Of a DNA stretch of 64,000 nucleotides, positions 1-64,000 are shown piece by piece. The notes beneath the pieces were generated by a model, which saw only the letters and a list, made by a program, of their open reading frames with translations, was not told the DNA's origin and ran no database searches. Location of the stretch: positions 1 to 64,000 of IMG/VR virus record IMGVR_UViG_3300032163_000010, one strand, 5' to 3'. The position numbers were made by a program, and so were the translations under genes. The stretch is from a virus. The number at the start of each line of letters is the position of its first letter. The first letter of the stretch is position 1.

Positions 1-827
1 CCATCTACGACAGTGGTTTTGTCCTTTCTATACCTGAGCCCCGCGTCGGCTTTGAAGTCCTTCGGAATACCTAATTTCTTCAGTACAGCATCTGCAACGG
101 TATCCTTTGTATACGTTACCGCCCCAACAGCTAATATTGCATCTGCTAAAAACGCCTTTGTCTTACGTGAAACTAATACCGCATCAGCTGTGAATGCCTT
201 ATCCTTATAGAACTTCAGAGTTTGCGGACACTCAAAATACGCTGCTGCAGAGCCAACAGTAGTTTGATCTACAACATCCGTCGTACCATCATAATAAGTA
301 TGGGCCGTATACGCAGCTGTCTTAACGTTGTTAAGGTAATACCATATCTCTACGACGATCCTGTCTCCATCAAGAACAGAGAAATCCCCAACTGCACCAG
401 TAGATGTATCTATAACTCCAGTCTCAGCAGTGTAGTCTCCATGTGTGTCAGTTACCGGTCCTACGATGGTTTTTACATTCCCGGAACCTTGCCGATAAAC
501 GTATACAAAAATATCCGCGTATTGGTTTTGCAGGGTGCTGCTCTCCATCTGCGCGGTAGCAACTTTCCAGTTCGCTTGTCCACCGGTTAACGTCTGTGCT
601 GCTAGTTCTGGGGTTATAAACAACCTCATCAGTACATATCTAGCAACACCAGCGTTGTTATAGCTCCCTGAGATGTCCTCTTGACCGGCATCGGGCGCAG
701 GGAGCATATCATGTACGACGTTCTTATCAGACGGCACCGTCGGGAAGTAATCGCTTCTGCCACTTACGCCCCCAGTTGGATAGTTTCCAGTGGCGTGTGA
801 CTCTCTAAGATATAACTTCGTTACCAA
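1..827 (-). CDS. Virion structural protein, 3' end outside window, with K-x-F-T-A-D-A-V-L repeats; missing from the ORF track
   Basis: Manual translation from TTG at 827 gives MVTKLYLRESHATGNYP...DKAFTADAVLVSRKTKAFLADAILAVG...TKDTVADAVLKK...PKDFKADAGL, open to the window edge. The same repeat occurs in the 56.8-60.5 kb tail fibre. Confidence 0.8.
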   Translation of the reverse strand, partial: MVTKLYLRESHATGNYPTGGVSGRSDYFPTVPSDKNVVHDMLPAPDAGQEDISGSYNNAGVARYVLMRLFITPELAAQTLTGGQANWKVATAQMESSTLQNQYADIFVYVYRQGSGNVKTIVGPVTDTHGDYTAETGVIDTSTGAVGDFSVLDGDRIVVEIWYYLNNVKTAAYTAHTYYDGTTDVVDQTTVGSAAAYFECPQTLKFYKDKAFTADAVLVSRKTKAFLADAILAVGAVTYTKDTVADAVLKKLGIPKDFKADAGLRYRKDKTTVVD

Positions 828-1098
828 TCACAGCCACCATCCATTCCCGCGATTTCCACATCGGGAATAGCTTCTCATCGTTCCAATTTTTCCAAGTAAT
901 CCTGGTCTCTGGGTAATCAGAATCTTCGAACCAAAATGTATACCCGGATTCTAACATAGCAGGATTCGCAGGATAGATATGGCATTCATTAGGCCGATGC
1001 TCGTAATTGTCGCATAATCCTTGAGGAGTAAGATGTATGCAGTTCTCTGGACAGCATATCTTGCCACATCTGGCACACTCACCCTGCCGAACTAGCAT
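805..1098 (-). CDS. YkgJ/FliB-like cysteine-cluster (Zn or Fe-S) protein
   Basis: CARCGKICC...CIHL....LCDNYEHRPNECHIYP matches the CxxCxxCC...C...CxxYxxRPxxCxxYP pattern. Confidence 0.7.
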   Translation of the reverse strand: MLVRQGECARCGKICCPENCIHLTPQGLCDNYEHRPNECHIYPANPAMLESGYTFWFEDSDYPETRITWKNWNDEKLFPMWKSREWMVAVIGNEVIS

Positions 1099-1490
1099 TA
1101 TTCCTTCATCTCATCGTCAGTCAGAATCACATTTCCATATAGAATATGATCCCCTACAAAGTGGTTTATAGTCTCTATATGGCCATCGGGAAATACGAAG
1201 TTCACGACTTGGAAATTAATGCCATTCTTGGTCTCCTGCCAGCCAACGAGCCATACAACACCCCGTTGACCATCGTTTCGGATGAATGTTCGTCTTCGAG
1301 CGATAAGTCTCATCCCTTTTTGGAGATGCAAAATAACTTTTGGCTCTCCAGTGGTCGTTTCAACTAAATCAAATCTTACAAGTCTCTCCCTATCGATATC
1401 CTTGTAAAGATTCTCCCGACCACTTATGTCAATTTGAGGTAGCGTAGTCCCATCTTGGTAGACCGCCACCCAGAAAAACAAAAGACTCAT
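1098..1490 (-). CDS. Hypothetical protein of the virion module
   Basis: 130-aa ORF, translationally coupled to its neighbour in the structural operon. Confidence 0.6.
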   Translation of the reverse strand: MSLLFFWVAVYQDGTTLPQIDISGRENLYKDIDRERLVRFDLVETTTGEPKVILHLQKGMRLIARRRTFIRNDGQRGVVWLVGWQETKNGINFQVVNFVFPDGHIETINHFVGDHILYGNVILTDDEMKE

Positions 1491-1529
1491 TGTATTGAGC
1501 CCCTCTTGGGTCCTTTTCTCTATTTCCTC

Positions 1530-2123
1530 TTAGATTTCGTCGTACCTATACGTCCAGGTTTCGTCTGCTAGATCTCCAGGGCTTGCAGTATCGATGACCT
1601 CCATCTGGACCACCGCGTAGTTCGTAGTCTCACCGATAGCATCCATCTTCGATCCCGACTCGGAAATCGTGATCGCCTTCGGTGCTGCTGAACTAAACGA
1701 GAATATGTTCGTCCTTGCCGTAATGTCAGTGTGTTTATTCCCACCTGAATCCATCCTATCTCCAGTATCCCCTGGCGTTCCCGTCGCGAGATCATACCCT
1801 GTAGTTACCGTTGAACTATGCAACGGCTGTTCGTCGCCTATGTATGTCGCTATCCCAGTCCCGAACGGAGTTGTATCCGTGTACAGCTTGACGTTGTCTA
1901 TCTGCGTGAACGTCCCCGCTGTGACTTTGAGATAGATCTGCTTCCAGTACGAGTACTTTGTCACCGAAGCGACAATCGGTATAGGGTCGACCGTATCTAT
2001 CGTCGCATTGTCATTCGTTTTGAATCGTAGATTCGGTGGGCCTAACGCGTCAACATCCTGCGGCGTACCTGGCGAGTTATCCGTTCCGCCGAAATCAAAG
2101 AACACGTGTACTGTTGCAACCAT
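1530..2123 (-). CDS. Putative virion structural protein (beta-rich, Thr/Gly/Asp-rich)
   Basis: 197-aa ORF with GGAGTG RBS, located in the head-tail gene cluster. Confidence 0.6.
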   Translation of the reverse strand: MVATVHVFFDFGGTDNSPGTPQDVDALGPPNLRFKTNDNATIDTVDPIPIVASVTKYSYWKQIYLKVTAGTFTQIDNVKLYTDTTPFGTGIATYIGDEQPLHSSTVTTGYDLATGTPGDTGDRMDSGGNKHTDITARTNIFSFSSAAPKAITISESGSKMDAIGETTNYAVVQMEVIDTASPGDLADETWTYRYDEI

Positions 2124-2201
2124 TTTTATTCACTCCTTGACGCGTTTACTTCCTGTTTCCAGGCCAGGAGCGTCATCCCCCCTCTGACACACATCAAAGG
2201 C

Positions 2202-2525
2202 TCACCCAAAGAAACGCGCAATCAACTGTCCCAATATCGCTGTTACACTTGCGATGACGGCCACAATTATCGCAGCCTTCTCCCTCCACCGCAGCGGGTC
2301 CCTTCGTGAATCCTTAGCAGATTGAATCTCCCCTCTCAATTTTGTAATCTCGTGGTTGACAAAACTATTCAGTCGGACATTGATCGCCTCGATTGCTGCA
2401 GCTTGAAGCTCCTTACAGGCTTTTTCAGTTTCAGTTATTATTCCCAATCGCACATCTATCCCATCCGTACGAGTCTCCAATACTGCAACCCGTTCACCTA
2501 TTTCCTTAGGTTTCTTGCTCATCAA
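2202..2525 (-). CDS. Coiled-coil protein with C-terminal transmembrane helix
   Basis: Heptad-like N-terminus (ERVAVLE) and hydrophobic AAIIVAVIASVTAILGQLI at the C-terminus. Confidence 0.6.
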   Translation of the reverse strand: MMSKKPKEIGERVAVLETRTDGIDVRLGIITETEKACKELQAAAIEAINVRLNSFVNHEITKLRGEIQSAKDSRRDPLRWREKAAIIVAVIASVTAILGQLIARFFG

Positions 2526-2533
2526 GTCACCTA

Positions 2534-2914
2534 CTACAGTGTACCAGCTTCGAACCAGAACGTCCCCGTACCATGTGTGTCGTTAACATTCGGTTTAACA
2601 GAGATCCTCGCATGCCTCCAGTATCCTCGAATCTCCGTGTTACCGATGTCCTCTCTCAACACCCAAGCTCCTGCGGCAACAACAATATCCGTTAGTCTCG
2701 TCGACCAATAGGTCCCGTCTGGAGAGAATTCTATTTGAAATTTGAGATCGTTCGTCGCTGCGGTTAGAACTAGGGTCTTTGATTTGAGACCTCGAATCCC
2801 AAACACCCCAGCGGCATCTCCACCAGTGACAGGAACAGGAACATAAGTATTAACCGTTGTTAACTTCGAGCCTTCAGCATGACCTAATACTGGTTTTACA
2901 AACATATCAGTCAA
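2534..2914 (-). CDS. Putative virion structural protein
   Basis: 126-aa beta-rich ORF (FQIEFSPDGTYW...RHARISVK) downstream of the capsid genes. Confidence 0.5.
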   Translation of the reverse strand: MTDMFVKPVLGHAEGSKLTTVNTYVPVPVTGGDAAGVFGIRGLKSKTLVLTAATNDLKFQIEFSPDGTYWSTRLTDIVVAAGAWVLREDIGNTEIRGYWRHARISVKPNVNDTHGTGTFWFEAGTL

Positions 2915-3004
2915 TTCTTTTCACCTGACACTACCAGTGGGATATTACGCCCCCACTACGGCTTTAGAGGTTGTTAAAAGACTAGACCTCCACTAGTCAT
3001 CGGA

Positions 3005-3952
3005 TCACTTCAACGCAACGTATATATCGTCGGCAGAAGCTACCCCTGTAAGCGCTATCCCTGCCATGGCATTCGAGTCGTCCTGTTCATCAGCGATTAG
3101 CCCCGATGCTGTTCTAGCAGCCTCTAAGTCACCTATATGTACATATGTCACAGTAGCGTACTTACCTACCGTCGGTATCTCTGCTGCACCATTCAACTGG
3201 ATTTCCTCACTCTGAGCAGCCCCGGTCTCACTGTAGCCATAAACAGCAATGTACTTCGTTGACGCTGCCGATGCTACGAAGTCAGGCTTCGCACAGTGTG
3301 CTCTACCGTCAGCTACGGCGATCCTGCCAACACTAAGCGTTCCAGTAGCAATAGTGACTATAGCTAGCCCACCGGAGTGCTCGTGAGCTATCACGTTCCC
3401 CGCATGAGCAGCTGAGATCACCACTGCGTGAATCCTCACGAAAGCCTTGGCCCCCGTATCCTCGGTGAGGCCATTCAACGTGTAAGTTTCTGTTTCTAAT
3501 GCAGCTCCCACAAGCCCGTAGACAGTGACCGTCTGACCTACATCTCCCGCGTCATCACTGACTACGTCTACCGTGTCACCTGCTGGTTGGTTAGCAAAAT
3601 CCCCTCCGGTCTTTGTCGTGAAGTCTCCTAGAGCCCCACCGACTAAATTAGCATCGAGGAATCTTACAGCCTTCCCACCAGGGCCTGCTTTGATTGGCTT
3701 ACCAACTTCGAGCTTCCCATACGTCGCTACAGGTGTTATTCCACAGGACTTGAAGGTAATCGGTTCTGCAGAACCGTGAGCGAGTCCTCGGCTCTCTGCT
3801 CCGATCACATCAATTGCACTAGCTGTTGCCGCGACTATCCCAGTTCCATCGTGCCTTACGAGACAATGTGCTGTAGTACTGCCATTCGTCGCTAAGGAGT
3901 ACTCGGAGTCCTTAATAAGACCCCTTAGTATCAGACCGATGTCCTCTACCAT
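3005..3952 (-). CDS. Putative head decoration/minor capsid protein
   Basis: Ala/Gly-rich 315 aa directly after the MCP. VGKPIKAGPGGKAV...AGIALTG resembles capsid-cement repeats, with a central insertion. Confidence 0.5.
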   Translation of the reverse strand: MVEDIGLILRGLIKDSEYSLATNGSTTAHCLVRHDGTGIVAATASAIDVIGAESRGLAHGSAEPITFKSCGITPVATYGKLEVGKPIKAGPGGKAVRFLDANLVGGALGDFTTKTGGDFANQPAGDTVDVVSDDAGDVGQTVTVYGLVGAALETETYTLNGLTEDTGAKAFVRIHAVVISAAHAGNVIAHEHSGGLAIVTIATGTLSVGRIAVADGRAHCAKPDFVASAASTKYIAVYGYSETGAAQSEEIQLNGAAEIPTVGKYATVTYVHIGDLEAARTASGLIADEQDDSNAMAGIALTGVASADDIYVALK

Positions 3953-3966
3953 GTCTAGTGACCTCC

Positions 3967-4920
3967 TTAACAGACGTTCGCGATCTTCACTATGCCCACA
4001 TTCGTTGCATCGCCGGAGCTATTCGGCTGTATCTTCGTTCCGAAGAGTTGTCTAGCTACCCACTCTTCTCCACCGTCATCTAAGTCCTTGTGCGCAGCTG
4101 CAGGTATCACTCCACCCGTGTAGACACCGTGTTCGCCGACATCCTCCGAGTTGACCACCAAGTACGCATCATCACTGATCCCTGCAGGACTCCCTGCCAA
4201 GGTGTAGATGCTCCCAGGTGGGTGAGTTATCGCGTCGGTATACAATGTCGGTAACAAGCTGATACTATAGTTCCCCTTGATGTAGTCTCTAAGCCTCTGT
4301 TGGACGTTTCCTATCAGCATCAGTTTATTAACTTGACCGAAGACCTTAGCTGGAACTACCAAGTTGATGTTCGCCAATGTCTCCATCGTGGTATAGCCAT
4401 TCGACAACAGGTTGTTCCAGGCGTCGACGATGTTTCCCTCTATGTCAACGGTAGCTCCACCTGAGTTCCACTCGGAGCCAACACCAACCGTGACAGTCGA
4501 TGCAGCATAGGTTCCTGCGATGAGCTTGTCTAGTATGTCCTTGTCTTTCCAGAAGGCCAGTGCCTCTTGGACTCTCCGTATCGCAGCTTGCTGATCTTGC
4601 TGAGCGGCCTGACGGATCTTACCCTCACCAGTTATCGCCCAACGGGCTTCAAACTTGTATAGGGTATATCCATACGGAGTCCACGTGACACGCTCGACCT
4701 GTACCTTCGCACCAGGGGCTAACGGATAGTTACCTATCAAGTTCCCTGGGAAGGAGCTTGCTATGTCGATTGTTGGGTATGTCTTAGTCGGTAGCATCTT
4801 CACTCCTACACTGAGGAAATCCGCATTACGCCAGATGACTCGTTCGACTACGGCATTCTTTCTGACATTGTCAGAAGTCATCATTCCGTCAGCCATTGCT
4901 ACTTTCATTGGGTTGGACAT
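3967..4920 (-). CDS. Major capsid protein (HK97-like fold, inferred)
   Basis: 317 aa in the canonical position after portal, protease/scaffold and decoration genes; segments such as LAFWKDKDILDKL and NLVVPAKVFGQV. Confidence 0.7.
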   Translation of the reverse strand: MSNPMKVAMADGMMTSDNVRKNAVVERVIWRNADFLSVGVKMLPTKTYPTIDIASSFPGNLIGNYPLAPGAKVQVERVTWTPYGYTLYKFEARWAITGEGKIRQAAQQDQQAAIRRVQEALAFWKDKDILDKLIAGTYAASTVTVGVGSEWNSGGATVDIEGNIVDAWNNLLSNGYTTMETLANINLVVPAKVFGQVNKLMLIGNVQQRLRDYIKGNYSISLLPTLYTDAITHPPGSIYTLAGSPAGISDDAYLVVNSEDVGEHGVYTGGVIPAAAHKDLDDGGEEWVARQLFGTKIQPNSSGDATNVGIVKIANVC

Positions 4921-4922
4921 GC

Positions 4923-5387
4923 TTAGCAGCCTCCTATCTTGAGCATCATCTTAATGACGCCCCCTGTGTTGTTTGTCTTCGCTTCGAGAGCTCTTCCTAC
5001 GACAGACCTGAGCTCTACGAGTGTCGGAGTGGCACCTGCGTAGGTGATCTTATCGACCGTTCCACCTGCGGTCGACTGCAATGTATCACCGATGACAATG
5101 TCAACGTTCGTTCCTAAAAGCTGCACTAGTGATTCACCTTCCCGTTGAATGAGACAAGGTTTCGCGGCCTGTGCTGTCCATACGCCTCCACCGTAGCCGT
5201 CACCAATGAACTCCTTCGTCGACTTTGTCGCTATACCGTAGACCTGCTCATCAGCTCCACAGAGGTCCACGTGGCCAGTTGTCATGAGTTTGAGAACTCT
5301 ACCGCCGTAGTCGATTGCAGAATCTGCAATCCTAGACTCGAACTCTTCGCCTCCGAGGCTCATTCTCAGAACTCCACCGTCTACCAT
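4923..5387 (-). CDS. Capsid cement/decoration protein
   Basis: 154 aa between scaffold and MCP; IVIGDTLQSTAGG...VVGRALEA motif typical of head decoration proteins. Confidence 0.6.
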   Translation of the reverse strand: MVDGGVLRMSLGGEEFESRIADSAIDYGGRVLKLMTTGHVDLCGADEQVYGIATKSTKEFIGDGYGGGVWTAQAAKPCLIQREGESLVQLLGTNVDIVIGDTLQSTAGGTVDKITYAGATPTLVELRSVVGRALEAKTNNTGGVIKMMLKIGGC

Positions 5388-6307
5388 TACTTCTTACCTC
5401 CTAAGAACATCGTTTCCATTGGTACACCAAACATCTCGAGTGCCGCAGGCTTAAGGTCCTCATCCTTGACTTGAACCACAGTCCCCGCACTTGGGAGTGT
5501 CGGTGTGAACTTGGCTAGCTGGGTCTTGTATGCATTCAGCATACGCATCTTCATCGCATGGTCAGCAATTCCCTCGCAGTAGGTCTCGATCTTGAACTCC
5601 TTGTCCACCCCTGTGATCTCGCTAACTGCCCTTGCAATCTCCGCAACCTCATTCGCTACCTTCATAGCTCCTAAAGTCGTCTTGACAATTTCGAGATCAG
5701 TCTTCAGTGTGTCTACCGTCTTACCCTTCTCGGCAAGCGCTTTCAATACAACGTAGTCCTCTTCGGCAAGCGCTACAACCTTCCCCTTGGGTTCGCCTAT
5801 AATCGTTGCGCTTTCTAGAAGTGCTTTTCTCTGTGCTTCATCCATTTCCATTTTCACACTCTCTATTCTGTCGATCATAGCGGGTCGACACGCGGGATTC
5901 GCTCTTCCTATGGCAACCGCTGTGCCTTGAATCTTCAATGCGTTCATCTGGTCATCCACCCAGACATCGGCCTCCATCGATTGCCCTAAGGGGTATTCAC
6001 TGGCAACTATCTTAGCTATAATCTCCTTATCCCAGATATAACCCCTGTTACGGATGCAACCATTCTGATACCACGCTGCGGCGTTGAATCCCTTAACGGC
6101 CGCCCTCGTTTGATCAAAATGGCTGTCTACTAACGATGTCCCGGAGAACGTCGGTGCTCCTTCGGCTATTACGGCGGGGCTTACGTACTTGATTTCATTG
6201 CCGTCTACGCCTCTCCATGTCCCAGGGCAGAGGATTGTGCCTTCGTATTTGATTACCTCACCCAGGGTCTCATAGGAAGTAATCTCTCCACTCAGAACAG
6301 CTTTCAT
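5387..6307 (-). CDS. Prohead protease/scaffold protein
   Basis: N-terminal globular domain (LVDSH, GQSMEA, AIGRANPAC) plus a C-terminal coiled-coil. Start placed at ATG 6307 after an AGGTG RBS. Confidence 0.6.
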   Translation of the reverse strand: MKAVLSGEITSYETLGEVIKYEGTILCPGTWRGVDGNEIKYVSPAVIAEGAPTFSGTSLVDSHFDQTRAAVKGFNAAAWYQNGCIRNRGYIWDKEIIAKIVASEYPLGQSMEADVWVDDQMNALKIQGTAVAIGRANPACRPAMIDRIESVKMEMDEAQRKALLESATIIGEPKGKVVALAEEDYVVLKALAEKGKTVDTLKTDLEIVKTTLGAMKVANEVAEIARAVSEITGVDKEFKIETYCEGIADHAMKMRMLNAYKTQLAKFTPTLPSAGTVVQVKDEDLKPAALEMFGVPMETMFLGGKK

Positions 6308-6378
6308 CCGATGCACCTGATTGACGTTTTTCCGGGGGTACCACTAACCCCCTTCCGCGTATCCGTATTCTTTTTTAA

Positions 6379-6392
6379 CATTTATAAAGCCT
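6379..6392 (-). promoter_or_regulatory. Possible late TATA box for the capsid operon
   Basis: Minus strand GGCTTTATAAATG about 75 nt upstream of the 6307 start, followed by a GGGGG-TTAGTGGTA-CCCCC hairpin. Confidence 0.4.
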
Positions 6393-6397
6393 GGGCC

Positions 6398-7141
6398 CTA
6401 TGAGAAGTCCTCGGCAAGACCTTGTAACAACCTTGCGACAAGATCCATCGCTTGAGCGTTGACCTCATGACCACATCTCTTCATTGCTCCTTTAATTTTT
6501 GTCTTCATAGCTGACCATTCGGCATCTGAGTACCCTCCAGCTGATTGGTTGGCGTCATGATGAATGTACTGCCATGCGGAAACCACATGCGCACAATCAA
6601 CAGGGTATTTATAATTCGTGGGATCAGCAAACTGTGAATCAGGGATGTCTTTGTACTTCGCAGGCTTAGTCTTATGACCTTCTTCTTTCTTCCCTATAGC
6701 ATAAAGTACCGCTCGTTTGTCCTGGTCAGGTTCTTCTTCAACTGGATTCGAAGTTAACAGGACTTGTTTCCCATCTACAGGGTTATACCCGCGGGACTCC
6801 AACTCAGGGACATACTTCGACAACCCAACAAGACAGGGTTTCTCGAGAGCCGCCTCATACGCAAGTATCAAATCATAACTCGATGCATTCTTGGCTTCAT
6901 CAAAAGCCTGAGCTTGTTCCTTTACCGTATGGTCATGTAGCCACTTCGATACACTATCCCTCGTAGGGAACTTGTCCTTATGGAAGACAATCGACTGTAT
7001 TGCCCATTCGTCTTTGCCTTTATACTTGCCGAAGACGAAGCTCACCCCGCCATTCGTCTCCTTCGTGCGGAAATCCTCAAAGAGGCCAGGATCCCTAACC
7101 CTGTACCTCCACGTGTTCTCTTTCTCTTCTATTCCCGGCAT
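6398..7141 (-). CDS. Head-morphogenesis-associated two-domain protein (C-terminal domain DUF6582-like)
   Basis: N-terminal WRYRVRDPGLF...QSIVFHKDKF...WL domain and C-terminal IPDSQFADP..YKYPVD..HV..AW domain, both recalled from phage head genes; lies between portal and protease. Confidence 0.55.
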   Translation of the reverse strand: MPGIEEKENTWRYRVRDPGLFEDFRTKETNGGVSFVFGKYKGKDEWAIQSIVFHKDKFPTRDSVSKWLHDHTVKEQAQAFDEAKNASSYDLILAYEAALEKPCLVGLSKYVPELESRGYNPVDGKQVLLTSNPVEEEPDQDKRAVLYAIGKKEEGHKTKPAKYKDIPDSQFADPTNYKYPVDCAHVVSAWQYIHHDANQSAGGYSDAEWSAMKTKIKGAMKRCGHEVNAQAMDLVARLLQGLAEDFS

Positions 7142-7156
7142 GTTATCAACTCCTCT

Positions 7157-8635
7157 TTACGTTTTCTGACTTGTGAACTTATTCTCCGGAGTCACGGCGT
7201 CACTCGTAGACCCGGGTTTCCCTCTCTTTGCCTGTGCGGCCTCCTCCTCCGAAGTGTTCGCATTAGGCCCCAATATATTCTGAGACGCGTTCTTAAGCCT
7301 CTCTAGTTCCTTGAACAGAAGCTCCCTGTCGTCCTCCGTGAGAGGGTCCTTCCCTAAAATCTCCCTCATTTCATTAATCGTGTATATCTTCGAACTGGCG
7401 ACTACGGCGACCTGCCTTGTCAAAGTTTCTACATCCTTCGGCAAGATCAACTGTAACTTAAGATCTAGCTGGTTGATCACCTCTAGGTCCCCCTCCAAGG
7501 ACTCCTTGAGTACCGTCAACAGACTGTCCTTGATAATCCCTGCATAATGCTCAGCAGCAAGTTGTTCGTACGAAGAACTGACCAACTCTGCAGCATAGCT
7601 CTCCTTGATTTCCGAACCAACCTTGCTAAAGTAGGTATCCGTGACCGCCTGTCCCAACTGTCTCAGCAAATCATTCGGTGTGACATATGTCGTTGATTTT
7701 GGTTCGATAACGGATATTTCGACACCCTTAACATCTCCGACTTTCGGCGTGACATATCCCTGATCGGGCATCTGATTCTTCAACTTTTCTATATAAGCGT
7801 CAATAGCCGTTGCCCCTGCTTTCAACGCGGCGGCTTTGCGTTCGTCAATTGTATCCCCTTGGTAGAGACCAGGATTGAGAACATCCGTCAGATCGATCAC
7901 ATGATGCTCCCTCGGCAGGTAGAGTTTCCTCCAAACCATGTCGTTAACCATAGTTTGAAGTCTCCAAAATAGGATCGGTCGGAGGGCTTCAATCGGTGAC
8001 TGGGACCAAATCCCCCATGTTACCCTCCCTTGGTTATCCGTAACCTCATCGACATCATTTCCTATAGCTACATGGACGACATCAGAAGCTTTATAGACCT
8101 TCCATCCAGAGGCTCCTGCGGCTTCGTTATATATATAAACCCCCGGAGGTCCCGATACAATCTCCGGATGGTTCTCCAGGTCTTTCATACTATTTAGTGC
8201 CGTCATCATTCCCATCGGTAGCACATTTAATCTTGCATTTGGTAAATCCTTCGTTAGGACTACATCGCCGTCTATAAGAAGTCTCCTGGCGCAGGAATAG
8301 AACAACTCTCTGAATCTGAACGCCTCAGCTTTCTTCTGAGCTGCGGTTAATATTGTATTCTCAGCCCCAGAGAGATCCTCCCCTGGATGCAGTATGACCC
8401 CCTTGTAAGCTCTCGCTGCCATCATTGCCATCTTAGTTAGAGCAGCATTCAACATCGAATCCCGTCGGACGAGTCTATTGTACAACTGGTACCTGTTTAA
8501 CCCTGTCTGAAATACCTCAGAAAGGATATCCGTTGCTCCAGGGATTTTGTGGAACAATGTAGGGATGTCAGTTAACGCGACATCCATCTTCGCTGAATCA
8601 TACTTGATGTGTATTGGTCCTAGATCAATTTGCAT
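7157..8635 (-). CDS. Portal protein
   Basis: 492 aa directly after TerL; LLIDGDVVL, DVVHV, WSQSPIEAL and IYTINEMREILGKDPL are portal-like segments. Confidence 0.8.
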   Translation of the reverse strand: MQIDLGPIHIKYDSAKMDVALTDIPTLFHKIPGATDILSEVFQTGLNRYQLYNRLVRRDSMLNAALTKMAMMAARAYKGVILHPGEDLSGAENTILTAAQKKAEAFRFRELFYSCARRLLIDGDVVLTKDLPNARLNVLPMGMMTALNSMKDLENHPEIVSGPPGVYIYNEAAGASGWKVYKASDVVHVAIGNDVDEVTDNQGRVTWGIWSQSPIEALRPILFWRLQTMVNDMVWRKLYLPREHHVIDLTDVLNPGLYQGDTIDERKAAALKAGATAIDAYIEKLKNQMPDQGYVTPKVGDVKGVEISVIEPKSTTYVTPNDLLRQLGQAVTDTYFSKVGSEIKESYAAELVSSSYEQLAAEHYAGIIKDSLLTVLKESLEGDLEVINQLDLKLQLILPKDVETLTRQVAVVASSKIYTINEMREILGKDPLTEDDRELLFKELERLKNASQNILGPNANTSEEEAAQAKRGKPGSTSDAVTPENKFTSQKT

Positions 8636-8639
8636 TCAA

Positions 8640-10172
8640 TCACCTCACGATACTAAACGGAGCGATCAATGGAGGAACCCACGGGGCAGGAGGCTCCACG
8701 CTCGCCGCCCACACGACGTTACACACAGCATCCGAGAGGTCCTTCGATCCACCCTTCGGATGATCAACGTGTTTTGCATTCAATTGAATGAGATTCTTCC
8801 ATTCTTCGAGCAGCTTCGTATTCGGGGCAACATGTAATTGCTCCGCGTATTGCAACTTGCGGATGATCTCATAATGTTCAAGCTTGACTAGGTTGTTATA
8901 GACCATGACCCCAGCAAGTTGCAACTCCTTCTGTAACTCCGGATACTGCCAGGTATCGGAGACGAACATCCCAATTCGAAGATCATTAACAATTCCCGGA
9001 TAATGAATACTATCCCTAGGATCCCCAAGGATGTCTCTCCTCACGACTAACGGATTGATCTCCATAGCGACCTTCTTACCGGCCTTCTTGATCAATAATG
9101 GATCCTTAACTGCCTCTGGGTCGTACCTCTTAACTCCGATAATGTAATACTCATCAGTGTCTGAATCTAAATATCCCAACGCCAACCCGAAGGAGTCCAT
9201 CGTTCCTGCCGGATCGGCAGCAAGGATCAGATTGACCGGATTAGTTCTTTGCCTTGCTTTCCAATACGCCCATGTAGACCCTGATTCGAATACATTTAAC
9301 ATTGAGTCATTGAACTTAAGGATGCTGTCGTCCTTGTAGAACCTGTCCACTGCAGCTTGCGGGATAGCACCGTAATCCCTCCAGAAGGTGATCGGATCCT
9401 CCTTGAGCTTCGCCTGCAGGAACTCCCCGTCGAACGGAAGGTTCGGATTCATCTCCCATGTTGGGAGATTATAGCACTGCGCGTATGGGCTGTTAAGATT
9501 ATCCCTGTATAACATCCATGATTTGGTCTCAGTATACAACGGAGACGTGATGACGACATTCTTGCCGAAAAACTGGAAACTCGAGGTCGATTTTGACAAT
9601 GAACTGAATACTAACTCAGCTGAACGCTTGCCTTCCGTGCGTTCGAGCCTGTCTAATTCATCGAAAATGTTGCATTTGACTGTTCGCCCAACAAGAGCTA
9701 ACGCAGAACTGAGTCCCGCTTTGATTTCGATGTTGTACTTAGGGAACCTGATCTCATTTGCATAGCACTCTGCGCCATATTTCTCGAAAAACGGCGATTT
9801 CAGGACGGATTTCTTGACCTCCCAGTAGATTGTGTCTTCGGCTTGTTCTTCGGATGTGGCTACACAGACGATGTAGAACTTGGAACCCTTCTCCAGATGG
9901 AACTTTTCCTCGATATCTGGCGAAGTTAGGAGGTCAAACGCCTCATAGCAGGCGATATCTGCACCGAGGCGAGTCTTACCCCCACGCATTCCCGCGATCA
10001 ACACGAGCAAGATCGTCTTCGGGACGCGGTAAAATGTCTCAAATATGTATTTCTGCATGGGGTAGGGCTTGCGACCCAGGAAATACTCATTCTCGACGAA
10101 CGAGGCAGGGTCAGTCCTCGCTTGCATCTCCAGATACATCTGCATAGTCGAGGAGTAAACCATCAAAATCAC
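8640..10172 (-). CDS. terL: Terminase large subunit
   Basis: Walker A AGMRGGKT, Walker B NIFDE, coupling motif ITSP, LPTWEMNP, nuclease AADPA and C-terminal DHPKGGSKDLSDA. Confidence 0.92.
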   Translation of the reverse strand: MILMVYSSTMQMYLEMQARTDPASFVENEYFLGRKPYPMQKYIFETFYRVPKTILLVLIAGMRGGKTRLGADIACYEAFDLLTSPDIEEKFHLEKGSKFYIVCVATSEEQAEDTIYWEVKKSVLKSPFFEKYGAECYANEIRFPKYNIEIKAGLSSALALVGRTVKCNIFDELDRLERTEGKRSAELVFSSLSKSTSSFQFFGKNVVITSPLYTETKSWMLYRDNLNSPYAQCYNLPTWEMNPNLPFDGEFLQAKLKEDPITFWRDYGAIPQAAVDRFYKDDSILKFNDSMLNVFESGSTWAYWKARQRTNPVNLILAADPAGTMDSFGLALGYLDSDTDEYYIIGVKRYDPEAVKDPLLIKKAGKKVAMEINPLVVRRDILGDPRDSIHYPGIVNDLRIGMFVSDTWQYPELQKELQLAGVMVYNNLVKLEHYEIIRKLQYAEQLHVAPNTKLLEEWKNLIQLNAKHVDHPKGGSKDLSDAVCNVVWAASVEPPAPWVPPLIAPFSIVR

Positions 10173-10173
10173 G

Positions 10174-10689
10174 CTATTTCTGACCTAATTCCTTGCCGAG
10201 GAATGCAAGAACCTTCCCACGACAGTCCTCACACAAGTTTGACATGATGAATCCTTGTAACTGATTGATCTGATTCTGTTGGATCCTTAGTTCGACGATG
10301 TACTTGGTCTCGATATCACCGTTTAACTCTGCAATAGTCCGAGCTGATGAGCGAATTTCCTTAGCTAGATTTGTCGTTGGACCAATGAGGCTAATATCGA
10401 AGTCTCCTTCTGAATCGAGTTTTGTGAGCAGTCTATTCGCAATGTTGTTCATCCTATTAGCGAGATTCGTGAGAACACCCACACCATCGAGCGTTTTCTT
10501 CTCCACTGCACAAATCGCGCCGTCAGAACCTGTGGCGACCCTTATATGTTCCTTGAGATGTTTCTCGAAGACCTCTCGATCCACGACGTTGAGTCTTGCC
10601 ATGGCTTCGGTTACGGAGATCCTCCCTGCGAGAACGAGATTAACCGTGTCAAGATTCTGTGGGTTACTGCACACTGGGCAATCTACCAA
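10174..10689 (-). CDS. Putative terminase small subunit
   Basis: CPVC..H N-terminal metal/HTH region plus helical body, directly upstream of terL. Confidence 0.6.
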   Translation of the reverse strand: MVDCPVCSNPQNLDTVNLVLAGRISVTEAMARLNVVDREVFEKHLKEHIRVATGSDGAICAVEKKTLDGVGVLTNLANRMNNIANRLLTKLDSEGDFDISLIGPTTNLAKEIRSSARTIAELNGDIETKYIVELRIQQNQINQLQGFIMSNLCEDCRGKVLAFLGKELGQK

Positions 10690-10724
10690 ATGGGATCCCT
10701 CTAAGGAGGATAAGAGCCTCAGGG

Positions 10725-10739
10725 TATTTAAAAACTTCG
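10725..10739 (-). promoter_or_regulatory. Archaeal BRE/TATA promoter of the packaging/virion operon
   Basis: Minus strand CGAAGTTTTTAAATA about 35 nt upstream of the 10689 start. Confidence 0.7.
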
Positions 10740-10975
10740 TCCCTCAAACTGAGAATTTCTATGATTGGGCTTGTGGGCTTGTGACTTCGTCCGTCGAACT
10801 TAGTGGGGTAATCATGAGGAACTGAGCTGCAGACAACTGGATTCCTCGACGGGACAAATTTTGACACGGTGAATTAGTCAGTGAGCGATAGGTTTTGGGA
10901 AGGTGACGGGTTTTAACTAGGGTGCATCATGTAATAATGAGGATCATCAATAGGGATCAGGGTGTGAGGTCATAG

Positions 10976-11069
10976 ATAGAGACCCTCAATAGAGATCCTC
11001 AAGAGCATAGATAAATAGCGTAGATAAATAGCATAGATAAAGAGTATAGATAAAGAGTATAGAGAAAGA
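10976..11069 (+). repeat. 13-bp-period tandem repeats (2 + 5 units)
   Basis: ATAGAGACCCTCA and ATAGAGATCCTCA, then GCATAGATAAATA, GCGTAGATAAATA, GCATAGATAAAGA, GTATAGATAAAGA and GTATAGAGAAAGA. Confidence 0.85.
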
Positions 11070-11088
11070 GAGAGTAAGTGAGAAAGAA

Positions 11089-11448
11089 ATGAGAACAGCA
11101 ACAGCAGCCAGAAACTCTGTATCGCAAGTAGATACAGAAAAAGAGTACATCGTTTCTCTAGATAGAGAGACGACAGCAACTATCTCTGCGGTTGAGAAGT
11201 CTCAACTCCAGAGAAGTCAGATATCTATAGATGGAAAGGTTCCTTGGATGACATCAATTCTACCAAGAATAAGAGGAGAGAAACTAACAGTGTGGAGATT
11301 ATATGTCTCTATACAGCATACCTACGGAGAAAACAGCATCAGTCGAATGAGAGTATATAAATACCTCAATTCACTAGTTACAAAGAAGATTGCAACGAAA
11401 GAGTTCGATGTATACCAAGGAGCAGATGTCTACACGATAGATAAGTAG
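11089..11448 (+). CDS. Winged-helix DNA-binding protein, paralogue 1
   Basis: TISAVEKSQLQR...KVPW...LTVWRLY...ISRMRVYKYLNSLVTKKIA...DVY; near-duplicate of 11724..12119. Confidence 0.75.
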   Translation: MRTATAARNSVSQVDTEKEYIVSLDRETTATISAVEKSQLQRSQISIDGKVPWMTSILPRIRGEKLTVWRLYVSIQHTYGENSISRMRVYKYLNSLVTKKIATKEFDVYQGADVYTIDK

Positions 11449-11676
11449 AACAAGTAGATTAGGTAAGTCTACATCCACTCGTTTTTTAGAGACAGCAAGA
11501 GCTGATAGATCAAGGATCTAGATGAGGCACAGATAGAGAGAGAGACGATGAGGAGGTGAGAGAGAGATGAAGTACGGAGTAGAACTAGCAGAAGTACAGC
11601 TTCCGGTTAGAGAACCGAAAGTTCGGAAGAAATAGATACACGAAGAGTGTATATCGATAGAGGATCACGATTTTTT

Positions 11677-11703
11677 AGGAATATACGCGAGATGATGCGT
11701 ATG
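11677..11703 (+). promoter_or_regulatory. Conserved hairpin element, copy 1 (loop GAGATGAT)
   Basis: TTTTTT-AGGA-A-TATACGC-GAGATGAT-GCGTATG; 7-bp stem including one G-U. Confidence 0.75.
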
Positions 11704-11723
11704 AATAGATAGAGAGCCGATAG

Positions 11724-12119
11724 ATGAAGAATCTAGATGAGGCACAGATAGAGAGAGTAGTGAGAGAAATGACAGCAAGGAAAGCATCCCAGAATACTGT
11801 AGGTAGTGTACCTACAGACCAGGTAGAGATAGTCTCTCTAGATAGAGAGACTCAAGCAACGATATCTGCAGTTGAGAGAACTCAACTCCAGAGAGGTTCG
11901 GTAGACGGCAAGATTCCGTGGAGCAAGATTCTACCGAAGTTGAAAGGCGAGAGAGTCTCGGTATACAGACTGTATACGTCTGTACAGCGAGTCTACGGAG
12001 CGGGTAGCATCAGTCGGATGAGATGCTATAAATACCTCAACGGACTCGTGACCAAGAACCTCGCAACGGTAGAATTCGACGTTTTCAACGGAGAGAACGT
12101 CTACATCGTTGCTAAGTAA
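11724..12119 (+). CDS. Winged-helix DNA-binding protein, paralogue 2 (start may be ATG 11769)
   Basis: IVSLDRETQATISAVERTQLQR...KIPW...ISRMRCYKYLNGLVTKNLA...NVY. Confidence 0.75.
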   Translation: MKNLDEAQIERVVREMTARKASQNTVGSVPTDQVEIVSLDRETQATISAVERTQLQRGSVDGKIPWSKILPKLKGERVSVYRLYTSVQRVYGAGSISRMRCYKYLNGLVTKNLATVEFDVFNGENVYIVAK

Positions 12120-12149
12120 GCCGAACAGGCTTACATCAACATTTTCTTG

Positions 12150-12176
12150 AGGAATGTGTTCGAGATGATGAACATA
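12150..12176 (+). promoter_or_regulatory. Conserved hairpin element, copy 2 (loop GAGATGAT)
   Basis: TTTTCTTG-AGGA-A-TGTGTTC-GAGATGAT-GAACATA; 7-bp stem including one G-U. Confidence 0.75.
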
Positions 12177-12189
12177 ACTAGAGAGAGAG

Positions 12190-12324
12190 ATGAGTAACAT
12201 GCAGCCAAATGTATGTCTAGCAACAAGAGAAGACTGTAAGGTTTGTCGGAAGACATGGGGAACATCTCCGTGTCAAGTCGCGCCTGCGATAGCGAACGGT
12301 AAAGTCGCTATACTGCTATCGTAG
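12190..12324 (+). CDS. Small Cys-rich protein, below the ORF-track cutoff
   Basis: MSNMQPNVCLATREDCKVCRKTWGTSPCQVAPAIANGKVAILLS*; followed by a CCTCG-GAGA-CGAGG hairpin and T6. Confidence 0.5.
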   Translation: MSNMQPNVCLATREDCKVCRKTWGTSPCQVAPAIANGKVAILLS

Positions 12325-12341
12325 ACAAGCCTTGTAGGTAT

Positions 12342-12373
12342 CCTCGGAGACGAGGCATCGATCCCCGTTTTTT
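12342..12373 (+). terminator. Hairpin plus T-tract terminator
   Basis: CCTCG-GAGA-CGAGG GNRA hairpin followed by CCCGTTTTTT. Confidence 0.5.
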
Positions 12374-12715
12374 ATACTACTCGATCTACGGATTCCGTAT
12401 CGCTAGATCCAAGATGAGCGAGTATTCGTTATCCGTTCTATAGCTCTATCGATACTAGATATCCGCAGGAAGGATTTTCGATACCACCGGAGGAGCGAGA
12501 TGCGGTCCTTAGAACTTCTCGATCTTCTCGTGAGGGATCTCGATTCGGACTTGACATCGTCCAGTCCAAAAACTCTCTATATGTTAAAAGTGGTTATGAT
12601 GATGACTACTACTATGACTCCAACATCATCATCTCAAGTTCAAGTTCTTTCTTTGAACGAACGACTTCCATACACAACATATCACCTGAAACTTAAGGGA
12701 CGTCCTACCGGTCAT

Positions 12716-12731
12716 AAGTTTTATATAGTTA
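12716..12731 (+). promoter_or_regulatory. Archaeal BRE/TATA promoter
   Basis: AAGTTTTATATAGTTA, identical to the 16-mer at 17220-17235. Confidence 0.75.
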
Positions 12732-12859
12732 ATCTACGATATCTTATCGATATACATTATCGAGAGAGTTAGATGAGGGAAACTAGAGAACGATCGTCTC
12801 TAGAGGCCATCGATCTAAGCCTGGTCGACGCGTCGACGACAAGTAAGAGAGTGAAAGAA

Positions 12860-15800
12860 ATGGAAACCAAAGACGAAGAAATGAATCTGTATAGCTACAC
12901 GGCTGATATGTATCAGGATCTGTTTGATATGATCACTGAATACATGGGAGAAGCGGAGCATATCAGCGAAGACAACGTACGGATTAAGGTGAGCGATCTA
13001 CCATCATCGGTAGAAGCGATGAAAGAACTGAGGAAGAAGTTACTCAGAAAGGATTTCATCGCGTACTGGCAGATCGCGATAGAGGAAGGCAACTAAGTTT
13101 TTAAGGACTCTCAGCGAGATGATGCTGAGCGAAAGAACGGAGAGAACGAGAGATGAAGAAAGTCTTGGATATCGGAATACCTCTACGAAGAGGCATCGAC
13201 GATGCTCTCCATTGTGGAGAGCAAATAGAGAAAGATCTGCAACTACGGCCGAGAGACGCTGGTTGCGGATTCGGCTTCCGAGATATGCAGATCCCAATAG
13301 GTGACAAGGACGAGAAGAAGATCGTTGAAGAGGTCAAGACGATCCTCCGAAAGTGTCACTTAATCAAGGGATCTTACGTCTCGGTATATGATGAAGATGA
13401 GGAGGTGAACTAGATGAAGGAAGACACGAAGATCTTGCTGATTGCAGATGCTGTGTTAGAGAAATGGACGAGTGGGAGCTACGAGGGCGTAGTTGAGAAT
13501 TCAGATGTGATATACTGCAACGATGAGGAGCTCCCTGCGGATGATGTATGGAGCATGCTGCAATCAAACGACAAATTGATTGAGAGGCTCTCCGATGGGT
13601 TAATTGAGACAATCAGGGAGCAAGTAAGAAAAGAATTCGCTCCTAGAGTGATAGTAAATATCGGCCCTGGAGATTCAGAGGACGAAGTAGAGCTGTTCTT
13701 TGAAGATCAAGAGGAGAAACATCCGAAAAAGTGAAAGAACGATGTACGAAGTAAGGCAAGATCAGTTGAATGTTCTAGACAAGAACATTCTGAATAGGAA
13801 GAATGCTATAGTAATAGCAAAGATCAGACATGCAGAGCAACCGGGGTCTTATCATGAAGTGCATGAGACTGGTATCGGAGGAGTCTACCAGTTGAAACCG
13901 AATGAAGACCTTCGCGGGGTGCCAGTGTGGGATGATGGATGTACACATTGGAACCTCGCAGAGGAGATAGAGAGAATATTAAGTAAGTGAAAAGAGAGAT
14001 GTCTGAGAGACCGAACAAGGTAGTGTACATGAAGATTCTCGTCGCTGTTAAGGCGAACGAGAAGCAAGTTACCCCAGAGTGGTTCAAGGCCATCCTGGCG
14101 GACATTGAGGAATGCTTCGACGATCAGTTCGAAGCGAAAGCATTACTCAAGGGGTTCGATATAGAACATATAAGGAGGTGAACAAGATGGAGAGAGATGA
14201 ATTGAGCGAATTAGAGAAAGAGTTGGAGAATGCGATGGATAATCTAGACATCGTAATACGAAAGTTCGAAGACCAGAACGAAGCTGTGGAGAGAGTCTAC
14301 AGCTGGTTAGACTGCAGGAGGAAGTGAAAGAAAGATGAAGAAAGTCGTTTGGACGATCGCCTTCGATATCTTCGAAGGAGACGAGGAGAATCCATCGACG
14401 GATGGATGTTTCATCAACCCTGGGCAACTGGGAGATGAACTGAGGAAGAAACTCGAGGAGAGAATCCACGAGTTAGTAGAGAAAGGAGAGTACGAGGCAT
14501 AGAAAATGTCTGTAGAGATAAAGAACGGTATGGAGTATACTAGGTATACAGAGAAAGGCACTGGCACACGCAAGTGGAAAGTCGGTCAACGGATAGAAAC
14601 GGAGTTCGTCACGAAGGCTCAGAAGGCCACTGGGAAATGGATAGACTACGAACCTATCCAACGGAGGAAGCAACAGGCAACGATAGTCGCCATCACGGTT
14701 AGGAAGAATCCTCCGTATAGGGATGTCTGGTTCAAGTTAGACTTCGTCGACGGATTTGGTTTCTGGACAACGAACGTCCACAGGGTTACAAGATATATAT
14801 AGGAGGTGAGAACGAATGAGCTATCGTTTCAAATGGTGGGCTGGAGCGATCTGGGCGGGGATAACAACGGTCGTCTTGGTCTGGTTGTTTGACCAGATAT
14901 TCAGCATCTTCTAGAGGTAAGGTAACATGCCTGAAAGAAATGCCAAGGAAATAGAATTTGACAGGCAGTTGCTTGTCAAGCTAAAGGACCTGCGGGATTT
15001 TTACCGCATCGAGGGTATGAGAGATGCTCTCTACTTCGAGGTAGTGAGCAAGATTGGGTATCTAGAAAGAAGAGAGTGAGAAGAAATGAGACAAGGAAAA
15101 GGATGGAAGTTCAGCGCACCTAGCTGGGAGTTACAGATAGACAAGATATCAGATAAGGAGCTGGGGGAGCTGTACGACACATTCGTAGGCTACTCGGATG
15201 ACATGATCGTTGTCAGAGAAAGCCTAAAGAAAGAAATAGAACGGAGGGAGGTGAAGACGAACGAAAGTCACGACAACTGAGATAGACACCAAAGACAGGG
15301 AAGGAAATGACAATCCAACGGAGTCCGTTGTGAGAGATAGGATGACCGCGGTGACTGAGGAACTAGGTTGGGATATTCTAATCACCGAGGTAGAGGAAAC
15401 AAAGAAGGGGTTCCTATTCAAGGTAGAAATAGAGATCCCTGTGGAGGTGATAAGAAAATGAAAATACAGATAATAGTCCTGACGGAACAACAGAAGAATT
15501 TCCTTGAATCAGATGCTGATCTTGGTGACATCGATCACTGGTTGGAGACCCAAACAAAGACTGCGCCAGTAGTGGAAGTTTTCGTCAGAGAAGAAGGCAC
15601 AGCGAAGGAATCCGTCTGGGGATTGTCCCCAGCAGGGGTCAATGCCATCGAGAGAGAAATTGAAGATGTCATCGTGACAGAGCAAGAGATGAACGCAGAG
15701 GAGGAAGAGAACCATGAGTCAGATCCAAAAACAAGTTGATGACCAGATTAACGGCAAGATCTGGATATGCAAGAACGACCAATGTGCCAAGGGTTGTGAT

Positions 15801-16631
15801 TCACACCCTTGCCTGATAGAACATAATATGATGGAGGTGATAAGAAAATGAGTGAGCAACCAGCACTGAAACTTAGTCTGACGGTAACGTTAGACGTGAA
15901 GTTCTGTGAGCAGGATTTCGAAGGAGCGAATAAGACCTGGGAGGAATGGAAGTCATTGATCACAGGTAACAAGAAGGAGGCTATAGAGACGTTCCTGGGA
16001 AATCTAGACTATGATGGAATGGATAACATCATAGCTGAGGTGATAGATGCCGGAGGTGAGTTAAAGCTCACTGAAGGAACGTATGATGACAAGACAAGGA
16101 GGTGGAAGTTCGAATGAGAGATCTAATCGAGTGGATATGTGAGAAGATAGCTTTCTCACGGCTAAGACCCCTGTTTTTGAAACAAGAACGATGGATGAGG
16201 CATTCGGTGTGCCTTGTCTGCAGGAGATGTAGATGGTAAGGAGGTGAAACAAATGGGTAGAAATCTAACGACAGTAGAGTATAATATGACGATGATTCGC
16301 CACAGGACCGCCGGAACAATAGGATTCATCGTAGGAACAGACTATGGGGGGTTCAGAGTCAAGACGGAGAGTGATGGAGTCGTGAGGCTCCTCAGATTCG
16401 TCGATATAGACAATTGGGAGACATTGACTCCGTGCGATCAGTGCGCAGTGCTTCCAGAGGACAAACGAAATGGCGAATGTATCACGTGCAGGAGGGAGGC
16501 TGTAGGAAATGGAACCTTGCATTAGGAGAAAATACATGTCAAGAGAACTAGGGTATTACTGTGAAGACAAACAAGAATACGTTACTAGGTATGTCTGCGA
16601 CAAGTGCAAGAAGCCACCATCGAGAGACTGA
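12860..16631 (+). other. Cluster of about 15 small, co-oriented hypothetical early genes
   Basis: Tightly packed, often overlapping short ORFs with GGAGGTG RBSs, e.g. 12860-13096, 13153-13413, 13414-13734, 14506-14802, 15848-16117, 16253-16525; includes several Cys-rich microproteins. Confidence 0.7.
13104..13131 (+). promoter_or_regulatory. Conserved hairpin element, copy 3 (loop GAGATGAT)
   Basis: TTTTTA-AGGA-CT-CTCAGC-GAGATGAT-GCTGAG; 6-bp stem. Confidence 0.75.
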
Positions 16632-16683
16632 AGAGGTAAGCTTTAACTTTTTCGCAAACTTGTCCCTTATCTTTGACCCTAGT

Positions 16684-16742
16684 ACCCCGATCTCTCCGCG
16701 TAACCGTATCGAAAATGTTAAATACTCGACCGGCGGTCTTTC
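16684..16742 (+). promoter_or_regulatory. BRE/TATA promoter with downstream palindrome, homologous to 20955-21007
   Basis: ACCCCGATCTCTCC...CGAAAATGTTAAATA-CTC-GACCGGCGGTC-TTTC. Confidence 0.7.
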
Positions 16743-16834
16743 TTATCGATGAACGCTCGAAGCTCGAAGTTCAGGAAACCCGTCAAGAGAACACAGGGTA
16801 GAGCCTTTGGTTCTCTGATAGGGGGTAAAGAACA

Positions 16835-17128
16835 ATGCCCATAAGTTTAGCGGAGTTCCGGAAGTTGGAACAAGCCCCTGCGAAAGCAGGACCAGGAAGC
16901 AAGTTCGTTAGGAAATGTGACTGGTCGAAGGTCACAAGCGAACTGGCCGGCCAGGGATGGACGGTGAAAGAAGCTCTCGCGGTAGCGATGAAGCATGTCG
17001 GGAAAGACCAGAGTATATCGAGGGTCAGGACCAAGAGGTTCCTCGACAAGCTCGTCGAGAAGAAGCTTGCCGTGAAGATGTTCGACGGCATGGGTTACGT
17101 GTACTACGTGAATCCACCGGCGAAGTAA
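16835..17128 (+). CDS. Winged-helix protein, MPIS family, paralogue 3
   Basis: MPISLAEFRKL...KCDW...WTVKEAL...ISRVRTKRFLDKLVEKKLA...YVY. Confidence 0.8.
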   Translation: MPISLAEFRKLEQAPAKAGPGSKFVRKCDWSKVTSELAGQGWTVKEALAVAMKHVGKDQSISRVRTKRFLDKLVEKKLAVKMFDGMGYVYYVNPPAK

Positions 17129-17217
17129 TCGTCCAATTTTTTGTCCCCAGTTTTTATGTCATAGCTCCGGATTCGAGAGAGTCATTTCATATCAAAGTCA
17201 GGAGACCATCCCGGTTC

Positions 17218-17235
17218 GAAAGTTTTATATAGTTA
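17218..17235 (+). promoter_or_regulatory. Archaeal BRE/TATA promoter
   Basis: GAAAGTTTTATATAGTTA, followed by a leader with the hairpin CCTTG..CAGGGT/ATCCTGCAAGG. Confidence 0.75.
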
Positions 17236-17339
17236 CCCAGCGGTCTATTAAACTGATAGATGCTAAACTCAATTAAGCACCGACGAGAGGGTCCTTGTAC
17301 AGGGTTCACAATCCTGCAAGGGCAAGGAGGTGTTAGGTA

Positions 17340-17792
17340 ACGGATAAGAACAAAGTTCCGAAAGGAACACCAGGGTCACTTGCGTATTATAAGAAGAGAC
17401 TGCAAGTGGCAGGATTCGAAATAGGGACGTCATTTAATGACTTCCGAGCCACAGGGCACCGAAGGAAGATGGACGTCTGGAAATGGGAAGAAGATTCTAG
17501 TAACCCGAAATGGAGACAAAGGAAGGTACTAAGTGACGAGGACAAAGCCACTATAAATGACGCAATGGAAGGAGCATATGCATTGAACGTATTCATCAAT
17601 GCCTATCTTGGAGACGCAGCGGAGATCACTTGGATAGAACCGGAGTTAAGACTCAATCCCGATGAAGTCCAGGTGTTGGTGGCGACAGCGCCAACTGTAG
17701 GGAGAGCTTTGGAGAAGATCGATCTGCAACAGAAGATGCTCGATTGGCTCATCGAAGTAGCGAAGAACTCTGCGGTGACAATGAATGAATAG
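17340..17792 (+). CDS. Hypothetical protein, probable ACG start (track start GTG 17406)
   Basis: AGGAGGTG RBS at 17325-17332 lies 7 nt before an in-frame ACG; the frame is closed upstream by TAG at 17334. Confidence 0.55.
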   Translation, partial: TDKNKVPKGTPGSLAYYKKRLQVAGFEIGTSFNDFRATGHRRKMDVWKWEEDSSNPKWRQRKVLSDEDKATINDAMEGAYALNVFINAYLGDAAEITWIEPELRLNPDEVQVLVATAPTVGRALEKIDLQQKMLDWLIEVAKNSAVTMNE

Positions 17793-18018
17793 GGTCTTTG
17801 TTATCAAGATAGACAAAGAACACGCAGATAGATTCGATAAAGCTCTCAACGCTAGGAACAGAGGGCATTTTGGAACATCGGCTAGTATCCATGAGCTGAT
17901 CCAGAATGAGCTCAACAGCTGGGGCGAGAGCAACAGGGAGTTCCAACGAGCGAAGTACTCGGTTAAGGAGATCTTCGACCAGAATGATTTCGTGTTCGAT
18001 GAGGAGGCCACGAAGTGA
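17785..18018 (+). CDS. Ribbon-helix-helix-like protein
   Basis: Alternating beta-strand RVFVIKID followed by two amphipathic helices. Confidence 0.45.
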   Translation: MNRVFVIKIDKEHADRFDKALNARNRGHFGTSASIHELIQNELNSWGESNREFQRAKYSVKEIFDQNDFVFDEEATK

Positions 18019-18617
18019 CAGTAGCTAAGGATGCCAAGGAATTCGTTGATGTCTGGTACGCAGAGCTGAACAGGACGAGTATGCTGTGGAATTCGTTGCC
18101 AGAGGAAGAGACCAAGAGATTCAGGGAGTTCTTGGAGGAGTACAAAGGGTTCATAGGGATAGCTGCTGTTCACACATATTCGAAAGAGCAGATCATCGAG
18201 GCGTTGAACTCAGGGATCGATCCGGAAGTCTTCGGAGCCAAAGAGGCTAATCCCAATTGCCCAAAGTGTGGAGGGGAATCAGATGAACTCAAGGTTGGTG
18301 AGGCGATAGATGACATGGGAACGTATATCTGCAAGGGATGCGGATGTGCATTCACAAAGGACGACGTGGATAACAAGGAACTTCGAGAGCAACTCGAGGT
18401 CGAGGCAACAGGTAAGGAAGGATCTACGATAGTTCAAGGAGCGGTGAAGAAACCATGTTGGCATTATCCTAGGGGATTATGTAAGCACAACGACCCGAAT
18501 AACTGTTCACATGAAGGCATCTTATGCCCGAAGGACACAGTGAAGATTACAACTACAGGTGTAAAGGGAGCCGGGATGACTCATGGGGCGGTCAAATTCT
18601 GGGGGAAGGATCGATGA
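18015..18617 (+). CDS. Zn-finger hypothetical protein
   Basis: CPKC...CKGC, plus a C-terminal Cys/His cluster. Confidence 0.55.
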   Translation: MTVAKDAKEFVDVWYAELNRTSMLWNSLPEEETKRFREFLEEYKGFIGIAAVHTYSKEQIIEALNSGIDPEVFGAKEANPNCPKCGGESDELKVGEAIDDMGTYICKGCGCAFTKDDVDNKELREQLEVEATGKEGSTIVQGAVKKPCWHYPRGLCKHNDPNNCSHEGILCPKDTVKITTTGVKGAGMTHGAVKFWGKDR

Positions 18618-19274
18618 ACCAAGAACAATTGGTCCGCAGGATTAAAGTCCTCATTGGAAGGGACGATTGGTCGGAGATTGTGATAACCAAGGAGGGTCAC
18701 GGATATAAACTCGAGATTAACGATCCGAATCGAGGAGTGCCATTTTCGAAGAAACTTCTTGAGGACAAGGATCCGCTGAAGCCTGATAAGTCCTTACGTG
18801 GAACAATGAAGGGGTGGTAAAAGATGAAGTACACAAAACAGGAATTTGATAAAGCCTCCGAGGGTTACGAAGACCCTGTAGAATTGCTTGCCAGAATTAA
18901 AGTCATTGAGCTGCTCGATAGCCAAGTTAGTGACATTGAAATCAAAGACGTCTCGATGTATGGAGGAGGGTATCTTATCGAACTGGAGTTCATAGTAACA
19001 ATGGAACTTGGTGAGTCAAATGAACTGGTTGACATCATCAAGGAAAGCATCGAGGGATGGAAGGACGCCGACTTCTACAACGAAATGAAGTTGCAATTAG
19101 ATGCTATCGAGGCGAAGCCAACGTTGGAGGACATCGTAGAGTTCTTCAGGAAGAACGGTTGGACGATGGATGACATGATAGAAATCCTGTTGGACATGAA
19201 GGACAAAGAAACCGCTAAGCAAGCGTTCGGGGTCGCTATAGAAAAGACATGGGATACATAGGAGGCAAAGATGG

Positions 19275-19757
19275 ATGGGTAGGAAACGCTCCGTAGCACA
19301 AGAGGTCATCGTTAGGGAACAGAAGAGACGTCGAGCAAAGGCAGTCAAATTATTGAATGGATGGCACTATTGCCCAAGGTGTAGGAGGAATTCTATCGAG
19401 ACGGATTTTGTCATGAATCGCAAGGGAGTCAAGATTACGGAGAAGACGATCAGACCGGGGCCTTCGGGTAACGAGATTGTCAAGGTTCATCTCGCGGGGT
19501 CAATTTGCAGGAGTTGTGGGGAGAAGGAGCTAGTGTGGCTACTCCCCGGAGAGGAACTCATCGACCTGTATCATATATTACATGATAGGATACAAGTAGA
19601 TGTCAGGATTAGAGACATGATGGAATGGTTGTTCGCGGTACCACAGGATTCAGCGGAGGACAGGAGAAAGGAAGCAAAGAGGAAGGAAGAGGCCGAGCTG
19701 GAGAAATGGAGGAAGGAAGCTCCAGTGATCACGATTCCTGATAAGAAGGAAGAATAA
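19275..19757 (+). CDS. elf1: Elf1-like transcription elongation factor (Zn ribbon) with C-terminal extension
   Basis: Basic MGRKRS N-terminus, YCPRC...S, CRSCG, then P.EELIDLYH...D; colinear with the Elf1 pattern MGxRK...FxCPxC...CxxC...ExIDxYxxxxD. Confidence 0.65.
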   Translation: MGRKRSVAQEVIVREQKRRRAKAVKLLNGWHYCPRCRRNSIETDFVMNRKGVKITEKTIRPGPSGNEIVKVHLAGSICRSCGEKELVWLLPGEELIDLYHILHDRIQVDVRIRDMMEWLFAVPQDSAEDRRKEAKRKEEAELEKWRKEAPVITIPDKKEE

Positions 19758-19771
19758 CCGAGGTTGATAGA

Positions 19772-20041
19772 ATGATCACGTGCACAAATTGCAAGTCAGA
19801 AGTCTTCAAAGCAGAGAAGCTGAAAAGCGAGCATGGAACTATCACGGTGAGATTGACATGTGCGAAGTGCGGTCATCGAGTGCAAGTGTGGATTGAAAAC
19901 GCCGCGCTTAAAGAATTGGTGAAAGAGATAAAGGCATACAATGAGATACAACATGGACTAAGTGAAACAATACAGATGGTAATAGACTATGAATCGAAAT
20001 CTTGGTGGCGGAAGATCCTCGGAGGTCGATGGGTAGAATGA
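19772..20041 (+). CDS. Zn-ribbon protein
   Basis: CTNC...CAKCGH and a C-terminal WWRK. Confidence 0.6.
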   Translation: MITCTNCKSEVFKAEKLKSEHGTITVRLTCAKCGHRVQVWIENAALKELVKEIKAYNEIQHGLSETIQMVIDYESKSWWRKILGGRWVE

Positions 20042-20310
20042 GTGAAAAACCATTACGAAATCGATGGGAGATACAGGCTGACATCATTGATACATGTCCT
20101 GCAATAGTTACAAGAATCATGACTAATGCAAGTGTGGGTTGGAGGCCACTTGTAGGGATACTTGGTCATCTTATTGAGAAAGGATACCTGATTAGGCAAA
20201 TAGGAAAATCTGTTAGTATAACAAGTCACAGCATGGTAACGATATACTATTCAACCCAACGAGGGAGAGAGTACGTGGCACTTGTGAGAAGAGTAGCTGA
20301 GGCGTCATAA
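20038..20310 (+). CDS. Archaeal winged-helix regulator (HTH_45/ArnR-like)
   Basis: RNRWEIQADII...TRIMTNASV...LIEKGYL...YYSTQRG. Confidence 0.75.
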   Translation: MSEKPLRNRWEIQADIIDTCPAIVTRIMTNASVGWRPLVGILGHLIEKGYLIRQIGKSVSITSHSMVTIYYSTQRGREYVALVRRVAEAS

Positions 20311-20599
20311 GGGATGAGCCACTTACGGGATGTAGCTGAGCTGCGCAGTCAGCCAAAGGAATTTAAGTCGCATGTCGAAGCGGACATATACTGCAAGTTG
20401 GCAAAGCAAGATGTCACGCTAGTCTGCAATGCAAACGGCGTGGTGGTTTGTCGATCATGGAAGAAATGTAGGCAACATTCATTGGATACCTGCCCGGAGA
20501 AGATAGCCTATCAAGCGATGTTGGCAGAAATGAAGAAGAAAGGCGAGGAACGGCAAGCTGCCCATGTGAGTCTATTAGGAATACTGAGGAGGTGAGAAG

Positions 20600-20749
20600 A
20601 TGAGTGGAGATTTTACGGCTAAGATTGACGCTCTAGACTTCGTTATAGACGTACTGAAGGAACACGAGAAGGAACTAGATGCGGCTTTATCAAAAATGGA
20701 GGAATTGATCACTCGGCTTGAGGAACTAGAGAGAAAATTAGGGAAGTGA
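20600..20749 (+). CDS. Small coiled-coil protein, below the track cutoff
   Basis: GGAGGTG RBS; MSGDFTAKIDALDFVIDVLKEHEKELDAALSKMEELITRLEELERKLGK*. Confidence 0.7.
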   Translation: MSGDFTAKIDALDFVIDVLKEHEKELDAALSKMEELITRLEELERKLGK

Positions 20750-20954
20750 ATACTACTGAATGGCTAGGACGTACGTTGTTGACTCCCGCACGTTGAGATA
20801 CTGGTTGGCTCGTTTCAATCAGATCCCAAAGTGCAAACTCTGCGGTGAGGGGTTCAAAATAGGCGACAAAGTTAGAACGACGCAAAGACCGAAGAATACT
20901 TCTGTGAGCCACCGACATGTTCGGTGTATTGAGGAAGGCTCAGTACCTAGGGAA

Positions 20955-21007
20955 ACCCCTATCTCTCCCCTGAGCGAAAGTTTTAAATAGCAGACCGGGC
21001 GTCTTTC
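20955..21007 (+). promoter_or_regulatory. BRE/TATA promoter with downstream palindrome
   Basis: ACCCCTATCTCTCC...CGAAAGTTTTAAATAG-C-AGACCGGGCGTCT-TTC. Confidence 0.75.
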
Positions 21008-21011
21008 AATC

Positions 21012-21132
21012 GAACGCAAGCATGAAGGAATGAGCGACAATGGGAGACACGGTTCAACGGAGTAAAGGTCCTAGCGATCGGCTGTTGGATCGTATGCTTA
21101 CATTCAAGGGCAACGCGGGCGCTTGCAAGTTC
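21012..21132 (+). ncRNA. Structured 5' leader RNA
   Basis: Nested helices GAAC-GCAAGC/GCTTGC-AA-GTTC and GAATG-AGC/GCT-TA-CATTC, and a 12-bp ACGGTTCAACGG/CTGTTGGATCGT helix with 3 G-U pairs. Confidence 0.6.
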
Positions 21133-21151
21133 AGACAGGAGGTAACATGAT

Positions 21152-21490
21152 ATGCCAATAAGTATGTCAGAGTTCCAGAAGCTACAGAAGGTAATCCCGG
21201 GCACCCGCAAGGGCGGGAAGAAGATCGACTGGGACGGGGTCTTCAAGGCAATGACGGGCAAAGGAGGCTTCACGACAAAGGAAGTCTATGCCCTAGCGAC
21301 GACTCACGCGTTGGGCAACGGGAAGCCGTTGAAGGACGCTGAGGGAAAGGATATCCCGGTGATATCCAAGTTCAGAACCCAGAGATGGCTCCAACAGCAA
21401 GTAGAGAAGAAGCTGATGGAAGTCAAGATAGGCCCCAGTGGGGATTACGTCTACGCGGTAGCGGTCATACCGAAGATCCCGACAGCGTAG
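21152..21490 (+). CDS. Winged-helix protein, MPIS family, paralogue 4
   Basis: MPISMSEFQKL...KIDW...FTTKEVY...ISKFRTQRWLQQQVEKKLM...YVY. Confidence 0.8.
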   Translation: MPISMSEFQKLQKVIPGTRKGGKKIDWDGVFKAMTGKGGFTTKEVYALATTHALGNGKPLKDAEGKDIPVISKFRTQRWLQQQVEKKLMEVKIGPSGDYVYAVAVIPKIPTA

Positions 21491-21498
21491 GAACAAAG

Positions 21499-21786
21499 CC
21501 GGTCGATGAGGGTCAGGGAGCAGATCCTTGCCCTCACGATAGACGGTCCGAATCCTTAGTAGTGGGGGATAAAAAACTGGTAGTGCACCCAGCCTAGACC
21601 ACAACCACGCAAAAAACTGTGGCAGGAATAGGACCGTTGAGACCGCCTGAGGGGGTCAGATGCCTCGGCGTTTGGCTCTCCAGGAGACGGTCATGCGGGA
21701 GAGTAAATCGAGACAGCGTGAAATGGCGGGCCAGGGGCCCTTCGCCTGTCAACGGACTGCTCGGAACTCAGATCCCGCGATGCCGG
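21499..21786 (+). ncRNA. Candidate ~290-nt multi-domain structured ncRNA, family unknown
   Basis: Four helical domains rich in G-U pairs, with pairing 5' and 3' ends; no credible ORF or RBS inside. Confidence 0.65.
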
Positions 21787-21798
21787 AGGTCATGACAC

Positions 21799-22311
21799 AT
21801 GACGTGGATTAATGGGAGTTTTCTGCTAGGAGAAGCAGATAAGGTTCTCGAGTTTTTTAACCAGAAAGGAACGGATTACTGGAATGAGGCGAACGCTGAA
21901 GCACTCATTCTAGCGGAGACCATGAGGGAGATGGTCGAGAAGGGTCTCCCTCCGGAGACAGCGGTCTATGTTTACGGAAAGAGCCTCGAGGTGAAACCAA
22001 GCAAACCGCAGGAGGAGGTTCCGAAGGAGGAACATGAGCTCGTACTGAAGGTCCTCTTAGATGAATCACCTGGGGGGTTGAAGAAGTCCTTGAGTAAAGG
22101 AATAGGAACTTGGTGGCCTGATAAGGCAAGCTACGAGGGAAAGAATCGCTTAGGAGTCAGGGTGGAGTATTCAGCGATACCACCGGGGTGTAGGGTCGAG
22201 GAACGGGAGGAGATTGTTCCTGCGAAACCTGCTGAGCCGGAGAGAACAGTAATGAAGAAAGTTCTCATCTGCGAAGGCAAGAACGGAACAACGGAGGAGA
22301 TCGTCGAATGA
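21799..22311 (+). CDS. Hypothetical protein
   Basis: 170-aa ORF with GGAGGT RBS. Confidence 0.65.
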   Translation: MTWINGSFLLGEADKVLEFFNQKGTDYWNEANAEALILAETMREMVEKGLPPETAVYVYGKSLEVKPSKPQEEVPKEEHELVLKVLLDESPGGLKKSLSKGIGTWWPDKASYEGKNRLGVRVEYSAIPPGCRVEEREEIVPAKPAEPERTVMKKVLICEGKNGTTEEIVE

Positions 22312-22567
22312 TGATAGCAGACGATGAGTATAAGAAGGCCCTCGATGAAGGAAGGCAACACAGAGCAACAATGTTCTGGAATAACATGTTCGATAGGAGA
22401 ATTGAAATGATTAAAGAGAAGATGGGAGCAATTCCAGAACCGGAGAGGAGCAAGGCTGCTGAGATGTATGTTAAGGGAATGGAGATAAGATCCGTGTCGG
22501 AGCACATCGAGGCGTTGAAGCAGAAATGGGGAATCAATCTCAAGGTAGTGTTAGATGAGGGTTCGCC

Positions 22568-22996
22568 ATGATAGACGTCGTTGAGGCTACGGGAAGGAGT
22601 TCTTGTAAGAAGTGCAAGGAAAAACTCCCTCAAGGAGAGCAAGTAGTCAAAGAAGGGAAGTCGATCATGGGTCACACGGAGTACTCGTACGAGCATGTCC
22701 TGTGTTGGGTTGAGGAGCATCCTAAGATAGTGAAAGCAATCCAAGATCAACAGATGTTCATGGATATCACCTCCCCTAAGGTCATTCAATTGGTCATCAG
22801 TGATGACTCGAAGGTAGTTTGGATCAATGGCCCAACAGGGCATTGCCTCCTTAGGGCCTGCCAAATAGGAATGTTACTCATAGACGACCGGAGAGGGATA
22901 CCAAAGGGAGAGAATACTGTTCAGCAGATCATGGATGGCAAGTATGACAACCACGTGAGGCTCCGCATGGAAGTTCTATCGAAGGTGATCGAATGA
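22568..22996 (+). CDS. PARP-type zinc-finger protein
   Basis: ATGRSSCKKCKEKLPQGE...YEHVLCW fits zf-PARP (A.SgRs.CkkC...I.kge...wyH..C). Confidence 0.65.
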   Translation: MIDVVEATGRSSCKKCKEKLPQGEQVVKEGKSIMGHTEYSYEHVLCWVEEHPKIVKAIQDQQMFMDITSPKVIQLVISDDSKVVWINGPTGHCLLRACQIGMLLIDDRRGIPKGENTVQQIMDGKYDNHVRLRMEVLSKVIE

Positions 22997-23117
22997 CAGA
23001 TCTAACGTTCAAGGTCAGAGTCTGGACGAATGTTCAGCATATGAACCAAAGCGTGATCATGGAAAAGATGGAAAAGGCTTTGTATGATATGATCATTGAG
23101 GCAAGCAAGGACTACAT

Positions 23118-26100
23118 ATGGAACTTCGAGATTCTCGAGGTGAAGAAGACATGAGTCTGCCAAGTGATATAGTTCTAAAGTTTCTGAAATTCACTGAGAT
23201 CAAAACTGGCCCATATAGAACAGCGCTGTGTTATCAAACTAGACCTAGTGTGTTCACTCTCCAAACAAGCTATGAGCCGATAGATCTAGAAGGGGAAGAT
23301 TTCAAGAGGCTGTTGGCAGACTTTGACAAGGAGGTGAAGAATACATGACGTTCGTAGATATGGCTTTGGTTCCAACGAATCAGTCGAAATCAAAGTGGGC
23401 GATAGTCCTAGAGAGTATTCCTGAAGGTATGGCTGCTGTACTCGAAGGCAAGGCCGCAACACAGATGTTATCGTCCCTAGCAGCAATGCATAGGAGGGAC
23501 AAGTTCAAGGAGTTCGCAGGAAGTAAGCGAGGGAACAAGTACTACGTTGCCAGAGTAAGCGATTGGGCGAAGGTGAAAGGAACTTGAAGATCAAAGCAGT
23601 GCATGTGTTAGATGCCGCTACGGATGTGTATTATCTCGTGGGGAAGCCTGAAATAGAGGACTTCGCTCCAATGCAGTGGATTGGTTGGGGGATGAGGTTC
23701 ACAAAAGAGGAACTCCCTAAGGTCACCTCACCGACGTTGATAGTCAAGCCGAGAGCTAATACGACATATTGTGCGATGAGCCACTTCGATGTCCCGGAGA
23801 TAGATTTGGAAGAACGAGGGAATATCGAGGTTGATCACACGAGTCTGGCATTAGCAAGAGCAGTAAGGAATATTCCTTTTGAGATGATCCCTGATGAGTA
23901 TGATTTCACACAGGTGGTGCTTAGCTGATGGCTGCAGAAATGAAGACTACAACTACGGTTAAAAGGAGGATCTGGAATATGGATGACGAATATAACGTTG
24001 TCGAAGTGCAGGTCATGGAGCCATTCAAGGAAGGTAACAAAGTAGAAGTCACTGTAAGGAGAATTGAATAAGATGTCACAAACGCTTGTTAAATGCCCTA
24101 AGTGCGGATCAACGAATATAATCCCAAATCCGATGACAGGGAGATGTCACTGTCTCTCATGTGGGAAGGAATTCGATGAGGAGGACTTAGAATGAGCCCC
24201 TGGTATGTCGTTGTTGCAATGAATGAAAAGGATATCCATAATGCTGTGACATCACTATGGGGAGGGGCGGAGAATGCTAAGCAGGCCATCAAATGGGCTC
24301 TCGATAACGGAAATACACCGAAAAAGGTCAACCAAGGGAATCGACTGAGGATCGACGCGTACGAAGTTAAGAATGTCTCAACTTGGCTGGAGGGAATGGG
24401 GTTCGTTGTGATTGACGGCCAGCCGGGGTTAGATATGCACTGAGGGAGGATCAAATGGAAATCGAAGTGATCAAGTCAAAGAGAGATGAAAAGGTCCTAA
24501 TTTATTACCCGGTCACTAGTGATTTTGTCGCGGAGCTAGTCGCGTCAATAGAGTTAGTATGCGAAATGAGAGGCGTAGGAGTAAGCGTATCACGAAGAGA
24601 GTCAATAGTCGTAAGGGAGGACAGAGGTTAATGGAATCAACAATGAAGGAAGCTATTGATAATGCGGTAAAGGAAGTTGCTGATTGGTGGGATGCGTTGT
24701 CTCAAGAGGAACAGAGCATGCTCAAACAACTAGTTGAGGATGTTCTTCCTGGGACGACGGTTGTCTTGACCAAGAATGTGAAGGTCAAATCTGAAACGTA
24801 TCATGGAACGTTGATGTTCTGGTACGGATTTAAAGCTGGATACATGCTCGGATCGAGAGATCAGGCGAAGAAGGATAAGTACCCGCTAACGGAGATGAAG
24901 AAGCCATGAGTTGGGACGTAGTGAGAGCAAGAGTAGAAGATCGGATGGAGCATGATCCGCTTCTGAAATCATTAGCTCCGCAAATTAAGGAGGCCCTAGC
25001 GAAGATACTAGCCAAAGAAGTCACGGATGAGCGAAGAATGAAACTAGGATACGGACAGGTGTATTTTGTGGATCCGTCCCTGAGGTTCAGTTGCGAATCG
25101 AAAACGATTGGGTTGACAAGGAAATCCGGCGGAGAAGTGCAATTCACACTGATGGATTTCGATCAGGAGAGAACAGCGAAGAGATTCAGGACATTTAGAA
25201 TTAAGATTAAGGAACAATTTGAGCACTTATGGAAGGCGATAGAGTCACTTCCTCCGGGGGACTAGAGATGGAAGCTGAGGATTTACCGAGGATTGAACTC
25301 AAGGGTACCCACCCGAATACAGGGAGAAAGATCTCCTTGTTTTTGGAGCCGTATTTTCCAGACAAGAGAATGATCGAACCATATGTGACGGTGTCAATAG
25401 GCAAGTCGATACTCAAGGTTGCAATTAGGATTCAAGAACTAAGGAACTCCCTGACAGTTATTGAGAACGCAGGGGATATGGAGGTCAATGGTCAATGAAA
25501 GCCATTGTTATGGATCTGCGACCGTATGAGTCTCTAACGAAGATTCTTGAGGATGTCAATGTGAGGCTCAAGAAGCTAGGGCCTGTGAACTGCGTGAGTT
25601 GCTACTTCTCACAGAGTGAGGGGAGATTTGTAGGGTTTATATTCACTTATGATACGTACTCAAGGGAGAATTTCCTCTTTCAGGTTGATGGGATTAGGGT
25701 TCCTAATCCGGATGAGGTTGAGGGAATTCTGAACGAGGAAATGGGTAAAATCGAAGAAGCTGGGATAAGGATGAGATACGTACGGTTGTATTGGCGAGCG
25801 GAGTATGTGCTCATCCTGATGACAACAGGGAGGAGAGTGTAGGTGAAGTTTAAAAACGACTTAGAAATGTGGCATCAGTTCAGGGAATTCGCAAAATTGC
25901 TTCGGCAAGTAGCGGAGTTTCAAGAACATCAACTTGCTCACGAGTGTGTTGATTATGCATTCGATTCTGGAGCTTCGGAAGAGATGTGCAGTAATTCGGA
26001 TATAACTAGGGCGACAGATTTCGACTCTTCGGAAGAGTGTTGGAAGTGCCCGAGTTATACTAAGCACTTACCAAGAAAAACTTCTAGGAGGTGATAGATA

Positions 26101-26851
26101 GAGATGAAAAACGTAGTGTTTGATAGGAAGAACGGTCACGTCGGCATCAAGCGACTTGCAACGCAGAAAGAGGAAAAGACATTCTTCTGCAACTATGTTG
26201 TTGATGTATTGGATCCAGTAATGTTTGGAGTTACAACGACGGTAACGGCAATTAGCGGCAACGAATACGACTGGCAGTCATTACCGATCAATGATCCGCG
26301 TGTACAGTATGTCAACTTGTTTGATGTGATCGAAAGTGCAGATTGGTATCATCACACAACAGCTCATGATGAAAGCGCTATTGTTGATGAGGCGTACATT
26401 GAGAACACTCACGAGGTGTTCGATAGGATCAGAAAGATATTCAAGACGTGAAGGAGGTGAGGGGATGAAAGGAAAAGTTGTATTACCAACGCTAGAAGAT
26501 ATCCTTGAAACTATGAATGCACGTGGCATAGACCCGACTAGCAAGGATAACATTGACGCGTTTAGGAAGTTCACTAGTGTATTGTGGGAGATAATCGACA
26601 AACAGTCAAGGGCATCGTTAGAGATAATATCCAAGCAAGTGGTCGACGATCAAATGATGGAACGTCTGTTGCTGGCTGTTCATTTCAACCAAGAAAAAGT
26701 GCTGAGTAAAATTATGGAGAGTATCTACGTCGAGTATGCGAATATTCTCATAGGTAACTGTAAGGACTGTAGCAGTAAGTTCTGCCCTCGTAGTAGCAAG
26801 TACAAGGATAAACTCACGAAGAAGGAGCCTCGGAGAATACCGATAGGGTGA
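23118..26851 (+). other. Cluster of small co-oriented hypothetical genes
   Basis: Contiguous coupled ORFs, e.g. 23345-23587, 24192-24443, 24906-25265, 25495-25842, 26104-26451, with no recognisable family. Confidence 0.6.
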
Positions 26852-26855
26852 GAGA

Positions 26856-27272
26856 ATGAAAATAGGATTCACAGGGACAAGGAAGGGGATGACCATAGCT
26901 CAACAAATATTTGTTGAGGACCTACTAGTGAAGTACCTCCCTGAAGAAGTCCATCATGGTGATTGCGTAGGGGCAGATGCACAATTCGACGAAATCTCCA
27001 AGAATCTGAAGATAAGAAGAGTGATTCACCCACCTGATAAGGCAATCTATCGGGCGTTCTGCAGAGGAGAAGTGATACTCCCAGAGAAGCCTTATCTTGT
27101 TCGAAATCACGACATTGTCAACGCGGTTGAGGTATTGCTTGCATGTCCTGCTGGGGTACAGGAGTTCCGGCAAAGTGGAACCTGGGCGACGGTAAGGTAC
27201 GCGAGGGCACATGTACCGCTTCCGAAGGTAGTTATAGTCTTCCCGGATGGAGTAACAAGGTGGGAGAAATGA
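26856..27272 (+). CDS. SLOG-superfamily (DprA/YspA-like) nucleotide-binding protein
   Basis: IGFTGTR, HHGDCVGAD, RNHDIV and SGTWATVRYA motifs. Confidence 0.8.
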   Translation: MKIGFTGTRKGMTIAQQIFVEDLLVKYLPEEVHHGDCVGADAQFDEISKNLKIRRVIHPPDKAIYRAFCRGEVILPEKPYLVRNHDIVNAVEVLLACPAGVQEFRQSGTWATVRYARAHVPLPKVVIVFPDGVTRWEK

Positions 27273-27778
27273 CAAGACAGACTAGCGCGAATAGACGTCG
27301 TGGGGAAGAAGCTGAGGAACGATTCATGGCGTTTGCTAGAGATCATCGATGGGGGATTAAGAGGGTCAATCCGAGTCACTTGCAAGGGATCGAATCTCCG
27401 GACTTCGAGGTCACGAGGTTCGAAGACACTGACATTCATCGAACGTATGGAGTAGAATTCAAATCTTGTGCTGGGATCACAAAAGGAAAATCCGGAGGAA
27501 TCGATCTTACAGAGGAACAATGGGGGGCGAATGTCACCTATTGTCTCAACAAGGGGATCTATCCGGCGTTGGTCGTGGAGATCAGAGTTCGTCCGGGGAA
27601 TCTTCTCTTGTGGATCTCACTCAGGGGGCTAGATAGACCTTGGAGACCGAACATATGGAGCTTGATTCCTATCGCTGATCGCATCTATCGGATTCATAGC
27701 TTGGCGTTCTATCGTGGTATCGATAAATCTGACGTCCCTCCGTCAAAAAGTTTAAATAGTAGTACAGGGGAGCATTAA
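27269..27778 (+). CDS. Holliday-junction resolvase-like PD-(D/E)XK nuclease
   Basis: NRRRGEEAE...SPDF...GVEFKS; start ATG 27269 is coupled to the SLOG stop. Confidence 0.7.
   Translation: MTRQTSANRRRGEEAEERFMAFARDHRWGIKRVNPSHLQGIESPDFEVTRFEDTDIHRTYGVEFKSCAGITKGKSGGIDLTEEQWGANVTYCLNKGIYPALVVEIRVRPGNLLLWISLRGLDRPWRPNIWSLIPIADRIYRIHSLAFYRGIDKSDVPPSKSLNSSTGEH
27745..27759 (+). promoter_or_regulatory. Archaeal BRE/TATA promoter
   Basis: AAAAAGTTTAAATAG. Confidence 0.65.
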
Positions 27779-27812
27779 TCGTAGATATAATTGTCTCATA
27801 GAGGACAGACAG

Positions 27813-28163
27813 TTGACTGAGATAATCAAGGCCAAGATTGAAATAGTCGATGGTGTTAGATGGTATATTTGTGCGATGTGTGGGCACAAGTGGCCTCCAA
27901 GGAAACCTAGTCCTAAGGAATGTCCAGCGTGTAAAAGACATCTCATAATTACAGAGGCTATGCAGGAGAGAATGAAGAAGAGAAATGAAATGATGATCCC
28001 TGAAGTGGTAGATGCAAGAGATGTATTGCCGGAGATGTTCACTGCAGCGTGTGCTTTTCCGGATTGCAAGGAAGACGCTGTGGGGAAATATCGAGGAGCG
28101 TTTCTTTGTGAGATACATCTATTGAGGAAGATGAAAGAAGGGGGGTTGTTAAAGGATATCTAA
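27813..28163 (+). CDS. Zn-finger protein
   Basis: CAMCGHKW.PR...PKECPACK and a C-terminal CAFPDC...LCEIH. Confidence 0.65.
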   Translation: MTEIIKAKIEIVDGVRWYICAMCGHKWPPRKPSPKECPACKRHLIITEAMQERMKKRNEMMIPEVVDARDVLPEMFTAACAFPDCKEDAVGKYRGAFLCEIHLLRKMKEGGLLKDI

Positions 28164-28526
28164 ATCAGATAGGACTAAGGAGAGAAGGAAGAGGAAATTC
28201 AAGAGATGGTGTTTGAAGAACGGAGTGAAGTTGAGGAATGTCTGAAGAAGAGAAAGTTCTTGAAGCATTAAAACCATTCTTCGTAGTGCTTAGAGAACTA
28301 GCTGATATGATCATGGAAGGTCTTTCGGCAGTAGTTTTGTGGTTTGAAGACCTCTACGAGAACATCGAGGAGGTGAAGTAGATCAATGAGGGCTAAGTGG
28401 TCGAAGGAAGACACCCTCAAGGCTATTGAGAGAGAGATGAAAGGCATTGGAGCGATTAAGGCTGCAGTCATCATGGCTTTGGTCATTGCCTACGGAGAGA
28501 GCTGTGCTGAAGAGGTTGGTCATTGA

Positions 28527-28892
28527 TTGCCTGTAATATGGTATGTTGACGGATCAGGGAAGGGGAGAGTTGTAGCTGTTAACGCAGCGAGGACGAAGGT
28601 CATAGATAAGTATACCCGGGCGAAGACGAATAATGAGGCCGAATGGGAGGCAGTCTTAGCCGCACTGGGTTACGTGGCAGAGGGATGCGAGGTAGAGGTA
28701 AGGACGGATTCCTTGGATGTTGTCAAGTGGATCGATGGAACCTATCGCACGGTGGATTCGAGAATGAGGGATTACAAGGAGAGGGTCTTATTTATGATTA
28801 AGCAGAAGAGATTAACATGTAAGGTCGTGCATGTGGCCAGAGAGGAGAACCTAGCGGGGATGATAATGGAGGGTAAGCTGAGAATTGAGTAA
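28527..28892 (+). CDS. rnhA: Ribonuclease HI
   Basis: YVDGS, TNNEAE, TDS and HVAREEN.A catalytic motifs. Confidence 0.85.
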   Translation: MPVIWYVDGSGKGRVVAVNAARTKVIDKYTRAKTNNEAEWEAVLAALGYVAEGCEVEVRTDSLDVVKWIDGTYRTVDSRMRDYKERVLFMIKQKRLTCKVVHVAREENLAGMIMEGKLRIE

Positions 28893-29074
28893 CCTACCAG
28901 ATTGGAAAGATCTGTTACCAGAGGGACTCCGGCGTTTATCGCATAAAGAACAACAAGAGAGATTCCTCAAGATGATGGGAGAATTACCGAAAGGCTCCCC
29001 GTTGAGGATAGCGATCAAGACGTTCCTAAATGCACAATATGGAACGATGGTAGTAACGAAGGAGAAGGAAAAAA

Positions 29075-29539
29075 TTGGCTGAGCAGGTTGAAAAGGGCCC
29101 TCGAGGACAAATATCTTCGAACGTTCGGGAATCTTCGAGTCTCAGATTAGACTTGAGTGGGGGAGGGCTTGAAGTGTTCTTGGGGAGGTTGGGGGCCAAG
29201 ATCGTCGAGGTCGTCGGGGAGTTATACAAAGCGAAAAACTACTTTGTTGAGATGAAGGAGATTATGGATAGGTTAGAGATCGAAGTAGGAGAAGAACTCC
29301 CATCGCGAACGGCGGTTTTGAATAGGATCATAGAATTAGGTGAGATGAATGTTCTCTTTGTCCAGGAGGTTATTGGGCATGGGGGCAAGAAAATTCAAGT
29401 AGGGCCGAATGGGGAAAAGAAAACGTTGTTTGAAGAACTAACTGACGAAACGATAGAGAGATTGAATCAGGAACTAGAACTCCTAGGATCGGAGTTCTCG
29501 ATAGAGAACACAAGGAGGGATAACGATACACGCATTTGA
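29075..29539 (+). CDS. Putative winged-helix protein
   Basis: MKEIMDRL...SRTAVLNRIIELGEMNVL followed by a beta hairpin. Confidence 0.5.
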   Translation: MAEQVEKGPRGQISSNVRESSSLRLDLSGGGLEVFLGRLGAKIVEVVGELYKAKNYFVEMKEIMDRLEIEVGEELPSRTAVLNRIIELGEMNVLFVQEVIGHGGKKIQVGPNGEKKTLFEELTDETIERLNQELELLGSEFSIENTRRDNDTRI

Positions 29540-29807
29540 GTGTCCTGATTGCGGAGAGGTAGTTCATCTACCGGCAGGAGCAAAGACCGCTCAGTGTGAG
29601 ATGTGCCATAGGGAAGTTAAAGTCTCTTGGCAAAAGGAGAAGAACTTCGAAGGGAGACCTGTGGGGTTCGTACATTATAGAGAGAGCCGAACGACAACTA
29701 CAGCGGATGTGTATCTTGATAAAGAGACATTGATGGCCTCAAAGAGGAAGATCTCTAATGTCGACAAAGGTAGAAGTAAGATGGTTTCTCGAGGAACATC
29801 CAAATGA
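29526..29807 (+). CDS. Zn-ribbon protein, probable ATA start (track start 29601 truncates the motif)
   Basis: In-frame HAFECPDCGEVVHLPAGAKTAQCEMCHRE; AAGGAGGG RBS 6 nt before ATA; TAG at 29502 closes the frame. Confidence 0.65.
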   Translation: MHAFECPDCGEVVHLPAGAKTAQCEMCHREVKVSWQKEKNFEGRPVGFVHYRESRTTTTADVYLDKETLMASKRKISNVDKGRSKMVSRGTSK

Positions 29808-30087
29808 AGCGTTTTGTGCTAAGGAACTTTTGGGGGTGATACTGTCTGGCGAACCTAGGATTAGAAAGGCCCTCAATGAATTATCTGATGAAGGGATTAT
29901 CGAGTGTCATCAAGGGGAGATTCTCTATTATGGATTTGTGGGAGTTCCATGCGAGTATCGATCGAAGTGTGGAGAGTTTGTTGAAGGAGATGATTGTTTG
30001 AAAAGATCATTCATGTGTCGCACAAGGCAGGACATGGAGGACAAGGAACTCGAGGAGGAGGTAAAGGATGTCACTGAAGCAGAGTAG
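29758..30087 (+). CDS. Winged-helix protein with Cys-rich tail
   Basis: FLEEHPNEAFCAKEL...IRKALNELSDEGII...YY. Confidence 0.65.
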   Translation: MSTKVEVRWFLEEHPNEAFCAKELLGVILSGEPRIRKALNELSDEGIIECHQGEILYYGFVGVPCEYRSKCGEFVEGDDCLKRSFMCRTRQDMEDKELEEEVKDVTEAE

Positions 30088-31178
30088 GCTATTTGGGTTC
30101 GGAGGGATCAAGGAAAAACTCTATTGCGGGTTTTGTAGAGCGAAGGCTGAAGTTGAAGAGAGCAGGCAGGAGGGGGAGATAGAGTTGTTGAGATTGTCTT
30201 GTGGGCATGTAACATTGAGAGATCTCTCAGGAAGGGAGGAAATCGCGGATAGGTTGATGGAGGAAAGGAAACGTGAGCGAAAAAAGATGTGACCTCTCGG
30301 ATGCAGTCTGCGGATGCATCAGGGAGATCAACAGAGAAGAATGTCTACTCTGTATTATATCCCAACAGGCTTCGATGTTGCATGTTGCGTCGAAACTGAT
30401 GGTTGCAAATGCTATCCTGCAAGGAGGAGAGGCAGGATTTGAAGTTATAGTGACATCTGACAGGATTTTACATAGAACTGGGGAATGGATTAAGAAATAT
30501 AGACAAGATTTGGAAAAAGAAGCTAGAGAAACAGGCAAGGAGGAAAGGGGGCTGGAAATGAGAGCGTTGGGTCCGATGACCAGGGAGGAGCTAATGGCGG
30601 CACTCATAGCGTCAGGTGAGTCGAAGGTGAAACCAATTTGAGTGAGAAGTATATGGATATATGGACTGAGGGGGCGAAAGAGAAAGTAGGGAACGCTCCT
30701 TTTGAGATTCTCTCGAAGTTAGATGCTCTCGTGAAGGAGCATGGGAAGGATCTGACCCATCCGTCAGTCTACGCGAAGTGTCCTGTGGATGGGGATAAAT
30801 GGACAGTGTATTTTGAAGTCCATGAGGAAGAGTGGAGCGGAGTGTCAGAAGAGATTGTGGAGTTCATCAAAAAGAACAACGTGGAGGTTGAGACGTTCGC
30901 ATGACAAAGTTTGAAATGGAGTTGCCTGATGAGCTAATTAGGTTACTCAAAGAGATAAGGACTGATTTGTCAGCTGACAGGTATTACTCGTTGGATTATG
31001 ATCTCAGGGAGAATTACAAACCTGCCACTGATGAGGACGTTATCAAGTATTTACTCAAGCGAGACAAGTATCTGAGATCTTGGGAGTGCGATATGAGTGA
31101 TAATCTCATCAAAATAGTTGATGTTGAAGGATACAAGAAGAAACACGCAAAAGATAAATTGACAGGAGGAATCAACTA

Positions 31179-32123
31179 ATGTTGGTTGAGAAATACCGCC
31201 CCAAGAGTTTTGCTGAGGTCTATGGACATAAGAGGATCATAGACTCACTGAAAGGGTTTGTCACATTGAAAGAAATGCCGAATCTTTTGTTCGTAGGGAA
31301 GAACGGGGTAGGGAAGACCGCCGTGGCGAATGCTTTGGCTCACGAACTAGGGATCGTGTTCCCTCAAGATTACTTAGAGATCAACTCAAGTGAAGAGAGA
31401 GGGATCGATACAATCAGGGAGAAGGTCATCGGATTTGCCAAAACAAAGGGTATCAGCCCCACGAAATGGAAGATCCTTCTTTTGGATGAAGCGGATGGAA
31501 TAACGAAACAGGCACAACAATCTCTGAGAAAAGTGATGGAACAACATGAAAAATCAGTTAGGTTTATTCTGACGTCGAATGATCTGTCGAGAGTTTCAGA
31601 GGCGCTGCAGGATAGGTGTTCGATATATATGTTCCAGGGGGTTCATTTCACTCAGATCGAATCGTTGATTAAGGATGTGGCATACAAGGAGAAGCAAGTC
31701 TTCCTGAGTGACTTCGTAGTCAAAGCGATCAGGGAGATTTCAAGGGGATCTGCGAGGAAGGCTCTGAACACCCTTGAGGCAGTGTTGACGTTAGAGAATC
31801 CTACAGTTGAAGATGTCTACCAGTTGGTCGGTTCGGCGAATGAAGAGTCAGTGTTCCATTTGGTGTTTAGTGCGTTGAAGGGTCATGTGACAGCTCTTCA
31901 AGTTCTCGATAATCTTTTGGAATCAGGAACAGATGCCACGGATGTCATCAATTTGATATACTACGGCACAGTGAGGAACACAATCCCGAGATTGACAAGT
32001 TCTGAGCGGTTAGTTCTATTGAACGCGGTGGGTTCTGTTCCTGGATCGACAGATGAACAGAGACTCGGGGGAATTATTGCAAGAGTGATACAGATCATCG
32101 GACCAGTGGAGGCTTCGGAATGA
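31179..32123 (+). CDS. rfcS: Replication factor C small subunit (clamp loader)
   Basis: VEKYRP, GKNGVGKT, EINSSEERGID, LLDEAD, AQQSLRK, ALQDRC and GSARKALN. Confidence 0.92.
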   Translation: MLVEKYRPKSFAEVYGHKRIIDSLKGFVTLKEMPNLLFVGKNGVGKTAVANALAHELGIVFPQDYLEINSSEERGIDTIREKVIGFAKTKGISPTKWKILLLDEADGITKQAQQSLRKVMEQHEKSVRFILTSNDLSRVSEALQDRCSIYMFQGVHFTQIESLIKDVAYKEKQVFLSDFVVKAIREISRGSARKALNTLEAVLTLENPTVEDVYQLVGSANEESVFHLVFSALKGHVTALQVLDNLLESGTDATDVINLIYYGTVRNTIPRLTSSERLVLLNAVGSVPGSTDEQRLGGIIARVIQIIGPVEASE

Positions 32124-32145
32124 AAATAAGAGTTATCAATATCAC

Positions 32146-33057
32146 TTGGACTCAGAGGTTAAAGTAAAGACAGCTATTGGAACTGTGATAATAAAATCGC
32201 AGGAGATGTTGCAACTGGGAAAAAATGAAGTTGGTTTCTTAGAAGGCAAAAGAAAACATCATCAACAAGGAGTGTTCATGCAAGGGGGAATAATCAATGC
32301 GGGCTGGGGAGGTACAGCTAAGATGGGAATTAATGGATGTACGTTATGTGAGTTGACGAGAAAGAGTATCGTTAAGGGAAATGGTAATCCTAAAGCTCGA
32401 TTAATGATCATCGGAGAGGCTCCAGGAGAGGAAGAAGACCTACAAGGAAAGCCATTCGTTGGCCGATCAGGCAAGTTGTTGAACGCAACTCTGGCCAAGA
32501 TGGGGATCAAGAGGGAAGATATCTACGTGACGAATATCATGAAATGTCATCCACCAGGGAATAGAAGACCTCTTCAGACGGAGATTGATAACTGCACTAT
32601 GTATCTACTAGAGGAAATCCGAAGTGTTGATCCAGAAGTCATCGCAACATTGGGATTGTCTGCAGCGAACTGGTTCTTGCCAGGAGAGACCATGGGGGAG
32701 ATGAACGGTAGGGTATTTAACATTCAAATCAATGATAAATCAAGGAAGATAGTTCCAGTGTACCATCCGAGTGCGGTGTTGAGGAATCCGAACATCAAAG
32801 ATTCGTTCGAACGAGCAATGAAGGTAGCCATTGAGGAGAGCCGAGAAGTAATGAAGATTAACGAAGGAGATTTTGTAGCTGCGGCCGCTGATGGGTTTAT
32901 CAGGAAAGCGAGGAAGAACGATAGACCTGTAGGGACAGTGGTTAACAAGGATACATTCACTAGTGGGACAATTGTGAAGATGAAAACCAAAGATGGAACG
33001 GAGTATTGGGTGACAATAACAGGATATGTTCCTGAGTTTGTGGAGGTGAAACCCTAA
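32146..33057 (+). CDS. udg: Family-4 uracil-DNA glycosylase with an N-terminal dCTP-deaminase/dUTPase-like fragment and a C-terminal extension
   Basis: CTLC, IIGEAPG, PFVGRSG, TNIMKCHPPGNR and YHPS motifs; N-terminal GFLEGKR...GVF..GGIINAGWGG. Confidence 0.88.
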   Translation: MDSEVKVKTAIGTVIIKSQEMLQLGKNEVGFLEGKRKHHQQGVFMQGGIINAGWGGTAKMGINGCTLCELTRKSIVKGNGNPKARLMIIGEAPGEEEDLQGKPFVGRSGKLLNATLAKMGIKREDIYVTNIMKCHPPGNRRPLQTEIDNCTMYLLEEIRSVDPEVIATLGLSAANWFLPGETMGEMNGRVFNIQINDKSRKIVPVYHPSAVLRNPNIKDSFERAMKVAIEESREVMKINEGDFVAAAADGFIRKARKNDRPVGTVVNKDTFTSGTIVKMKTKDGTEYWVTITGYVPEFVEVKP

Positions 33058-33452
33058 TGGTAGGAATCACTACAAGGAGAAACCCTGATGGGTTAGTTCT
33101 GTATAAAGGGGCCAAGAACGCAAAAACAGGTTTGCCTGAAGGTGGAATTCACGTGGAGGTCTTCTTAGACAGAGATGAATGTGAAAAAGTTCTAGAGTCC
33201 ATTAGGGAGGCAAAGAGGCACTATTGGAGGAACGGGGAGAAGAAACCAATGAAACCCGATAAGGGCAGTATATTGAAAGTGGAACTCCCTGATTCATTGA
33301 GGGAAGCTGACAAGAAATGAACCCAAGATATATCCTAGCTGCGGTTTTGTTGGCAAGCTGTACTGTAGTTTATGCTGTTGTGGCTTGGACTATGGTTTCT
33401 GCAATTCTTCATGCCATAGCTGAGGATCTATACTTGTTGGGGGTCTAGAGAC

Positions 33453-33752
33453 ATGAGACAGGAACTAGCATGTTCAGACTGTGGGAGAAGACTAGTCTTT
33501 GATATGAACTTCAGCCAAGATGGTAACCATGAGATCACGTGTCCGGCATGTGGTCACGTTCATTACAGGGTAGTAAGGAATGGACAGATTACAGGTGATA
33601 GGTGGCAGGCGGCAATGCAAACTTTCATGGCAACGAATATCACGGTATATAGTGGTGGAACTACATGTGATACATGGGCTTCGAACATGAATGTTGGCAC
33701 AGCTACCCAATTCATGCGTTTCTCATGGTTGCAGACAGGAACAGGAGGGTAG
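33453..33752 (+). CDS. Zn-ribbon hypothetical protein
   Basis: CSDC...CPACGHVHYR. Confidence 0.6.
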   Translation: MRQELACSDCGRRLVFDMNFSQDGNHEITCPACGHVHYRVVRNGQITGDRWQAAMQTFMATNITVYSGGTTCDTWASNMNVGTATQFMRFSWLQTGTGG

Positions 33753-34208
33753 GAGGTGAGAAGATGAAGATAGAAATATACGCAAGAGGGGAACCGAGAA
33801 CAGGGAAGTCTTTCGTCTTAGTTAGATTAGCGAAGGTTTTGAATTCATATGGGTTCGAGACCTCAGCAGTGGTCAATATCGAAACTGATGTCGAGAAACT
33901 GGAGGCTATGAGGCTGGAAGATCGGTCGGCGTTCATAACTGGCGACAGAATGGTGCAATTCGGAGATTGGACGTTCGAATTAGACAAGGACGACGTTCTA
34001 ACGAAGGTCCTATTTAAAGGAATGACAGTTCATTCGACCGAAGTAGTGATAGGACTCAGTATAACAGCCCAGCCTGAGTTGACGTTGAGGGGCGCTATCA
34101 CGGAATGAAACTTGAAACTTCCGTAGACTTTGGCAAAATTTTTCAAAAGCCAAAGACTCCAAATAACCCCTTCTGTCGTTTACTTCCTGCGTCTGCCTGA
34201 AACAATGT

Positions 34209-34226
34209 CGAAAGTTTTATATATAA
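34209..34226 (+). promoter_or_regulatory. Archaeal BRE/TATA promoter of the replication operon
   Basis: CGAAAGTTTTATATATAA, followed by a GCAT.CCC/GGGATGC leader hairpin. Confidence 0.75.
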
Positions 34227-34288
34227 AGAGCGGGGAGACTTAAATGCATACCCACTTAGAAGAGAGGGATGCGAATAGGTGAAAGAAA

Positions 34289-34576
34289 GTGCCAATAAGT
34301 CTAGAAGACTTTAAGAAACTCGCGCCGAAAGGCGAGAAGACGGCGACAGTGCCAACAGACAAGCTCCTTGCAGAGCTGAAGAAAGCAGCCATGACCACGA
34401 AAGAAGTTGCGAAGCTTCTTGGTGTTCAGAGTGGTACGGCGTATTCTAGGTTGCAGAAGCTTGAGAAGGCAGGCGCCGTTGAGAGAGGTATGAACGGTGC
34501 GACGTCCTATTGGGCGTTCAAAGCCGGATACATCCCAAAACCCGAGGCCAAAGTAGAAGAGAAGAAAGCAGCGTGA
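34289..34576 (+). CDS. Winged-helix protein, MPIS family, paralogue 5
   Basis: MPISLEDFKKL...MTTKEVAKLLGVQSGTAYSRLQKLEKAGAVER...YW. Confidence 0.8.
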   Translation: MPISLEDFKKLAPKGEKTATVPTDKLLAELKKAAMTTKEVAKLLGVQSGTAYSRLQKLEKAGAVERGMNGATSYWAFKAGYIPKPEAKVEEKKAA

Positions 34577-34581
34577 GATAG

Positions 34582-34773
34582 ATGGCATCTTGGGAGGAAA
34601 TTCTCCGTGGGCAAGCGTTGACCTGCGGGGAAATAGCCGAACGTTGTGGGAAATCAAGACCCACAATGTTGAAGCTCCTCCAAGATGCAGTCTCACGAGG
34701 CGACCTTGAGATTAGGGAACAAGACTCCAGTTTGTTTTATGCAGTGAAAGAAAAGAGTAAGGATGTGTTGTAG
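34582..34773 (+). CDS. Small winged-helix protein
   Basis: LTCGEIAERCGKSRPTMLKLLQDAVSRGDL. Confidence 0.7.
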   Translation: MASWEEILRGQALTCGEIAERCGKSRPTMLKLLQDAVSRGDLEIREQDSSLFYAVKEKSKDVL

Positions 34774-34776
34774 AAA

Positions 34777-35928
34777 TTGTCGTATCCAGAAGAGTTGAAG
34801 ACATGGGCAGACGTTCTTGGAAAATCTGTTGAAGAACTACAGACAGAGTTTAACAAGAAGGTCTCTGAGGTAGCAAAGAACCATCCGGAGATGCAACCGG
34901 AGGCGGTCAGCCAAAGAGCTCTGAAGATCCTTTATGCGGAGATCAAGTCCGAGATGCGGTCCAGAGCCGAGCCTTTCGACTTTGTCTCGATGGGTGTCTC
35001 TTCGAAGAGAGACATGAATGCGAGGAAGAAGGAGGATATGCTCTCGAAATGGGCAAATCCTGAGACAAGGGATGAAGCAGTAACAGGCTTGGATGGCGTA
35101 AGGATCAAAGTCACGGTCAACCAGGAGACTGGTGAGGAGAAGGCCATTGTCGTTGATGACCGTGAGTGGATCGAGTTCGAAAGGGATGGCAAGCCTGCGA
35201 GGTTCAAGAACAGGAACTACGGCAAGGAACTTGCGGAGACATGGGTTAGGGATAGCGTTGCAATTGGCAAACGATCGAACTCCGCAGAGGGGTTCAGAAT
35301 GCTGCGGATCAATGCAATGCGGGGCCAAGCGGATTCTTACCCGCAGTTAGGAAAGTCCCTTAGGGCGAGGTTCACAGTTAGGAAGGAAGACGAACTATCG
35401 GCTGAGCTGAGAACTGTCGAGGCAACTACGTGGAATAATCCGATAACGATTTCTGGAATTCCAGATGCCACGAGCGAAAAGGCCATGTATGAACTACTTG
35501 GGAAGTTACCTGATTGGTTGAAGGTCTCGTTAGGATCGGAGGAATTGAAGGACTACCACGAAAAGTTCAAGGATGACTACGGACGGATTGCATTAGTGGA
35601 AGGCGATGTCACGTATATTACACATGAACCGAATGAGAATGGATCTTATATGATTGTCTTCGAAGATGAGTCGAACTTTGATCTAGAAGCAGAGGGAATT
35701 CAGGGATACATACCAAGGGAAGTAGAGAATTGGACACACTTCTCTCCAGGAACACACGTAAGAGCACTAGTGAGGACAGGGGAGACAGCGGTCAGAGACC
35801 GGGAGACAGGAGAGCTAACGGACGCAAAGAGAACGATATTCAACGTATTCATGGTCTGTGCAGATCCTGACTCAAAGGTTCCATATGTTCCGGTAGTTGA
35901 CGAAGCCGAAGAGATAGCCCAGAAGTAA
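34777..35928 (+). CDS. Putative ssDNA-binding (RPA/OB-fold-like) protein
   Basis: Helical N-terminus, OB-like strands (ALVEGDVTYI...YMIVFED...FSPGTHVRALVRT) and an acidic tail; lies next to the recombination ATPase. Confidence 0.5.
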   Translation: MSYPEELKTWADVLGKSVEELQTEFNKKVSEVAKNHPEMQPEAVSQRALKILYAEIKSEMRSRAEPFDFVSMGVSSKRDMNARKKEDMLSKWANPETRDEAVTGLDGVRIKVTVNQETGEEKAIVVDDREWIEFERDGKPARFKNRNYGKELAETWVRDSVAIGKRSNSAEGFRMLRINAMRGQADSYPQLGKSLRARFTVRKEDELSAELRTVEATTWNNPITISGIPDATSEKAMYELLGKLPDWLKVSLGSEELKDYHEKFKDDYGRIALVEGDVTYITHEPNENGSYMIVFEDESNFDLEAEGIQGYIPREVENWTHFSPGTHVRALVRTGETAVRDRETGELTDAKRTIFNVFMVCADPDSKVPYVPVVDEAEEIAQK

Positions 35929-36002
35929 ACATCACCCCGTGCTGAGATCACATCAAAGAGCGAGGTCCCTTAAAATCTTATTTTTATGAACTCGTTTGGG
36001 GG

Positions 36003-36911
36003 TTGTTGCGTATGGATGAAATGACGTTCGGTAAGTCAAAGAATGGGAGTCATGACCTCGTCCGCGGGACGTTGTCTAGCGGACCGCCCAAGGATCCAAA
36101 TGCTTATTTTAAAGGAGGTTCTCAAGTGAAGCAACTCAAGGGGTTGCGAGTAGGCGCCTGGGGATCGCAAGGGACAGGGAAGAGTCACTGTGCGTTGACT
36201 TTCCCCAAGCCCATTTTCGCTGTGAACACGGACTTCGGCATGTATCCGTTGTTGGAAGAGAAAGAATTCGCAGTGTGGTGTAAGCCGTATACCGAGGAAG
36301 ATTGGATTAGAATATTCGAAGCCGGAGTCTTAGATGAGACATCAGCGGAGCCGGATCCTCTGAGGTCACTTCAAGCAACGGAAGAGGCGTTGACAGCTCT
36401 CGCTGGAGCTTCTCAAGGAACGATAGTCTTAGACTCGGGGGAGGATATATGGTCGTGGATAGGCACTTGGCTTGAAGAAGTCGCGACGAAGAGATCAGAG
36501 AAGACTGGAGAGAAGTACCAATACGAATGGGGGAAGGCGAATGCCAGGTATCGGTTGTTGATGATGCGGATATTGAGTAAGCCAATGAACTTCGTGATCA
36601 CAGGCCAATCGCAGGCAGTATATGATGAACACGGCAAGGTGGTGCCAGGAACAAAGGCTGATTGGCAGAAGAAAACGCCATACTGGGTAGATTTGGAACT
36701 CGAGATGCAGCGGAGAACTGATGGAGTGTTTCAGGCGAAGGTCCGCAAGTGTCGCCTCGGGGCGAACAAGAAAGATTTGATTATTAACCCGACGTATGAG
36801 AATATAGTCAAATGGATCAAAGAGGAGTTCCCAGAGAGAACAATTTTCACGCAAGGGATTACGAAGTTAGAAGACGTGATGAAACCTCTGGAAGTCCAAC
36901 CTGTTGTCTAG
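36003..36911 (+). CDS. AAA ATPase (Sak4/RecA-like recombination protein)
   Basis: Walker A GSQGTGKS, Walker B TIVLDS and KVRKCR. Confidence 0.75.
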   Translation: MLRMDEMTFGKSKNGSHDLVRGTLSSGPPKDPNAYFKGGSQVKQLKGLRVGAWGSQGTGKSHCALTFPKPIFAVNTDFGMYPLLEEKEFAVWCKPYTEEDWIRIFEAGVLDETSAEPDPLRSLQATEEALTALAGASQGTIVLDSGEDIWSWIGTWLEEVATKRSEKTGEKYQYEWGKANARYRLLMMRILSKPMNFVITGQSQAVYDEHGKVVPGTKADWQKKTPYWVDLELEMQRRTDGVFQAKVRKCRLGANKKDLIINPTYENIVKWIKEEFPERTIFTQGITKLEDVMKPLEVQPVV

Positions 36912-36922
36912 GAGGGGTCCCA

Positions 36923-37636
36923 ATGAAAATCTGTTTGATCCCACCAGATAGTTGGCTACATGCAGGAACGGATATGCATTATGTCCTAGCACAGAGGGTC
37001 CTTCAGTCAGATGTGTATAAGGACTTCTATGCGAAGGAGGACAAGTTCAAGATTATGGATCATGGCATTTACGAAAATGACATGATGGATTTTGACGATA
37101 CGATGAAAATAGCGGATGAGATAAACGCTGACGAGATTGTTCTTCCGGATGAGATTAAGATAAGACAGCCTCTTGAGTTTTACGCGGACTTGATTGAATC
37201 GTTACCGAGGAATTATAGGTATATGATTGTCCCACAGGGAGATGATCCGGAAGAGTGGCGGCAATCCTATCTGGAGTTGTGTAACTTAGACGGGATAGAT
37301 ACTATAGGAATACCGGTTTGGTTGTACAAAGATTTCTCGGCGAGAGCGACTGTGGTTAATTATATGTTTAGGAAAGGGGAACTGAACCTTCAGAAGGATC
37401 ATCATTTGCTAGGACTGGATAATTATTGGGAGTTGATCAACTACCCTCCAGGGGTTATTCGAAGTGTCGATACTAGTTTACCATTTTCGATGGTCATGGC
37501 AGGAGAGAAATCCGCTTGGGGTTATGATCCACCTGAGCACAAAAGAGCGTCGTCAGATGCAGCGTTGTTCGATATCTCCGCGGAAGATTTGGCGAGAGAG
37601 CTAAAGATGTTCAAGGAGATAGCAAGACTAGTCTAG
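36923..37636 (+). CDS. dpdA: TGT-fold 7-deazaguanine transglycosylase (DpdA-like)
   Basis: KIMDHG, IVLPD, MIVPQG, HHLLG and RSVDTS are colinear with TGT motifs DSGG, xD, QG, YLMG and the nucleophile Asp. No C-terminal Zn site. que genes are in the same genome. Confidence 0.65.
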   Translation: MKICLIPPDSWLHAGTDMHYVLAQRVLQSDVYKDFYAKEDKFKIMDHGIYENDMMDFDDTMKIADEINADEIVLPDEIKIRQPLEFYADLIESLPRNYRYMIVPQGDDPEEWRQSYLELCNLDGIDTIGIPVWLYKDFSARATVVNYMFRKGELNLQKDHHLLGLDNYWELINYPPGVIRSVDTSLPFSMVMAGEKSAWGYDPPEHKRASSDAALFDISAEDLARELKMFKEIARLV

Positions 37637-37867
37637 GTATGGATAGGGAGGTTAAGAGATGAGCGCTGGCAAGATAATATCCTGCTGGGATCTGATGGAA
37701 GAAGCAGCAAAGACGATGATCTCACAATCACAGGAGCTTGTCAACGAACACCTGAAAGTCATCAGGAACCTGAATATGATTATCGAGCGATGCGAAAAGA
37801 CGAAATCACTTGAAGAACAGATTAGGGAAAAGGATAAACAAATACAGGATCTCAAAAACAACGAGGG

Positions 37868-40800
37868 ATGATAATGACGATTAAAACTGACTTGATGAAT
37901 ACAGACTACGTCGAGGAGGACAATAAGCCATGCTTATGGTGGTTCCTCAGGGATGTAGAAGGGAAGAGGGTCAAAAGAAAGTTCTCTTGGGTCAAGCCAC
38001 ACGCGTGGAACAACGATCCGAGCTCAGGGCCGGCGACCAAGGATATATTTGGACGCACGGTATATGAGTGGACGACAAGGATGCCTTCGGAAATAGGCGG
38101 AGGGCGAGACAGATATTCGATGACATGCGAGGCAGATGTTCTGTTTCCAATGAGGGCTATGATAGACTTGGACGTCTACTGTGGGGTAGAGATTGCAGAG
38201 GATAATTCGATCAAGGCAGTAGAAAATCACGGAATCCCACCGGTATATTCGTTGTTTGATTTTGAGTACTTTTCACCGAAAGAGATTATGCCAATGCCAG
38301 GAGATCCGAAGTGGCCTGCGGTTACAGTACAATGGGGTCTCACGTCGGACAATATTATACATGTTATCGTACTGAATTTCGTGAGCCAGACACAAGCTCC
38401 TGCAGGGATCTTAACTGAGAAGTTGATCGCTGAATCGATTATACGGAAATTCATCTGGGAGAACTTCAAATCGATCACTGTCCATATCGAGCTCAAGGAT
38501 GAGAAAACTGGCAAGTGGCTCATTGAACCGCAGGATCTCACGTATCCGGTAGAGGTAACCATCGTTGAGGATGAGAGGGATCTATTCATCAAGTTCGCTG
38601 AATGGCATGAGTCGGCCGATGTAGATGGCTGGGCAGGATATAACTCTAATAACTATGATTGGCCTATGTACTTTCGTCGAGCCGATCGATTGGGTATCAG
38701 TTGGCTGGTCGCTCAACACATTAGCCCGTTGCATCGGGCATCAGCTAGGTTCAATCAACAATATAAGAAATGGGATGTCCATATATGGGGTCAGACGATT
38801 ACTGACCTGAATGAGATTTACAAAAAGTACATCAAACCCTCCGGAGAGCGAACGTCCTATGATTTCAAAATCGTTGTCAAAGACGAGTGTGGGTTCGCAT
38901 ATGATGACCTTGGAGCGTTCATTAAAACAACTTACGAGAATGACCCACAAGCTTTGATCGAGTACGCTGCCAAAGACGTCATAGCATTGAAATTGTTGAA
39001 TGAGAAGTGCGATTTGCTTCCTTACATTGATGTGTTGAGGCGAGTCGCGGGGACTCCGTTTGACAAAGCCACTTCGAACAAGGCCCTCATCGATACAATG
39101 TGTCTGAGACTTGCAGATGCCCCGTTGCCAACTGGAATCAAACATTTGAAGACCAAGAAGGCAACTGGTGCGTTGGTCATCATGCCCGAAGTAGGGCTGC
39201 ATGAATGGGTCATATTGCTTGATCTCAAGTCAATCTATCCGACGATGATTATTGCATACAACCTAAGTCCGGAGTGTAAAGATCCTAACGGAGAGATTCA
39301 AATCCCAATCGTGGATGCATTTGGTCGCATAGTGGAGTACGTTGGATTCAGAAAGAGCCCTCAAGGAGTCCTCCCGAAGGTTGCCGCACACATGATGGTG
39401 CTGAGAGAACACTACCGCACGTTGGGACGAGAGATCGAGTCACAAGCGAACTTCGATAAACAATACAGAGAACGGATTAAATCTCAGGAAACCGTAGCGA
39501 AGTTCCTTGCGTGTGCAATTAATGGAGTCCTAGCTTATCCAGGGTTCAGATTATATGATCCTGAAGTATTCAACTGTGTCACATCGATCACGCGATCTGT
39601 GATTTGGAAGATCCGAGGGTTCCTTGAACCGAAGGGGTTCAAGACCATGTATGGAGACAGTGTCTCAGCAGATTCCCCGGTATTAATAAAGAGGGATAAT
39701 GAAATCGATATACTCCCGATAAGTGAATTAGCCCCGACCGCTGAGGGAAGATACGCATTAGATAATATTGAAGTATGGACGAGAAATGGGTTTAAACAAG
39801 GACATTATGTTAAGGTCTCAAATCCTCATAAAACGATGTATAGAGTAAATACAATAGACGGAATTGTAGATGTAACTGAAGATCATTCATTGTTCGATCT
39901 AGAAGGAAAAGAAGTCAAACCAACAGAATTACCGAAAAGAATAGAAACGGTAGTATATCCTATAAGACTAGGACAAACAGAGATATCAGAAGATGAAGCT
40001 TGGTTGCTAGGATTGATTTGTGCCGAAGGAAGCCTTATAGGGAATAACGAACAACCAGTTATAAGTTGTGATGAAGATAAATTAAGATGGGCGAAAGAAA
40101 TACTTGATGGAATGGGGTATGAATCATGGTTACATGATTACACTGAATCATCGAAGTGTTGGAGATTATGTGTATCGACTAAAGCGAGAGGTTTATTTAG
40201 GGAATGCACAACAGGGTTATCTGGTTGGAAAGGAAGAAATAAGAAGGTTCCAAAACGAATCCTTAACTCCGGCAAGGATGCTATGATAGGGTTCTTAAGG
40301 GGGTTGTGGGCAGGAGACGCCCCAGTTGATCAGGGAAATTATATTGATGAGTTTAAGAGAATTGATTTACGGTCACAGTCATTAATAGTGGGGGTGGAAT
40401 ATATAATGTATCAATTAGGATTCGTGACATCTTGGAGAAGTGCAGGATCAAACAAATTATCATATGGATTAAGAATAGGGAAAACCAAGAAGATTGCATC
40501 AGGGGTGGTAAGGGAAGTAAAAGAGATTCAATACAAAGATCTAGTGTACGATATCGGTACAAATGATGGAACGTTCGCTATAGGCAGGGTTGTAGCACAC
40601 AACACCGATTCGATCTTTATTAAACTGACCGCAACGAATAAAGAGGACGCAGCGAGGCAAGGTTTCGAGATCGAAACGATGGTTCAAGAATATATTACTG
40701 AATGGACGAGGTCCCTTGGAGCAACGTATCCGATAGATGTCAAGTTCGAACATTTGTTTGATCGGATTTTGTGGAAGAAAAGAGCCAAGGGAGATGACCC

Positions 40801-41383
40801 CGCGAAGAAGCACTACGGAGGTCACTATATCATGAAGGACGGTGCATGGAAGGAAGGGCTCAAGATCTCCGGATTGGCTCCTAAGTCATCGGCAAGTGCT
40901 TTGTTCACGAGGAAATTGACTAGTCAGTTCCTTGAGTTAGTTCTTGAGAAACATGACATCGATTCAGCAGTAATGATCGTGAGCCAAGCTTGGGAAGGGA
41001 TCTTGCTGACCAAGGACGTTTCAACTATTGGGATTCCCAAGGGGTTACATCAAGTAGTGGCCGATCCAGAAGACGCTCACGGATCGACTAAGCCGTGGAT
41101 CGAAGGGGTATTCCATGCAAAGAAGGTCTTTCAGTGGAGGTTTTCTGAAGATGACAAGCCTAAGTTGATTTATACGGTTCCTACAAAGGAGTTCCCATAT
41201 AAGACTCTATGTTTGAATGTTGATCAAACGACAATCCCTAAGGGGGTTCGGGTCGATTGGAACCTTCAACGGGAGAAGGTCATCAAGAACAAGTTTTTCG
41301 AACTACTTGAAGCCATAGGTCGTGATTGGTCAGAGATCGAATTCAAAGTCCGCAAGACAAGGATGGATCAGTTCTTTGGTTAA
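37868..41383 (+). CDS. polB: Family B DNA polymerase with intein
   Basis: Exo I FDFE, Exo II GYNSNNYDW, Exo III YAAKD, motif A DLKSIYP, motif C YGD|TDS and KKHY; motif B is atypical (KFLACAING). Confidence 0.93.
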   Translation: MIMTIKTDLMNTDYVEEDNKPCLWWFLRDVEGKRVKRKFSWVKPHAWNNDPSSGPATKDIFGRTVYEWTTRMPSEIGGGRDRYSMTCEADVLFPMRAMIDLDVYCGVEIAEDNSIKAVENHGIPPVYSLFDFEYFSPKEIMPMPGDPKWPAVTVQWGLTSDNIIHVIVLNFVSQTQAPAGILTEKLIAESIIRKFIWENFKSITVHIELKDEKTGKWLIEPQDLTYPVEVTIVEDERDLFIKFAEWHESADVDGWAGYNSNNYDWPMYFRRADRLGISWLVAQHISPLHRASARFNQQYKKWDVHIWGQTITDLNEIYKKYIKPSGERTSYDFKIVVKDECGFAYDDLGAFIKTTYENDPQALIEYAAKDVIALKLLNEKCDLLPYIDVLRRVAGTPFDKATSNKALIDTMCLRLADAPLPTGIKHLKTKKATGALVIMPEVGLHEWVILLDLKSIYPTMIIAYNLSPECKDPNGEIQIPIVDAFGRIVEYVGFRKSPQGVLPKVAAHMMVLREHYRTLGREIESQANFDKQYRERIKSQETVAKFLACAINGVLAYPGFRLYDPEVFNCVTSITRSVIWKIRGFLEPKGFKTMYGDSVSADSPVLIKRDNEIDILPISELAPTAEGRYALDNIEVWTRNGFKQGHYVKVSNPHKTMYRVNTIDGIVDVTEDHSLFDLEGKEVKPTELPKRIETVVYPIRLGQTEISEDEAWLLGLICAEGSLIGNNEQPVISCDEDKLRWAKEILDGMGYESWLHDYTESSKCWRLCVSTKARGLFRECTTGLSGWKGRNKKVPKRILNSGKDAMIGFLRGLWAGDAPVDQGNYIDEFKRIDLRSQSLIVGVEYIMYQLGFVTSWRSAGSNKLSYGLRIGKTKKIASGVVREVKEIQYKDLVYDIGTNDGTFAIGRVVAHNTDSIFIKLTATNKEDAARQGFEIETMVQEYITEWTRSLGATYPIDVKFEHLFDRILWKKRAKGDDPAKKHYGGHYIMKDGAWKEGLKISGLAPKSSASALFTRKLTSQFLELVLEKHDIDSAVMIVSQAWEGILLTKDVSTIGIPKGLHQVVADPEDAHGSTKPWIEGVFHAKKVFQWRFSEDDKPKLIYTVPTKEFPYKTLCLNVDQTTIPKGVRVDWNLQREKVIKNKFFELLEAIGRDWSEIEFKVRKTRMDQFFG
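39659..40603 (+). mobile_element. Intein with LAGLIDADG homing endonuclease in PolB motif C (315 aa)
   Basis: YGD|SVSADSP...VTEDHSL...LLGLICAEG...FLRGLWAGD...VYDI...VVAHN|TDS; more AT-rich than the exteins. Confidence 0.92.
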
Positions 41384-41807
41384 AACTGTTGCTGTGGACT
41401 TCGATGGAGTAATTGCATTCTATGATGGTTGGAGAGGGGGGTATCATATCGGGGAACCGAACCCTGAGGGGGCTGCGTTACTTTGGTTGTTCCAAGAAGC
41501 AGGGATCAGGGTCATCATCTATACTTGCCGAACGAACAGATCGAAACCTCAGGAGTATGATTATGATAAAGTCGAGGAACTGATCAAAGAATGGATGAAG
41601 AAACACAACTTGCCGTATGATTACCTCTGTGTACAGATGGACGGTAAGCCCTATGCGGATGTCTACGTGGATGATAAGACGGCGTATTTTGCACCGAATA
41701 TAGGACCAGCGAAAGCGGTCTTTGAGGAGGTTGTGAGAATCATCAATAGCCATCCCGATAGGGGTACTACGGGAACTGATATGCCGAGGGCAGGTGAGAG
41801 GCCATGA
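41376..41807 (+). CDS. HAD-superfamily phosphatase (nucleotidase-like)
   Basis: VAVDFDGVI, IYTCR and KPYADVYVDD. Confidence 0.85.
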   Translation: MVKTVAVDFDGVIAFYDGWRGGYHIGEPNPEGAALLWLFQEAGIRVIIYTCRTNRSKPQEYDYDKVEELIKEWMKKHNLPYDYLCVQMDGKPYADVYVDDKTAYFAPNIGPAKAVFEEVVRIINSHPDRGTTGTDMPRAGERP

Positions 41808-43959
41808 CAATGATTGAGTTAACGGAGCAACAGAAGGAATGCAAGCATCGAGCCTTGTCTGTTCGTGTCTCGGCTGAGACTTATTCAAAGTACGGTAAGA
41901 CATTCCATAAGGTCGAGGTGGTTTGCCCTGACTGCGGAGTCTGTGTAGCAAGGGCTGGTGAGGTTTGGTTCAATCGTAGAATGACAATCTACGGTATTCT
42001 TGATGAGCATTGGCCGAAGTTGCTCTTACAACCGGGAATGAAGAAGGATTAACTTGCGATAGGTGAGAAATTATGAAGAAACCTGAAGGCGTCAAGTGTC
42101 GTGATTGTGCGTATTTCTATTGGTACGCAGGTATGTGTGAATCTTATCATGGTTTCATCCATGGAGACAATAAGGACTGCAATCGATTTGTACTCAAGAC
42201 AAAGAGTGAACCGGGATATGAGTACTATGACCCGTTGCCCTCCCCTGAGATAGTAGCATTAGTTAAGGCAGCTGTTGGAAAAGACAACTGCAGAATCTGT
42301 GGAACAAAGCTCGATTGGGCAGATACTGAGGAAGTTTCTGGGTGCAAAGAACAAGTATGCGGGAACTGCTGTTCACTTGGAAGATGTACTGTTGATTGTG
42401 ACTTTGCCTATGTGCCGTTAAAGTAAAGGTGTCAATAATGGTAGCTAAGTTATCAATCGGATGGAACAATCGTGGTTACCAACTAGGCACGGGCATTCAT
42501 TCAGGTTGGGAGATGGTCTATCACTGGATTAAGGATCGTAATATAGAGGAGCTATACTGGAGGCAATTGGAGTTAGAATGCCCAATCTGCGACAGCCCAA
42601 TTTCTAGTGCTAAAGTACCTGCTCCAGTATCAGTGGTAATCTTCAGATGTAAGAACGGGCATAAGTTTAGTTACGAGAATACTGATTGATTGGAGAGACC
42701 TACTATGGATGAGATAGAGATACTTAATTCATGGAAGGAGCGACTTAATAAGTTCTTCCGTGAGCTCCAGGCAGATGGCTGGATCTTAGATGATGAGAAT
42801 GAGTTATTATTAGTGTTTTCCTCAAAGATACTTGAGCTTGGAAGGATACCAATTGAGACTGTTGGTAAGTTGATGGTGAAAGACCCTACTATGCATCCAA
42901 CTGAAATTGTACTGAAGATAAGAGCACATCTGCTTCTTAAGGAGAGATGAAAGGTTGATCGCACGAGATTTGATGGAGCGAGTGAAGATGGCACATCCGA
43001 CCCGGACGCGATGCCTCAACCTTGGGAGGGAGTGTATGTCCTCACTCCCGTGGACTGGGGTTTGGGGAACGCATACTGGAAAAGAAGCGCAGGGTTGTAC
43101 TCGAGGTCCAGTCAAGACACTTACTCCTAACTCGAGATGTGATTAGCCTTATGGGGGATGAGGGTTGTGAATGATGCACAAAGGAAAACTATAAATACAA
43201 TCCGTGAGACTGAAATGTATCAGGAGTTCACATATTCCGAAGGGCCTGGAAGCGTTGTAAAGATAGGTATTAATGGTGTTGAGTACTTTATTAAGGAGGA
43301 CGGTACAATTCACTCTCCTTCGAGGATTATTTGTGACATGTGTAAACATTCGTTCGAGATGAGGAAATGACACCATGCAGAGTCGCAATATCGGAGCATA
43401 TGCTGAAAGTTGTGACGACTTTAAAGACGCTCAATGTAAGGGTTATATTGGAGTAGAAGGTGATTATCAGTGTCCAAAGAAATACGAAGTTTGTTGTGCA
43501 TATTGCGAAGAGAACACAGGGTGTCCAGAGTTCTGCCCGATGTTAACAGTTCCGAAGAGTGAGAACATTGCAGATGATAATTCGCGTACATGAGAACAGA
43601 GCCAAATTCGATTGGGGAGGATGGTTGCAATGGAAACCCTCAGGAACGAAAACATGGTATATGATGCATCGAGGAGCCATCGTTCCATTAGAGATGCGAG
43701 ATAGGTTCCAAGAGTGCATAGATGAGATGTTATCATACCAAGTGGCATATGAGGTGAGAGGGGAGTGGAACAAGGAAGAGAAGAAAATGCTAATAGAGAG
43801 CATCGTGGGCCCAATCGGGTAGAGTTCCCATTTGATCATAGGGAAGGGACAATAGGGCCATCCTTATGGTATGATCACCCTCAGCAATGCTGGACCGCAC
43901 CAAAATGGGAAGAACAAACCAAAGGAGGTCTAGGGATAGTGGATCATGAGGGGGTCTAG
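41804..43959 (+). other. Cluster of small, mostly Cys-rich hypothetical genes
   Basis: ORFs 41804-42052, 42073-42426, 42429-42689, 42690-42950, 43158-43370 and 43375-43593, several with CxxC motifs. Confidence 0.6.
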
Positions 43960-43962
43960 GGG

Positions 43963-44253
43963 TTGCTTGAAAAAACAGACGAGGGGAAGATAAAATCCGT
44001 TGACGACGATGCAACGGCATTGTTGATCAAGAGATCGGGTGTCTATGGAACGCAATTCCCAGCATGGAGATTCATGTCTATTGATGCTATATTGTGTGGG
44101 GTCATCTATAAAAGTGACCGCGCTCGAGTAACCAAGGATTTAAATAAAAAGTACGACGATATCAAAGATGCTATCAATTATCTGCGGTTCGTCGGAGTAA
44201 GGGTCAAGGAGGAGATAGAATGTCAGAAAAGCCTGTCAAAACCTCCACAGTAG
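43963..44253 (+). CDS. MazG-like / nucleotide-modification-associated helical domain protein
   Basis: LLIKRSGVYG...KSDR...DDIKDAINY resembles the K...YG...K..R...D...D..NY pattern. Confidence 0.55.
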   Translation: MLEKTDEGKIKSVDDDATALLIKRSGVYGTQFPAWRFMSIDAILCGVIYKSDRARVTKDLNKKYDDIKDAINYLRFVGVRVKEEIECQKSLSKPPQ

Positions 44254-44330
44254 ATGCAGTGCTGAAAACTTCAACAACGAAGACAATTACAGTGGATGCT
44301 GTGATGAAGAAACTAGAGGAAGAGAAATGA
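44220..44330 (+). CDS. 36-aa microprotein made of two tail-fibre-type repeats
   Basis: AAGGAGGAG RBS; MSEKPVKTSTVDAVLKTSTTKTITVDAVMKKLEEEK*. Confidence 0.6.
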   Translation: MSEKPVKTSTVDAVLKTSTTKTITVDAVMKKLEEEK

Positions 44331-44510
44331 TATGGATTTCAAAAAAGGAAAGTTCTGTTTGCATATCGAAGAGTCAACAGATGCCAGTAAATTCACAACC
44401 ACGTCTATACAGTATGACAATAATCGGTTACTTAACTTGACAAGAGATGATCTTGAGGTTCTCAGAATTCTAGTGAACAGGGTTATTAGTTATCTGAACG
44501 AGGACTAGGG

Positions 44511-45335
44511 ATGAACGAGAGAAATCCCGACAAGTTGTTTATTCACAAGTCCGGGCTTAGCGCATGGAGACAATGTCCGAGGAAGTTTTATTGGATGTAT
44601 CTTAAACCACAGGATCCTGCGATGACAGAGGAGAGCATCGCGATGGAGCATGGAGCGACGTTTCACGATGTCGCTAGGAGGTTTACGTACCTCTATGATG
44701 TCGATGTGCTCTTTAGCTACCCGACATGGATGGACAGGTTGAAGTACCTATCGGGGTGTATCCCTGTGGGATTGACGAAAACCATATGGGATTGGATGCA
44801 GAATCTCGCGGACTTCGAAGCGAGGAGGTCTCTGGGATGGAAATTAGATCGATCGATGTTCAAACCGGTTGTGATGGAGAAATACCTTGAATCTGAAGAG
44901 TTCGGCTACGCGGGGACGTTAGATAGGATAGATCATTATGATGAGACGTCGTATGTAGTGATTGATTATAAACCAAGGATATATAACTTGAGCAGTTTGA
45001 GACAGGAACAGGCGATATATTGGGTCTTGGCGAACGATCAATTGAAGTTGGATAAGCCGGTCAACTACTGGGGGGTCATAGCTTACGATGAGGGCATTTA
45101 CCGAACTGAGGAGTTCAAGAAGGTCACGTTCACAGCTCTGAGGAAGAATACCGCGTATCTACAAACGGATATTGATAAGTACAAGAAGGAGCCATCCGAG
45201 GAACTCTTTCCGTTAAAGGTAGGCGAATATTGCGACTGGTGTGGGTTTTTGTCAATTTGTTATCAAGACCCAAAGTACGTTGAAATAGCTTTAGGAGGAG
45301 GTAAAGATGGAGAAGAAGCTGATATTGGCGAGTGA
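44511..45335 (+). CDS. Cas4/AddB-like PD-(D/E)XK exonuclease with Fe-S cysteines
   Basis: QCPRKF, HGATFH, GTLDRID, VIDYK and CDWCGFLSIC. Confidence 0.85.
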   Translation: MNERNPDKLFIHKSGLSAWRQCPRKFYWMYLKPQDPAMTEESIAMEHGATFHDVARRFTYLYDVDVLFSYPTWMDRLKYLSGCIPVGLTKTIWDWMQNLADFEARRSLGWKLDRSMFKPVVMEKYLESEEFGYAGTLDRIDHYDETSYVVIDYKPRIYNLSSLRQEQAIYWVLANDQLKLDKPVNYWGVIAYDEGIYRTEEFKKVTFTALRKNTAYLQTDIDKYKKEPSEELFPLKVGEYCDWCGFLSICYQDPKYVEIALGGGKDGEEADIGE

Positions 45336-46008
45336 AGAAAAGACATTGAAGGAACGGGTCCTCTCAGAGTTATCGTTCAGAAATCATAAGGTCCTTATTA
45401 GGTGTGAGAGGGTTCCTCAGATGAGGGATGTTATTCTCAAGTGGACGAGCGACAGAAGTCCTATGGTAGTCAATGTCAACGTTCAACGATGTGGTCTAGT
45501 GGTATTGTTCGCCACAGGTACGACATTGACTTTCGTAGTTAACGACGTAGGTGATACATCGAAGTATGACCTAGTCATTGACGAGCGTGAGAAAAATGAA
45601 GTGGAATGAGGTTCTGAAGGGGTCGCAAGATCCCGTTTTTTTCCTTCCTTCGTCAGGGGTGAAGAAACACGCACTGATAAAGGTTCCGACAGGGAGGAAA
45701 ATCGATATGGGAAAACTGAGAACTCTGATTGGAGTTCCAGTAGTACAAGTAACGGATATGAAGACTCTACCAGAAAGGATGAGAGACCAGCAAATATTGA
45801 TAGTTCAGATAGACGATATTGGGATGTCTCAGGAAGTGTTGTCTGTTGGGCGAACACTGGATTCAGGGATGGTCTTGGTTAATACAACCATGGGTGAGAT
45901 GTTCTATAATTCGTTTGCCATATTATGGGTCATCTATTCACAGGGAACCCCGTCTGAGGAACTCAAGAAGTCCTGTGTCGAAGTGGAGATATCCGAGGAG
46001 GAAGATAT

Positions 46009-46731
46009 ATGGGAGGAAAAGCAATAGCAATCTGTTCAGGTGGGCTCGATTCCACGGTGATGTTGTATGAGATGGTTCATCGGGGGATTGAGACAATAGT
46101 TCTAAGTTTCGATTACGGACAGAAGCACAAGATCGAACTTGATTACATCGAGAGAACAGCGAAGAAGTTAGGGTTGCTATGGATCTTAGAACGCATGCCT
46201 ACGTTCTCAAGTGCCCTCACAAATCTCTCGGAGACTATCCCAATGACAGATTATGATGACAAAGCTCAGAGGGTTACGGTCGTACCGAATAGGAATATGA
46301 TAATGATTGCTATTGCCGCAGGATATGCGATACAAAATAAAGCAAGGGAAGTATGGTATGCAGCACATACGGGAGATCATGCGATATATCCGGATTGTAG
46401 AGAGGAGTTCGTGAGACCCTTGGCAGAGGCGTTGTATAAGGGAACGTATGAGAATATAATTCTAGTTGCTCCGTTCATCGACTTAACAAAGACGGATATA
46501 GTCTTGAGGGGAGCTCATCTAGGAGTGCCATTCCAAGATACATGGTCTTGTTATAGCCCAGTTGTGATGTATCAAGCTTATACGGTTAATATCCCGCAGA
46601 AAATAGTCCTTTATCACTGTGGGCAATGTGGGACATGCAGAGAGAGGATCGAGGCGTTCAGAGAAGCGAGAGTCGCTGATCCAACTGCGTATATTAACAC
46701 ATGTGGAGTGGTAGTTAAAAATGTGTTATGA
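46009..46731 (+). CDS. queC: 7-cyano-7-deazaguanine synthase
   Basis: SGGLDS, FDYGQKH, VPNRN, YPDCR, TWSCY and CGQCGTC. Confidence 0.95.
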   Translation: MGGKAIAICSGGLDSTVMLYEMVHRGIETIVLSFDYGQKHKIELDYIERTAKKLGLLWILERMPTFSSALTNLSETIPMTDYDDKAQRVTVVPNRNMIMIAIAAGYAIQNKAREVWYAAHTGDHAIYPDCREEFVRPLAEALYKGTYENIILVAPFIDLTKTDIVLRGAHLGVPFQDTWSCYSPVVMYQAYTVNIPQKIVLYHCGQCGTCRERIEAFREARVADPTAYINTCGVVVKNVL

Positions 46732-46964
46732 TGACTACTACGATTCATACACCGGAGGCGTTCATCGATGATCGTCGATGACGTGAATTGCATCTGCGGA
46801 GGATGTCCGAAGGACGCAAGTGTCTGTCTGAAAAACGATCACTGTAGCATCCAGAGGAGTGTCATTCTAGTTCAAAACCTCCTGAGGATTATTGCACCTG
46901 ATGATGTCATTATCGAATGTCGAGTAGAGAAATGCCCGTCCAGGATTCTGAAGGAGGTAAAAGA

Positions 46965-47297
46965 ATGACAATTTATATACTTAATGCACCCGTAGCCACA
47001 AACTTCGGACTGTTTAGATACAGTAGACTAACAAGCAATGAAGTGGTAGAATTGATGAAAAGAGGCTATGTGAATGCGATAGGGCATGAGGCTACAGCTA
47101 AGTTGTTCTCCTTGGTTACCGGAATAGAGGTTAAAGCGAACAGATTACAAGTAAAAATGATTGCTGGTGACTCCGCTATAGTGTTCTGCTTGAATAGCAG
47201 ACAGCCGGAGGGCATGGTTATAACTTCCGTGGAGACACTAGAGCAGATAGGATATAGCTTTGGGTTGCTTAAAATGCTAGAAGAGGAAGTGAGATGA
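46965..47297 (+). CDS. acrIII-1: DUF1874 / AcrIII-1 viral ring nuclease (anti-type III CRISPR)
   Basis: YILNA...NAIGHEATA...NRLQVKM..GD.A.V...RQPEG.V is colinear with STIV B116/SIRV gp29; start ATG 46965 follows GGAGGT. Confidence 0.88.
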   Translation: MTIYILNAPVATNFGLFRYSRLTSNEVVELMKRGYVNAIGHEATAKLFSLVTGIEVKANRLQVKMIAGDSAIVFCLNSRQPEGMVITSVETLEQIGYSFGLLKMLEEEVR

Positions 47298-47707
47298 TGA
47301 AGCTCAGTTTCGAAGAGGATATAAAGTTTAGTGCGGCACACTACATTCCGGATCATCCGAAATGTGGCGGCATACACGGACACACGTATTTTGTTAGGAA
47401 TCTGACTGTCGAAGTCGATGAGTTTGACAAGAATGGAATGTCGATAGACTTCGGAATTATTAAGGATTACTTCAAGAGAGAATGGGATCACAAGTTTATC
47501 ATTCCTACAGAGGACGCTGATTTCTGGAAACACATTTACGAAGAGTGTGGTAACAATGCAGTTGCAGATAATCGTAAGCTTGTTAAGCATACTACCGCCG
47601 AGTATATGGCAGAGAAGATGCAAGAAGACCTAATCAATATATTCGAGCGAAGATACACGCCACACTTCACGTTGTGTGAGGGCCCAGATCAGGGAGTGGA
47701 AGTATGA
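47294..47707 (+). CDS. queD: 6-carboxytetrahydropterin synthase
   Basis: FSAAH, KCGGIHGHTY, DFG..K...DH and TAE. Confidence 0.92.
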   Translation: MMKLSFEEDIKFSAAHYIPDHPKCGGIHGHTYFVRNLTVEVDEFDKNGMSIDFGIIKDYFKREWDHKFIIPTEDADFWKHIYEECGNNAVADNRKLVKHTTAEYMAEKMQEDLINIFERRYTPHFTLCEGPDQGVEV

Positions 47708-48104
47708 CGAGGAAACTTTTGTTAATCGGTTTTCCTGATTTCCAAGAGAATCAGGTTAGGAAAATCTATGATATCATCGAGAAAGCGGTACAAGAATACA
47801 CTGGAGATCCGACGTGGTACGCGAAACTTGCACCTGGTGGAGAGACTACAGACATTACGTTAGACGACTTAAAAGAAATCGTCCGACAGATGGAATCAGG
47901 TGAAGACACAACTCACCCACGGGTAACTGGAACGTACTTTGAGGATACACTAGTGTCAGTGACACTTACTGACAAGAAGGGAGCTGGTTCTTCAGAAGAA
48001 TACCATGAGGAGTTCATCAAGATGGTGGATCTTCCCGAAGATGTTAGAGAACTGGTTTCAACGGCTTTATTGAAAGCATTAGCGGGTAGAAAGACGGTGG
48101 TTAT

Positions 48105-48275
48105 ATGAATCGCAAACTTAGGTTCATATTGTTCTCTGGCATTGGATGCACAGCCCTCATCTTGGCAGTAGTAGTGCACAATCCTGACTTAGTCAATGTA
48201 TTGATTGCAATAGGAGCTACAATCCTCGCATGGGATGCGGTGTTCATAATAGGGGATGGGATACGCGATGAGTAG
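48105..48275 (+). CDS. Small two-TM membrane protein, below the track cutoff
   Basis: MNRKLRFILFSGIGCTALILAVVVHNPDLVNVLIAIGATILAWDAVFIIGDGIRDE*. Confidence 0.55.
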   Translation: MNRKLRFILFSGIGCTALILAVVVHNPDLVNVLIAIGATILAWDAVFIIGDGIRDE

Positions 48276-48614
48276 AGTAAAAGTTCCTGCGTTTGACCCA
48301 AGTAAGGTGATAATCAAAGAAACCCATGAAGGAGACAAGCTTCGCCTAGAGGCAGCTGTGAGCATCGTTGTAGTTAGTGATATAGATAAAATTGTAATCG
48401 CAACCAACCCAGAGGTTATTGAGCACCAGAAGCACAGAATAAGAGATGCACTTGAAGTGGGTTTCATAGATTCATTCGTCGGGTACCTTAAGAGTCGAGG
48501 ACAGCAGTTCTCTAAGTTCCCGGTGCCACAGAAGGTCTTTGTTGTCAGAGAGGACCTTCAGGAAGATATTATAATAATGTCAGCGAAAAGATATGCCGAG
48601 GAGGTAAAGAAGAG

Positions 48615-49313
48615 ATGATCAGCATTGTTGAGGTATTTAGATCAATCCAAGGAGAGGGCCTCTATATAGGGCATCCCGCGATCTTCGTCCGAACCCACGG
48701 ATGCAATCTCTCGTGTGACTTCTGTGACACGAAGTACGCGTGGTATACGAACAAAGGGGAAGGTTACAGGGAAGTCGATCAGAAAGAACTTGTGAAAGAA
48801 ATAGAAGAACTGAACCAGGAGAAGGACATCATCGTACTGACAGGAGGAGAACCGATGATCTGGCAGGATCAACTAGGGGAGATTGTTAAAAAATTCCCTA
48901 TACATGTGGAAACTAATGGCACGATTCACGCAAATCTATTGATGAAGAGATATGTTAAGCATTTTACTGTGTCACCGAAGGAGTGGAATAAGATGAGCAC
49001 AGTAAGTGATGTTGAATGGTGGATCAAGGAGCTCAATACAAAAGTAGCACTGAAATTCGTTATAACTACTGAAGGGGACGTCGAGGAGATATCCGAGACG
49101 TTTAGTTTACGTAAGGCGAAAGATGTCATTCTGCAACCGGAGAGATATGCGGCAACACAGGCAGGTGATCAGCCCTGGATAACACCGCAAGGGTTGTACT
49201 TGAAGCGATTATTGGAGATAGTTGGATGGGCTAATCAGTATCTCAATGGAGTCAATTGGCGAGTTCTCCCACAATTGCACTATCTCTTGTGGGGAAATAG
49301 GAAGGGAATTTGA
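48615..49313 (+). CDS. queE: 7-carboxy-7-deazaguanine synthase (radical SAM)
   Basis: SIQGEG, FVR..GCNLSCDFCDT, LTGGEP, ETNG, VSPK and PQLH. Confidence 0.95.
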   Translation: MISIVEVFRSIQGEGLYIGHPAIFVRTHGCNLSCDFCDTKYAWYTNKGEGYREVDQKELVKEIEELNQEKDIIVLTGGEPMIWQDQLGEIVKKFPIHVETNGTIHANLLMKRYVKHFTVSPKEWNKMSTVSDVEWWIKELNTKVALKFVITTEGDVEEISETFSLRKAKDVILQPERYAATQAGDQPWITPQGLYLKRLLEIVGWANQYLNGVNWRVLPQLHYLLWGNRKGI

Positions 49314-49314
49314 A

Positions 49315-49971
49315 ATGGTAAAAAGAAACGTTTGTGCACCGGAAGATGTCATCGAACGAAGTGAGGAACATACTCCTCATCACTTTGTTCTGAGTAACAA
49401 GGATGAGATTATGGATAAGTTCCGAGAAATCTTGTCACTGGCGGGGTTCAATCCTGAGTCAGCCCCGATGAAGAGGACTCCTGAGAGACAATGGGAGGTT
49501 CTCCGAACTTTGACTGAAGGGTATGTTATCGATCCGACTCTCGACCGGATGTATAGAGACTATGCTTTAGGAGACCTTGCTGGCGTAAGGATCTGTCCAG
49601 GGATCCATTTCGTTTCTTGGTGTGAACACCATCTGATGCCATTCCATGGCACTGTAGACATCGCCTATGTTCCTGGTAACGGCAAAGTCACTGGGTTATC
49701 GAAACTTCCTCAACTAGTGCAGAAGTACGCCCGGAGACCTCAATTACAAGAGAAAATGGTTAGCCAGATCGCTGATGAATTAATGACTCGCTGTGAGGCC
49801 ATCGGAGTAATGGTCATCGCTTCTGGCTACCACACTTGTGAGATGATCGAGGGAATTCACGAGGGGTTCCATCGAGATAAGCCTTATATCACTCCAGAGA
49901 TTAGGGGATTGTTTGTAGCAAATGTGGCACTCAAGGATGAAGTTCTCTCGCACTTGGCGAGGTTGACATAA
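49315..49971 (+). CDS. folE: GTP cyclohydrolase I
   Basis: TPER, CEHHLMPFHG, GLSKL, RRPQLQE and HTC; start ATG 49315. Confidence 0.93.
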   Translation: MVKRNVCAPEDVIERSEEHTPHHFVLSNKDEIMDKFREILSLAGFNPESAPMKRTPERQWEVLRTLTEGYVIDPTLDRMYRDYALGDLAGVRICPGIHFVSWCEHHLMPFHGTVDIAYVPGNGKVTGLSKLPQLVQKYARRPQLQEKMVSQIADELMTRCEAIGVMVIASGYHTCEMIEGIHEGFHRDKPYITPEIRGLFVANVALKDEVLSHLARLT

Positions 49972-49972
49972 G

Positions 49973-50356
49973 ATGGATGAACCTAGTCCTAGGGTCACCC
50001 TCTGGTCAGTAGACTTCATCACGGTTACACTAGAGGAACTAGCGGAGATTAAGATGGAACGTGGATCGCAAAAGTTCAATAATCCTGATAATTATGTGAC
50101 AGGAGATATGATCGGTAGGTATTTGAAACACATAGGCGAATTCCTAGTAGCACTTGAAGATATGGACTATACCCGCATGATGGAATATATCGCCGACGTG
50201 CAGAACGTCGGAACATTGTTGTTCCCGAAAGTCCAGGAAGACTATATTAAACAGATGTATGAGGAAACGCAAGCTGTCGGTAGTCTGGATACCTCTGATG
50301 AGACCGCTCGGAAATCGAAACAATCCGTAGAGGAGCGAACGAGCGGACCGGAATAG
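49973..50356 (+). CDS. Putative MazG-like dNTP diphosphohydrolase (dATP/dGTP diphosphohydrolase-like)
   Basis: All-alpha; RGSQKF..PDNY...RYLKH...EYIADVQN; directly after folE. Confidence 0.45.
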   Translation: MDEPSPRVTLWSVDFITVTLEELAEIKMERGSQKFNNPDNYVTGDMIGRYLKHIGEFLVALEDMDYTRMMEYIADVQNVGTLLFPKVQEDYIKQMYEETQAVGSLDTSDETARKSKQSVEERTSGPE

Positions 50357-50363
50357 GTCGGAA

Positions 50364-50380
50364 CAAAGACTTTATTTATT
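50364..50380 (+). promoter_or_regulatory. TATA-like promoter, probably leaderless transcript
   Basis: CAAAGACTTTATTTATT about 25-30 nt before ATG 50402, with no RBS. Confidence 0.5.
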
Positions 50381-50401
50381 TCAAGGGGGAATAAATATAG
50401 A

Positions 50402-51049
50402 ATGATTTACGTCGATAGCCGTGAGCCTGCCGAAGTGATGCAGAGAGTCTGGGATAGGAAGATATCTCATATAGTGAAGAAACTCGAGGTGGCGGATTTT
50501 CAAAATGAAAAAGAAACGGCGTTTATCGAAAGGAAGAAACCAGAAGACATCTGGGGAAGAGTCCTCAATAAGAACAACGGATGGGATGATCAAATGGGGA
50601 GGCTCTCTGAATATGCTTATGCACATAATGCCATGCCTTGGCTCATCGTTGAAGGGAGCTTTGATGCCGCTATACGCCGCACCAACGGGAAGATCCATGT
50701 CGATGAGACTCGAGGAGCGATTGTCAGCGCTGCTGTTAGGTATGGAATCGCGGTCTGGAATGCCGACTCGTTGGATGACCTCCTCACCGTGGTCTGTGCT
50801 ATCTGCGACAAAGCAGATAGAGAACTAGGAGTTCCAAGGAGATTACCATTCTCTCACTTAGCTATGGATAAACGCGCAGCAATCTTGATGAACGTGTGTC
50901 ATGTAAGTTCGAGACAAGCCGAGTCGTTGTTGAATTACTTTGGATCAGTTAGAAATGTGTTGTTAGCTTCAGAAGATCAACTAGCGATTGTGAATAATGT
51001 TGGGAGGATAACTGCGAGAAAGATATGCCAGTATAAGGACTCGGTGTGA
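50402..51049 (+). CDS. ERCC4/XPF-family structure-specific nuclease with HhH domain
   Basis: IYVDSRE, ADF, IERK, LIVEG and the HhH segment LLNYFGSVRNVLLASEDQLAIVNNVG. Confidence 0.9.
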   Translation: MIYVDSREPAEVMQRVWDRKISHIVKKLEVADFQNEKETAFIERKKPEDIWGRVLNKNNGWDDQMGRLSEYAYAHNAMPWLIVEGSFDAAIRRTNGKIHVDETRGAIVSAAVRYGIAVWNADSLDDLLTVVCAICDKADRELGVPRRLPFSHLAMDKRAAILMNVCHVSSRQAESLLNYFGSVRNVLLASEDQLAIVNNVGRITARKICQYKDSV

Positions 51050-53109
51050 GGCTAGTGCATATATATGATCGGATGACAGAGGAATTCGTTCATAGGAAGT
51101 GTGCACATGCTGATATCTATCCCGCGCATTATGCTTGTTCACTGGGAGGACATATATTTAACTTGGTGAACCAGAAGACAGAGGTTCTTATGGCTAATGC
51201 TATCCCAGTTGATACAAGGTTGCACACAATGTTCGTTGCTCCACCAGGATGTTGCTTAGACCAATGGTCGATAGTCACTATGGCCGATCAGTCGAAGACG
51301 TTCCTCAGAGATGTAGTTATAGGAGATAAATTGGCATCACAGAATGGGCAAGAGAACATAGTAACAAACGTAATGAAATCTCTGAAGATCAATATGCTGA
51401 GAATACAGCCACATAACATGTGTGTATCTGCAGAGCACGAGATCAAAACAAAAGATGATTGGGCATTTGCCGGAGACCTTCAAGAAGGAGATTTGATAGA
51501 GACTAGGTATTCCAAGGAGGGATTGCAATTCCTTGGATGGTGGATTGCCGAAGGGAGATTCGAAGGCAAATGGTGGACGCCGGTCATCGCAAACAAAGAT
51601 GAATCTGTGATTGAAGAATTAGAAACTGTTGCGAACAAATATGGATGTTCATGGAACGACGCAGGACCTATGGAGTATAGATTCACTCATGGTAAGAATT
51701 CTTCTGAGAGAAACAAACTAGCTGAATGGTTGAGATACTTTGGGTATGAGAAAGGTAGAGATACTAATTCAGGGAACAAACATGTACCTGAGGAATTGAT
51801 GAAATATTTAGAGTTAGATGGGTTAGTTTGGATTCTTAGCCAGATGTGGAGAGGAGATGGTACTGATAGAACACAGATGAGGTATGCATCGAAATCTAGA
51901 ATGTTACTTGAACAAGTATGTGACATTCTAGATTTAGTTCATGTAGAGTATAGCGTATATGACTACGGCAAAGACACAGCTGAAGTATACGTACATGAAG
52001 AGTTTAGAGAAAGATTATATGATGCATTTGAGAGAGCAAGTCACTTCACCCAATTTAAAGGACTAATGAAAATAGACACTGTCCGTGAAGTATTATATCG
52101 CAGATACGCTATTGACCTAGAAACCACACAAAGCCATTTTGTTGCGAATGATGTTGTGGTGCATAATAGCAAGACCTTCTGGCAAGAGCAGTTCCTTCGA
52201 GGCAAGTGGTGTATATTGGAAGGCACGATGACACAACATGGGTTCGAAGGATCGACGACAGAAGCAGGGTTTGTAGGATCGGCGACGATGTCTGAAAATG
52301 GAGATCCCGTCGTGACTCCGGGGTTAGCTAAAGTCTACGAAGAGGGGATCGTGGGATTTGAGGAATTCTCGGCGTTGACGGCGATGATGAAATCTAGCCA
52401 TTCTCAGCAATTAGATGCAGCGTTGTTGTTGGCCCTTGATAGGGGTTACGTCGTTAAGAGACTCAGGGCGGGAAAGATCGGTTATAAGACTAATGTGACC
52501 GTATGGGCGGGAACCCAACCTTCAAGGTTCGATCTAACTTCGGGATTAGGACGAAGATTCTACTATCTTTTGCTGATCCCCACTGAAGAGGACAGGAGAG
52601 TGCTAAGAGAGAAGATAAGAGCTGGTTGGGGGGTCAGGATGGACGTGGAGAGGACTAATAAGATCAGAGCTAGTATAGATGAATTGAAGGATCGCCTATT
52701 TAAGGTAAAGACAGTTAAAAAGGATCCGTCGGTGAACTTGTTATTAGATGAACTGAATATGCCACCGTATGAAGAACAATTGTATGTCAGATTGATATTG
52801 GGATATAAGGTGATCACTGAGGACTTCGGAGAGACGTTGACGTTAGACATCGATCCAACAGTGGAGATGCTGTGCAGACAGGAGTCGATATGGAGGAAGG
52901 CAATCAGGAGGGGTCCAGAGATAGCCGAGGTTGTCTCTTTGCTACGGGCAAATGGCAATAGTATGTCCATGATCGAGTTGAGAGATGCAATGATGGAATT
53001 CGGAATGGATTGGAAACGATCGAGTGAGTTAATCACCGAGTTGTCGAAGATGAAGATCCTCGCAATGGGGGAAACGAATGTCTCATTAAGAGGGAAGTGG
53101 GATGGGTAA
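51046..53109 (+). CDS. MCM-like AAA+ helicase with intein and C-terminal wH domain
   Basis: Spliced P-loop APPGC|SKT, STTEAGFVG, GIVGFEEF and GLGRRF; lacks the large MCM N-terminal domain. Confidence 0.7.
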   Translation: MRLVHIYDRMTEEFVHRKCAHADIYPAHYACSLGGHIFNLVNQKTEVLMANAIPVDTRLHTMFVAPPGCCLDQWSIVTMADQSKTFLRDVVIGDKLASQNGQENIVTNVMKSLKINMLRIQPHNMCVSAEHEIKTKDDWAFAGDLQEGDLIETRYSKEGLQFLGWWIAEGRFEGKWWTPVIANKDESVIEELETVANKYGCSWNDAGPMEYRFTHGKNSSERNKLAEWLRYFGYEKGRDTNSGNKHVPEELMKYLELDGLVWILSQMWRGDGTDRTQMRYASKSRMLLEQVCDILDLVHVEYSVYDYGKDTAEVYVHEEFRERLYDAFERASHFTQFKGLMKIDTVREVLYRRYAIDLETTQSHFVANDVVVHNSKTFWQEQFLRGKWCILEGTMTQHGFEGSTTEAGFVGSATMSENGDPVVTPGLAKVYEEGIVGFEEFSALTAMMKSSHSQQLDAALLLALDRGYVVKRLRAGKIGYKTNVTVWAGTQPSRFDLTSGLGRRFYYLLLIPTEEDRRVLREKIRAGWGVRMDVERTNKIRASIDELKDRLFKVKTVKKDPSVNLLLDELNMPPYEEQLYVRLILGYKVITEDFGETLTLDIDPTVEMLCRQESIWRKAIRRGPEIAEVVSLLRANGNSMSMIELRDAMMEFGMDWKRSSELITELSKMKILAMGETNVSLRGKWDG
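51253..52167 (+). mobile_element. Intein with LAGLIDADG endonuclease in the helicase P-loop (305 aa)
   Basis: C|CLDQWS...VSAEH...FLGWWIAEG...MWRGDG...AIDLE...FVANDVVVHN|S. Confidence 0.9.
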
Positions 53110-53569
53110 AAAGGGTACAATGTTAAGTCTGGACGAAGACCTCGTCGAGCAGGCGAAGAGCCTAAACATCAACATGTCGAATGTGATGAACACGACATTG
53201 CAGTACTTGATCGAGGGGTCTTCCCTACAACCGGTCAGGACGGATTTGTTGCTGACCACGCAGGACATAAAGAGGGTCAGAGATGCTATAGATGAGAGGG
53301 TGTTAGAACTCGAGGGGCTGAAATATAGACTCGAGCAATTGTTGTTGTTAGAAACGGAACTATCCATACGGCTCGCTGCCGCTGATAGAGATACTGCGTT
53401 GGCTAAGGGATTCGAGCAACTACGGTCGATGATAGTAACTCGAGTCTCCAACGACGAGATTCTCAAATCGGCGACAGTGGGGGATATGAATAAGCTATTG
53501 AATATGGTTATAGATAACGAGTGGCTCGATAGCTATAGAGGAAGTGTAATGAAGAATGAACAAGTATAG
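53102..53569 (+). CDS. RHH (CcdA-like) regulator with coiled-coil
   Basis: TMLSLDEDLVEQAKSLNINMS. Confidence 0.65.
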   Translation: MGKKGTMLSLDEDLVEQAKSLNINMSNVMNTTLQYLIEGSSLQPVRTDLLLTTQDIKRVRDAIDERVLELEGLKYRLEQLLLLETELSIRLAAADRDTALAKGFEQLRSMIVTRVSNDEILKSATVGDMNKLLNMVIDNEWLDSYRGSVMKNEQV

Positions 53570-54317
53570 TTTGGGAAAGAAACCGGCGAGGATCGATTCC
53601 AGAACGATTCGATTGAAGGCCGTACTTAAGGTTCTGCCACCGATACCGGAGGCATACCTAATAGATTCAAACCTGAGTCAACAGGTCCCGTTGCCGATGT
53701 TCGCGAATGACAAGTACGGAGATTGTGTGATTGCAGGTCGCGCTCACCAAACACTTCGGTTTGAATGTACCGAACAATCGCGGTGCATACCGATCACGGA
53801 CGAAGAAGTCCTCAATGCGTACTGGGATGAAGGATGTTTCTTAAGGAAATGGTTTCCATGGATCAAACCTGATCGGGGGCTTGTGCTCCTAGATTCGTTG
53901 AAGTCATGGAGAAGTAATGGCTGGACAGCAGGAGGTAAAGGTTATACTATATATGCGTTCGCGGCACTTGATCCAGGAGATCATCAGGATCTCAAAGCTA
54001 CGGTGTATCTTCTCGGCGGGGGCAATGTAGGGATCCAGGTTCCTTCGAGCGTCTGGGATCAGTTTGACCACAACCTACCGTGGGATGTAGTTCCAGGTTC
54101 ATCAATTGAAGGTGGACACTGCATCTTTGTCAACGGATATACCCCCACAGGACCGTTGTGCGTTACCTGGGCGAAACAAGTGCTAATGACATGGGCCTTC
54201 TGGGACAAGTACTGCGATGAGTCATATGCGATTGTTGACAACAGGAACATCTGGCAGGAGAACTCCCCAATAGACGTCGATAAATTGGATGCTATTCTCG
54301 ACGAGATAACGAAGTAA
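53556..54317 (+). CDS. Papain-like (C1-type) cysteine peptidase
   Basis: NDKYGDCVIA (catalytic Cys), GGHCI (His) and CVTW. Confidence 0.75.
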   Translation: MNKYSLGKKPARIDSRTIRLKAVLKVLPPIPEAYLIDSNLSQQVPLPMFANDKYGDCVIAGRAHQTLRFECTEQSRCIPITDEEVLNAYWDEGCFLRKWFPWIKPDRGLVLLDSLKSWRSNGWTAGGKGYTIYAFAALDPGDHQDLKATVYLLGGGNVGIQVPSSVWDQFDHNLPWDVVPGSSIEGGHCIFVNGYTPTGPLCVTWAKQVLMTWAFWDKYCDESYAIVDNRNIWQENSPIDVDKLDAILDEITK

Positions 54318-54516
54318 GAGGAGGTGAATCAAGGGTGACGTTGGCAAAAGGTGACCATGTGGTCATCAAAAGAAACGGAAAGATACTCACGGAAGCCGAT
54401 GAGGCTTACCATGAGTTCGAGGTCTTAGAGAATCCGAACTTTTTGGGGAGGTACGAAGGCGCAGCCCGTTACGAAGTGGTGCTGCAAGTAGTCAAATAAA
54501 GGAGGTGAAACGAACG

Positions 54517-54723
54517 ATGGGAGAACAACCAATAGATATGATAACGTTGGCTAAGTACGCAGTTGGAGCGTTGCTGATCATGGCTGGAGTTGGATTGGTC
54601 TATATAGGAAAGACTACCGAAGGGCTAGCGGTGATCGCAATTGGGCTCGGATTGCTCGGCTACTCGATTGGCGAGAGACAAGGGCTCAAGAAGGGGTTAG
54701 CCCTTTCTAAGGCCTCTGCTTAG
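54517..54723 (+). CDS. Small two-TM membrane protein (holin-like)
   Basis: Two hydrophobic helices and a basic C-terminal tail; lies after the peptidase. Confidence 0.55.
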   Translation: MGEQPIDMITLAKYAVGALLIMAGVGLVYIGKTTEGLAVIAIGLGLLGYSIGERQGLKKGLALSKASA

Positions 54724-54743
54724 TCGATACAAGGTGGAAGCCA

Positions 54744-55226
54744 ATGAAGCCCATGTGGGTGGCATTCATGGCTATTCTTATTTTCTTTGGTGGATTGCAA
54801 GTCTACACGTACAGTTATTATGAGGGCAAGTTGACTGAATTGAACACGAGTCAGAATAGAGTTACTTCCTCGGGTATAATCCTCGAGGGCAACGCTTGGT
54901 TTGGTCTATCAGGTGATCCGGACGGGTTAGTCGACCTTCAACCCCTCAACTTCGGACCTGTTGGAATAATCACAAGCAGCAGCGTAAGCTTCTACATAGT
55001 GAACTCTGGGAAGCCAATGAAGGCGATGATTTATTGGGAGAACCCTTCATGGACGCCGGTCTCGCAGAACGATCTTTTGTTGGTGTGGGATTTAGGTGAT
55101 ACAGTGATCAAAACAGGGGAAATCAAACAGGTAACAGTGACATTGGGTCTTAATGTTGCCTTACCTACAACCATAGCTCAGTTTGTATTTGAGATGCATA
55201 TTCAGGGAGTTGTCATAGGTGGATAA
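54744..55226 (+). CDS. Membrane-anchored Ig-like protein
   Basis: N-terminal TM plus beta-sandwich (FYIVNSG...IKTGEIKQVTVTL...F.FEMHI). Confidence 0.6.
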   Translation: MKPMWVAFMAILIFFGGLQVYTYSYYEGKLTELNTSQNRVTSSGIILEGNAWFGLSGDPDGLVDLQPLNFGPVGIITSSSVSFYIVNSGKPMKAMIYWENPSWTPVSQNDLLLVWDLGDTVIKTGEIKQVTVTLGLNVALPTTIAQFVFEMHIQGVVIGG

Positions 55227-55401
55227 AGGCTGTCCCAAGTGTGGATCGAAGAAATTAATCAGTGAGGAAGTTATATTAGTAGTACATGGAAGAGATGGCA
55301 GGGTGCATCCAGGGAGGAAGGTAACACTTTATAAATGCGGCTCTTGTGGATGGCAAGGGGGATGGAACCAACTAACGAAGATACTTAAGAACCCCCTGTA
55401 G
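55219..55401 (+). CDS. Zn-ribbon microprotein
   Basis: CPKCGS...YKCGSCGW. Confidence 0.65.
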   Translation: MDKGCPKCGSKKLISEEVILVVHGRDGRVHPGRKVTLYKCGSCGWQGGWNQLTKILKNPL

Positions 55402-55960
55402 CGGTCAGCACGATGTCATACGAGAAGTCCGTGATGATAGTAATAGTGGGCAACACATACACTCGGTACATGCATTGTCGAACGGCGTTTGGTTGTAGGG
55501 GAGAGTTATCGTACACCCATTGTATCTGAAAGTACGCGCTTGGGTTCGGCTGTGCACTTGGCTGCCATACCCAATTTATAATCGTCGCGTTGATACTAGT
55601 GATCGGTGTACTACTTTGGTTGATGACCCAGAATGTCTTCGTGAACGTCTGACCAGGGGTCAAACTACCCATAGGGATACTCACTATCACCGGTGTCCCG
55701 GAAAGTGAACTCGATACAACGAATGTCGGTTCACCTGCTGTAACAAGACCCGTACTCATGATAACCTTATCTACAGTCAACCCCATACGCCTCGGTTGGG
55801 CAGACAGATAGATCAATCCTCCTCCTGTTGCAAGAAACAGTGCTCCGAAGAGCATTTGCTGACGGTTCTTGGTTGTCCACGCTGCTGCGAGGACCCAGAG
55901 CCCACAAATGATACAACCCACTCCCAATATCAACGTTGGAAGTTCAGTGATTCCTACCAT
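55385..55960 (-). CDS. Two-TM protein with Ig-like ectodomain
   Basis: Start ATG 55960 after GAGGAGG; two TM helices, then FWVINQS...LQPNAVR...FSYDIVLTATG. Confidence 0.65.
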   Translation of the reverse strand: MVGITELPTLILGVGCIICGLWVLAAAWTTKNRQQMLFGALFLATGGGLIYLSAQPRRMGLTVDKVIMSTGLVTAGEPTFVVSSSLSGTPVIVSIPMGSLTPGQTFTKTFWVINQSSTPITSINATIINWVWQPSAQPNPSAYFQIQWVYDNSPLQPNAVRQCMYRVYVLPTITIITDFSYDIVLTATGGS

Positions 55961-55973
55961 TTTCAATTCCTCC

Positions 55974-56384
55974 TCACCTGGTTGCCTCCAGCACCTGTGT
56001 TCGTGTAAAGGCCACCCCACTACTAGCGGTTCCACCTGATGTCGCTTTCGCATTCCAAGACCCTGGTAACGTTCCATCTGCCGTCCAACTATTGCACGTA
56101 AATTGGCCTTGGGCATTCGTCGTTACAGCCAACAGATCTACTGACAAGCTCGTTGGGGTTGTCAGGGTAACAACAACTGACACCCCCACCTGTGGAGTTG
56201 TCCCGCGTTTCACAGTGCCTGTGAACTGTGGAACCTCTCCCGGGTTATACGAGGTCTTGTCTGTAACTAACGTGACCGCCAAAGGGGGATTGACTATCTC
56301 CCAGACACAAAATGCTACTATACACACAACACAGATGAGGAGGACCACACATATGATATCCTCTGTTTTCATATCATACATCAC
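55974..56384 (-). CDS. Membrane-anchored Ig-like (MG2/carboxypeptidase-regulatory-like) protein
   Basis: TM helix plus TDKTSYNPGE...TGTV...TTNAQGQF...GSWNAKAT. Confidence 0.7.
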   Translation of the reverse strand: MMYDMKTEDIICVVLLICVVCIVAFCVWEIVNPPLAVTLVTDKTSYNPGEVPQFTGTVKRGTTPQVGVSVVVTLTTPTSLSVDLLAVTTNAQGQFTCNSWTADGTLPGSWNAKATSGGTASSGVAFTRTQVLEATR

Positions 56385-56386
56385 CT

Positions 56387-56767
56387 CTAATCCTCTACCG
56401 ATATAGGCGGAAGGTTCTTAGGCTTCCGTTCCTTTTCTTTTTCTAAAAGACCAATCGCACTTAAAGAGCCGTGCAGGTACTTCGATACTCTAAGACCGTC
56501 TTTTGTGATTGACCATATCGTAGTGCTCCAGGTTCTTCGGTCTAAGCCACTTTTCGCTATTTTCTGTCGGTACTGGTTGTCTGCAGATACTGGTTTAGTC
56601 TTCTCTTTAGCGAGGCCTCGTTCCTTTAGGTTTTCGAGAATAACGCGAACTGGGTACCACGAAATATTGGTTTCCCGCATCAGCCCAGTCACGGACATAT
56701 CTTTCCGCGTTAGTGCCAATAAGACATCGAGATGCATCTCAGCCTGTCCGCGTTTCAACCTCATCAC
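56387..56767 (-). CDS. Archaeal winged-helix regulator (HTH_45-like)
   Basis: KRGQAEMHLDVLLAL...TGLMRETNISW...LKERGL...WSITKDG. Confidence 0.7.
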   Translation of the reverse strand: MMRLKRGQAEMHLDVLLALTRKDMSVTGLMRETNISWYPVRVILENLKERGLAKEKTKPVSADNQYRQKIAKSGLDRRTWSTTIWSITKDGLRVSKYLHGSLSAIGLLEKEKERKPKNLPPISVED

Positions 56768-59700
56768 CCTGGGACGAGTATAGCATCGACAGTGAAACCC
56801 TTAGTTGTGCTTTTAAGCAGAAAATACAGAGTACCCAACGTTGGATGCCGGGGTTTTACGTCCGAGATATCCCCGGCACCTGAGGAGGTTTCGATGTAAT
56901 AATTCGCTCCCCAAAAATGCACCTTCGCCTTTGCAGAATCCGGTATTCGTGATGTCCGCAATGCCTGAATGCCACTGGGAGTTTTGACCTTCACAAAGGG
57001 AATGCCAGTGAGCACCGCGTCCACTGTTACTGCTTTTGTGCTCGATGGCGGAGTTGTGATAATAGCATCAGCCGCGAAGGACTTTTCTGCTTCCCAGGGA
57101 AAGTTAAGCGGAAAGTAAGCAAACCGTACCTTCCATGGATTCACCCCACCAGTTAGGTAAACCAAGCCTGTGAAATTGCCATAGGCTCGGTAGAAACACG
57201 TCATGTCGGGCCTTGAATTGCCATAATTGTCGGTAGCTAACGGGTCTGAACTTTGGTTGATCCAATCAACCATGGCACTCCAATTTGCTCCGCCGTCGGT
57301 ACTAGTTTGATAGTAAATATGCTCTGCTACCGCTCCTGGGGGTGTGTTAGTTGTCTTTGTTGACCAGAAACAGTAAAGCGTGGTGTCTCTGATGCTTAAT
57401 ACAGGGAAAGCGTAATAAGGTATATTCGCTTTAACTGTGGTCTCGCTACCCCATAAACCAGTTGAATAGGTTCTCTTACGGGATTTTATGTAACAATATG
57501 GATCTATGTATGTCACAAACTCCAGATAAACGTTGTTGCTGGGGTCAGCGACAACGCTATGCTGAACAGAATCACGTATACTTGAAAAAGAAGCTGTTTC
57601 CTCCCCGCCCATCGAACCTGTCCACAATCTTCCTTTGACAGTATCGCCATTAAAAGCATACGTGATGTACATTTTGCCGTCAGTTAATGGAATTACAGAA
57701 ACATCCCAATAATGGATTACGGTGCTCAGTTGATACGTGCTATGAGATGTCCACGTTCCGTTGTTCTGATCGCATTTATTGACAAAGGGGCAAATGTCAA
57801 ATCCATAATGATTCATATACCCTATCCAAGGATAACCGTTAGAGTCAACCGAAACAAAGGGTTTCGTTATTCCTGACCATGCATCGTAAAGATTCTGCTC
57901 ATTTATGGTACTCCATGTTATTGAACCGTCATATTTCGGAAAGCCACGTCTATAACGCAGACGAACGCCACTTGCATGAGCGTAGTGCAGATATTGTCCA
58001 TCGAACCAAATGGAAAATTCGTAGCCATCCGCGGCTGCTCTAACCGTTGTCGCTGCAGACCAAGTTGCACCGTCTGAGCTTGTTCTGTATACCATATTCG
58101 TGCCGTTACTGTAGAAAACCCAGAACAAACCGCTTGCGCGGAAGCTCTTACGCTGATACTGAAATGTAATTGCAAGATAATCCGTGCTCGTTCCAACTAA
58201 GTGTCCCGCACCGGTTATTCTACCGTCAGCGGTGAAGGTCTTCGTTTTCACTCCGCTTGTAAGAACTGCATCCGCTGTGAAGGTTTTTGTGGATGCGAGT
58301 CTAGCGTCAGCTGTGAAAGGTTTAGTTGATCGTTTTACAATTACAGCATCAACTATAGGCGATTTAGTGAATCGTTTTACAATTACAGCATCAACTGTGA
58401 AGGCCTTGGGTTTCAGCAGAATAGCGTCAGCCGTGAAGTCCTTAAAATGTACACCCAGAGATATAAGATTCGCGTCGACTGTAAATGGCTTAGTGAACCT
58501 CGTTGAAATCCAAGCATCTGCAAGGAGGGCCTTAGTGGGTCTTCTTACAACCCTAGCATCTGCCTTGAAAGTCTTATTGATAGTTTGAAGGCCATTCTTG
58601 AAATACCCAGTGTATATGAAGTACTCAAATGAGGTGTTTCCAGTATAGAGTTCTATGGTTGCGCTTACGGATATTCCCACGGTGATTGTGTAACCGTTAT
58701 ATTCTATCGGTGGGTAGGTTGCTCCTTCGCTTTCGTGTACAAGTATGTATCTAGCAAGTGAGCTACCTCCTTTCCGAGCACCTTCGTTATATTCGGTATC
58801 TGGGGAGTAGTTGCAAAGGATTAAGCTGACAAAGTTGTTTACATCAACAGGTTCATATTTGTATAGATTACCTAGAGATCCCGTTCCTCCATATATTTGC
58901 TCGGAAAGAATACAGAGAGACCGGATAATTGACTCGCTAAGTTTTGGTGCCGCTAAAGTCCAAGCATTAGACCCATTCCATTTTAATAGATAACCGTAAG
59001 AATCTCCGGTTCCACCGTATATCTCCCCGTTGAGAACACAAAGAGAGTAAATGGCACTATCCAAAGTGCCATACTCCGGTGCTACTTGAACCCAAGCATT
59101 AGATCCATTCCACTTCAGCAGGTTGGCGCTGGGATATGTTCCTCCGTATATGTATCCATTTAGTACACAAAGAGAGCGAATGTCGGTCTCGGTACTATAC
59201 TTTGATGCTACTTGAACCCAGGCACTTGTTCCATTCCACTTCAGCAGGTTACCATTCGGAGAAGTTCCGCCATATATTACTCCATTTAGGACACAAAGGG
59301 AATAGATAGCTGTTTCTGAGCCGTATAGTGGTGCTACTTGAACCCAGGCGCTAGATCCATTCCATCTCAGTAAATTGCCGTTAGGGAATGTTCCACCATA
59401 TATTTGACCATTCAGTACACAAAGAGAATCGATATATGTTTCTGACCCATACTTTGACGCAACCTGAACCCAAGCACCAGATCCATTCCATCTTAACAGT
59501 AAACCGTTGGGATTTGTTCCTCCGTATATTTGTCCATTTAGGACAACGAGGCTCCAGATACCTGTTTCTGACCCATATTTGGGTGCTACTTGAACCCACG
59601 CGGTTCCGTTCCACTTAAGAAGGTTCCCATTCGGAATCGTTCCACCATATATCTCGCCATTCAGCACGCAGAGGGAGGTTATATGTGTCTCCGAGCCGTA

Positions 59701-60453
59701 TTGTGCTGCCTTCTGGACCCAAGCCGGCAGAGTAAGTGAGTTCCATGTCGCTGATAAACCCGCCTCGAATGCTTGCCAATTTTCAACGAAGTCGGTCTCC
59801 TGGCCGAAGTATCCAAGATCAATTAGGGATTTGCTTGTGCCTTCGTTAATCCAATACTGGATGATATCTGAGGCATCACTCTTTACGTAGAACATGAGGC
59901 CGGAGCCACCGTTTGCCTCCGGCTCATGGATGTATGATAGTTTGCGCTCTAATGAACTACCCTTTGTTCTGACACCACCGTTCCAAGACACATCTTGATT
60001 CGCTGAGCTGATGATCACACTGTGGACTCTACTGTTAGCAGTTCCCAGGTCAAGATCAGTCCACGCCCCGATGGTAGAGATGGCTGTCGTAGCCATGGTT
60101 TCAATAAAGTCACAGCCCGTGAAGTAGCCAAGTATCCTAAAAGAGTGGAGATCACTAACATCCTCCATGTAGACCTCGATAAGACCTGTCGTTGAGTGAA
60201 CTTTGACAGGCATAGTGTAGACGACTTCCCCACCATCCTCAGCTTCATGGATGCTGATATAGCGATTTAGTGCGGAGCCGTCTGCTCTGACCCCCATCAA
60301 ATTCTCATTAGCAAGTGTACCGTTACAGAGAGCAATCTCAACAATAGCTCCCTTTGGTACTCCGTGGTTGGTGAAGATATCGTAATCAGTCCATACACCA
60401 TCGCTTCCGGGAGCTGTGAAACTAGCTACTAATTCTACATATGCGATGGTCAT
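56764..60453 (-). CDS. Large tail fibre/adhesin: three ~105-aa repeats, an inserted 7-bladed beta-propeller, a KxFTADA repeat stalk and a BNR/sialidase-like propeller
   Basis: Internal repeats visible in the translation; BNR-like boxes TSSDGATWS and TSTDGGANWS; last gene of the tail module; start ATG 60453 after GAGGTG. Confidence 0.8.
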   Translation of the reverse strand: MTIAYVELVASFTAPGSDGVWTDYDIFTNHGVPKGAIVEIALCNGTLANENLMGVRADGSALNRYISIHEAEDGGEVVYTMPVKVHSTTGLIEVYMEDVSDLHSFRILGYFTGCDFIETMATTAISTIGAWTDLDLGTANSRVHSVIISSANQDVSWNGGVRTKGSSLERKLSYIHEPEANGGSGLMFYVKSDASDIIQYWINEGTSKSLIDLGYFGQETDFVENWQAFEAGLSATWNSLTLPAWVQKAAQYGSETHITSLCVLNGEIYGGTIPNGNLLKWNGTAWVQVAPKYGSETGIWSLVVLNGQIYGGTNPNGLLLRWNGSGAWVQVASKYGSETYIDSLCVLNGQIYGGTFPNGNLLRWNGSSAWVQVAPLYGSETAIYSLCVLNGVIYGGTSPNGNLLKWNGTSAWVQVASKYSTETDIRSLCVLNGYIYGGTYPSANLLKWNGSNAWVQVAPEYGTLDSAIYSLCVLNGEIYGGTGDSYGYLLKWNGSNAWTLAAPKLSESIIRSLCILSEQIYGGTGSLGNLYKYEPVDVNNFVSLILCNYSPDTEYNEGARKGGSSLARYILVHESEGATYPPIEYNGYTITVGISVSATIELYTGNTSFEYFIYTGYFKNGLQTINKTFKADARVVRRPTKALLADAWISTRFTKPFTVDANLISLGVHFKDFTADAILLKPKAFTVDAVIVKRFTKSPIVDAVIVKRSTKPFTADARLASTKTFTADAVLTSGVKTKTFTADGRITGAGHLVGTSTDYLAITFQYQRKSFRASGLFWVFYSNGTNMVYRTSSDGATWSAATTVRAAADGYEFSIWFDGQYLHYAHASGVRLRYRRGFPKYDGSITWSTINEQNLYDAWSGITKPFVSVDSNGYPWIGYMNHYGFDICPFVNKCDQNNGTWTSHSTYQLSTVIHYWDVSVIPLTDGKMYITYAFNGDTVKGRLWTGSMGGEETASFSSIRDSVQHSVVADPSNNVYLEFVTYIDPYCYIKSRKRTYSTGLWGSETTVKANIPYYAFPVLSIRDTTLYCFWSTKTTNTPPGAVAEHIYYQTSTDGGANWSAMVDWINQSSDPLATDNYGNSRPDMTCFYRAYGNFTGLVYLTGGVNPWKVRFAYFPLNFPWEAEKSFAADAIITTPPSSTKAVTVDAVLTGIPFVKVKTPSGIQALRTSRIPDSAKAKVHFWGANYYIETSSGAGDISDVKPRHPTLGTLYFLLKSTTKGFTVDAILVPG
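58216..58575 (-). repeat. Nine tandem K-x-F-T-[AV]-D-A-x-[LIV] peptide repeats
   Basis: KTFKADA, KALLADA, KPFTVDA, KDFTADA, KAFTVDA, KSPIVDA, KPFTADA, KTFTADA and KTFTADG; includes a 26-bp exact DNA duplication. Confidence 0.9.
58852..59721 (-). repeat. Seven ~42-aa beta-propeller blade repeats
   Basis: WVQVAxxYGSETxIxSLCVLNGxIYGGTxPNGNLLKWNGxxA repeated seven times. Confidence 0.92.
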
Positions 60454-60463
60454 AGACTGCACC

Positions 60464-62689
60464 TCACGATACGTCTATCCAGATGTCTCCGTTGCGGGGA
60501 GAAGGGGGATCTCCGGATATCAGTGGCAAGAGCAACCGTGCACCGGATACATCTAAGACCGCGTTACCCAATATATCTATATCCCCATCACCTCTAAGTT
60601 TCAATACGTACCCGCCGGACTCCAAGATGATGTCCTTAGTACCACCGACTGTGAGAATTTTGATAGCATCCCTACCGCCCTCCACAGTCATGTCCAATGT
60701 GCCAATTAAGGTTCCGTCATCTTTCACTAGTCTGAAATTGCCAGCTCCATATACGGAAATTTTCCCAGTAGCAGGATCAAAAAAGAACGTCCTCGCTAGT
60801 GGTCCCGATTTGAATCCCCAGATACCAGCAGTGAAATTCCCACCGATTGCATCACCTATTAGTGTTGGGGTTGTGATGATATCCGCAAGGTCTCCAATTA
60901 TACGGATCCCAGCATTGCCACCAGCAATACCAACTAAGGCTTGAGTTGCAATGTCCTTTCCATAAATGGAGTCAGTATCGATATGTATCGTGTTGATTGC
61001 CTTAGCACCAACAAAATCGCTTATCCAGTTAGATCTCTTTCCTGCTATTGCATGGAAGGAAACATCCTGATCCGGATCCACAGACACGTAAGCCTTGCAG
61101 AGAAGACCCACAGTATTGCCGGTAACATTTGCATAGTTATCCGTAGCTTGTAGCGTAGTGCTTCCCAACGAGAAGTAGAGGTACCAAGTATCCAAATCCA
61201 CCATCCCAGTCTTTTGGCCAGCATCAATGGCCTGAGAGCTACCATCTGCAAATACAATCGTCCCTGCATGCCAGTGGATATCCGCATGATTGGAACCGGC
61301 GTGATCCGTCCTATTTTTGTAGAATTCAACTGTAGATTCATACGGCTGGATACCAGGTCTCATAGCGGCAGCGAAGATTGAATCTTCAGCTATGTGATCC
61401 TTGATGATCTTGGTGCCCTTCGCACCGAATGTCTCAATGCCTATCTTCTGGCTTGTGTCTGAGGAGACGGTCAGCTTAGCAATGAGACCTATCTTTGCAG
61501 CTGCATAATCACTAGTGACAGTTAACGTTGCAGAGCCGATAGTAAAATAAACATAATAAGTTCCCGCGGAGCCAAGGTCTCCCGTAGAACCTGCGTTTAT
61601 GGCTAACGTTGTGGCATCAGCAAAGGTAATAGTTCCCGCTCCCCATGTCGCTGTATCCCAATCAACAGCAGTAAACACAAGATTGCTATTCCAAGTCTGG
61701 AGGCTCTTTGGAATCTGGCCAATCGAGATGGGATATATCCCCATTTCTTCATACTTCTTCAGATCTATGATCCTATCCTCAACGGTCTTAACTTTAGACG
61801 TTATTGCTACTATCGTTAGATCTAATCTCCGTTGGAGTCTCGTAATCTTATAACTCCCCGAAAGACCTAACTCAGCGTCTGATAGCGGGACAGTATCTCC
61901 AACAATGATCCATTGTGTGTCCTCCTGAGATGCGTTAATCGCAGAGGGTCCATCGTCAGTATTCAGTTCATTATAATACCTCTGAGCTAGAAGATTCAAT
62001 GTAGCTACGTCGGCTGCTTTCCTCTCCGTGAACGTCCTGATCTTTGTTCCTGGTCCATAACTGCCCTCAATATATGACCCATTCGCGTCTACCCCTCTGA
62101 CATAGACCTTCGTAGGTGTCATCTGTCGGTCTTTAATCCTAGTAGATTCCTCCTCCGGGAGGATAGCTAGCGCACCCTTTGCACTTCCCCTAGTGCCTAC
62201 ATGGATAGTATTTGTTGATTTGACCCCCCATACATCAGCTCCTGCAATATCCGCAAGGAACTTCGCTGCATCTAAGCACGCCGCTCGAGCGAACCTCACA
62301 GAGACTGTCGGATCGGATCCTGCCGTCCATGAATAATTCACACCAGCCGCAGAGGCCACCGCAGCCAGTATCGTCGAACAAGTGACTCCATTATACACTG
62401 CTGTGATGTCCTTATAGAACATTGTATAATAGACAGTCGGGATGACGTTACATATCAGCTCCCCTTTAGTGTGTTTCGCTCCTGTACACGTGCCAATGAA
62501 GATATCGGTCATCCCCCCTAGACCGTCATCCCATTGCAGTGACGCATCAACATCCGATGCAATGAGAGTTCTGTTCGTAGAAGTATTCGGTAGGATTATC
62601 CGACAAACTTCAGTACCATTGAGGTTTTCATCAGTTGCATCTAAGTACCCCACTGTCGTGGATATCTTAGCGACATATCCTTTGGTTAT
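60464..62689 (-). CDS. Tail tip/hub protein, probable ATA start at 62689 (track start GTG 62653)
   Basis: Gene order tape measure, small tail protein, hub; two internal WxAGTI.FAD repeats; GGTGA RBS 6 nt before an in-frame ATA. Confidence 0.65.
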   Translation of the reverse strand: MTKGYVAKISTTVGYLDATDENLNGTEVCRIILPNTSTNRTLIASDVDASLQWDDGLGGMTDIFIGTCTGAKHTKGELICNVIPTVYYTMFYKDITAVYNGVTCSTILAAVASAAGVNYSWTAGSDPTVSVRFARAACLDAAKFLADIAGADVWGVKSTNTIHVGTRGSAKGALAILPEEESTRIKDRQMTPTKVYVRGVDANGSYIEGSYGPGTKIRTFTERKAADVATLNLLAQRYYNELNTDDGPSAINASQEDTQWIIVGDTVPLSDAELGLSGSYKITRLQRRLDLTIVAITSKVKTVEDRIIDLKKYEEMGIYPISIGQIPKSLQTWNSNLVFTAVDWDTATWGAGTITFADATTLAINAGSTGDLGSAGTYYVYFTIGSATLTVTSDYAAAKIGLIAKLTVSSDTSQKIGIETFGAKGTKIIKDHIAEDSIFAAAMRPGIQPYESTVEFYKNRTDHAGSNHADIHWHAGTIVFADGSSQAIDAGQKTGMVDLDTWYLYFSLGSTTLQATDNYANVTGNTVGLLCKAYVSVDPDQDVSFHAIAGKRSNWISDFVGAKAINTIHIDTDSIYGKDIATQALVGIAGGNAGIRIIGDLADIITTPTLIGDAIGGNFTAGIWGFKSGPLARTFFFDPATGKISVYGAGNFRLVKDDGTLIGTLDMTVEGGRDAIKILTVGGTKDIILESGGYVLKLRGDGDIDILGNAVLDVSGARLLLPLISGDPPSPRNGDIWIDVS

Positions 62690-62690
62690 C

Positions 62691-63077
62691 TTATATCACC
62701 ACATGCGTCGATCCACGCCAGAATTCCATATTATAGAAAAATACCCTAGCAAACCCCGGCCGTTCTTCAATATTCATCCCTGCGAACACGAAATCTCTTC
62801 CTGAGTAGAGCATTCCAGTAGATGTGATCGTAACTACCGTATGTATCAGATCCTCTAGCTTCCCTGAGCCAGAGAGATAATCCGTAACCAGATTCGCCTT
62901 AGTGTGTGCAGCTTCTGCTAGGAGGCCTTCTATCTTGAGAACCTCAGCCTTACGACCAAAACTAATCAACAAAGGCAATGCCGAAGGGAACCTCGTGGAT
63001 TTGATATCCGCGTCCATCTTGTGTTCGATTCTCATTGGATACCTAGGTAACGTCACACTCCCTATTTGGAAACTCAT
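62691..63077 (-). CDS. Distal-tail-like protein
   Basis: 128-aa beta-rich ORF directly after the tape measure gene. Confidence 0.5.
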   Translation of the reverse strand: MSFQIGSVTLPRYPMRIEHKMDADIKSTRFPSALPLLISFGRKAEVLKIEGLLAEAAHTKANLVTDYLSGSGKLEDLIHTVVTITSTGMLYSGRDFVFAGMNIEERPGFARVFFYNMEFWRGSTHVVI

Positions 63078-63080
63078 TCA

Positions 63081-64000
63081 TCACTCCCCCGGGCTAACAT
63101 TCCTTCCGAATAAACTATCCGCTGAACCACTAGCAGCGGCATCTTGGAGCCTTTGTAGATCTATATCACTGCTCACACTGTCTATATTAATAGTCTGATA
63201 TACGGTCTGCTGTTGGGAAGTCATACCAGCTCCTACTCCTACTCCCCCTGTTATTGTTGGTTCTGGAGCCTTCGGGAACAACCAACCAAACCACGAGGTC
63301 AGATTACTCCATAGCTCTTGCAACCACTTAATGAGCCCCTGCACTGCCGCAGTAACTTCATCCCAGTAGAAGATCAACAGGGTAATGATACCTATTACAG
63401 CTAATATCGCCCAGCCAACGGGACCTATAGCTGCAAGGAATCCCGATAATACACTGCCTACAGAGGCAACGAGTGGTATCAAAAACCCGAACACATGTCC
63501 TAGTGCTAAAAACAACGGCATTATCAATGCCATGACAGCACCGACTGCCATCATTATCGGCGAGAGCACTAGTAGCACTGCGAGAATTTGTCCGATCAGC
63601 GGTGCCCAAGGTTTGAGGAACTCTGCAAAACTCACTAGATAAGGCATCAATCCAGCTACTGCCTGTACTAATGACATGAGTATTATCCCACCGGCCCCTC
63701 TCATGACCTCCGTTAACCCATTAATGATTTGTATCAAGTACGGCGCAGCTTCAACGGCTAGCCTCAAGAACTCCGCTTGCAACATTCCTAACGACGTCTG
63801 CACTTGTAACCCCACTTCAGGAAGCCTCGCAAGGGTATCCCTCATACCTTCAATATTAGCAATCCCTGCAACATCGAATCCTGCCATTGCCAGCCCCATT
63901 GTCGTCGCGAGACTCTCCATACCCCCCTCCCAATCCTGGAGGGCATTGATAAGCATCTGTATTATACCAGTAGCCATCGACCAGATTATCCTTCCTAAGA
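63081..64000 (-). CDS. Tape measure protein, 5' part outside window
   Basis: Ala/Gly/Leu-rich helical and hydrophobic segments, GPVGWAILAVIGII...YWDEV, C-terminal YQTINI; the frame stays open to the window end. Confidence 0.85.
   Translation of the reverse strand, partial: LGRIIWSMATGIIQMLINALQDWEGGMESLATTMGLAMAGFDVAGIANIEGMRDTLARLPEVGLQVQTSLGMLQAEFLRLAVEAAPYLIQIINGLTEVMRGAGGIILMSLVQAVAGLMPYLVSFAEFLKPWAPLIGQILAVLLVLSPIMMAVGAVMALIMPLFLALGHVFGFLIPLVASVGSVLSGFLAAIGPVGWAILAVIGIITLLIFYWDEVTAAVQGLIKWLQELWSNLTSWFGWLFPKAPEPTITGGVGVGAGMTSQQQTVYQTINIDSVSSDIDLQRLQDAAASGSADSLFGRNVSPGE

Follow-up and report, generated by a model that had tools for sequence, protein, structure and literature searches.

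A virus-restricted family of small basic winged-helix proteins in an uncultured archaeal tailed virus, with three of its five genes placed first behind consensus promoters

The window covers 64 kb of a 72-kb genome from an uncultured tailed virus of archaea, with a terminase, a portal and a family-B polymerase. The five ORFs considered here encode winged-helix proteins of a single family restricted to viruses, all of them small and basic (pI 9.5-9.95, net charge +5 to +10); the protein family is new and the kind of gene is ordinary. We give about an even chance to the reading that the family proteins are DNA-binding transcription regulators, made first from strong promoters and acting back on viral promoters.

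The five ORFs, starting at 11089, 11724, 16835, 21152 and 34289, had been picked out in an earlier sequence-only reading and are all open at those positions. A tree resolves four old clades with metagenomic orthologues for each: A (16835), B (21152), C (11089 and 11724) and D (34289). By Smith-Waterman alignment 11089, 11724, 16835 and 21152 are clear paralogues (z 64.8 for 11089/11724, 13.5 for 11089/16835, 10.2 for 11724/16835 and 21.2 for 16835/21152, with 0/300 shuffles as high in each case); no Pfam, PHROG or NCBIfam model matches these four, and a PDB sequence search gave no match for the family. The pairwise scores of 34289 against the other four are marginal (z 4.0, 3.8, 3.0 and -1.0), so that its membership needed profile comparison and a bridging sequence. 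Compared by hhalign with a profile of clades A, B and C, 34289 scores 73% (E 3e-5), and a protein of the related virus G006 that matches 34289 by BLASTP (E 8e-14) scores 96.8% against the same profile (E 2.3e-10). On these comparisons 34289 is a distant family member of TrmB/HTH_20 type, linked to the others via the intermediate in a related virus; it passes the Pfam cut-offs of HTH_20 (30.5 bits, cut-off 27), TrmB (29.7, cut-off 25.6) and HTH_24 (24.8, cut-off 21.9), and TrmB finds weak matches in 4/40 family members. A six-frame profile search of the whole genome returned exactly the five ORFs (34289 at E 2.1e-4). Searches for cellular relatives confirmed none of 14 pattern matches in a genome collection and gave two marginal matches, inside 300-aa frames, among 401 sampled genomes of one methanogen class.

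AlphaFold models of 16835 (pLDDT 76.4, winged-helix topology) and 11724 (mean pLDDT 81-96 per 10-residue block from residue 61 on; H66-73, b77-79, H80-91, H98-110, b114-119, b124-129) have the same H-b-H-H-b-b topology. Among the PDB fold matches listed for both models most are winged-helix regulators, with F93 of STIV and ArsR/SmtB, MarR, Fur and PadR types represented, and the top matches of both are all winged-helix proteins; the matches score weakly, the best E values being 0.012 and 0.017 and no match reaching E 0.001. The proposal of five paralogous winged-helix genes, for which profile comparison and predicted structure had been suggested as a check, is borne out by the profile search, the bridging protein and the structure models: the five proteins are related and winged-helix. 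The motifs K..W, IS[RK].R....L...V.K and terminal VY described for the first four genes are invariant or nearly so in our alignments (K27, G39, I61, S62, R65, L70, V74 and Y90 invariant in 17 rows; W30, S62, R65, L70 and Y90 conserved at 90% or more in 40 rows). The N-terminal motif said to be shared by all five survives as an MPIS-type motif in clades A, B and D; its type-C version, TISAVE..QLQ, is weak, resembling MPIS..EF..L only in the two type-C copies of the window and being absent as a conserved motif in type-C orthologues. In the predicted third helix a common frame of I, S, R and L is filled with clade-specific residues (RVR[TV]KR in A, KFRTQR in B, RMRVYK in C), which fits one scaffold with differing DNA targets; nothing in the family is more conserved than the core of this predicted recognition helix, and sequence-nonspecific binding would fit that as well. 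In clade B, helices 2 and 3 are joined by a loop with a 12- to 15-residue insertion, which a classical helix-turn-helix would not usually have.

The BRE/TATA 13-mer AAANTNTTWWATA has four matches in the window against 0.12 expected (0/100 shuffles reach four), and perfect matches in the whole 72-kb genome number four on the forward strand and none on the reverse. Three of the four consensus promoters precede family genes (16835, 21152 and 34289), each of which is, as had been claimed, the first cistron behind its promoter (hypergeometric P 2.6e-4 for 3/4 promoter-first ORFs among 98 ORFs). The arrangement of promoter, 25-160 nt leader and family gene recurs in the relatives L005, L006, L007, G001, G006, G007 and G008. 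The features of the A, B and D cassettes and their surroundings are as follows:

16684-16697, + strand: pyrimidine-rich upstream element of the A promoter, ACCCCGATCTCTCC, with 13/14 identities to its partner at 20955
16711-16724, + strand: A-cassette BRE/TATA, GAAAATGTTAAATA, conserved in the orthologous loci L005 and L006
16728-16742, + strand: TATA-to-start spacer box of A, GACCGGCGGTCTTTC, containing a 5-1-5 palindrome
16746-16834, + strand: putative A leader of ~90 nt, its start placed from the TATA position; two hairpins and a Shine-Dalgarno
16835-17128, + strand: type-A family gene, 97 aa, pI 9.95; AlphaFold winged helix, apparently monocistronic
17218-17231, + strand: fourth consensus BRE/TATA, heading the 17406-20990 unit, without a family gene
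20955-20968, + strand: upstream element of the B promoter, ACCCCTATCTCTCC
20976-20989, + strand: B-cassette BRE/TATA, overlapping the stop codon of ORF 20760-20990
20993-21007, + strand: spacer box of B, GACCGGGCGTCTTTC, 13/15 identical to the A box
21012-21151, + strand: putative B leader of ~140 nt, its start GAACGCAAGC pairing with GCUUGCAAGUUC just 5' of the Shine-Dalgarno
21152-21490, + strand: type-B family gene, 112 aa, pI 9.86; paralogue by Smith-Waterman
21488-21800, + strand: GC-rich non-coding stretch of 313 nt from the B gene to the next ORF, predicted as strongly structured RNA
34210-34223, + strand: D-cassette BRE/TATA, consensus 13-mer
34245-34273, + strand: 5'-terminal leader hairpin of D (UGCAU...AUGCG), z -3.45
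34289-34576, + strand: type-D family gene, 95 aa, pI 9.66; Pfam HTH_20/TrmB/HTH_24, first cistron
34582-34773, + strand: a further small HTH-like ORF (63 aa, pI 5.3), directly following the D gene

The identical promoter at 17218, which the sequence-only reading had not listed, has no family gene behind it; L005 has an orthologue of this second promoter.

The 16.7- and 21.0-kb regions share the ordered blocks ACCCCnATCTCTCC, GACCGGssGTCTTTC, GAACGC and AAGTTCAG, and differ in the sequence between them. The homology claimed for these two promoters is confirmed by a collinear exact-match chain of 48 against 20.0 +/- 6.3 (0/500), and extends beyond the TATA core, the chain with the BRE/TATA masked being 41 against 17.9 +/- 6.4 (0/500). 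The A and B cassettes derive from an old duplication of the entire promoter-leader-gene module; of the duplicated promoter-operator-leader-regulator module first proposed, the operator is the part not supported, its palindromes not rising above background. The suggestion that such modules head successive units applies to B, which precedes an RNase H, clamp-loader-like and uracil-glycosylase block, and to D, which heads a replication and DNA-modification block (recombinase-like ATPase, family-B polymerase, nuclease, deazaguanine synthesis). It does not extend to 16835, which looks monocistronic and stands alone between two promoters: T6 at 17137 and T5 at 17151 follow its stop codon, and then the second full promoter at 17218, apparently leaving it without a downstream unit of its own. 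The stretch behind the B gene folds with an MFE of -133.6 against -107.1 +/- 5.6 (z -4.76, 0/100 shuffles) and has no match in Rfam. The 34582 ORF, whose pairing with the D gene is conserved in G001 and G006, is not in the family by profile, has Pfam HTH matches that are all sub-threshold, and aligns with 34289 (z 3.8) and with no other family gene.

The palindromes right after the TATA boxes, proposed as operators, are not supported as such. Palindromes with arms of at least 5 bp occur in 5.5% of 22-nt windows and those with arms of at least 4 bp in 22.5%, which puts the palindromic shape no higher than chance. With up to three mismatches the 15-mer box is found in the window at 16728 and 20993 and nowhere else (two matches, 3.96 expected), so that any regulon would be tiny; its palindromes occur nowhere else in the genome, and neither box nor palindrome recurs in the A-promoter orthologues of L005 and L006. 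The likeness of the box is greater between the paralogous A and B promoters of one genome (13/15) than between orthologous A promoters across viruses, the pattern expected of a site co-evolving with a factor of the same genome. In clade D, this virus and G001 differ in the spacer from TATA box to start, although their two proteins are 83% identical and have the same aligned HTH segment, TKEVAKLLGVQSGTAYSRL; this too counts against the reading that we favour.

Binding with little sequence specificity is the core of an alternative that we hold to be unlikely, in which the proteins are abundant architectural proteins that coat or bend viral DNA for its replication, packaging or protection, and the strong promoters serve output, not control. 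Several small and very basic paralogues per genome, consensus promoters with strong ribosome-binding sites, a dedicated single-gene unit for A with its own terminator tracts and a third-helix core conserved across clades would all suit such proteins, and the list of fold matches includes the histone H1x globular domain (rank 6, E 0.033). The clade-specific helix residues, however, suggest separate targets, and Pfam places 34289 among regulator families. The rapid evolution of clade C, whose copies in this virus and G001 are 23-28% identical against 76% for the terminase, is unusual for a structural DNA coat. No requirement for chromatin proteins in packaging is known in tailed viruses, a further point against the architectural role.

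The hairpin leaders reported for the three cassettes are structured at 16.7 kb (MFE -31.6 against -22.7 +/- 3.3, z -2.68, 3/200 shuffles) and 34.2 kb (z -3.45, 0/200 shuffles) and not significantly so at 21.0 kb (z -0.46; 54/200 shuffles fold as well), where the long-range stem is present in both MFE and centroid structures. Of the nine leaders of family genes that were folded, six reach z -2.4 or lower, and the other three are no more structured than shuffles (21.0 kb, z -0.46; L006, z -1.15; L007, z -0.07). The 5'-terminal hairpin of the A leader pairs GAAC (16751-16754) with GUUC (16769-16772), a stem kept through changes on both sides as GAGC/GCUC in L005; the G001 orthologue of the 34.2-kb leader keeps the outer stem and has a different, still paired inner stem, the covariation being drawn from two to four sequences per stem. 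The leader of the 17218 promoter has a hairpin without a family gene, which suggests that such leaders may be a general trait of the strong promoters of this virus. The 5'-end RNA hairpin is a conserved feature in its own right, probably with a role in transcript stability or translation control.

It seems quite improbable that the winged helix and the N-terminal peptide MPI[ST]..[ED]F..L act mainly via RNA or protein contacts, whether by binding of the protein to the 5' hairpin of its own leader, with translational feedback or antitermination like that of phage nut sites, or by docking of the peptide on host TBP, TFB, RNA polymerase or sliding clamp. Proteins of clades A, B and D and many distant members do start directly with the peptide, which is kept at the protein level with varying codons and is joined to the domain by a poorly predicted linker (pLDDT <50, residues 18-24); the six structured leaders and the 5' stem preserved despite two-sided changes (L005; the G001 inner stem) point the same way. 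Set against these are the three leaders that fold no better than shuffles, the 17218 hairpin without a family gene, and the few sequences behind each covarying stem.

The type-C genes have the following surroundings:

10910-10923, + strand: TATA-like box GTTTTAACTAGGGT, candidate type-C promoter, in the divergent region adjoining the packaging operon
11001-11070, + strand: 13-bp tandem repeat, AAGAGCATAGATA, 5.4 copies (Tandem Repeats Finder, 89% matches, score 98)
11089-11448, + strand: type-C member 1, 119 aa, pI 9.52 (Smith-Waterman and profile)
11724-12119, + strand: type-C member 2, 131 aa, pI 9.59, with its winged-helix domain at residues ~61-131

The box at 10910 does not match the consensus 13-mer, and the same 14-mer also lies upstream of the first type-C-like gene in G001. 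Immediately before the 11089 start codon, the tandem repeat belongs to a cluster of ATAGATARAG-like words; the window has 26 matches to such words, and 15 of them fall within 10972-11847.

Aca proteins, also small and of HTH type, act as repressors of a strong early viral promoter; within an anti-CRISPR operon their genes follow the anti-CRISPR genes, in an internal or terminal position. The Aca-like comparison drawn in the sequence-only reading does not fit the gene layout here, the family gene standing first or alone, ahead of replication and repair genes. A role as Aca-like regulators of anti-defence operons, or as immunity repressors of a temperate virus, is very improbable: small HTH-type proteins at strong early promoters, the place of clade C between the packaging operon and the early block, its rapid divergence and varying copy number (two here, four in G001), and a repeat cluster that recalls the tandem ATAGATAG sites bound by SSV1 F55 (PMC5569661) speak for it, but A is monocistronic, B and D precede replication genes, no integrase was found among the proteins scanned (part of the ORFs), and no relative was confirmed in the cellular genomes searched.

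Regulators of viral transcription offer several points of comparison for the DNA-binding role that we favour. Stf76 of the Sulfolobus plasmid-virus pSSVx, described as a 76-aa winged-helix protein with two binding sites in its own promoter (PMC4027180), is likewise a small winged-helix protein of an archaeal mobile element, with the own-promoter layout proposed for A, B and D; it has no detectable sequence relation to the family and differs in host group and virus type, and a conserved N-terminal peptide, long leaders and the presence of several paralogues in one genome set the family here apart from it. F93 of STIV (PDB 2co5), a winged-helix DNA-binding protein from an archaeal virus and, like the type-A protein, ~90 aa long, ranks first among the PDB fold matches of the type-A model (E 0.012, TM 0.49-0.51, 66 columns) and is also listed for the type-C model (rank 44); with 17% identity and a weak score this is a match of fold, not family membership. 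ArsR/SmtB, TrmB and MarR regulators make up many fold matches of both models and 34289 passes HTH_20, TrmB and HTH_24, whereas the four other ORFs match none of these Pfam models and the sensor or dimerisation helices typical of ArsR or MarR are not predicted in the 16835 and 11724 models. SSV1 F55, which binds repeats overlapping the BRE or start site of early promoters and of its own gene (PMC5569661), shares with other archaeal-virus ribbon-helix-helix regulators the position of action proposed here, but differs in having that fold and not a winged helix.

In the mechanism that we infer, down to DNA binding, target sites and the sign and timing of regulation, each strong promoter would first yield a family protein, and these proteins would then regulate viral promoters in turn; the simplest form would be feedback or cross repression from sites between TATA box and start site. 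The early and middle units would thereby be controlled in both timing and level. The proteins of this family most likely help to time viral gene expression, perhaps as feedback repressors.

The source record, of which the window covers bases 1-64000, is 72,004 bp long and rated complete. Packaging genes lie at its left end, and from 11 to 55 kb the plus strand carries some 98 purine-rich, tightly packed ORFs, named here by start coordinate, among whose products are RNase H, a clamp-loader-like AAA+ protein, uracil-DNA glycosylase, a recombinase-like ATPase (AAA_24), a PD-(D/E)XK nuclease, QueC, a radical-SAM protein, GTP cyclohydrolase I and an intein-bearing family-B polymerase. The nearest relatives of this polymerase belong to haloarchaeal tailed viruses (24% identity), and the terminase has distant relatives at loci L084 (29% identity) and L085 (26%), in genome bins titled Methanoregulaceae and Methanocellaceae, a weak hint as to which hosts the wider group of viruses may use. 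Judging from the gene set, the affinities of the polymerase and the terminase kin in methanogen bins, the genome is that of an uncultured archaeal tailed virus. The QueC, radical-SAM and GTP cyclohydrolase I genes cluster at 46009-49971, a set presumably indicative of 7-deazaguanine modification of the viral DNA. The polymerase ORF (37868-41383) carries a LAGLIDADG-type insert and a 687-aa ORF at 51046-53109 has Hint and LAGLIDADG matches; these probably represent two inteins. The left-end features are as follows.

7157-8635, minus strand: portal (PHROGs)
8640-10172, minus strand: large terminase (PHROGs)
10725-10732, minus strand: TTTAAATA, 36 nt ahead of the first minus-strand ORF start (10689), the probable promoter of the packaging/structural operon, pointing away from the type-C genes described below

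The sequence-only reading had grouped five dispersed ORFs (11089, 11724, 16835, 21152 and 34289) as paralogues. All five are open as proposed and form one family on the combined evidence of alignment scores, profile comparison, a bridging relative, a six-frame search and a tree. Local (Smith-Waterman) alignment against 300 shuffles joins 11089 with 11724 (z 64.8) and with 16835 (z 13.5), 11724 with 16835 (z 10.2) and 16835 with 21152 (z 21.2); similarity between 11089 and 21152 is weak (z 1.9), and four other HTH-like ORFs of the window, compared as controls with these four proteins, gave z-scores of -1.0 to 2.2. ORF 34289 is marginal in pairwise comparison with the other four (z 4.0, 3.8, 3.0 and -1.0, the last with 11089, to which its link is indirect only). 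Its membership follows instead from a 17-member family profile that aligns with it over 87 columns (hhalign 73%, E 3e-5), from a protein of the related virus G006 that bridges the groups (BLASTP E 8e-14 to 34289; hhalign 96.8%, E 2.3e-10 to the profile), and from a search of all six frames of the 72-kb genome with a profile of 40 members, 34289 not among them. This search, which takes up the profile check suggested by the sequence-only reading, recovered 11089, 11724, 16835, 21152 and 34289 (E 2.1e-4 for the last) and nothing more. Small HTH-like ORFs outside the family lie at 20002-20310 (Pfam HTH_45, E 4.4e-7) and at 29758-30087 and 34582-34773, the latter two with sub-threshold Pfam matches.

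A winged helix is recognized by the order helix-strand-helix-helix-strand-strand, in which the third helix is followed by a beta-hairpin wing. In the AlphaFold model of 16835 (mean pLDDT 76.4) the elements run H30-37, b41-42, H44-53, H63-75, b79-83 and b88-92, and the model of 11724, in which pLDDT exceeds 90 over the bulk of the domain (57 residues score at least 90), presents them in the same order. Both models bear out the winged-helix assignment, and type-A and type-C members are predicted to adopt the winged-helix (wHTH) fold. The PDB fold matches listed are mostly winged-helix regulators, the best being STIV F93 (E 0.012) and a Listeria transcription factor (E 0.017), with none at E <=0.001 for either model; a viral fold library likewise gave generic winged-helix matches and none at E <=0.001. 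A PDB sequence profile search returned nothing with E below 0.09, and the best protein atlas score (0.89) was under the level worth following. ORF 34289 clears the Pfam gathering cut-offs of HTH_20 (30.5 against 27), TrmB (29.7 against 25.6) and HTH_24 (24.8 against 21.9). The other four proteins match no Pfam HTH family at E up to 1 and are without any Pfam, PHROG or NCBIfam model. The family itself is new, its kind familiar.

Family proteins are rare: 17 were found at E up to 0.01 in a 5.8-billion-sequence collection, none with an informative name, and 30 matches at E up to 0.001 among 1.84 billion representatives. A 47-sequence tree resolves four supported clades, namely A (five rows, including 16835), B (four, including 21152), C (13, with 11089 and 11724 together in one six-row clade) and D (seven, including 34289; support 99/99), the last nested within an MPI-type group of 34 rows. 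Since every window copy stands beside metagenomic orthologues, the duplications are old. The survey of copy number in relatives that had been suggested yielded four matches in G001 and one in G008, the two positive records among ten picked by terminase similarity, as well as two in G006 and one in G007, both reached through the family queries themselves; no family member turned up in the two records of highest completeness among the ten (100% and 95%). Scans of viral contigs confirmed no relative with a four-sequence alignment or with the clade-B alignment and one, G006, with the clade-A alignment, and a clade-A scan of a genome collection gave 14 pattern matches, none confirmed as a relative. 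The two methanogen genomes with distant terminase relatives carry no family member, 401 sampled genomes of the methanogen class produced two marginal matches only (E ~7e-4, within 307- and 334-aa frames), and the cellular genomes searched contain no confirmed member.

Archaeal RNAs start about 25 nt after the TATA box, an 8-bp element which a purine-rich BRE precedes. The candidate BRE/TATA 13-mer AAANTNTTWWATA is found at four sites in the window (0.12 expected), these four being all the copies in the whole 72-kb genome.

16712, plus strand: predicted promoter of family gene 16835 (TATA-to-gene distance 110 nt)
17219, plus strand: predicted promoter preceding the unrelated ORF 17406
20977, plus strand: predicted promoter of family gene 21152 (162 nt)
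34211, plus strand: predicted promoter of family gene 34289 (65 nt)

The motif is strongly over-represented, strand-specific, intergenic and kept in relatives. Three of the four consensus promoters have a family member as their first ORF, as had been noticed from the sequence, an association with P = 2.6e-4 among 98 plus-strand ORFs. The further claim that the family genes head transcription units would fit 21152 and 34289, the first cistrons ahead of replication genes, but not for 16835, which looks monocistronic given the T6 and T5 tracts downstream of it, followed by the 17219 promoter; T tracts act as archaeal terminators. In L005, a related-virus locus, the A gene is also followed by a second promoter, without T tracts.

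The cassettes (promoter, leader and family gene) at 16.7 kb (A) and 21.0 kb (B) are homologous, as proposed. Their upstream regions share, in order, a 14-mer, the BRE/TATA element, a 15-mer spacer box, GAACGC and AAGTTCAG. The two regions score z 10.7 in local alignment (2.9 with BRE/TATA masked), and the collinear chain of exact matches scores 48 against 20.0 +/- 6.3, or 41 against 17.9 +/- 6.4 with BRE/TATA masked, values reached by none of 500 shuffles in either case. No similarity is seen between other promoter pairs with the core masked (z below 1). Separately, L005 2420-2572 and L006 760-912, from two related viruses, share an island of ~150 nt (150/153 identical) that runs up to the type-A promoter's TATA box, the surrounding aligned 1.3 kb being ~60-70% identical; the island reflects a recent exchange that had its breakpoint at the promoter, or else non-coding sequence under extreme constraint.

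Nine family-gene leaders, with 5' ends assumed ~25 nt after the TATA box, were folded and compared with shuffles. Six fold better (16.7 kb, z -2.68; 34.2 kb, -3.45; L005, -3.87; G001, -2.46; G006, -5.89; G007, -5.22) and three do not (21.0 kb, -0.46; L006, -1.15; L007, -0.07), so that the hairpin leaders described from the sequence are upheld at 16.7 and 34.2 kb and not at 21.0 kb. The leader of the 17219 promoter scored -1.50. A short 5'-terminal GAAC/GUUC stem is found in the A leader and in L006; it recurs in the B leader as a long-range stem enclosing a ~100-nt insert and in L005 as GAGC/GCUC, with both sides changed. In clade-D leaders the outer stem UGCAU/AUGCR is kept, and the inner stem differs in sequence and still pairs. 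These changes are suggestive of covariation, on few sequences. Other structured segments were noted. The fourth-promoter leader (17253-17402) has a strong local hairpin whose core, GGGTTCA[CT]AATC[CT]TGC, is kept in L005 3040-3090. In the leader of the type-A-like gene of L007 (3833-3905), the nested fold of which is no better than shuffles, the stems GGAGTAC/GTACTCC and CGGGAACAG/CTGTTCCCG interleave in the manner of an H-type pseudoknot. The type-B gene is followed by 313 nt of GC-rich sequence with no convincing ORF (21488-21800, plus strand), which folds at -133.6 against -107.1 +/- 5.6 (z -4.76, 0/100 shuffles) and may be a structured non-coding RNA or the long leader of the next unit. 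Rfam returned nothing at gathering scores over the whole window, nor at E up to 1 over 16500-22000.

Candidate operator sites are of two kinds: inverted repeats at the start site, and the spacer box (16728 and 20993) between TATA box and start site. The palindromes after the TATA boxes, which the sequence-only reading took for operators, do not rise above background, their shapes being found in 5.5% and 22.5% of all 22-nt windows, and are not conserved in orthologous promoters. The spacer box itself occurs in the A and B promoters and nowhere else in the window, save that the 17219 promoter has part of it, CAGCGGTCT, at the same position in the alignment. The orthologous A promoters of L005 and L006 keep the BRE/TATA element, the upstream pyrimidine-rich stretch and the start-site TTATCGA[TC]GA[AG]CGC, and have unrelated sequence in place of the spacer box. 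Paralogous promoters of one genome are therefore more alike in this box than orthologous promoters across genomes. A site co-evolving with a factor encoded by the virus itself would be expected to behave in this way, though two promoters are a thin basis. The clade-D spacer is not conserved between the window virus and G001. The 7-mer GWCCGGC was rejected as a genome-wide site, its 8 matches being no more than the 8.13 expected; the one copy in L005 lies in the spacer of that virus's second promoter, a weak lead. ATAGATARAG-like words number 26 in the window against 12.1 expected, 15 of them within 10972-11847, a cluster that includes a 13-bp tandem repeat (11001-11070, 5.4 copies) just ahead of the 11089 start. 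G001 has no such repeat array at the corresponding position. The cluster could be a binding-site array or an origin.

The best-supported reading is that the family comprises DNA-binding regulators, with binding, targets, sign and timing all inferred. It draws on the fold, charge and placement of the proteins, on clade-specific residues in the predicted recognition helix, and on the precedents of Stf76 and the self-controlling repressors of archaeal viruses. Under this reading, small DNA-binding proteins would be made first from the strongest viral promoters and would act back on viral promoters. Alternatively, the proteins may be architectural, sitting in many copies on viral DNA without sequence preference, as viral chromatin, a role with which the basic charge of all five (pI 9.5-9.95) and the strong expression signals are indirectly consistent.

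The N terminus offers another possibility. In clades A, B and D, and likewise in many of the distant members, proteins begin exactly with MPI[ST]..[ED]F..L, so that the shared motif noted in the sequence-only reading holds for these, but not for clade C, where TISAVE..QLQ is confined to the window's two copies and is not conserved in orthologues. The codons of the MPI motif differ among orthologues, which places the constraint on the protein and rules out a synonymous RNA-level constraint behind the MPIS start; the peptide may have an RNA- or protein-directed role. Clade C, in turn, may serve an immunity-like function. At the position where the window has two type-C genes, G001 has four type-C-like genes in tandem (L076 374-2257), with 23-28% identity to 11724 against 76% for the terminase and 83% for the clade-D protein, and by these comparisons clade C appears as a fast-evolving array of variable copy number beside the packaging operon. 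The proposed likeness to Aca proteins, which share an operon with, and lie downstream of, an anti-CRISPR gene, fails on gene layout, 16835 standing alone between two promoters and 21152 and 34289 ahead of replication genes.

A bolder proposal joins these elements into a self-copying module of promoter, start-site hairpin and regulator that spreads through the lineage, and would make the family a new class of archaeal viral transcription factor. The invariant MPI[ST]..[ED]F..L peptide would dock on the elongating polymerase or on the basal machinery of the host, hairpins at the 5' ends of the leaders would serve as nascent-RNA recognition sites in the manner of phage nut sites, and the protein encoded at the head of each long early or middle unit would switch that unit on or cause it to be read through. 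We consider this joint reading improbable.

Overall, what had been observed in the sequence is largely real and its interpretation partly supported. To our knowledge, almost nothing is known of gene control in tailed viruses of uncultured sediment archaea. For archaeal viruses in general, what is understood of gene control comes from a handful of regulators, in the main ribbon-helix-helix or zinc-finger proteins from viruses of hyperthermophiles (PMC5569661). The locus presents a compact, testable regulatory layout: its 72 kb hold four strong predicted promoters of identical sequence, and three of these lead into members of a single winged-helix family that no model had covered before. To this it adds a cassette of promoter, leader and gene that has been duplicated, and a conserved N-terminal peptide. 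Should the proteins not bind the promoter-proximal boxes, they would merely add another small family of viral DNA-binding proteins; should they do so, they would provide the first transcription programme for this group of viruses.

What the first reader, a model, noticed from the sequence alone, without database searches (positions are those of the whole stretch)
11671..13131. Three covarying RNA hairpins with an invariant GAGAUGAU loop, each just after a T-tract in the early region (possible nut-like or processing signal)
Seen in sequence: AGGA-N-T-N5-C-GAGATGAT-G-N5' occurs at 11677, 12150 and 13104 with identical spacing. The stems differ completely but stay paired: TATACGC/GCGTATG, TGTGTTC/GAACATA and CTCAGC/GCTGAG. 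Two stems use G-U pairs, which points to RNA. Each copy is intergenic, follows a T-tract typical of archaeal terminators, and precedes a purine-rich spacer and start codon about 14-24 nt downstream. Inference: it is a binding site for one protein. Options are a boxA/boxB-like antitermination signal, an endonuclease processing site, or a K-loop-like L7Ae site (C-GA-GAU-GA-U-G resembles the D'/C' K-loop). I know of no such element described in archaeal viruses.
Basis: partly seen in the sequence, partly recalled or inferred. Interest (0 to 1): 0.85.

Follow-up and report, generated by a model that had tools for sequence, protein, structure and literature searches.

The report
Invariant-loop hairpins between viral early genes
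Three small hairpins with the same eight-letter loop but different, still-pairing stems sit between the first genes of an uncultivated, probably archaeal, tailed virus and recur in its closest relatives; they look like a docking site for one unknown factor and mark the seams where early genes are swapped.

Summary
Three 6-7 bp hairpins with the loop GAGATGAT lie at 11682-11703, 12155-12176 and 13110-13129. They are the only copies in the 72-kb genome. Three more copies lie in the closest relatives' contigs, with two new stems (CTCTC/GAGAG, TCTCCGA/TCGGAGA), the same loop, and the same upstream motif TTNTTNARGAMT in fixed register. Six of seven stem pairs change on both sides.

The "T-tract" part is only partly right. 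A run of five or more T occurs in 2 of 6 copies, so a terminator link is not conserved.

In the relatives, the hairpin lies inside a mini-ORF/wHTH-gene unit with no oligo-T before it, so it should be transcribed. The units also sit at gene-order breakpoints and at strain-level insertions.

My best reading, at confidence 0.42, is a sense-strand RNA operator for one loop-reading factor, carried on a portable intergenic cassette. The K-loop (L7Ae) likeness is real but incomplete, because the 3n base is missing. The main rival is a promoter-cassette reading, like PeSLs or the HF2 intergenic repeats. No RNA data were available.

No match was found in Rfam, in 2.9 million viral contigs, or in the papers searched. 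Earlier notes of this scan describe other hairpin families at gene borders in other archaeal viruses, but not this one.

The parts
11671..11682 (+). Upstream motif of unit 1 (TTTTTTAGGAAT; family consensus TTNTTNARGAMT), in fixed register with the loop
   Evidence: Invariant columns T5 T6 T8 T9 A11 G13 A14 T16 of alignment A2.
11682..11703 (+). Hairpin 1: TATACGC / loop GAGATGAT / GCGTATG
   Evidence: 51.5 bits; RNA -6.9 kcal/mol.
12144..12155 (+). Upstream motif of unit 2 (TTCTTGAGGAAT)
   Evidence: family D3.
12155..12176 (+). Hairpin 2: TGTGTTC / GAGATGAT / GAACATA
   Evidence: 53.9 bits; -5.5 kcal/mol. Contigs of runs X3 and X4 diverge or duplicate at 12142-12174.
13098..13109 (+). Upstream motif of unit 3 (TTTTTAAGGACT)
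13110..13129 (+). Hairpin 3: CTCAGC / GAGATGAT / GCTGAG
   Evidence: 53.1 bits; -8.6 kcal/mol. It lies at a gene-order breakpoint relative to L069.
11567..11635 (+). Mini-ORF (22 aa) behind a full GGAGGTGA ribosome-binding site. A 23-24-aa mini-ORF stands before the hairpin in L004 and in both L069 copies.
   Evidence: The two L069 mini-ORFs differ mainly by synonymous changes (read).
11769..12119 (+). Winged-helix paralogue 2, the gene served by unit 1. Paralogues follow the hairpin in L004 and L069 too.
   Evidence: weak ArsR/MarR/Fur-type wHTH fold matches, best E 5e-3.
11483..11542 (+). Paralogous spacer after wHTH1. It has the same T6-AG start and the same 45-nt downstream block as unit 1, but lacks the ~28-30-nt block holding GAAT, the hairpin and TAG.
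   Evidence: alignment A3; family D2: 11498-11542 vs 11713-11757, 93% identity.

Best explanation
Each unit is a short portable intergenic cassette: TTNTTNARGAMT, a 5-7 bp stem, the loop GAGAUGAU, then (in 5 of 6 copies) UAG 1-3 nt after the stem.

The unit is transcribed on the sense strand as part of the early polycistronic RNA and folds into a hairpin. All eight loop bases, probably together with the single-stranded flanks, are read by one trans-acting factor. That factor is most likely a protein and is not identified here. Its binding sets the fate of the cistron that starts 13-65 nt downstream, through translation, cleavage or stability.

The most concrete candidate is a host L7Ae-type binder. 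The loop can form two sheared G-A pairs capped by GAU, like a K-loop.

Because the unit is the only conserved sequence between otherwise unrelated small genes, it also serves as the joint at which early-gene cassettes are gained, lost and swapped.

Shown: the fold, the covariation, the loop invariance, the orientation, the cassette context and the seams. Inferred: that the RNA is the active form, that a single factor binds it, and what follows from binding.
For: 1. Structure is selected and sequence is not. There are five distinct stems for one loop, 92.9% of cells pair, 6 of 7 pairs change on both sides, and 0 of 500 shuffles reach the covariation score. Slid registers give 36-57% pairing.
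2. All 8 loop bases and 8 of 12 upstream bases are invariant in 6 of 6 copies, although the stems turned over fully. This is the signature of an apical recognition loop.
3. All 6 copies have the same sense as the flanking genes and lie in spacers between co-directional genes.
4. In L069 and L004, no run of five or more T lies between the upstream AT-rich box or mini-ORF and the hairpin (sequence read). RNA polymerase coming from upstream should therefore transcribe the hairpin.
5. The two non-Watson-Crick pairs inside stems are U-G and G-U on the + strand. Hairpin 2 folds at -5.5 kcal/mol on the sense strand against -3.7 on the opposite strand. As DNA the hairpins are marginal, at -2.5 to -5.5 kcal/mol with an 8-nt loop.
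6. The unit does not match the virus's own clear BRE/TATA boxes: CGAAANTKTTAWATA occurs 4 times against 0 expected.
7. Seams:
- A ~28-30-nt block holding the hairpin is present in one of two paralogous spacers and absent from the other.
- The genes either side of hairpin 3 are not neighbours in L069.
- One contig of run X3 carries 12142-12174 twice around 322 extra letters, and a contig of X4 departs from the window right after 12174 (contigs laid at 80% likeness).
8. K-loop likeness: GA...GAUGA, with the same 3-nt GAU as the k-turn in the l7ae 5'UTR through which L7Ae represses its own translation (passages of PMC5539422). L7Ae makes no significant contact with the C helix, so it should accept terminal loops (passages of PMC3884654).
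Against: - No RNA data exist. No listed run holding the stretch is on record as RNA, so transcription of the hairpin is inferred.
- The fixed-distance T-rich motif could be a TATA box. The start site would then fall about 8-12 nt after the loop begins, inside the 3' arm. That would leave sensible 17-32-nt leaders and put the hairpin outside the RNA made from that promoter.
- The K-loop reading fails one defining feature: there is no 3n partner for U8. The loop between the GA steps is only 3 nt. All eight loop bases are fixed, which is more than a generic K-loop needs.
- The virus encodes no L7Ae, LSM or Nop domain, so the binder would have to be a host protein or an unrecognised viral one.
- There are only 6 copies, 5 of them distinct, from two or three closely related viruses.
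- The first 3.5 kb of the early region is full of other short hairpins: 29 against 5.3 +/- 2.3 in shuffles. Pairing alone is therefore less special here than elsewhere in the genome.
Confidence: 0.42

Rival explanations
1. Promoter cassette, on the model of the PeSLs of T4-type phages or the class I intergenic repeats of halovirus HF2. TTNTTNAR is a weak TATA box, sometimes doubling as the oligo-T stop of the upstream gene. ARGAMT and GAGATGAT are virus-specific promoter blocks lying roughly 23 to 18 and 8 to 1 bases before the start site. The inverted arms act only on read-through RNA or not at all. Recombination between units shuffles early genes.
For: - There are three conserved blocks at fixed spacing, as in the HF2 class I repeats. 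In those repeats the TATA box begins 26 bases before a mapped start site, and promoter activity was shown (abstract and passages of PMC8707807).
- CGA directly precedes the T-rich motif in 3 of 6 copies.
- Predicted leaders of 17-32 nt carry purine-rich ribosome-binding sites.
- PeSLs are promoter plus stem-loop units that sit before ORFans in plastic regions. Their stem-loop can lie between or over the promoter boxes, and they mediate insertion and deletion of genes (abstract and passages of PMC2839356).
- The same seam behaviour is seen here.
Against: - It does not explain why the two arms stay complementary while their sequence is free. For an archaeal polymerase, hairpins are not known to be needed for termination (my own knowledge).
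- The T-rich motif tolerates G or C at its third position (TTTGTT, TTTTCTT), which is poor for a TATA box.
- It does not match the four clear BRE/TATA boxes of this genome.
- In L069 the unit sits inside a mini-ORF/paralogue pair that already has an AT-rich box upstream.
- As DNA, the hairpins are too weak to extrude.
Confidence: 0.25
2. A nut-like signal. The linear motif plus hairpin load a factor onto the elongating polymerase so that it reads through later oligo-T stops (processive antitermination).
For: - The architecture, a conserved linear element followed at once by a hairpin with a fixed loop, is that of boxA-boxB (my own knowledge).
- The window has oligo-T runs after wHTH1, the mini-ORF, the 44-aa gene and the 107-aa gene, so read-through control would be useful.
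Against: - The hairpin follows its nearest T-run instead of preceding it.
- Four of 6 copies have no run of five or more T nearby.
- The loop is 8 nt, not a GNRA-like pentaloop.
- No arginine-rich N-like peptide was recognised; the mini-ORF products are not arginine-rich.
- The Elf1 match that would suggest elongation control is below Pfam's cut-off: 19.2 and 15.2 bits against 29.8.
Confidence: 0.08
3. Double-stranded DNA operators. The two arms are half-sites of dyad-symmetric operators, each read by a different dimeric winged-helix paralogue. The constant centre is a shared promoter element.
For: - The virus and its relatives carry 5 or more wHTH paralogues, with an ArsR/MarR/Fur-like fold.
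- Four of 6 hairpins stand before a paralogue gene, which fits autoregulation.
Against: - It needs five unrelated half-site specificities among close paralogues.
- The centre-to-centre distance of 13-15 bp would put the half-sites on different faces of the helix.
- The variant contig of run X3 has a different 3' arm at unit 1, although the adjacent wHTH2 gene is about 92-93% identical.
- Two units serve genes that are not wHTH genes.
Confidence: 0.08
4. Coding or start-site reading. Either the unit is part of a tiny ORF, since the motif reads (F/L)(F/L)(K/R)(N/T)-x-x-E-M-(M/I), or the loop AUG starts an upstream ORF whose translation is coupled to the next gene.
For: - The variable columns of the upstream motif are third codon positions or give conservative changes.
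- ATG-started ORFs of 26 and 32 aa span the hairpin in L069.
- ORFs running from the loop AUG end between 11 nt before and 16 nt after a downstream ATG in 4 of 5 distinct copies (sequence read).
Against: - There is no start codon before the motif in units 2 and 3.
- Relative to the upstream genes, the frames are -1, 0 and +1 (sequence read).
- Between the two L069 copies, the upstream codons differ mostly at second positions.
- The peptide tails differ in length and sequence.
- Coding pressure does not create complementary arms.
Confidence: 0.07
5. A single-stranded-DNA recombination site or a tiny mobile element, like attC or REP. The hairpin is recognised as folded DNA by a recombinase.
For: - The block is present in one and absent from the other of two paralogous spacers.
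- A duplicated unit flanks a 322-letter insert in one X3 contig.
Against: - No recombinase was linked to the units here.
- There are only 3 copies per genome, all in one 1.5-kb stretch and all in gene sense.
- The DNA fold is weak.
- Homologous exchange between 30-46-nt units explains the seams without an enzyme.
Confidence: 0.05

Closest known systems
K-loop / k-turn sites of archaeal L7Ae (C'/D' motif of C/D sRNAs, apical loop of H/ACA sRNAs, l7ae 5'UTR autoregulatory k-turn)
   Same: - A Watson-Crick stem is capped by two GA steps placed to form tandem sheared pairs.
- The 3-nt GAU equals the bulge of the S. acidocaldarius l7ae leader k-turn.
- The string AUGAUG matches most of the C box RUGAUGA.
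- A k-turn in a 5' leader is a known way to repress translation (passages of PMC5539422, PMC6009581, PMC7991803 and PMC3884654).
   Different: - There is no 3n nucleotide opposite U8; the U of CUGA is missing.
- Only 3 nt lie between the GA steps, whereas a 7-nt loop is described for H/ACA K-loops.
- All 8 loop bases are fixed.
- No D box lies at guide distance, and Rfam C/D models score 12.6-17.4 bits against gathering scores of 40-50.
- Binding was not tested.
PeSLs (promoter-early stem-loops) of T4-type phages RB49/phi1 (PMC2839356)
   Same: - Short repeated intergenic units lie before small orphan early genes in a plastic region.
- Each combines a conserved linear signal with a stem-loop.
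- Strain differences are insertions, deletions or replacements bounded by the units.
   Different: - PeSLs are about 100 bp, carry sigma-70 promoters, and have rather conserved G-run/C-run stems at varying positions.
- Here the stem sequence is free, the loop is invariant and the register is fixed.
- Promoter and terminator activity is shown for PeSLs but not for these units.
Class I intergenic repeats of halovirus HF2 (PMC8707807)
   Same: Repeats specific to an archaeal tailed virus lie between early and middle genes. They have several conserved blocks at fixed spacing and are conserved in position among relatives.
   Different: - The HF2 repeats are 56-58 bp with a mapped start site and proven promoter activity.
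- The passages read describe no covarying hairpin; an inverted repeat replaces one block in a single repeat.
- There is no sequence likeness to these units.
boxA-boxB nut sites of lambdoid phages, and coat-protein operator hairpins of RNA phages (both from my own knowledge, not checked in a paper here)
   Same: - In nut sites, a linear conserved element is followed by a hairpin whose loop is read by one protein.
- In the RNA-phage operators, a start codon sits inside the hairpin.
- In both, stems covary among relatives.
   Different: - The loop size and sequence differ.
- The unit lies after, not before, the nearest stop signal.
- No N-like or coat-like binder was found.
- The host is probably archaeal.

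Membership tests
K-loop / k-turn (L7Ae site) | Two consecutive sheared G-A pairs next to the loop or bulge | tested here: met
   At sequence level only. G1-A2 and G6-A7 of the loop are placed to pair as G1-A7 and A2-G6 in 6 of 6 copies. The definition comes from passages of PMC7991803 and PMC6009581.
K-loop / k-turn (L7Ae site) | Three loop nucleotides L1-L3 before G1b | tested here: met
   G3 A4 U5. The same GAU forms the bulge of the l7ae 5'UTR k-turn (PMC5539422 Fig. 2 legend).
K-loop / k-turn (L7Ae site) | A 3b-3n pair (U-U in C/D boxes, from CUGA opposite UGAUGA) continuing into the non-canonical stem | tested here: not met
   U8 has no partner. The base before G1 is the closing C (A in L069b), which pairs with the base after U8. 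The U-U assignment is recalled.
K-loop / k-turn (L7Ae site) | Binding by L7Ae | not testable with these tools
   No RNA-protein tool was available. The virus itself encodes no L7Ae domain.
Box C/D sRNA | C box RUGAUGA plus D box CUGA at guide distance; match to Rfam models | tested here: not met
   An exact C box occurs only in unit 2. No CUGA lies at the right distance. Rfam matches score 12.6-17.4 bits, with E 4-6, far below gathering scores.
Lambdoid nut (boxA-boxB) | Hairpin with a 5-nt GNRA-like loop, placed between the promoter and the terminators it overrides | tested here: not met
   The loop is 8 nt. In the window the unit lies 5 nt after the T-run. The feature list is from my own knowledge.
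Archaeal oligo-T terminator | A run of five or more T on the sense strand at the gene end | tested here: not met
   Present in 2 of 6 units (T6, T5). The other units have TTTTCTT, TTTATT (twice) and TTTGTT. The five-T criterion is from my own knowledge.
PeSL-type regulatory cassette | Repeated intergenic unit before orphan early genes, with strain differences bounded by the units | tested here: met
   Definition from PMC2839356.
PeSL-type regulatory cassette | The unit holds a working early promoter and a terminating stem-loop | not testable with these tools
   No RNA run was available. The T-rich motif is TATA-like at best and does not match the genome's BRE/TATA boxes.
HF2 class I intergenic repeat | Conserved blocks that include a TATA box beginning 26 bases before a mapped start site | tested here: inconclusive
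   The block layout is similar and there is no sequence likeness. No start-site data exist for these units. Reference passages from PMC8707807.

The most novel reading that the evidence does not exclude
The units are the first viral K-loop-type operators. The virus places a minimal L7Ae-type site (C-GA-GAU-GA-U-G) in the leaders of several early genes, so that an abundant host RNA-binding protein times or protects their expression. The same 30-46-nt unit serves as the universal joint by which early-gene cassettes move between strains.
Probability: 0.12. Interest if true: 0.8.

Novelty: new variant of a known kind. Interest (0 to 1): 0.5.

Why it matters
Almost nothing is known about how archaeal tailed viruses control their early genes after transcription. 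Here the comparative signal is unusually clean: one loop, five stems and a fixed flank, in a 22-46-nt element.

That gives a small, synthesisable bait for pulling down the factor that reads it. It also gives a clear pair of experiments (promoter reporter against RNA binding) to separate the two leading readings.

If the binder is L7Ae or another host RNA protein, this would be a new way for a virus to plug into host RNA machinery. If the unit is a promoter cassette, it would be an archaeal counterpart of PeSL-driven gene shuffling.

The element is confined to one small clade, so its reach is limited.

Tried and rejected
RNA evidence:
- The look-up of sequencing runs listed 4 runs and no RNA holder, so expression could not be examined.
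- Only Logan contigs could be laid. Stretches without cover in X2-X4 are not interpreted.

More family members:
- The exact pattern with the T-run found 3 IMG/VR loci, all without stems.
- The relaxed pattern found 24 loci, of which only the known relative folds.
It gave no new stem of 5 bp or more among the 116 loci other than the known relative.
Stems of 5 bp or more occurred 5 times, 3 of them in one orthologous Flavobacterium gene, and all five were in bacterial records.
- The covariance model R1 over 52 sources (552,893 nt) found nothing beyond the 6 copies. The next best hit scored 21.3 bits, E 0.22.
- Protein-led searches added little. wHTH1 found no relative in IMG/VR. wHTH2 found 2 proteins in 5.8 billion, one being itself. 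The 98-aa early protein found none.
- No analogous invariant-loop family exists in the roughly 30%-identity terminase relatives.

Antisense partner: CATCATCTC at 12627-12635 (+) complements the loop plus the closing G. The homologous place in L069 reads differently and would not pair, so I rejected this.

Outer helix between the U-run and the purine-rich ribosome-binding site: it appears in the minimum-energy folds of the three window copies but not in the L069 copies, so I rejected it as a conserved feature.

C/D sRNA: rejected.

Virus-encoded L7Ae, LSM or Nop binder: none found.

An N4-like hairpin promoter for a viral polymerase: not pursued. The abstract of PMC5569661, seen only in the listing, states that archaeal viruses encode no RNA polymerase. 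No polymerase domain turned up among the 20 proteins scanned, which is only part of the proteome.

Host: not identified.
- The protein atlas gave no usable lead.
- Terminase relatives among isolates are only about 25% identical and come from bacterial phages.
- 'Archaeal' therefore rests on four BRE/TATA-like boxes and an RFC-like clamp loader. It is likely but not proven.

Papers:
- PMC2802039 and PMC1289080 (K-loop definition papers) are not held.
Text S1 of PMC5539422, an alignment of l7ae leaders, might have allowed a direct comparison.
- The 8-mer GAGAUGAU occurs in 126 papers. None of the 10 listed titles concerns an archaeal virus.
- A search for archaeal virus, stem-loop, intergenic, early genes and tailed found no description of such an element among the 12 papers listed.

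Full report
WHAT IS THERE

The window is the first 64 kb of a 72,004-nt single-contig virus record, rated 100% complete by the collection's estimate. A leftward block of structural genes ends with a large terminase subunit at 8640-10172 on the minus strand (about 25% identity to annotated phage terminases). A rightward block of small genes starts near 11.09 kb.

In that block the three elements are exactly as described:
- 11682-11703: TATACGC / GAGATGAT / GCGTATG
- 12155-12176: TGTGTTC / GAGATGAT / GAACATA
- 13110-13129: CTCAGC / GAGATGAT / GCTGAG

Each is preceded at identical spacing by AGGA (11677, 12150, 13104) and a T-rich stretch. Each is followed after 13-23 nt by an ATG (11724, 12190, 13153). 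For the first gene, the paralogue alignment makes 11769 the likelier start.

IS IT MORE THAN CHANCE?

- The 8-mer occurs 11 times in the window (6.4 +/- 2.6 expected). Only these three occurrences have flanking complementarity of 6-7 bp; the other eight have 0-2 bp.
- In the whole genome, no other hairpin carries this loop. No other loop of 8 nt or more recurs three times with different stems.
- The repeat finder independently groups the three 46-nt units (family D3).
- The linear pattern TTNTTNARGAMT-N6-GAGATGAT hits 24 IMG/VR loci. Twenty-three have 0-3 bp of flanking pairing, and the 24th is the relative described below.

RELATIVES

The terminase finds one close relative in IMG/VR at 76% amino-acid identity (L004, a 53-kb contig). 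In JGI metagenomes it finds the same contig again (L070) and a second contig, L069.
- The early region of L004 is cut by the contig end and holds one copy: CTCTC / GAGATGAT / GAGAG.
- L069 holds that copy and a second one: TCTCCGA / GAGATGAT / TCGGAGA. There the closing pair is A-U instead of C-G.

In the gap-free alignment of the six copies, the loop is invariant and so are T5 T6 T8 T9 A11 G13 A14 T16 upstream. This gives the consensus TTNTTNARGAMT, ending at the first stem base. In five of six copies, TAG follows the stem after 1-3 nt.

For the 7-bp helix, 92.9% of cells pair and 6 of 7 pairs change on both sides. None of 500 column shuffles reaches the covariation score, and slid registers pair at 36-57%. 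The six sequences are few and partly related (L004 and L069a are nearly the same), so these numbers describe five independent stems.

A covariance model built from them scores the six copies at 51-59 bits and nothing else above 21 bits in 553 kb of related loci. Rfam has nothing.

CONTEXT

Four of the six copies share a larger cassette with these parts in order:
- a full GGAGGTGA ribosome-binding site;
- a mini-ORF of 22-24 codons (window 11567-11635);
- a 35-55-nt spacer;
- the unit;
- a purine-rich leader;
- a gene of one paralogous family, with 2 copies of this type in the window and 5 in L069.

The family models as a winged helix with weak matches to ArsR/MarR/Fur-type regulators (mean pLDDT 70.6, best E 5e-3). 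The two L069 mini-ORFs differ mostly by synonymous changes, so they are real genes (read).

The other two window copies stand before unrelated small genes, of 44 aa and 86 aa.

In L069 and L004 there is no run of five or more T between the upstream AT-rich box or preceding gene and the hairpin. Only copies 1 and 3 of the window have T6 and T5. In the relatives the hairpin should be part of the mini-ORF/paralogue transcript.

SEAMS

- The spacer after wHTH1 (11449-11570) and the spacer after the mini-ORF (11637-11771) are paralogous. Both start with T6-AG and share a 45-nt block at 93% identity. Only the second carries the ~28-30 nt with GAAT, the hairpin and TAG.
- The 107-aa gene before hairpin 3 has its L069 homologue several genes further downstream. 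The 86-aa gene after hairpin 3 follows a different gene in L069, without a hairpin.
- Logan contigs of two coded runs of 'organism A', 80-95% like the window, were laid on the stretch. One contig carries 12142-12174 twice around 322 other letters, with 255 letters on the shorter side. Another contig leaves the window right after 12174. A third starts inside the loop of unit 1 and continues with a different 3' arm before rejoining at 11705.
- A minor contig of the probable source run replaces 11466-11550 by 368 letters.
- These are contigs laid at 80% likeness from metagenome-like runs, so each is a single observation. Together they say that units and their spacers are where strains differ.

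RNA OR DNA?

- As RNA the six hairpins fold at -5.5 to -9.5 kcal/mol. With DNA parameters they fold at -2.5 to -5.5 kcal/mol, which is little for extrusion from a duplex with an 8-nt loop.
- The two non-canonical pairs inside stems are U-G and G-U on the sense strand.
- All copies are in gene sense.
- This favours RNA but does not prove it. No RNA run was listed.

The main alternative is that the T-rich motif is a TATA box.
- With the usual distance of about 26 nt, the start site would fall 8-12 nt after the loop begins, in the 3' arm. That gives leaders of 17-32 nt.
- The three-block layout recalls the proven promoter repeats of halovirus HF2 (PMC8707807, passages) and the promoter-plus-stem-loop cassettes of T4-type phages (PMC2839356, passages).
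- Against it, the motif tolerates G or C at its third position.
- It does not resemble this genome's four clear BRE/TATA boxes.
- A promoter gives no reason for the arms to stay complementary.

WHAT READS THE LOOP?

The loop can be written C-GA-GAU-GA-U-G.
- Two GA steps can form tandem sheared pairs over a 3-nt GAU cap. GAU is the same triplet as the bulge of the l7ae leader k-turn, through which L7Ae represses its own translation (PMC5539422, passages).
- L7Ae does not need the C helix (PMC3884654, passages).
- However, the 3n base that would face U8 is absent and the cap is minimal. All eight bases are fixed although the stems have turned over, which suggests a reader that touches more than a K-loop binder needs.
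- The virus has no L7Ae, LSM or Nop domain.
- By recall, the loop is also one mismatch from the full Shine-Dalgarno complement of the 16S 3' end, and it contains AUG. I could not turn either fact into a consistent mechanism. Distances to the next start vary from 20 to 72 nt, and ORFs from the loop AUG have no conserved product.

VERDICT

This is a small, uncatalogued family of invariant-loop hairpin units at early-gene seams in one clade of uncultivated, probably archaeal, tailed viruses.
- I put 0.42 on a sense-strand RNA operator read by one factor. L7Ae is the named candidate, at about 0.12 overall.
- I put 0.25 on a promoter cassette.
- The rest is spread over nut-like, DNA-operator, coding and recombination-site readings.

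Earlier notes of this scan report other covarying hairpin families at gene borders of other archaeal viruses. They gave me the PeSL lead, but none concerns this loop or these genomes.

Noticed in passing
window 11001-14500: The first 3.5 kb of the rightward early block is packed with short inverted repeats, inside genes as well as between them. There are 29 hairpins with stems of 7 bp or more, against 5.3 +/- 2.3 in shuffles. Fourteen perfect ones lie in these 3.5 kb, against 8 in the 34 kb from 22 to 56 kb. The early region of L069 is also hairpin-rich.
   Followed up: partly
window 11567-11635; L069 4410-4339 and 3200-3129 (-): A conserved mini-ORF of 22-24 codons behind a perfect GGAGGTGA site always stands upstream of the hairpin-plus-paralogue unit. 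The two L069 copies differ mainly by synonymous changes. Its function is unknown.
   Followed up: partly
window 16710, 17217, 20975, 34209 (+): Four copies of CGAAANTKTTAWATA (0 expected), a BRE/TATA-type box. In three of them a shared ...CCGGCGGTCTTT-like block follows. This is a second, distinct class of intergenic signal before the MPIS-type winged-helix genes.
   Followed up: partly
window 11454-11488, 12116-12148, 12342-12372: Gene ends after wHTH1, wHTH2 and the 44-aa gene each show a 5-7 bp hairpin, then 7-12 nt, then a T-rich run (T6 or TTTTCTT). This is a bacterial-looking stop signal with a spacer.
   Followed up: no
window 10973-11075: Tandem 13-nt repeats of the type AATAGCATAGATA lie in the long leader before wHTH1 (families D4, D5). 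TAGATAG-like words recur after the hairpins and in the leaders.
   Followed up: no
window 12596-12772; L069 3449-3360 (-): A small Thr-rich, hydrophobic ORF (M..TTTM...) behind an AT-rich box is conserved between the window and L069, in an otherwise non-coding-looking 400-nt stretch. Its first codons form a 7-bp hairpin with the loop ATGATGAT.
   Followed up: partly
The control search rings in 13 of 14 genomes at this level.
   Followed up: partly
window 37868-41383 and 51046-53109: The family B DNA polymerase carries a LAGLIDADG domain, so it probably holds an intein. A second 687-aa protein has Hint and LAGLIDADG matches.
   Followed up: no
L069 2012-1990 (-); window 13203-13223: The homologous 86/91-aa genes each hold an internal hairpin near the same codons. 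The L069 hairpin has the near-family loop GAGATGAA and a 5-bp stem. The window hairpin has an 8-bp perfect stem with an unrelated loop.
   Followed up: no

What the first reader, a model, noticed from the sequence alone, without database searches (positions are those of the whole stretch)
19275..19757. Virus-encoded Elf1-like transcription elongation factor
Seen in sequence: a basic MGRKRS tail, a CPRC/CRSC Zn ribbon and a following EELIDLYHILHD helix, plus a ~15-aa insertion and a charged C-terminal extension. Established: Elf1/ELOF1 binds elongating RNA polymerase in eukaryotes and in TACK and Asgard archaea. Inference: the virus modifies host RNAP elongation (processivity, antitermination or shut-off). 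It could be a partner of the early-region hairpins, and it points to a TACK host.
Basis: partly seen in the sequence, partly recalled or inferred. Interest (0 to 1): 0.7.

Follow-up and report, generated by a model that had tools for sequence, protein, structure and literature searches.

The report
Elf1-like elongation factor in archaeal virus
A tailed virus from sediment, most likely of archaea, carries a divergent, enlarged copy of Elf1, a small zinc protein that rides on RNA polymerase in archaea and eukaryotes, so the virus may tamper with host transcription elongation, though binding is not shown.

Summary
It belongs to a very rare family: about 10 clusters among 5.8 billion, and all other members lie on contigs of 5 kb or less.

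Three lines point to Elf1.
- PF05129 is the family matched by all 7 of 7 members. The matches run nearly full length, and one exceeds the curated cut-off.
- In a family-profile search of PDB sequences, the top seven hits are Elf1/ELOF1.
- In an all-against-48,161 fold search with the AlphaFold domain model, ranks 1-4 are Elf1/ELOF1.

Each line alone is weak. The window protein scores only 14.8 bits, and unrelated Trm112-like ribbons reach 26.7 bits.

It differs from canonical Elf1 in three ways: the spacer between the zinc knuckles is doubled by a beta-hairpin insert, the basic N-helix is longer, and the C-terminus is a helical, mixed-charge extension.

The genome looks archaeal-viral. A TACK host is not shown, and RNA polymerase binding is untested. 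The scan holds two unverified notes of Elf1-like genes in other viruses.

The parts
17218..17231 (+). BRE/TATA-like promoter motif GAAAGTTTTATATA, heading the transcription unit that contains the Elf1-like gene
   Evidence: (sequence): the pattern has 4 matches in the window against 0.06 expected. All are on the + strand, at 16711, 17218, 20976 and 34210. The pattern was derived from the first two, so only the last two are independent.
19260..19265 (+). Shine-Dalgarno-like AGGAGG, 9 nt upstream of the ATG
   Evidence: read directly from the sequence.
19275..19757 (+). Elf1-like ORF, 160 aa plus stop
19275..19364 (+). Basic N-terminal tail/helix, residues 1-30, with 10 K/R and 2 D/E
   Evidence: charge count; helix predicted at residues 7-27/28.
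19371..19382 (+). First zinc knuckle, CPRC (residues 33-36)
   Evidence: C33, P34 and C36 are invariant in 11 of 11 sequences.
19407..19484 (+). Family-specific beta-hairpin insertion between the knuckles, about residues 45-70, with 6 K/R and 2 D/E
   Evidence: spacer of 41 residues against 20 in yeast Elf1; strands 38-45, 55-62 and 65-78; 62 of 64 ELOF1 residues align within model range 25-110, leaving about 24 model residues unaligned.
19506..19517 (+). Second zinc knuckle, CRSC (residues 78-81)
   Evidence: C78 and C81 are invariant. The knuckle aligns to CKIC of yeast Elf1.
19551..19586 (+). Elf1-type helix motif EELIDLYHILHD (residues 93-104)
   Evidence: E93, L95, D97 and Y99 are invariant and D104 is conserved in at least 90%. 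The motif aligns to [11 protein letters not shown] of yeast Elf1.
19587..19754 (+). C-terminal extension, residues 105-160: continuation of the helix plus a second helix, mixed charge, variable within the family
   Evidence: helices 95-121 and 127-148, pLDDT 52-81 per 10-residue block over residues 101-160; 14 K/R, 15 D/E; variable length, 2-77 residues after the motif.
20002..20310 (+). Neighbouring HTH_45 / Sso10a-family winged-helix gene. The same kind of gene follows the Elf1-like gene in the only other locus with context.
   Evidence: PF14947, 30.3 bits against a cut-off of 25.5; NF053610 Sso10a_fam, 32.2 bits, below its cut-off of 60; L072.
20976..20989 (+). Next copy of the promoter-like motif, marking the downstream limit of the transcription unit
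   Evidence: No T5+ run lies between 17156 and 21852 on the + strand.

Best explanation
The gene encodes a divergent, enlarged homologue of the archaeo-eukaryotic transcription elongation factor Elf1/ELOF1. It is carried by an environmental tailed virus whose replication genes and promoters look archaeal.

Shown here: the protein keeps the three parts of Elf1 in the right order. These are a basic N-terminal helix, a four-cysteine zinc ribbon, and the following helix with the D-x-Y...D motif. Its predicted fold superposes on nearly the whole of ELOF1.

Inferred: the ribbon core docks on the host RNA polymerase where cellular Elf1 sits, beside Spt4/5 at the rim of the DNA cleft. The basic tail lies on downstream DNA. 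The virus-specific additions are a basic beta-hairpin in the ribbon and two C-terminal helices. They would give the bound polymerase altered behaviour, either more processive or termination-resistant transcription of the long viral operons, or exclusion of host Elf1 and shut-down of host genes.

My odds: about 0.85 that it is an Elf1 homologue, about 0.6 that it binds RNA polymerase at the Elf1 site, and no call on the direction of the effect.
For: (1) Pfam. PF05129 is matched by 7 of 7 family members and is the best-scoring family in 6 of them; in the window protein it ties with an 11-residue SprT match. Matches span model positions 9-13 to 75-79 of 79. Scores are 14.8 (window), 21.1, 26.0, 27.8, 29.1, 29.4 and 32.8 bits against a cut-off of 29.8. 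Five of the 7 hits carry a precomputed PF05129 label.

(2) PDB sequences. Family profiles against 177,635 PDB sequences give Elf1/ELOF1 as the top seven hits with A1 (E 0.001-0.22) and the top five with A5 (E 0.0017-0.044). The second knuckle and the D-x-Y...D helix are aligned.

(3) Fold. The 110-residue AlphaFold model has pLDDT 80.5. Against 48,161 PDB representatives, ranks 1-4 are 9er2_O (ELOF1; Z 7.0, rmsd 2.2, 62 of 64 residues), 8rap_M (Elf1; 6.9), 1wii (ELOF1; 5.8) and 6ir9_M (Elf1; 5.6). The full-length model gave 4 Elf1/ELOF1 chains among the 6 with Z>=5. In Foldseek the highest probabilities go to ELOF1 (8b3d_M, prob 0.99, TMt 0.67-0.72).

(4) Conservation. Invariant positions fall on the zinc ligands and the helix motif. 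The N-tail has 8-12 K/R in all 11 members.

(5) Negative control. In 121 genomes of the phylum of a Methanoregulaceae MAG, every listed sub-threshold PF05129 match ends at model position 67 or earlier. Those I translated are Trm112-like CPxCK...YPI ribbons.

(6) Viral and archaeal context. There is a terminase and a portal. The RFC small subunit has an archaeal model as best hit at 242.8 bits. Also present are an archaeal type-4 UDG, a Hef/Xpf nuclease and an Sso10a-family wHTH, a BRE/TATA-like motif, and terminase relatives inside archaeal MAG chromosomes.

(7) What Elf1 does. It seals the cleft with Spt4/5 and its basic tail lies on DNA. It is a general part of the Saccharolobus elongation complex. 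I read passages of PMC7289017, PMC9501531, PMC8448881 and PMC12462365.
Against: The window protein's own Pfam score is only 14.8 bits (E 0.031). It ties with an 11-residue SprT ribbon match. Unrelated Trm112-like ribbons reach 26.7 bits on the same model, so bit scores alone do not discriminate.

The PDB profile alignments cover only 36-41 residues. Single-sequence phmmer found no Elf1 in the PDB, nor in 1.84 billion representatives.

No Foldseek match reaches E<=0.001; Elf1 rows lie at 0.1-0.66. Z of 7.0 or less is in the range the tool calls middling. The AcrIF24 N-domain scores Z 5.3-6.2 and dsRBDs score 4-5.

The knuckle spacer is twice the canonical length, and the C-terminus is helical and mixed-charge, not an acidic tail.

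No result bears on RNA polymerase binding. The host is unknown. 0 of 41 terminase-related virus records carry the gene.
Confidence: 0.6

Rival explanations
1. The protein descends from Elf1 or shares its ribbon fold but no longer works on RNA polymerase. It would be a virus-specific nucleic-acid-binding regulator. The basic helix, the basic hairpin and the ribbon would bind viral DNA or RNA directly. Examples would be an operon repressor, a genome-packaging or chromatin-type protein acting with the neighbouring Sso10a-like wHTH, or an RNA-binding protein.
For: The core is heavily remodelled. The knuckle spacer is 41 residues against 20, there is a new hairpin with 6 K/R and 2 D/E, and there are new C-terminal helices. 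The gene sits among small DNA-binding genes. In both loci with context an HTH_45 gene lies downstream. dsRBD-type alpha-beta-beta-beta-alpha domains appear at Z 4-5 in the fold lists.
Against: The positions that stay invariant are those conserved in Elf1 itself, namely the knuckles and E-x-L-x-D-x-Y...D. This suggests selection on the Elf1-type surface. Elf1/ELOF1 chains outrank every nucleic-acid-binding fold.
Confidence: 0.25
2. It is a generic zinc ribbon unrelated to Elf1, and the resemblance is convergent or chance. Its function could be of another kind, such as Lar-like restriction alleviation or anti-CRISPR activity like the AcrIF24 N-domain.
For: The window protein is below the Pfam cut-off and ties with a SprT ribbon match. 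The PF05129 model also rings weakly on unrelated ribbons. These include the neighbouring ORF 19772-20041 (16.4-19.2 bits) and Trm112-like proteins. AcrIF24 chains score Z 5.3-6.2. Two family members have weak Lar_restr_allev matches (E 0.036-0.093).
Against: The ribbon controls match only the ribbon part of the model, to position 67 or earlier, whereas the family matches to positions 75-79. One member passes the curated cut-off. Three independent methods converge on the same small family. The AcrIF24 match has 9-10% identity and no zinc site. The A1 profile does not match the neighbouring ribbon ORF at E<=10.
Confidence: 0.1
3. It is not a functional gene but a chance ORF or a decaying fragment.
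For: No RNA data are available.
Against: An AGGAGG lies 9 nt upstream. The gene is packed tightly into a co-directional operon. Ten homologous sequences at 26-54% identity keep the N-terminus, the ligands and the motif. A 151-nt contig from a second study is 98% identical over 19344-19494, and the one listed difference, at 19439, is a third-position ACG>ACA change.
Confidence: 0.02

Closest known systems
Elf1 / ELOF1 (Pfam PF05129, Zn_ribbon_Elf1): transcription elongation factor of eukaryotes and of TACK and Asgard archaea
   Same: It has the same order of parts: a basic N-terminal tail or helix, a C4 zinc ribbon, then a helix with D-[VIL]-Y...D. The best sequence-profile and fold matches are to Elf1/ELOF1, and 62 of 64 ELOF1 residues superpose at 2.2 A.
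   Different: It is encoded by a virus. It has 160 aa, against chains of 64-145 residues in the PDB hits. The N-tail is 32 residues against 24 in yeast. The knuckle spacer is 41 against 20, filled by an extra basic beta-hairpin. The C-terminus is two helices of mixed charge, in place of the acidic disordered tail described for eukaryotic Elf1 (PMC7289017, passage read). Identity to solved Elf1/ELOF1 is 15-19%. The window protein itself is below the Pfam cut-off.
Archaeal virus and host factors that target RNAP: ATV ORF145/RIP and TFS4 (PMC8448823 and PMC9501531; abstracts and passages seen)
   Same: They would share the goal of controlling host RNA polymerase during infection.
   Different: [quoted passage not shown] TFS4 is a host paralogue of the cleavage factor. 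Neither is a virus-borne copy of a basal elongation factor, and there is no sequence or fold relation.
Generic small zinc ribbons of phages and cells: Lar-like, Trm112-like, ribosomal L33/eL43
   Same: They share two CxxC knuckles on a small beta ribbon. Weak cross-matches occur.
   Different: They lack the basic N-helix combined with the D-x-Y...D helix. They match only the ribbon part of PF05129, and they rank below Elf1 in both profile and fold searches.

Membership tests
Elf1/ELOF1 (PF05129) | C4 zinc-ribbon signature with two CxxC knuckles (Daniels et al. 2009, PMC2732611, text read) | tested here: met
   CPRC at 33-36 and CRSC at 78-81. All four Cys are invariant in 11 of 11 sequences.
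Elf1/ELOF1 (PF05129) | Stretch of basic residues at the N-terminus (PMC2732611; PMC7289017) | tested here: met
   MGRKRS plus KRRR at 17-20. There are 10 K/R and 2 D/E in residues 1-30, and 8-12 K/R in the tail of all 11 members. A helix is predicted at 7-27.
Elf1/ELOF1 (PF05129) | Score at or above Pfam's gathering cut-off of 29.8 bits | tested here: inconclusive
   The window protein scores 14.8 bits, below the cut-off. Among relatives, 1 of 7 exceeds it (P0006, 32.8 bits) and four score 26.0-29.4. Five members carry a precomputed PF05129.19 label. Unrelated ribbons reach 26.7 bits with partial coverage.
Elf1/ELOF1 (PF05129) | Helix after the second knuckle with the conserved D-V-Y...W-x-D type motif | tested here: met
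   E-x-L-I-D-L-Y...D at 93-104, with E93, L95, D97 and Y99 invariant and D104 conserved in at least 90%. It aligns to [10 protein letters not shown] of yeast Elf1. The aromatic W is replaced by I, L, M or W within the family.
Elf1/ELOF1 (PF05129) | Elf1 fold: ribbon packed against the C-terminal helix | tested here: met
   Ranks 1-4 of 48,161 chains are Elf1/ELOF1, with Z 5.6-7.0 and 59-66 residues aligned. Z values are middling, and Foldseek E-values are not significant.
Elf1/ELOF1 (PF05129) | Compact ribbon with about 20 residues between the knuckles | tested here: not met
   41 residues in the window protein and 32-41 in the family, against 20 in the yeast chain. The excess is modelled as an added beta-hairpin.
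Elf1/ELOF1 (PF05129) | Acidic, unstructured C-terminal tail, as described for eukaryotic Elf1 (PMC7289017). From recall, it is not a feature of all archaeal Elf1. | tested here: not met
   Residues 105-160 carry 14 K/R and 15 D/E and are predicted helical. This region is variable in the family.
Elf1/ELOF1 (PF05129) | Binds the RNA polymerase elongation complex beside Spt4/5 at the DNA cleft | not testable with these tools
   The host and its polymerase are unknown. See Tried and rejected for the one attempt.
Elf1/ELOF1 (PF05129) | Cellular, usually single-copy gene of eukaryotes, TACK and Asgard archaea | tested here: not met
   The gene lies in a 72,004-bp virus record that CheckV rates 100% complete. 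The record has a terminase and a portal. There is a single copy in the record.

The most novel reading that the evidence does not exclude
The virus brings its own, re-engineered Elf1 that displaces host Elf1 on the elongating polymerase. It may even arm a polymerase whose host has no Elf1, given that the nearest terminase relatives sit in methanogen genomes. Through the added basic hairpin and C-terminal helices it would convert the polymerase into a virus-specific form. That form would resist termination or traverse chromatin, possibly working together with the Sso10a-like winged-helix protein encoded just downstream in both known loci. This would be the first viral hijack of a basal elongation factor shared by archaea and eukaryotes, an archaeal counterpart of phage antitermination factors.
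Probability: 0.3. Interest if true: 0.8.

Novelty: new variant of a known kind. Interest (0 to 1): 0.62.

Why it matters
The function of archaeal Elf1 is still described as poorly understood in PMC8448881 and PMC7289017 (passages read). The known ways in which archaeal viruses control host RNA polymerase are few; RIP and the host's TFS4 are both inhibitors.

A virus-borne Elf1 with natural add-on modules would be a new class of viral transcription factor in archaea. It would also be a natural probe for the Elf1 site on RNAP.

It makes a concrete question testable: does elongation-factor replacement, and not only initiation control or inhibition, serve as a viral take-over strategy in the archaeal and eukaryotic type of transcription machinery?

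In five literature searches I found no report of a virus-encoded Elf1. These searches cover only the open-access library.

Tried and rejected
Searches on the protein that found nothing
- Single-sequence searches found no Elf1: PDB phmmer gave only a RavA coiled-coil at E 0.59, NCBIfam gave only a YgiT finger at E 0.12, and PHROGs gave none.
- The ESM Atlas search on the protein was uninformative, with all scores below 0.9 and no common Pfam family.
- P0007, a 608-aa repeat protein, was dropped as spurious: it matched only residues 53-81, five times.
- tblastn of the window protein and of P0006 against 50,697 GenBank phage and virus records gave no match at E<=1.

Searches for further family members
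- Pattern scans of IMG/VR with four single proteins and two alignments found no further member.
- A GTDB genome scan with A2 found none.
- The JGI metagenome scan returned only the 1,858-bp contig of P0004.
- The profile search of shorter proteins (30-55 aa) found none.
A direct profile-profile comparison or tree with archaeal Elf1 was therefore not done.

Related viruses
- The A1 profile matched 0 of 5 and 0 of 36 terminase-related virus records at E<=1, while the own-genome control gave 2e-62.
- PF05129 gave one partial ribbon match in 23 of those records.
- The closest relative, G001 (terminase 76% identical), is uninformative. Its contig ends cut out the part that corresponds to about 11-33.7 kb of the window.

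RNAP binding
- Complex prediction with residues 1-125 of the family alignment and residues 1-450 of Sulfolobus acidocaldarius Rpo2, used as a stand-in host, returned 'no answer' (score 0.00). This is no evidence either way.

Expression
- No RNA holder was listed among the sequencing runs. The laid runs were DNA contigs only.

Host
- The Atlas lead to a Bathyarchaeota-dominated XPF cluster and the methanogen proviruses at 26-29% terminase identity point in different directions. I rejected any firm host call.

Other limits
- Supplements of PMC2732611, which list the Elf1 orthologues, were not seen because supplements are closed.
- Ehara et al. 2017 (Science) was not read. It is cited only through reviews.
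Full report
OBSERVATION

An AGGAGG lies at 19260-19265, nine bases before the ATG, and the preceding gene ends at 19261.

The translation starts MGRKRS. It has CPRC at residues 33-36, CRSC at 78-81 and EELIDLYHILHD at 93-104. A 56-residue C-terminal stretch carries 14 K/R and 15 D/E. Residues 1-30 carry 10 K/R and 2 D/E.

The two knuckles are 41 residues apart. The yeast Elf1 chain aligned has 20. The insertion is therefore real and is about 21 residues here, not about 15.

A SMALL, VERY RARE FAMILY

- A word-indexed search of 5.8 billion clusters found one relative, P0002 (54% identity).
- An exhaustive phmmer over 1.84 billion representatives found seven hits at E<=0.001. These include the query and one spurious repeat protein, P0007, which I dropped.
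- A profile search added P0011 and P0012.
- Cluster look-ups added P0009 and P0010. They also showed that every relative sits on a contig of 4,986 bp or less, and that none carries a name.

The 11-sequence alignment has members 26-54% identical to the window protein. It keeps M1, C33, P34, C36, C78, C81, E93, L95, D97 and Y99 invariant, and R3, R5 and D104 in at least 90%. The N-tail is 32-33 residues with 8-12 K/R in all members. The knuckle spacer is 32-41 residues. The part after the helix motif varies from 2 to 77 residues.

IS IT ELF1? SEQUENCE EVIDENCE

The window protein alone matches PF05129 (Zn_ribbon_Elf1) at only 14.8 bits (E 0.031, cut-off 29.8). However, the match runs over residues 17-106 and model positions 9-77 of 79. 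An equal-scoring SprT ribbon match covers just 11 residues.

Scanned one by one, 7 of 7 members of alignment A1 match PF05129, and it is the best-scoring family in 6 of them; in the window protein it ties with the 11-residue SprT match. The other scores are 21.1, 26.0, 27.8, 29.1, 29.4 and 32.8 bits, all nearly full-length, so one member passes the curated cut-off. Five members carry a precomputed PF05129 label in the protein collection.

A profile of the family searched against 177,635 distinct PDB sequences puts Elf1/ELOF1 chains in the top seven places with A1 (E 0.001-0.22). With A5 they fill the top five (E 0.0017-0.044). The aligned block is the second knuckle and the helix: family consensus CrsCg...llpgEeLiDlYh.lfd against yeast [27 protein letters not shown].

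IS IT ELF1? STRUCTURAL EVIDENCE

An AlphaFold2 model from the 7-sequence alignment (pLDDT 76.5) shows a helix at 7-28, five strands between 31 and 89, and helices at 95-121 and 127-148. A second model of residues 1-110 from 11 sequences has pLDDT 80.5.

Foldseek found nothing at E<=0.001 for either model. Its highest-probability rows are ELOF1: 8b3d_M (prob 0.99, TM by target 0.72 and 0.67) and 1wii (0.99 and 0.90).

The Foldseek-independent search over 48,161 PDB representatives gave six chains at Z>=5 for the full model. Four are Elf1/ELOF1 and two are AcrIF24. For the domain model, ranks 1-4 are all Elf1/ELOF1:
- 9er2_O: Z 7.0, rmsd 2.2, 62 of 64 residues
- 8rap_M: Z 6.9
- 1wii: Z 5.8
- 6ir9_M: Z 5.6

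Next come AcrIF24 and PrfH at 5.3, then dsRBDs at 4-5. The tool itself calls these Z values middling. What carries weight is that one tiny family fills the top ranks and is covered almost entirely.

CONTROLS AND WEAKNESSES

The PF05129 model rings on unrelated ribbons.
- The neighbouring ORF 19772-20041 scores 16.4-19.2 bits. It also matches many generic ribbon families and Lar-like PHROGs. The family profile does not match it at E<=10.
- In 121 genomes sampled from the phylum of a Methanoregulaceae MAG, 0 exceed the cut-off and 19 have sub-threshold matches of up to 26.7 bits. That is higher than the window protein's own score.
- All 21 listed matches end at model position 67 or earlier. The ones I translated are Trm112-like (ACPxCKG...YPI) or other plain ribbons.

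Bit score alone therefore does not discriminate. Four things together make the case: coverage through the C-terminal helix, the family-level scores, the PDB ranking and the fold ranking. I put Elf1 homology at about 0.85.

THE GENOME AND THE NEIGHBOURHOOD

The window is bases 1-64000 of a 72,004-bp IMG/VR virus record that CheckV rates 100% complete. Its gene content includes:
- a large terminase and a portal;
- a family-B DNA polymerase with a LAGLIDADG insert;
- an RFC small-subunit homologue whose best model is the archaeal equivalog (242.8 bits, below its cut-off of 303);
- an archaeal-type family-4 UDG, a Hef/Xpf-type nuclease and an RNase HI;
- QueC and a radical-SAM enzyme.

A BRE/TATA-like motif, GAAAGTTTTATATA and variants, occurs four times against 0.06 expected. 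All four are on the + strand, at 16711, 17218, 20976 and 34210. I derived the pattern from the first two, so two matches are independent.

The Elf1-like gene lies in the tightly packed unit between the copies at 17218 and 20976. No T5+ run occurs on the + strand between 17156 and 21852.

An HTH_45 / Sso10a-family winged-helix gene lies at 20002-20310, about 250 bp downstream. In the only other locus with context, the 1,858-bp contig L072, the homologue P0004 abuts an upstream ORF. It is followed by small same-strand ORFs and two HTH_45 genes. The family thus looks viral or mobile, not cellular.

RELATIVES AND HOST

A terminase scan found 64 IMG/VR loci. The family profile matched 0 of 41 of the records searched, while the own-genome control gave 2e-62 and a single copy.

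The nearest relative has 76% terminase identity and is collinear with this genome. Its contig ends remove the region equivalent to about 11-33.7 kb, so it says nothing.

In GTDB genomes, the terminase alignment hit only two proviral sites. They lie in a Methanoregulaceae and a Methanocellaceae MAG at 26-29% identity. Those two genomes have no PF05129 match above cut-off and no family match. An Atlas look-up of the XPF-like nuclease gave viral clusters and one cluster dominated by Bathyarchaeota. That is a lead only.

DNA runs that hold the stretch are labelled sediment metagenomes. One run from a second study holds a 98%-identical 151-nt piece of the gene.

An archaeal host is well supported. 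A TACK or Asgard host fits the known range of Elf1 (PMC7289017 and PMC2732611, read), but it is not shown.

MECHANISM

From the papers read:
[quoted passage not shown] The conserved basic tail can contact DNA (PMC12462365).
- Archaeal Elf1 joins the elongation complex after Spt4/5 and is a general part of it in Saccharolobus (PMC8448881).
- Yeast Elf1 slowed elongation in vitro, possibly through its N-tail (PMC7289017).

The viral protein keeps the tail, the ribbon and the helix motif. I therefore infer that it docks at the Elf1 site of the host polymerase. The added basic hairpin and the C-terminal helices are the virus-specific working parts. They might add DNA contacts, block or recruit other factors such as the termination factor aCPSF1, or exclude host Elf1.

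All of this is inference. I put binding at the Elf1 site at about 0.6 and do not call the direction of the effect. The main rival, at 0.25, is an Elf1-derived protein that now binds nucleic acid on its own.

NOVELTY

Five full-text searches found no report of a virus-encoded Elf1. They cover only the open-access library. The scan's own notebook holds two unverified first-reader notes of Elf1-like genes in other viruses, e1-6270839 and e1-5307113. I did not test them.

I class the finding as a new variant of a known kind: an Elf1-family protein in a new carrier, a virus, with a new architecture.

Noticed in passing
window 19772-20041 (+): The 89-aa ORF directly downstream is another CxxC...CxxC ribbon followed by a helix. 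It matches PF05129 weakly (16.4-19.2 bits, model positions 15-72). It also matches many generic ribbon families and PHROGs 1315 and 5516 and a Lar-like family. The Elf1-like family profile does not match it at E<=10.
   Followed up: partly
window 20002-20310 (+); L072 1420-1856: An HTH_45 / Sso10a-family winged-helix gene follows the Elf1-like gene in both loci with context. This is possible conserved linkage between a chromatin-type DNA binder and the Elf1-like protein.
   Followed up: partly
window 16711, 17218, 20976, 34210 (+): A BRE/TATA-like motif, GAAA(G/A)T(T/G)TT(A/T)(A/T)A(T/A)A, occurs 4 times against 0.06 expected, each time ahead of a gene cassette. It overlaps another first-stage finding on promoter-plus-leader cassettes.
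   Followed up: partly
window 17137-17155 (+): Two oligo-T tracts, T6 and T5, lie right after the wHTH gene 16835-17128 and about 65 nt before the promoter-like motif at 17218. Most of the 13 T5+ runs in 10.8-37.8 kb lie just after genes.
   Followed up: no
G001 (L067-L069) versus window about 11000-33700: The closest related virus record is collinear over the structural and replication modules, but its contig ends fall exactly at the borders of the small-gene early region. tblastx shows almost no similarity for the little that remains there. The early region may be hypervariable or hard to assemble.
   Followed up: partly
window 31179-32123, 32146-33057, 50402-51049, 28527-28892 (+): An archaeal-type replication and repair set is present: an RFC small-subunit homologue, a family-4 UDG fused to an N-terminal extension, a short Hef/Xpf-type ERCC4-HhH nuclease, and a small RNase HI.
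   Followed up: partly
L074 and L075 (GTDB MAG contigs): Terminase relatives at 26-29% identity lie inside a 2.6-Mb Methanoregulaceae chromosome and a 661-kb Methanocellaceae contig. They are likely proviruses of a distantly related archaeal tailed-virus lineage.
   Followed up: no
window 20015-20048: A 34-nt stretch is matched at about 80-90% by short, deeper contigs in two runs, with unrelated flanks on both sides (tables 7 and 8). It could be a short shared element or a chance match. It remains unexplained.
   Followed up: no
L085, L087, L089, L090 (genomes of the phylum of G042): Trm112-like small ribbons (ACPxCKG...YPI) are the main source of sub-threshold PF05129 matches in these archaea. 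Some of the reported six-frame matches run through a stop codon upstream of the ORF.
   Followed up: partly
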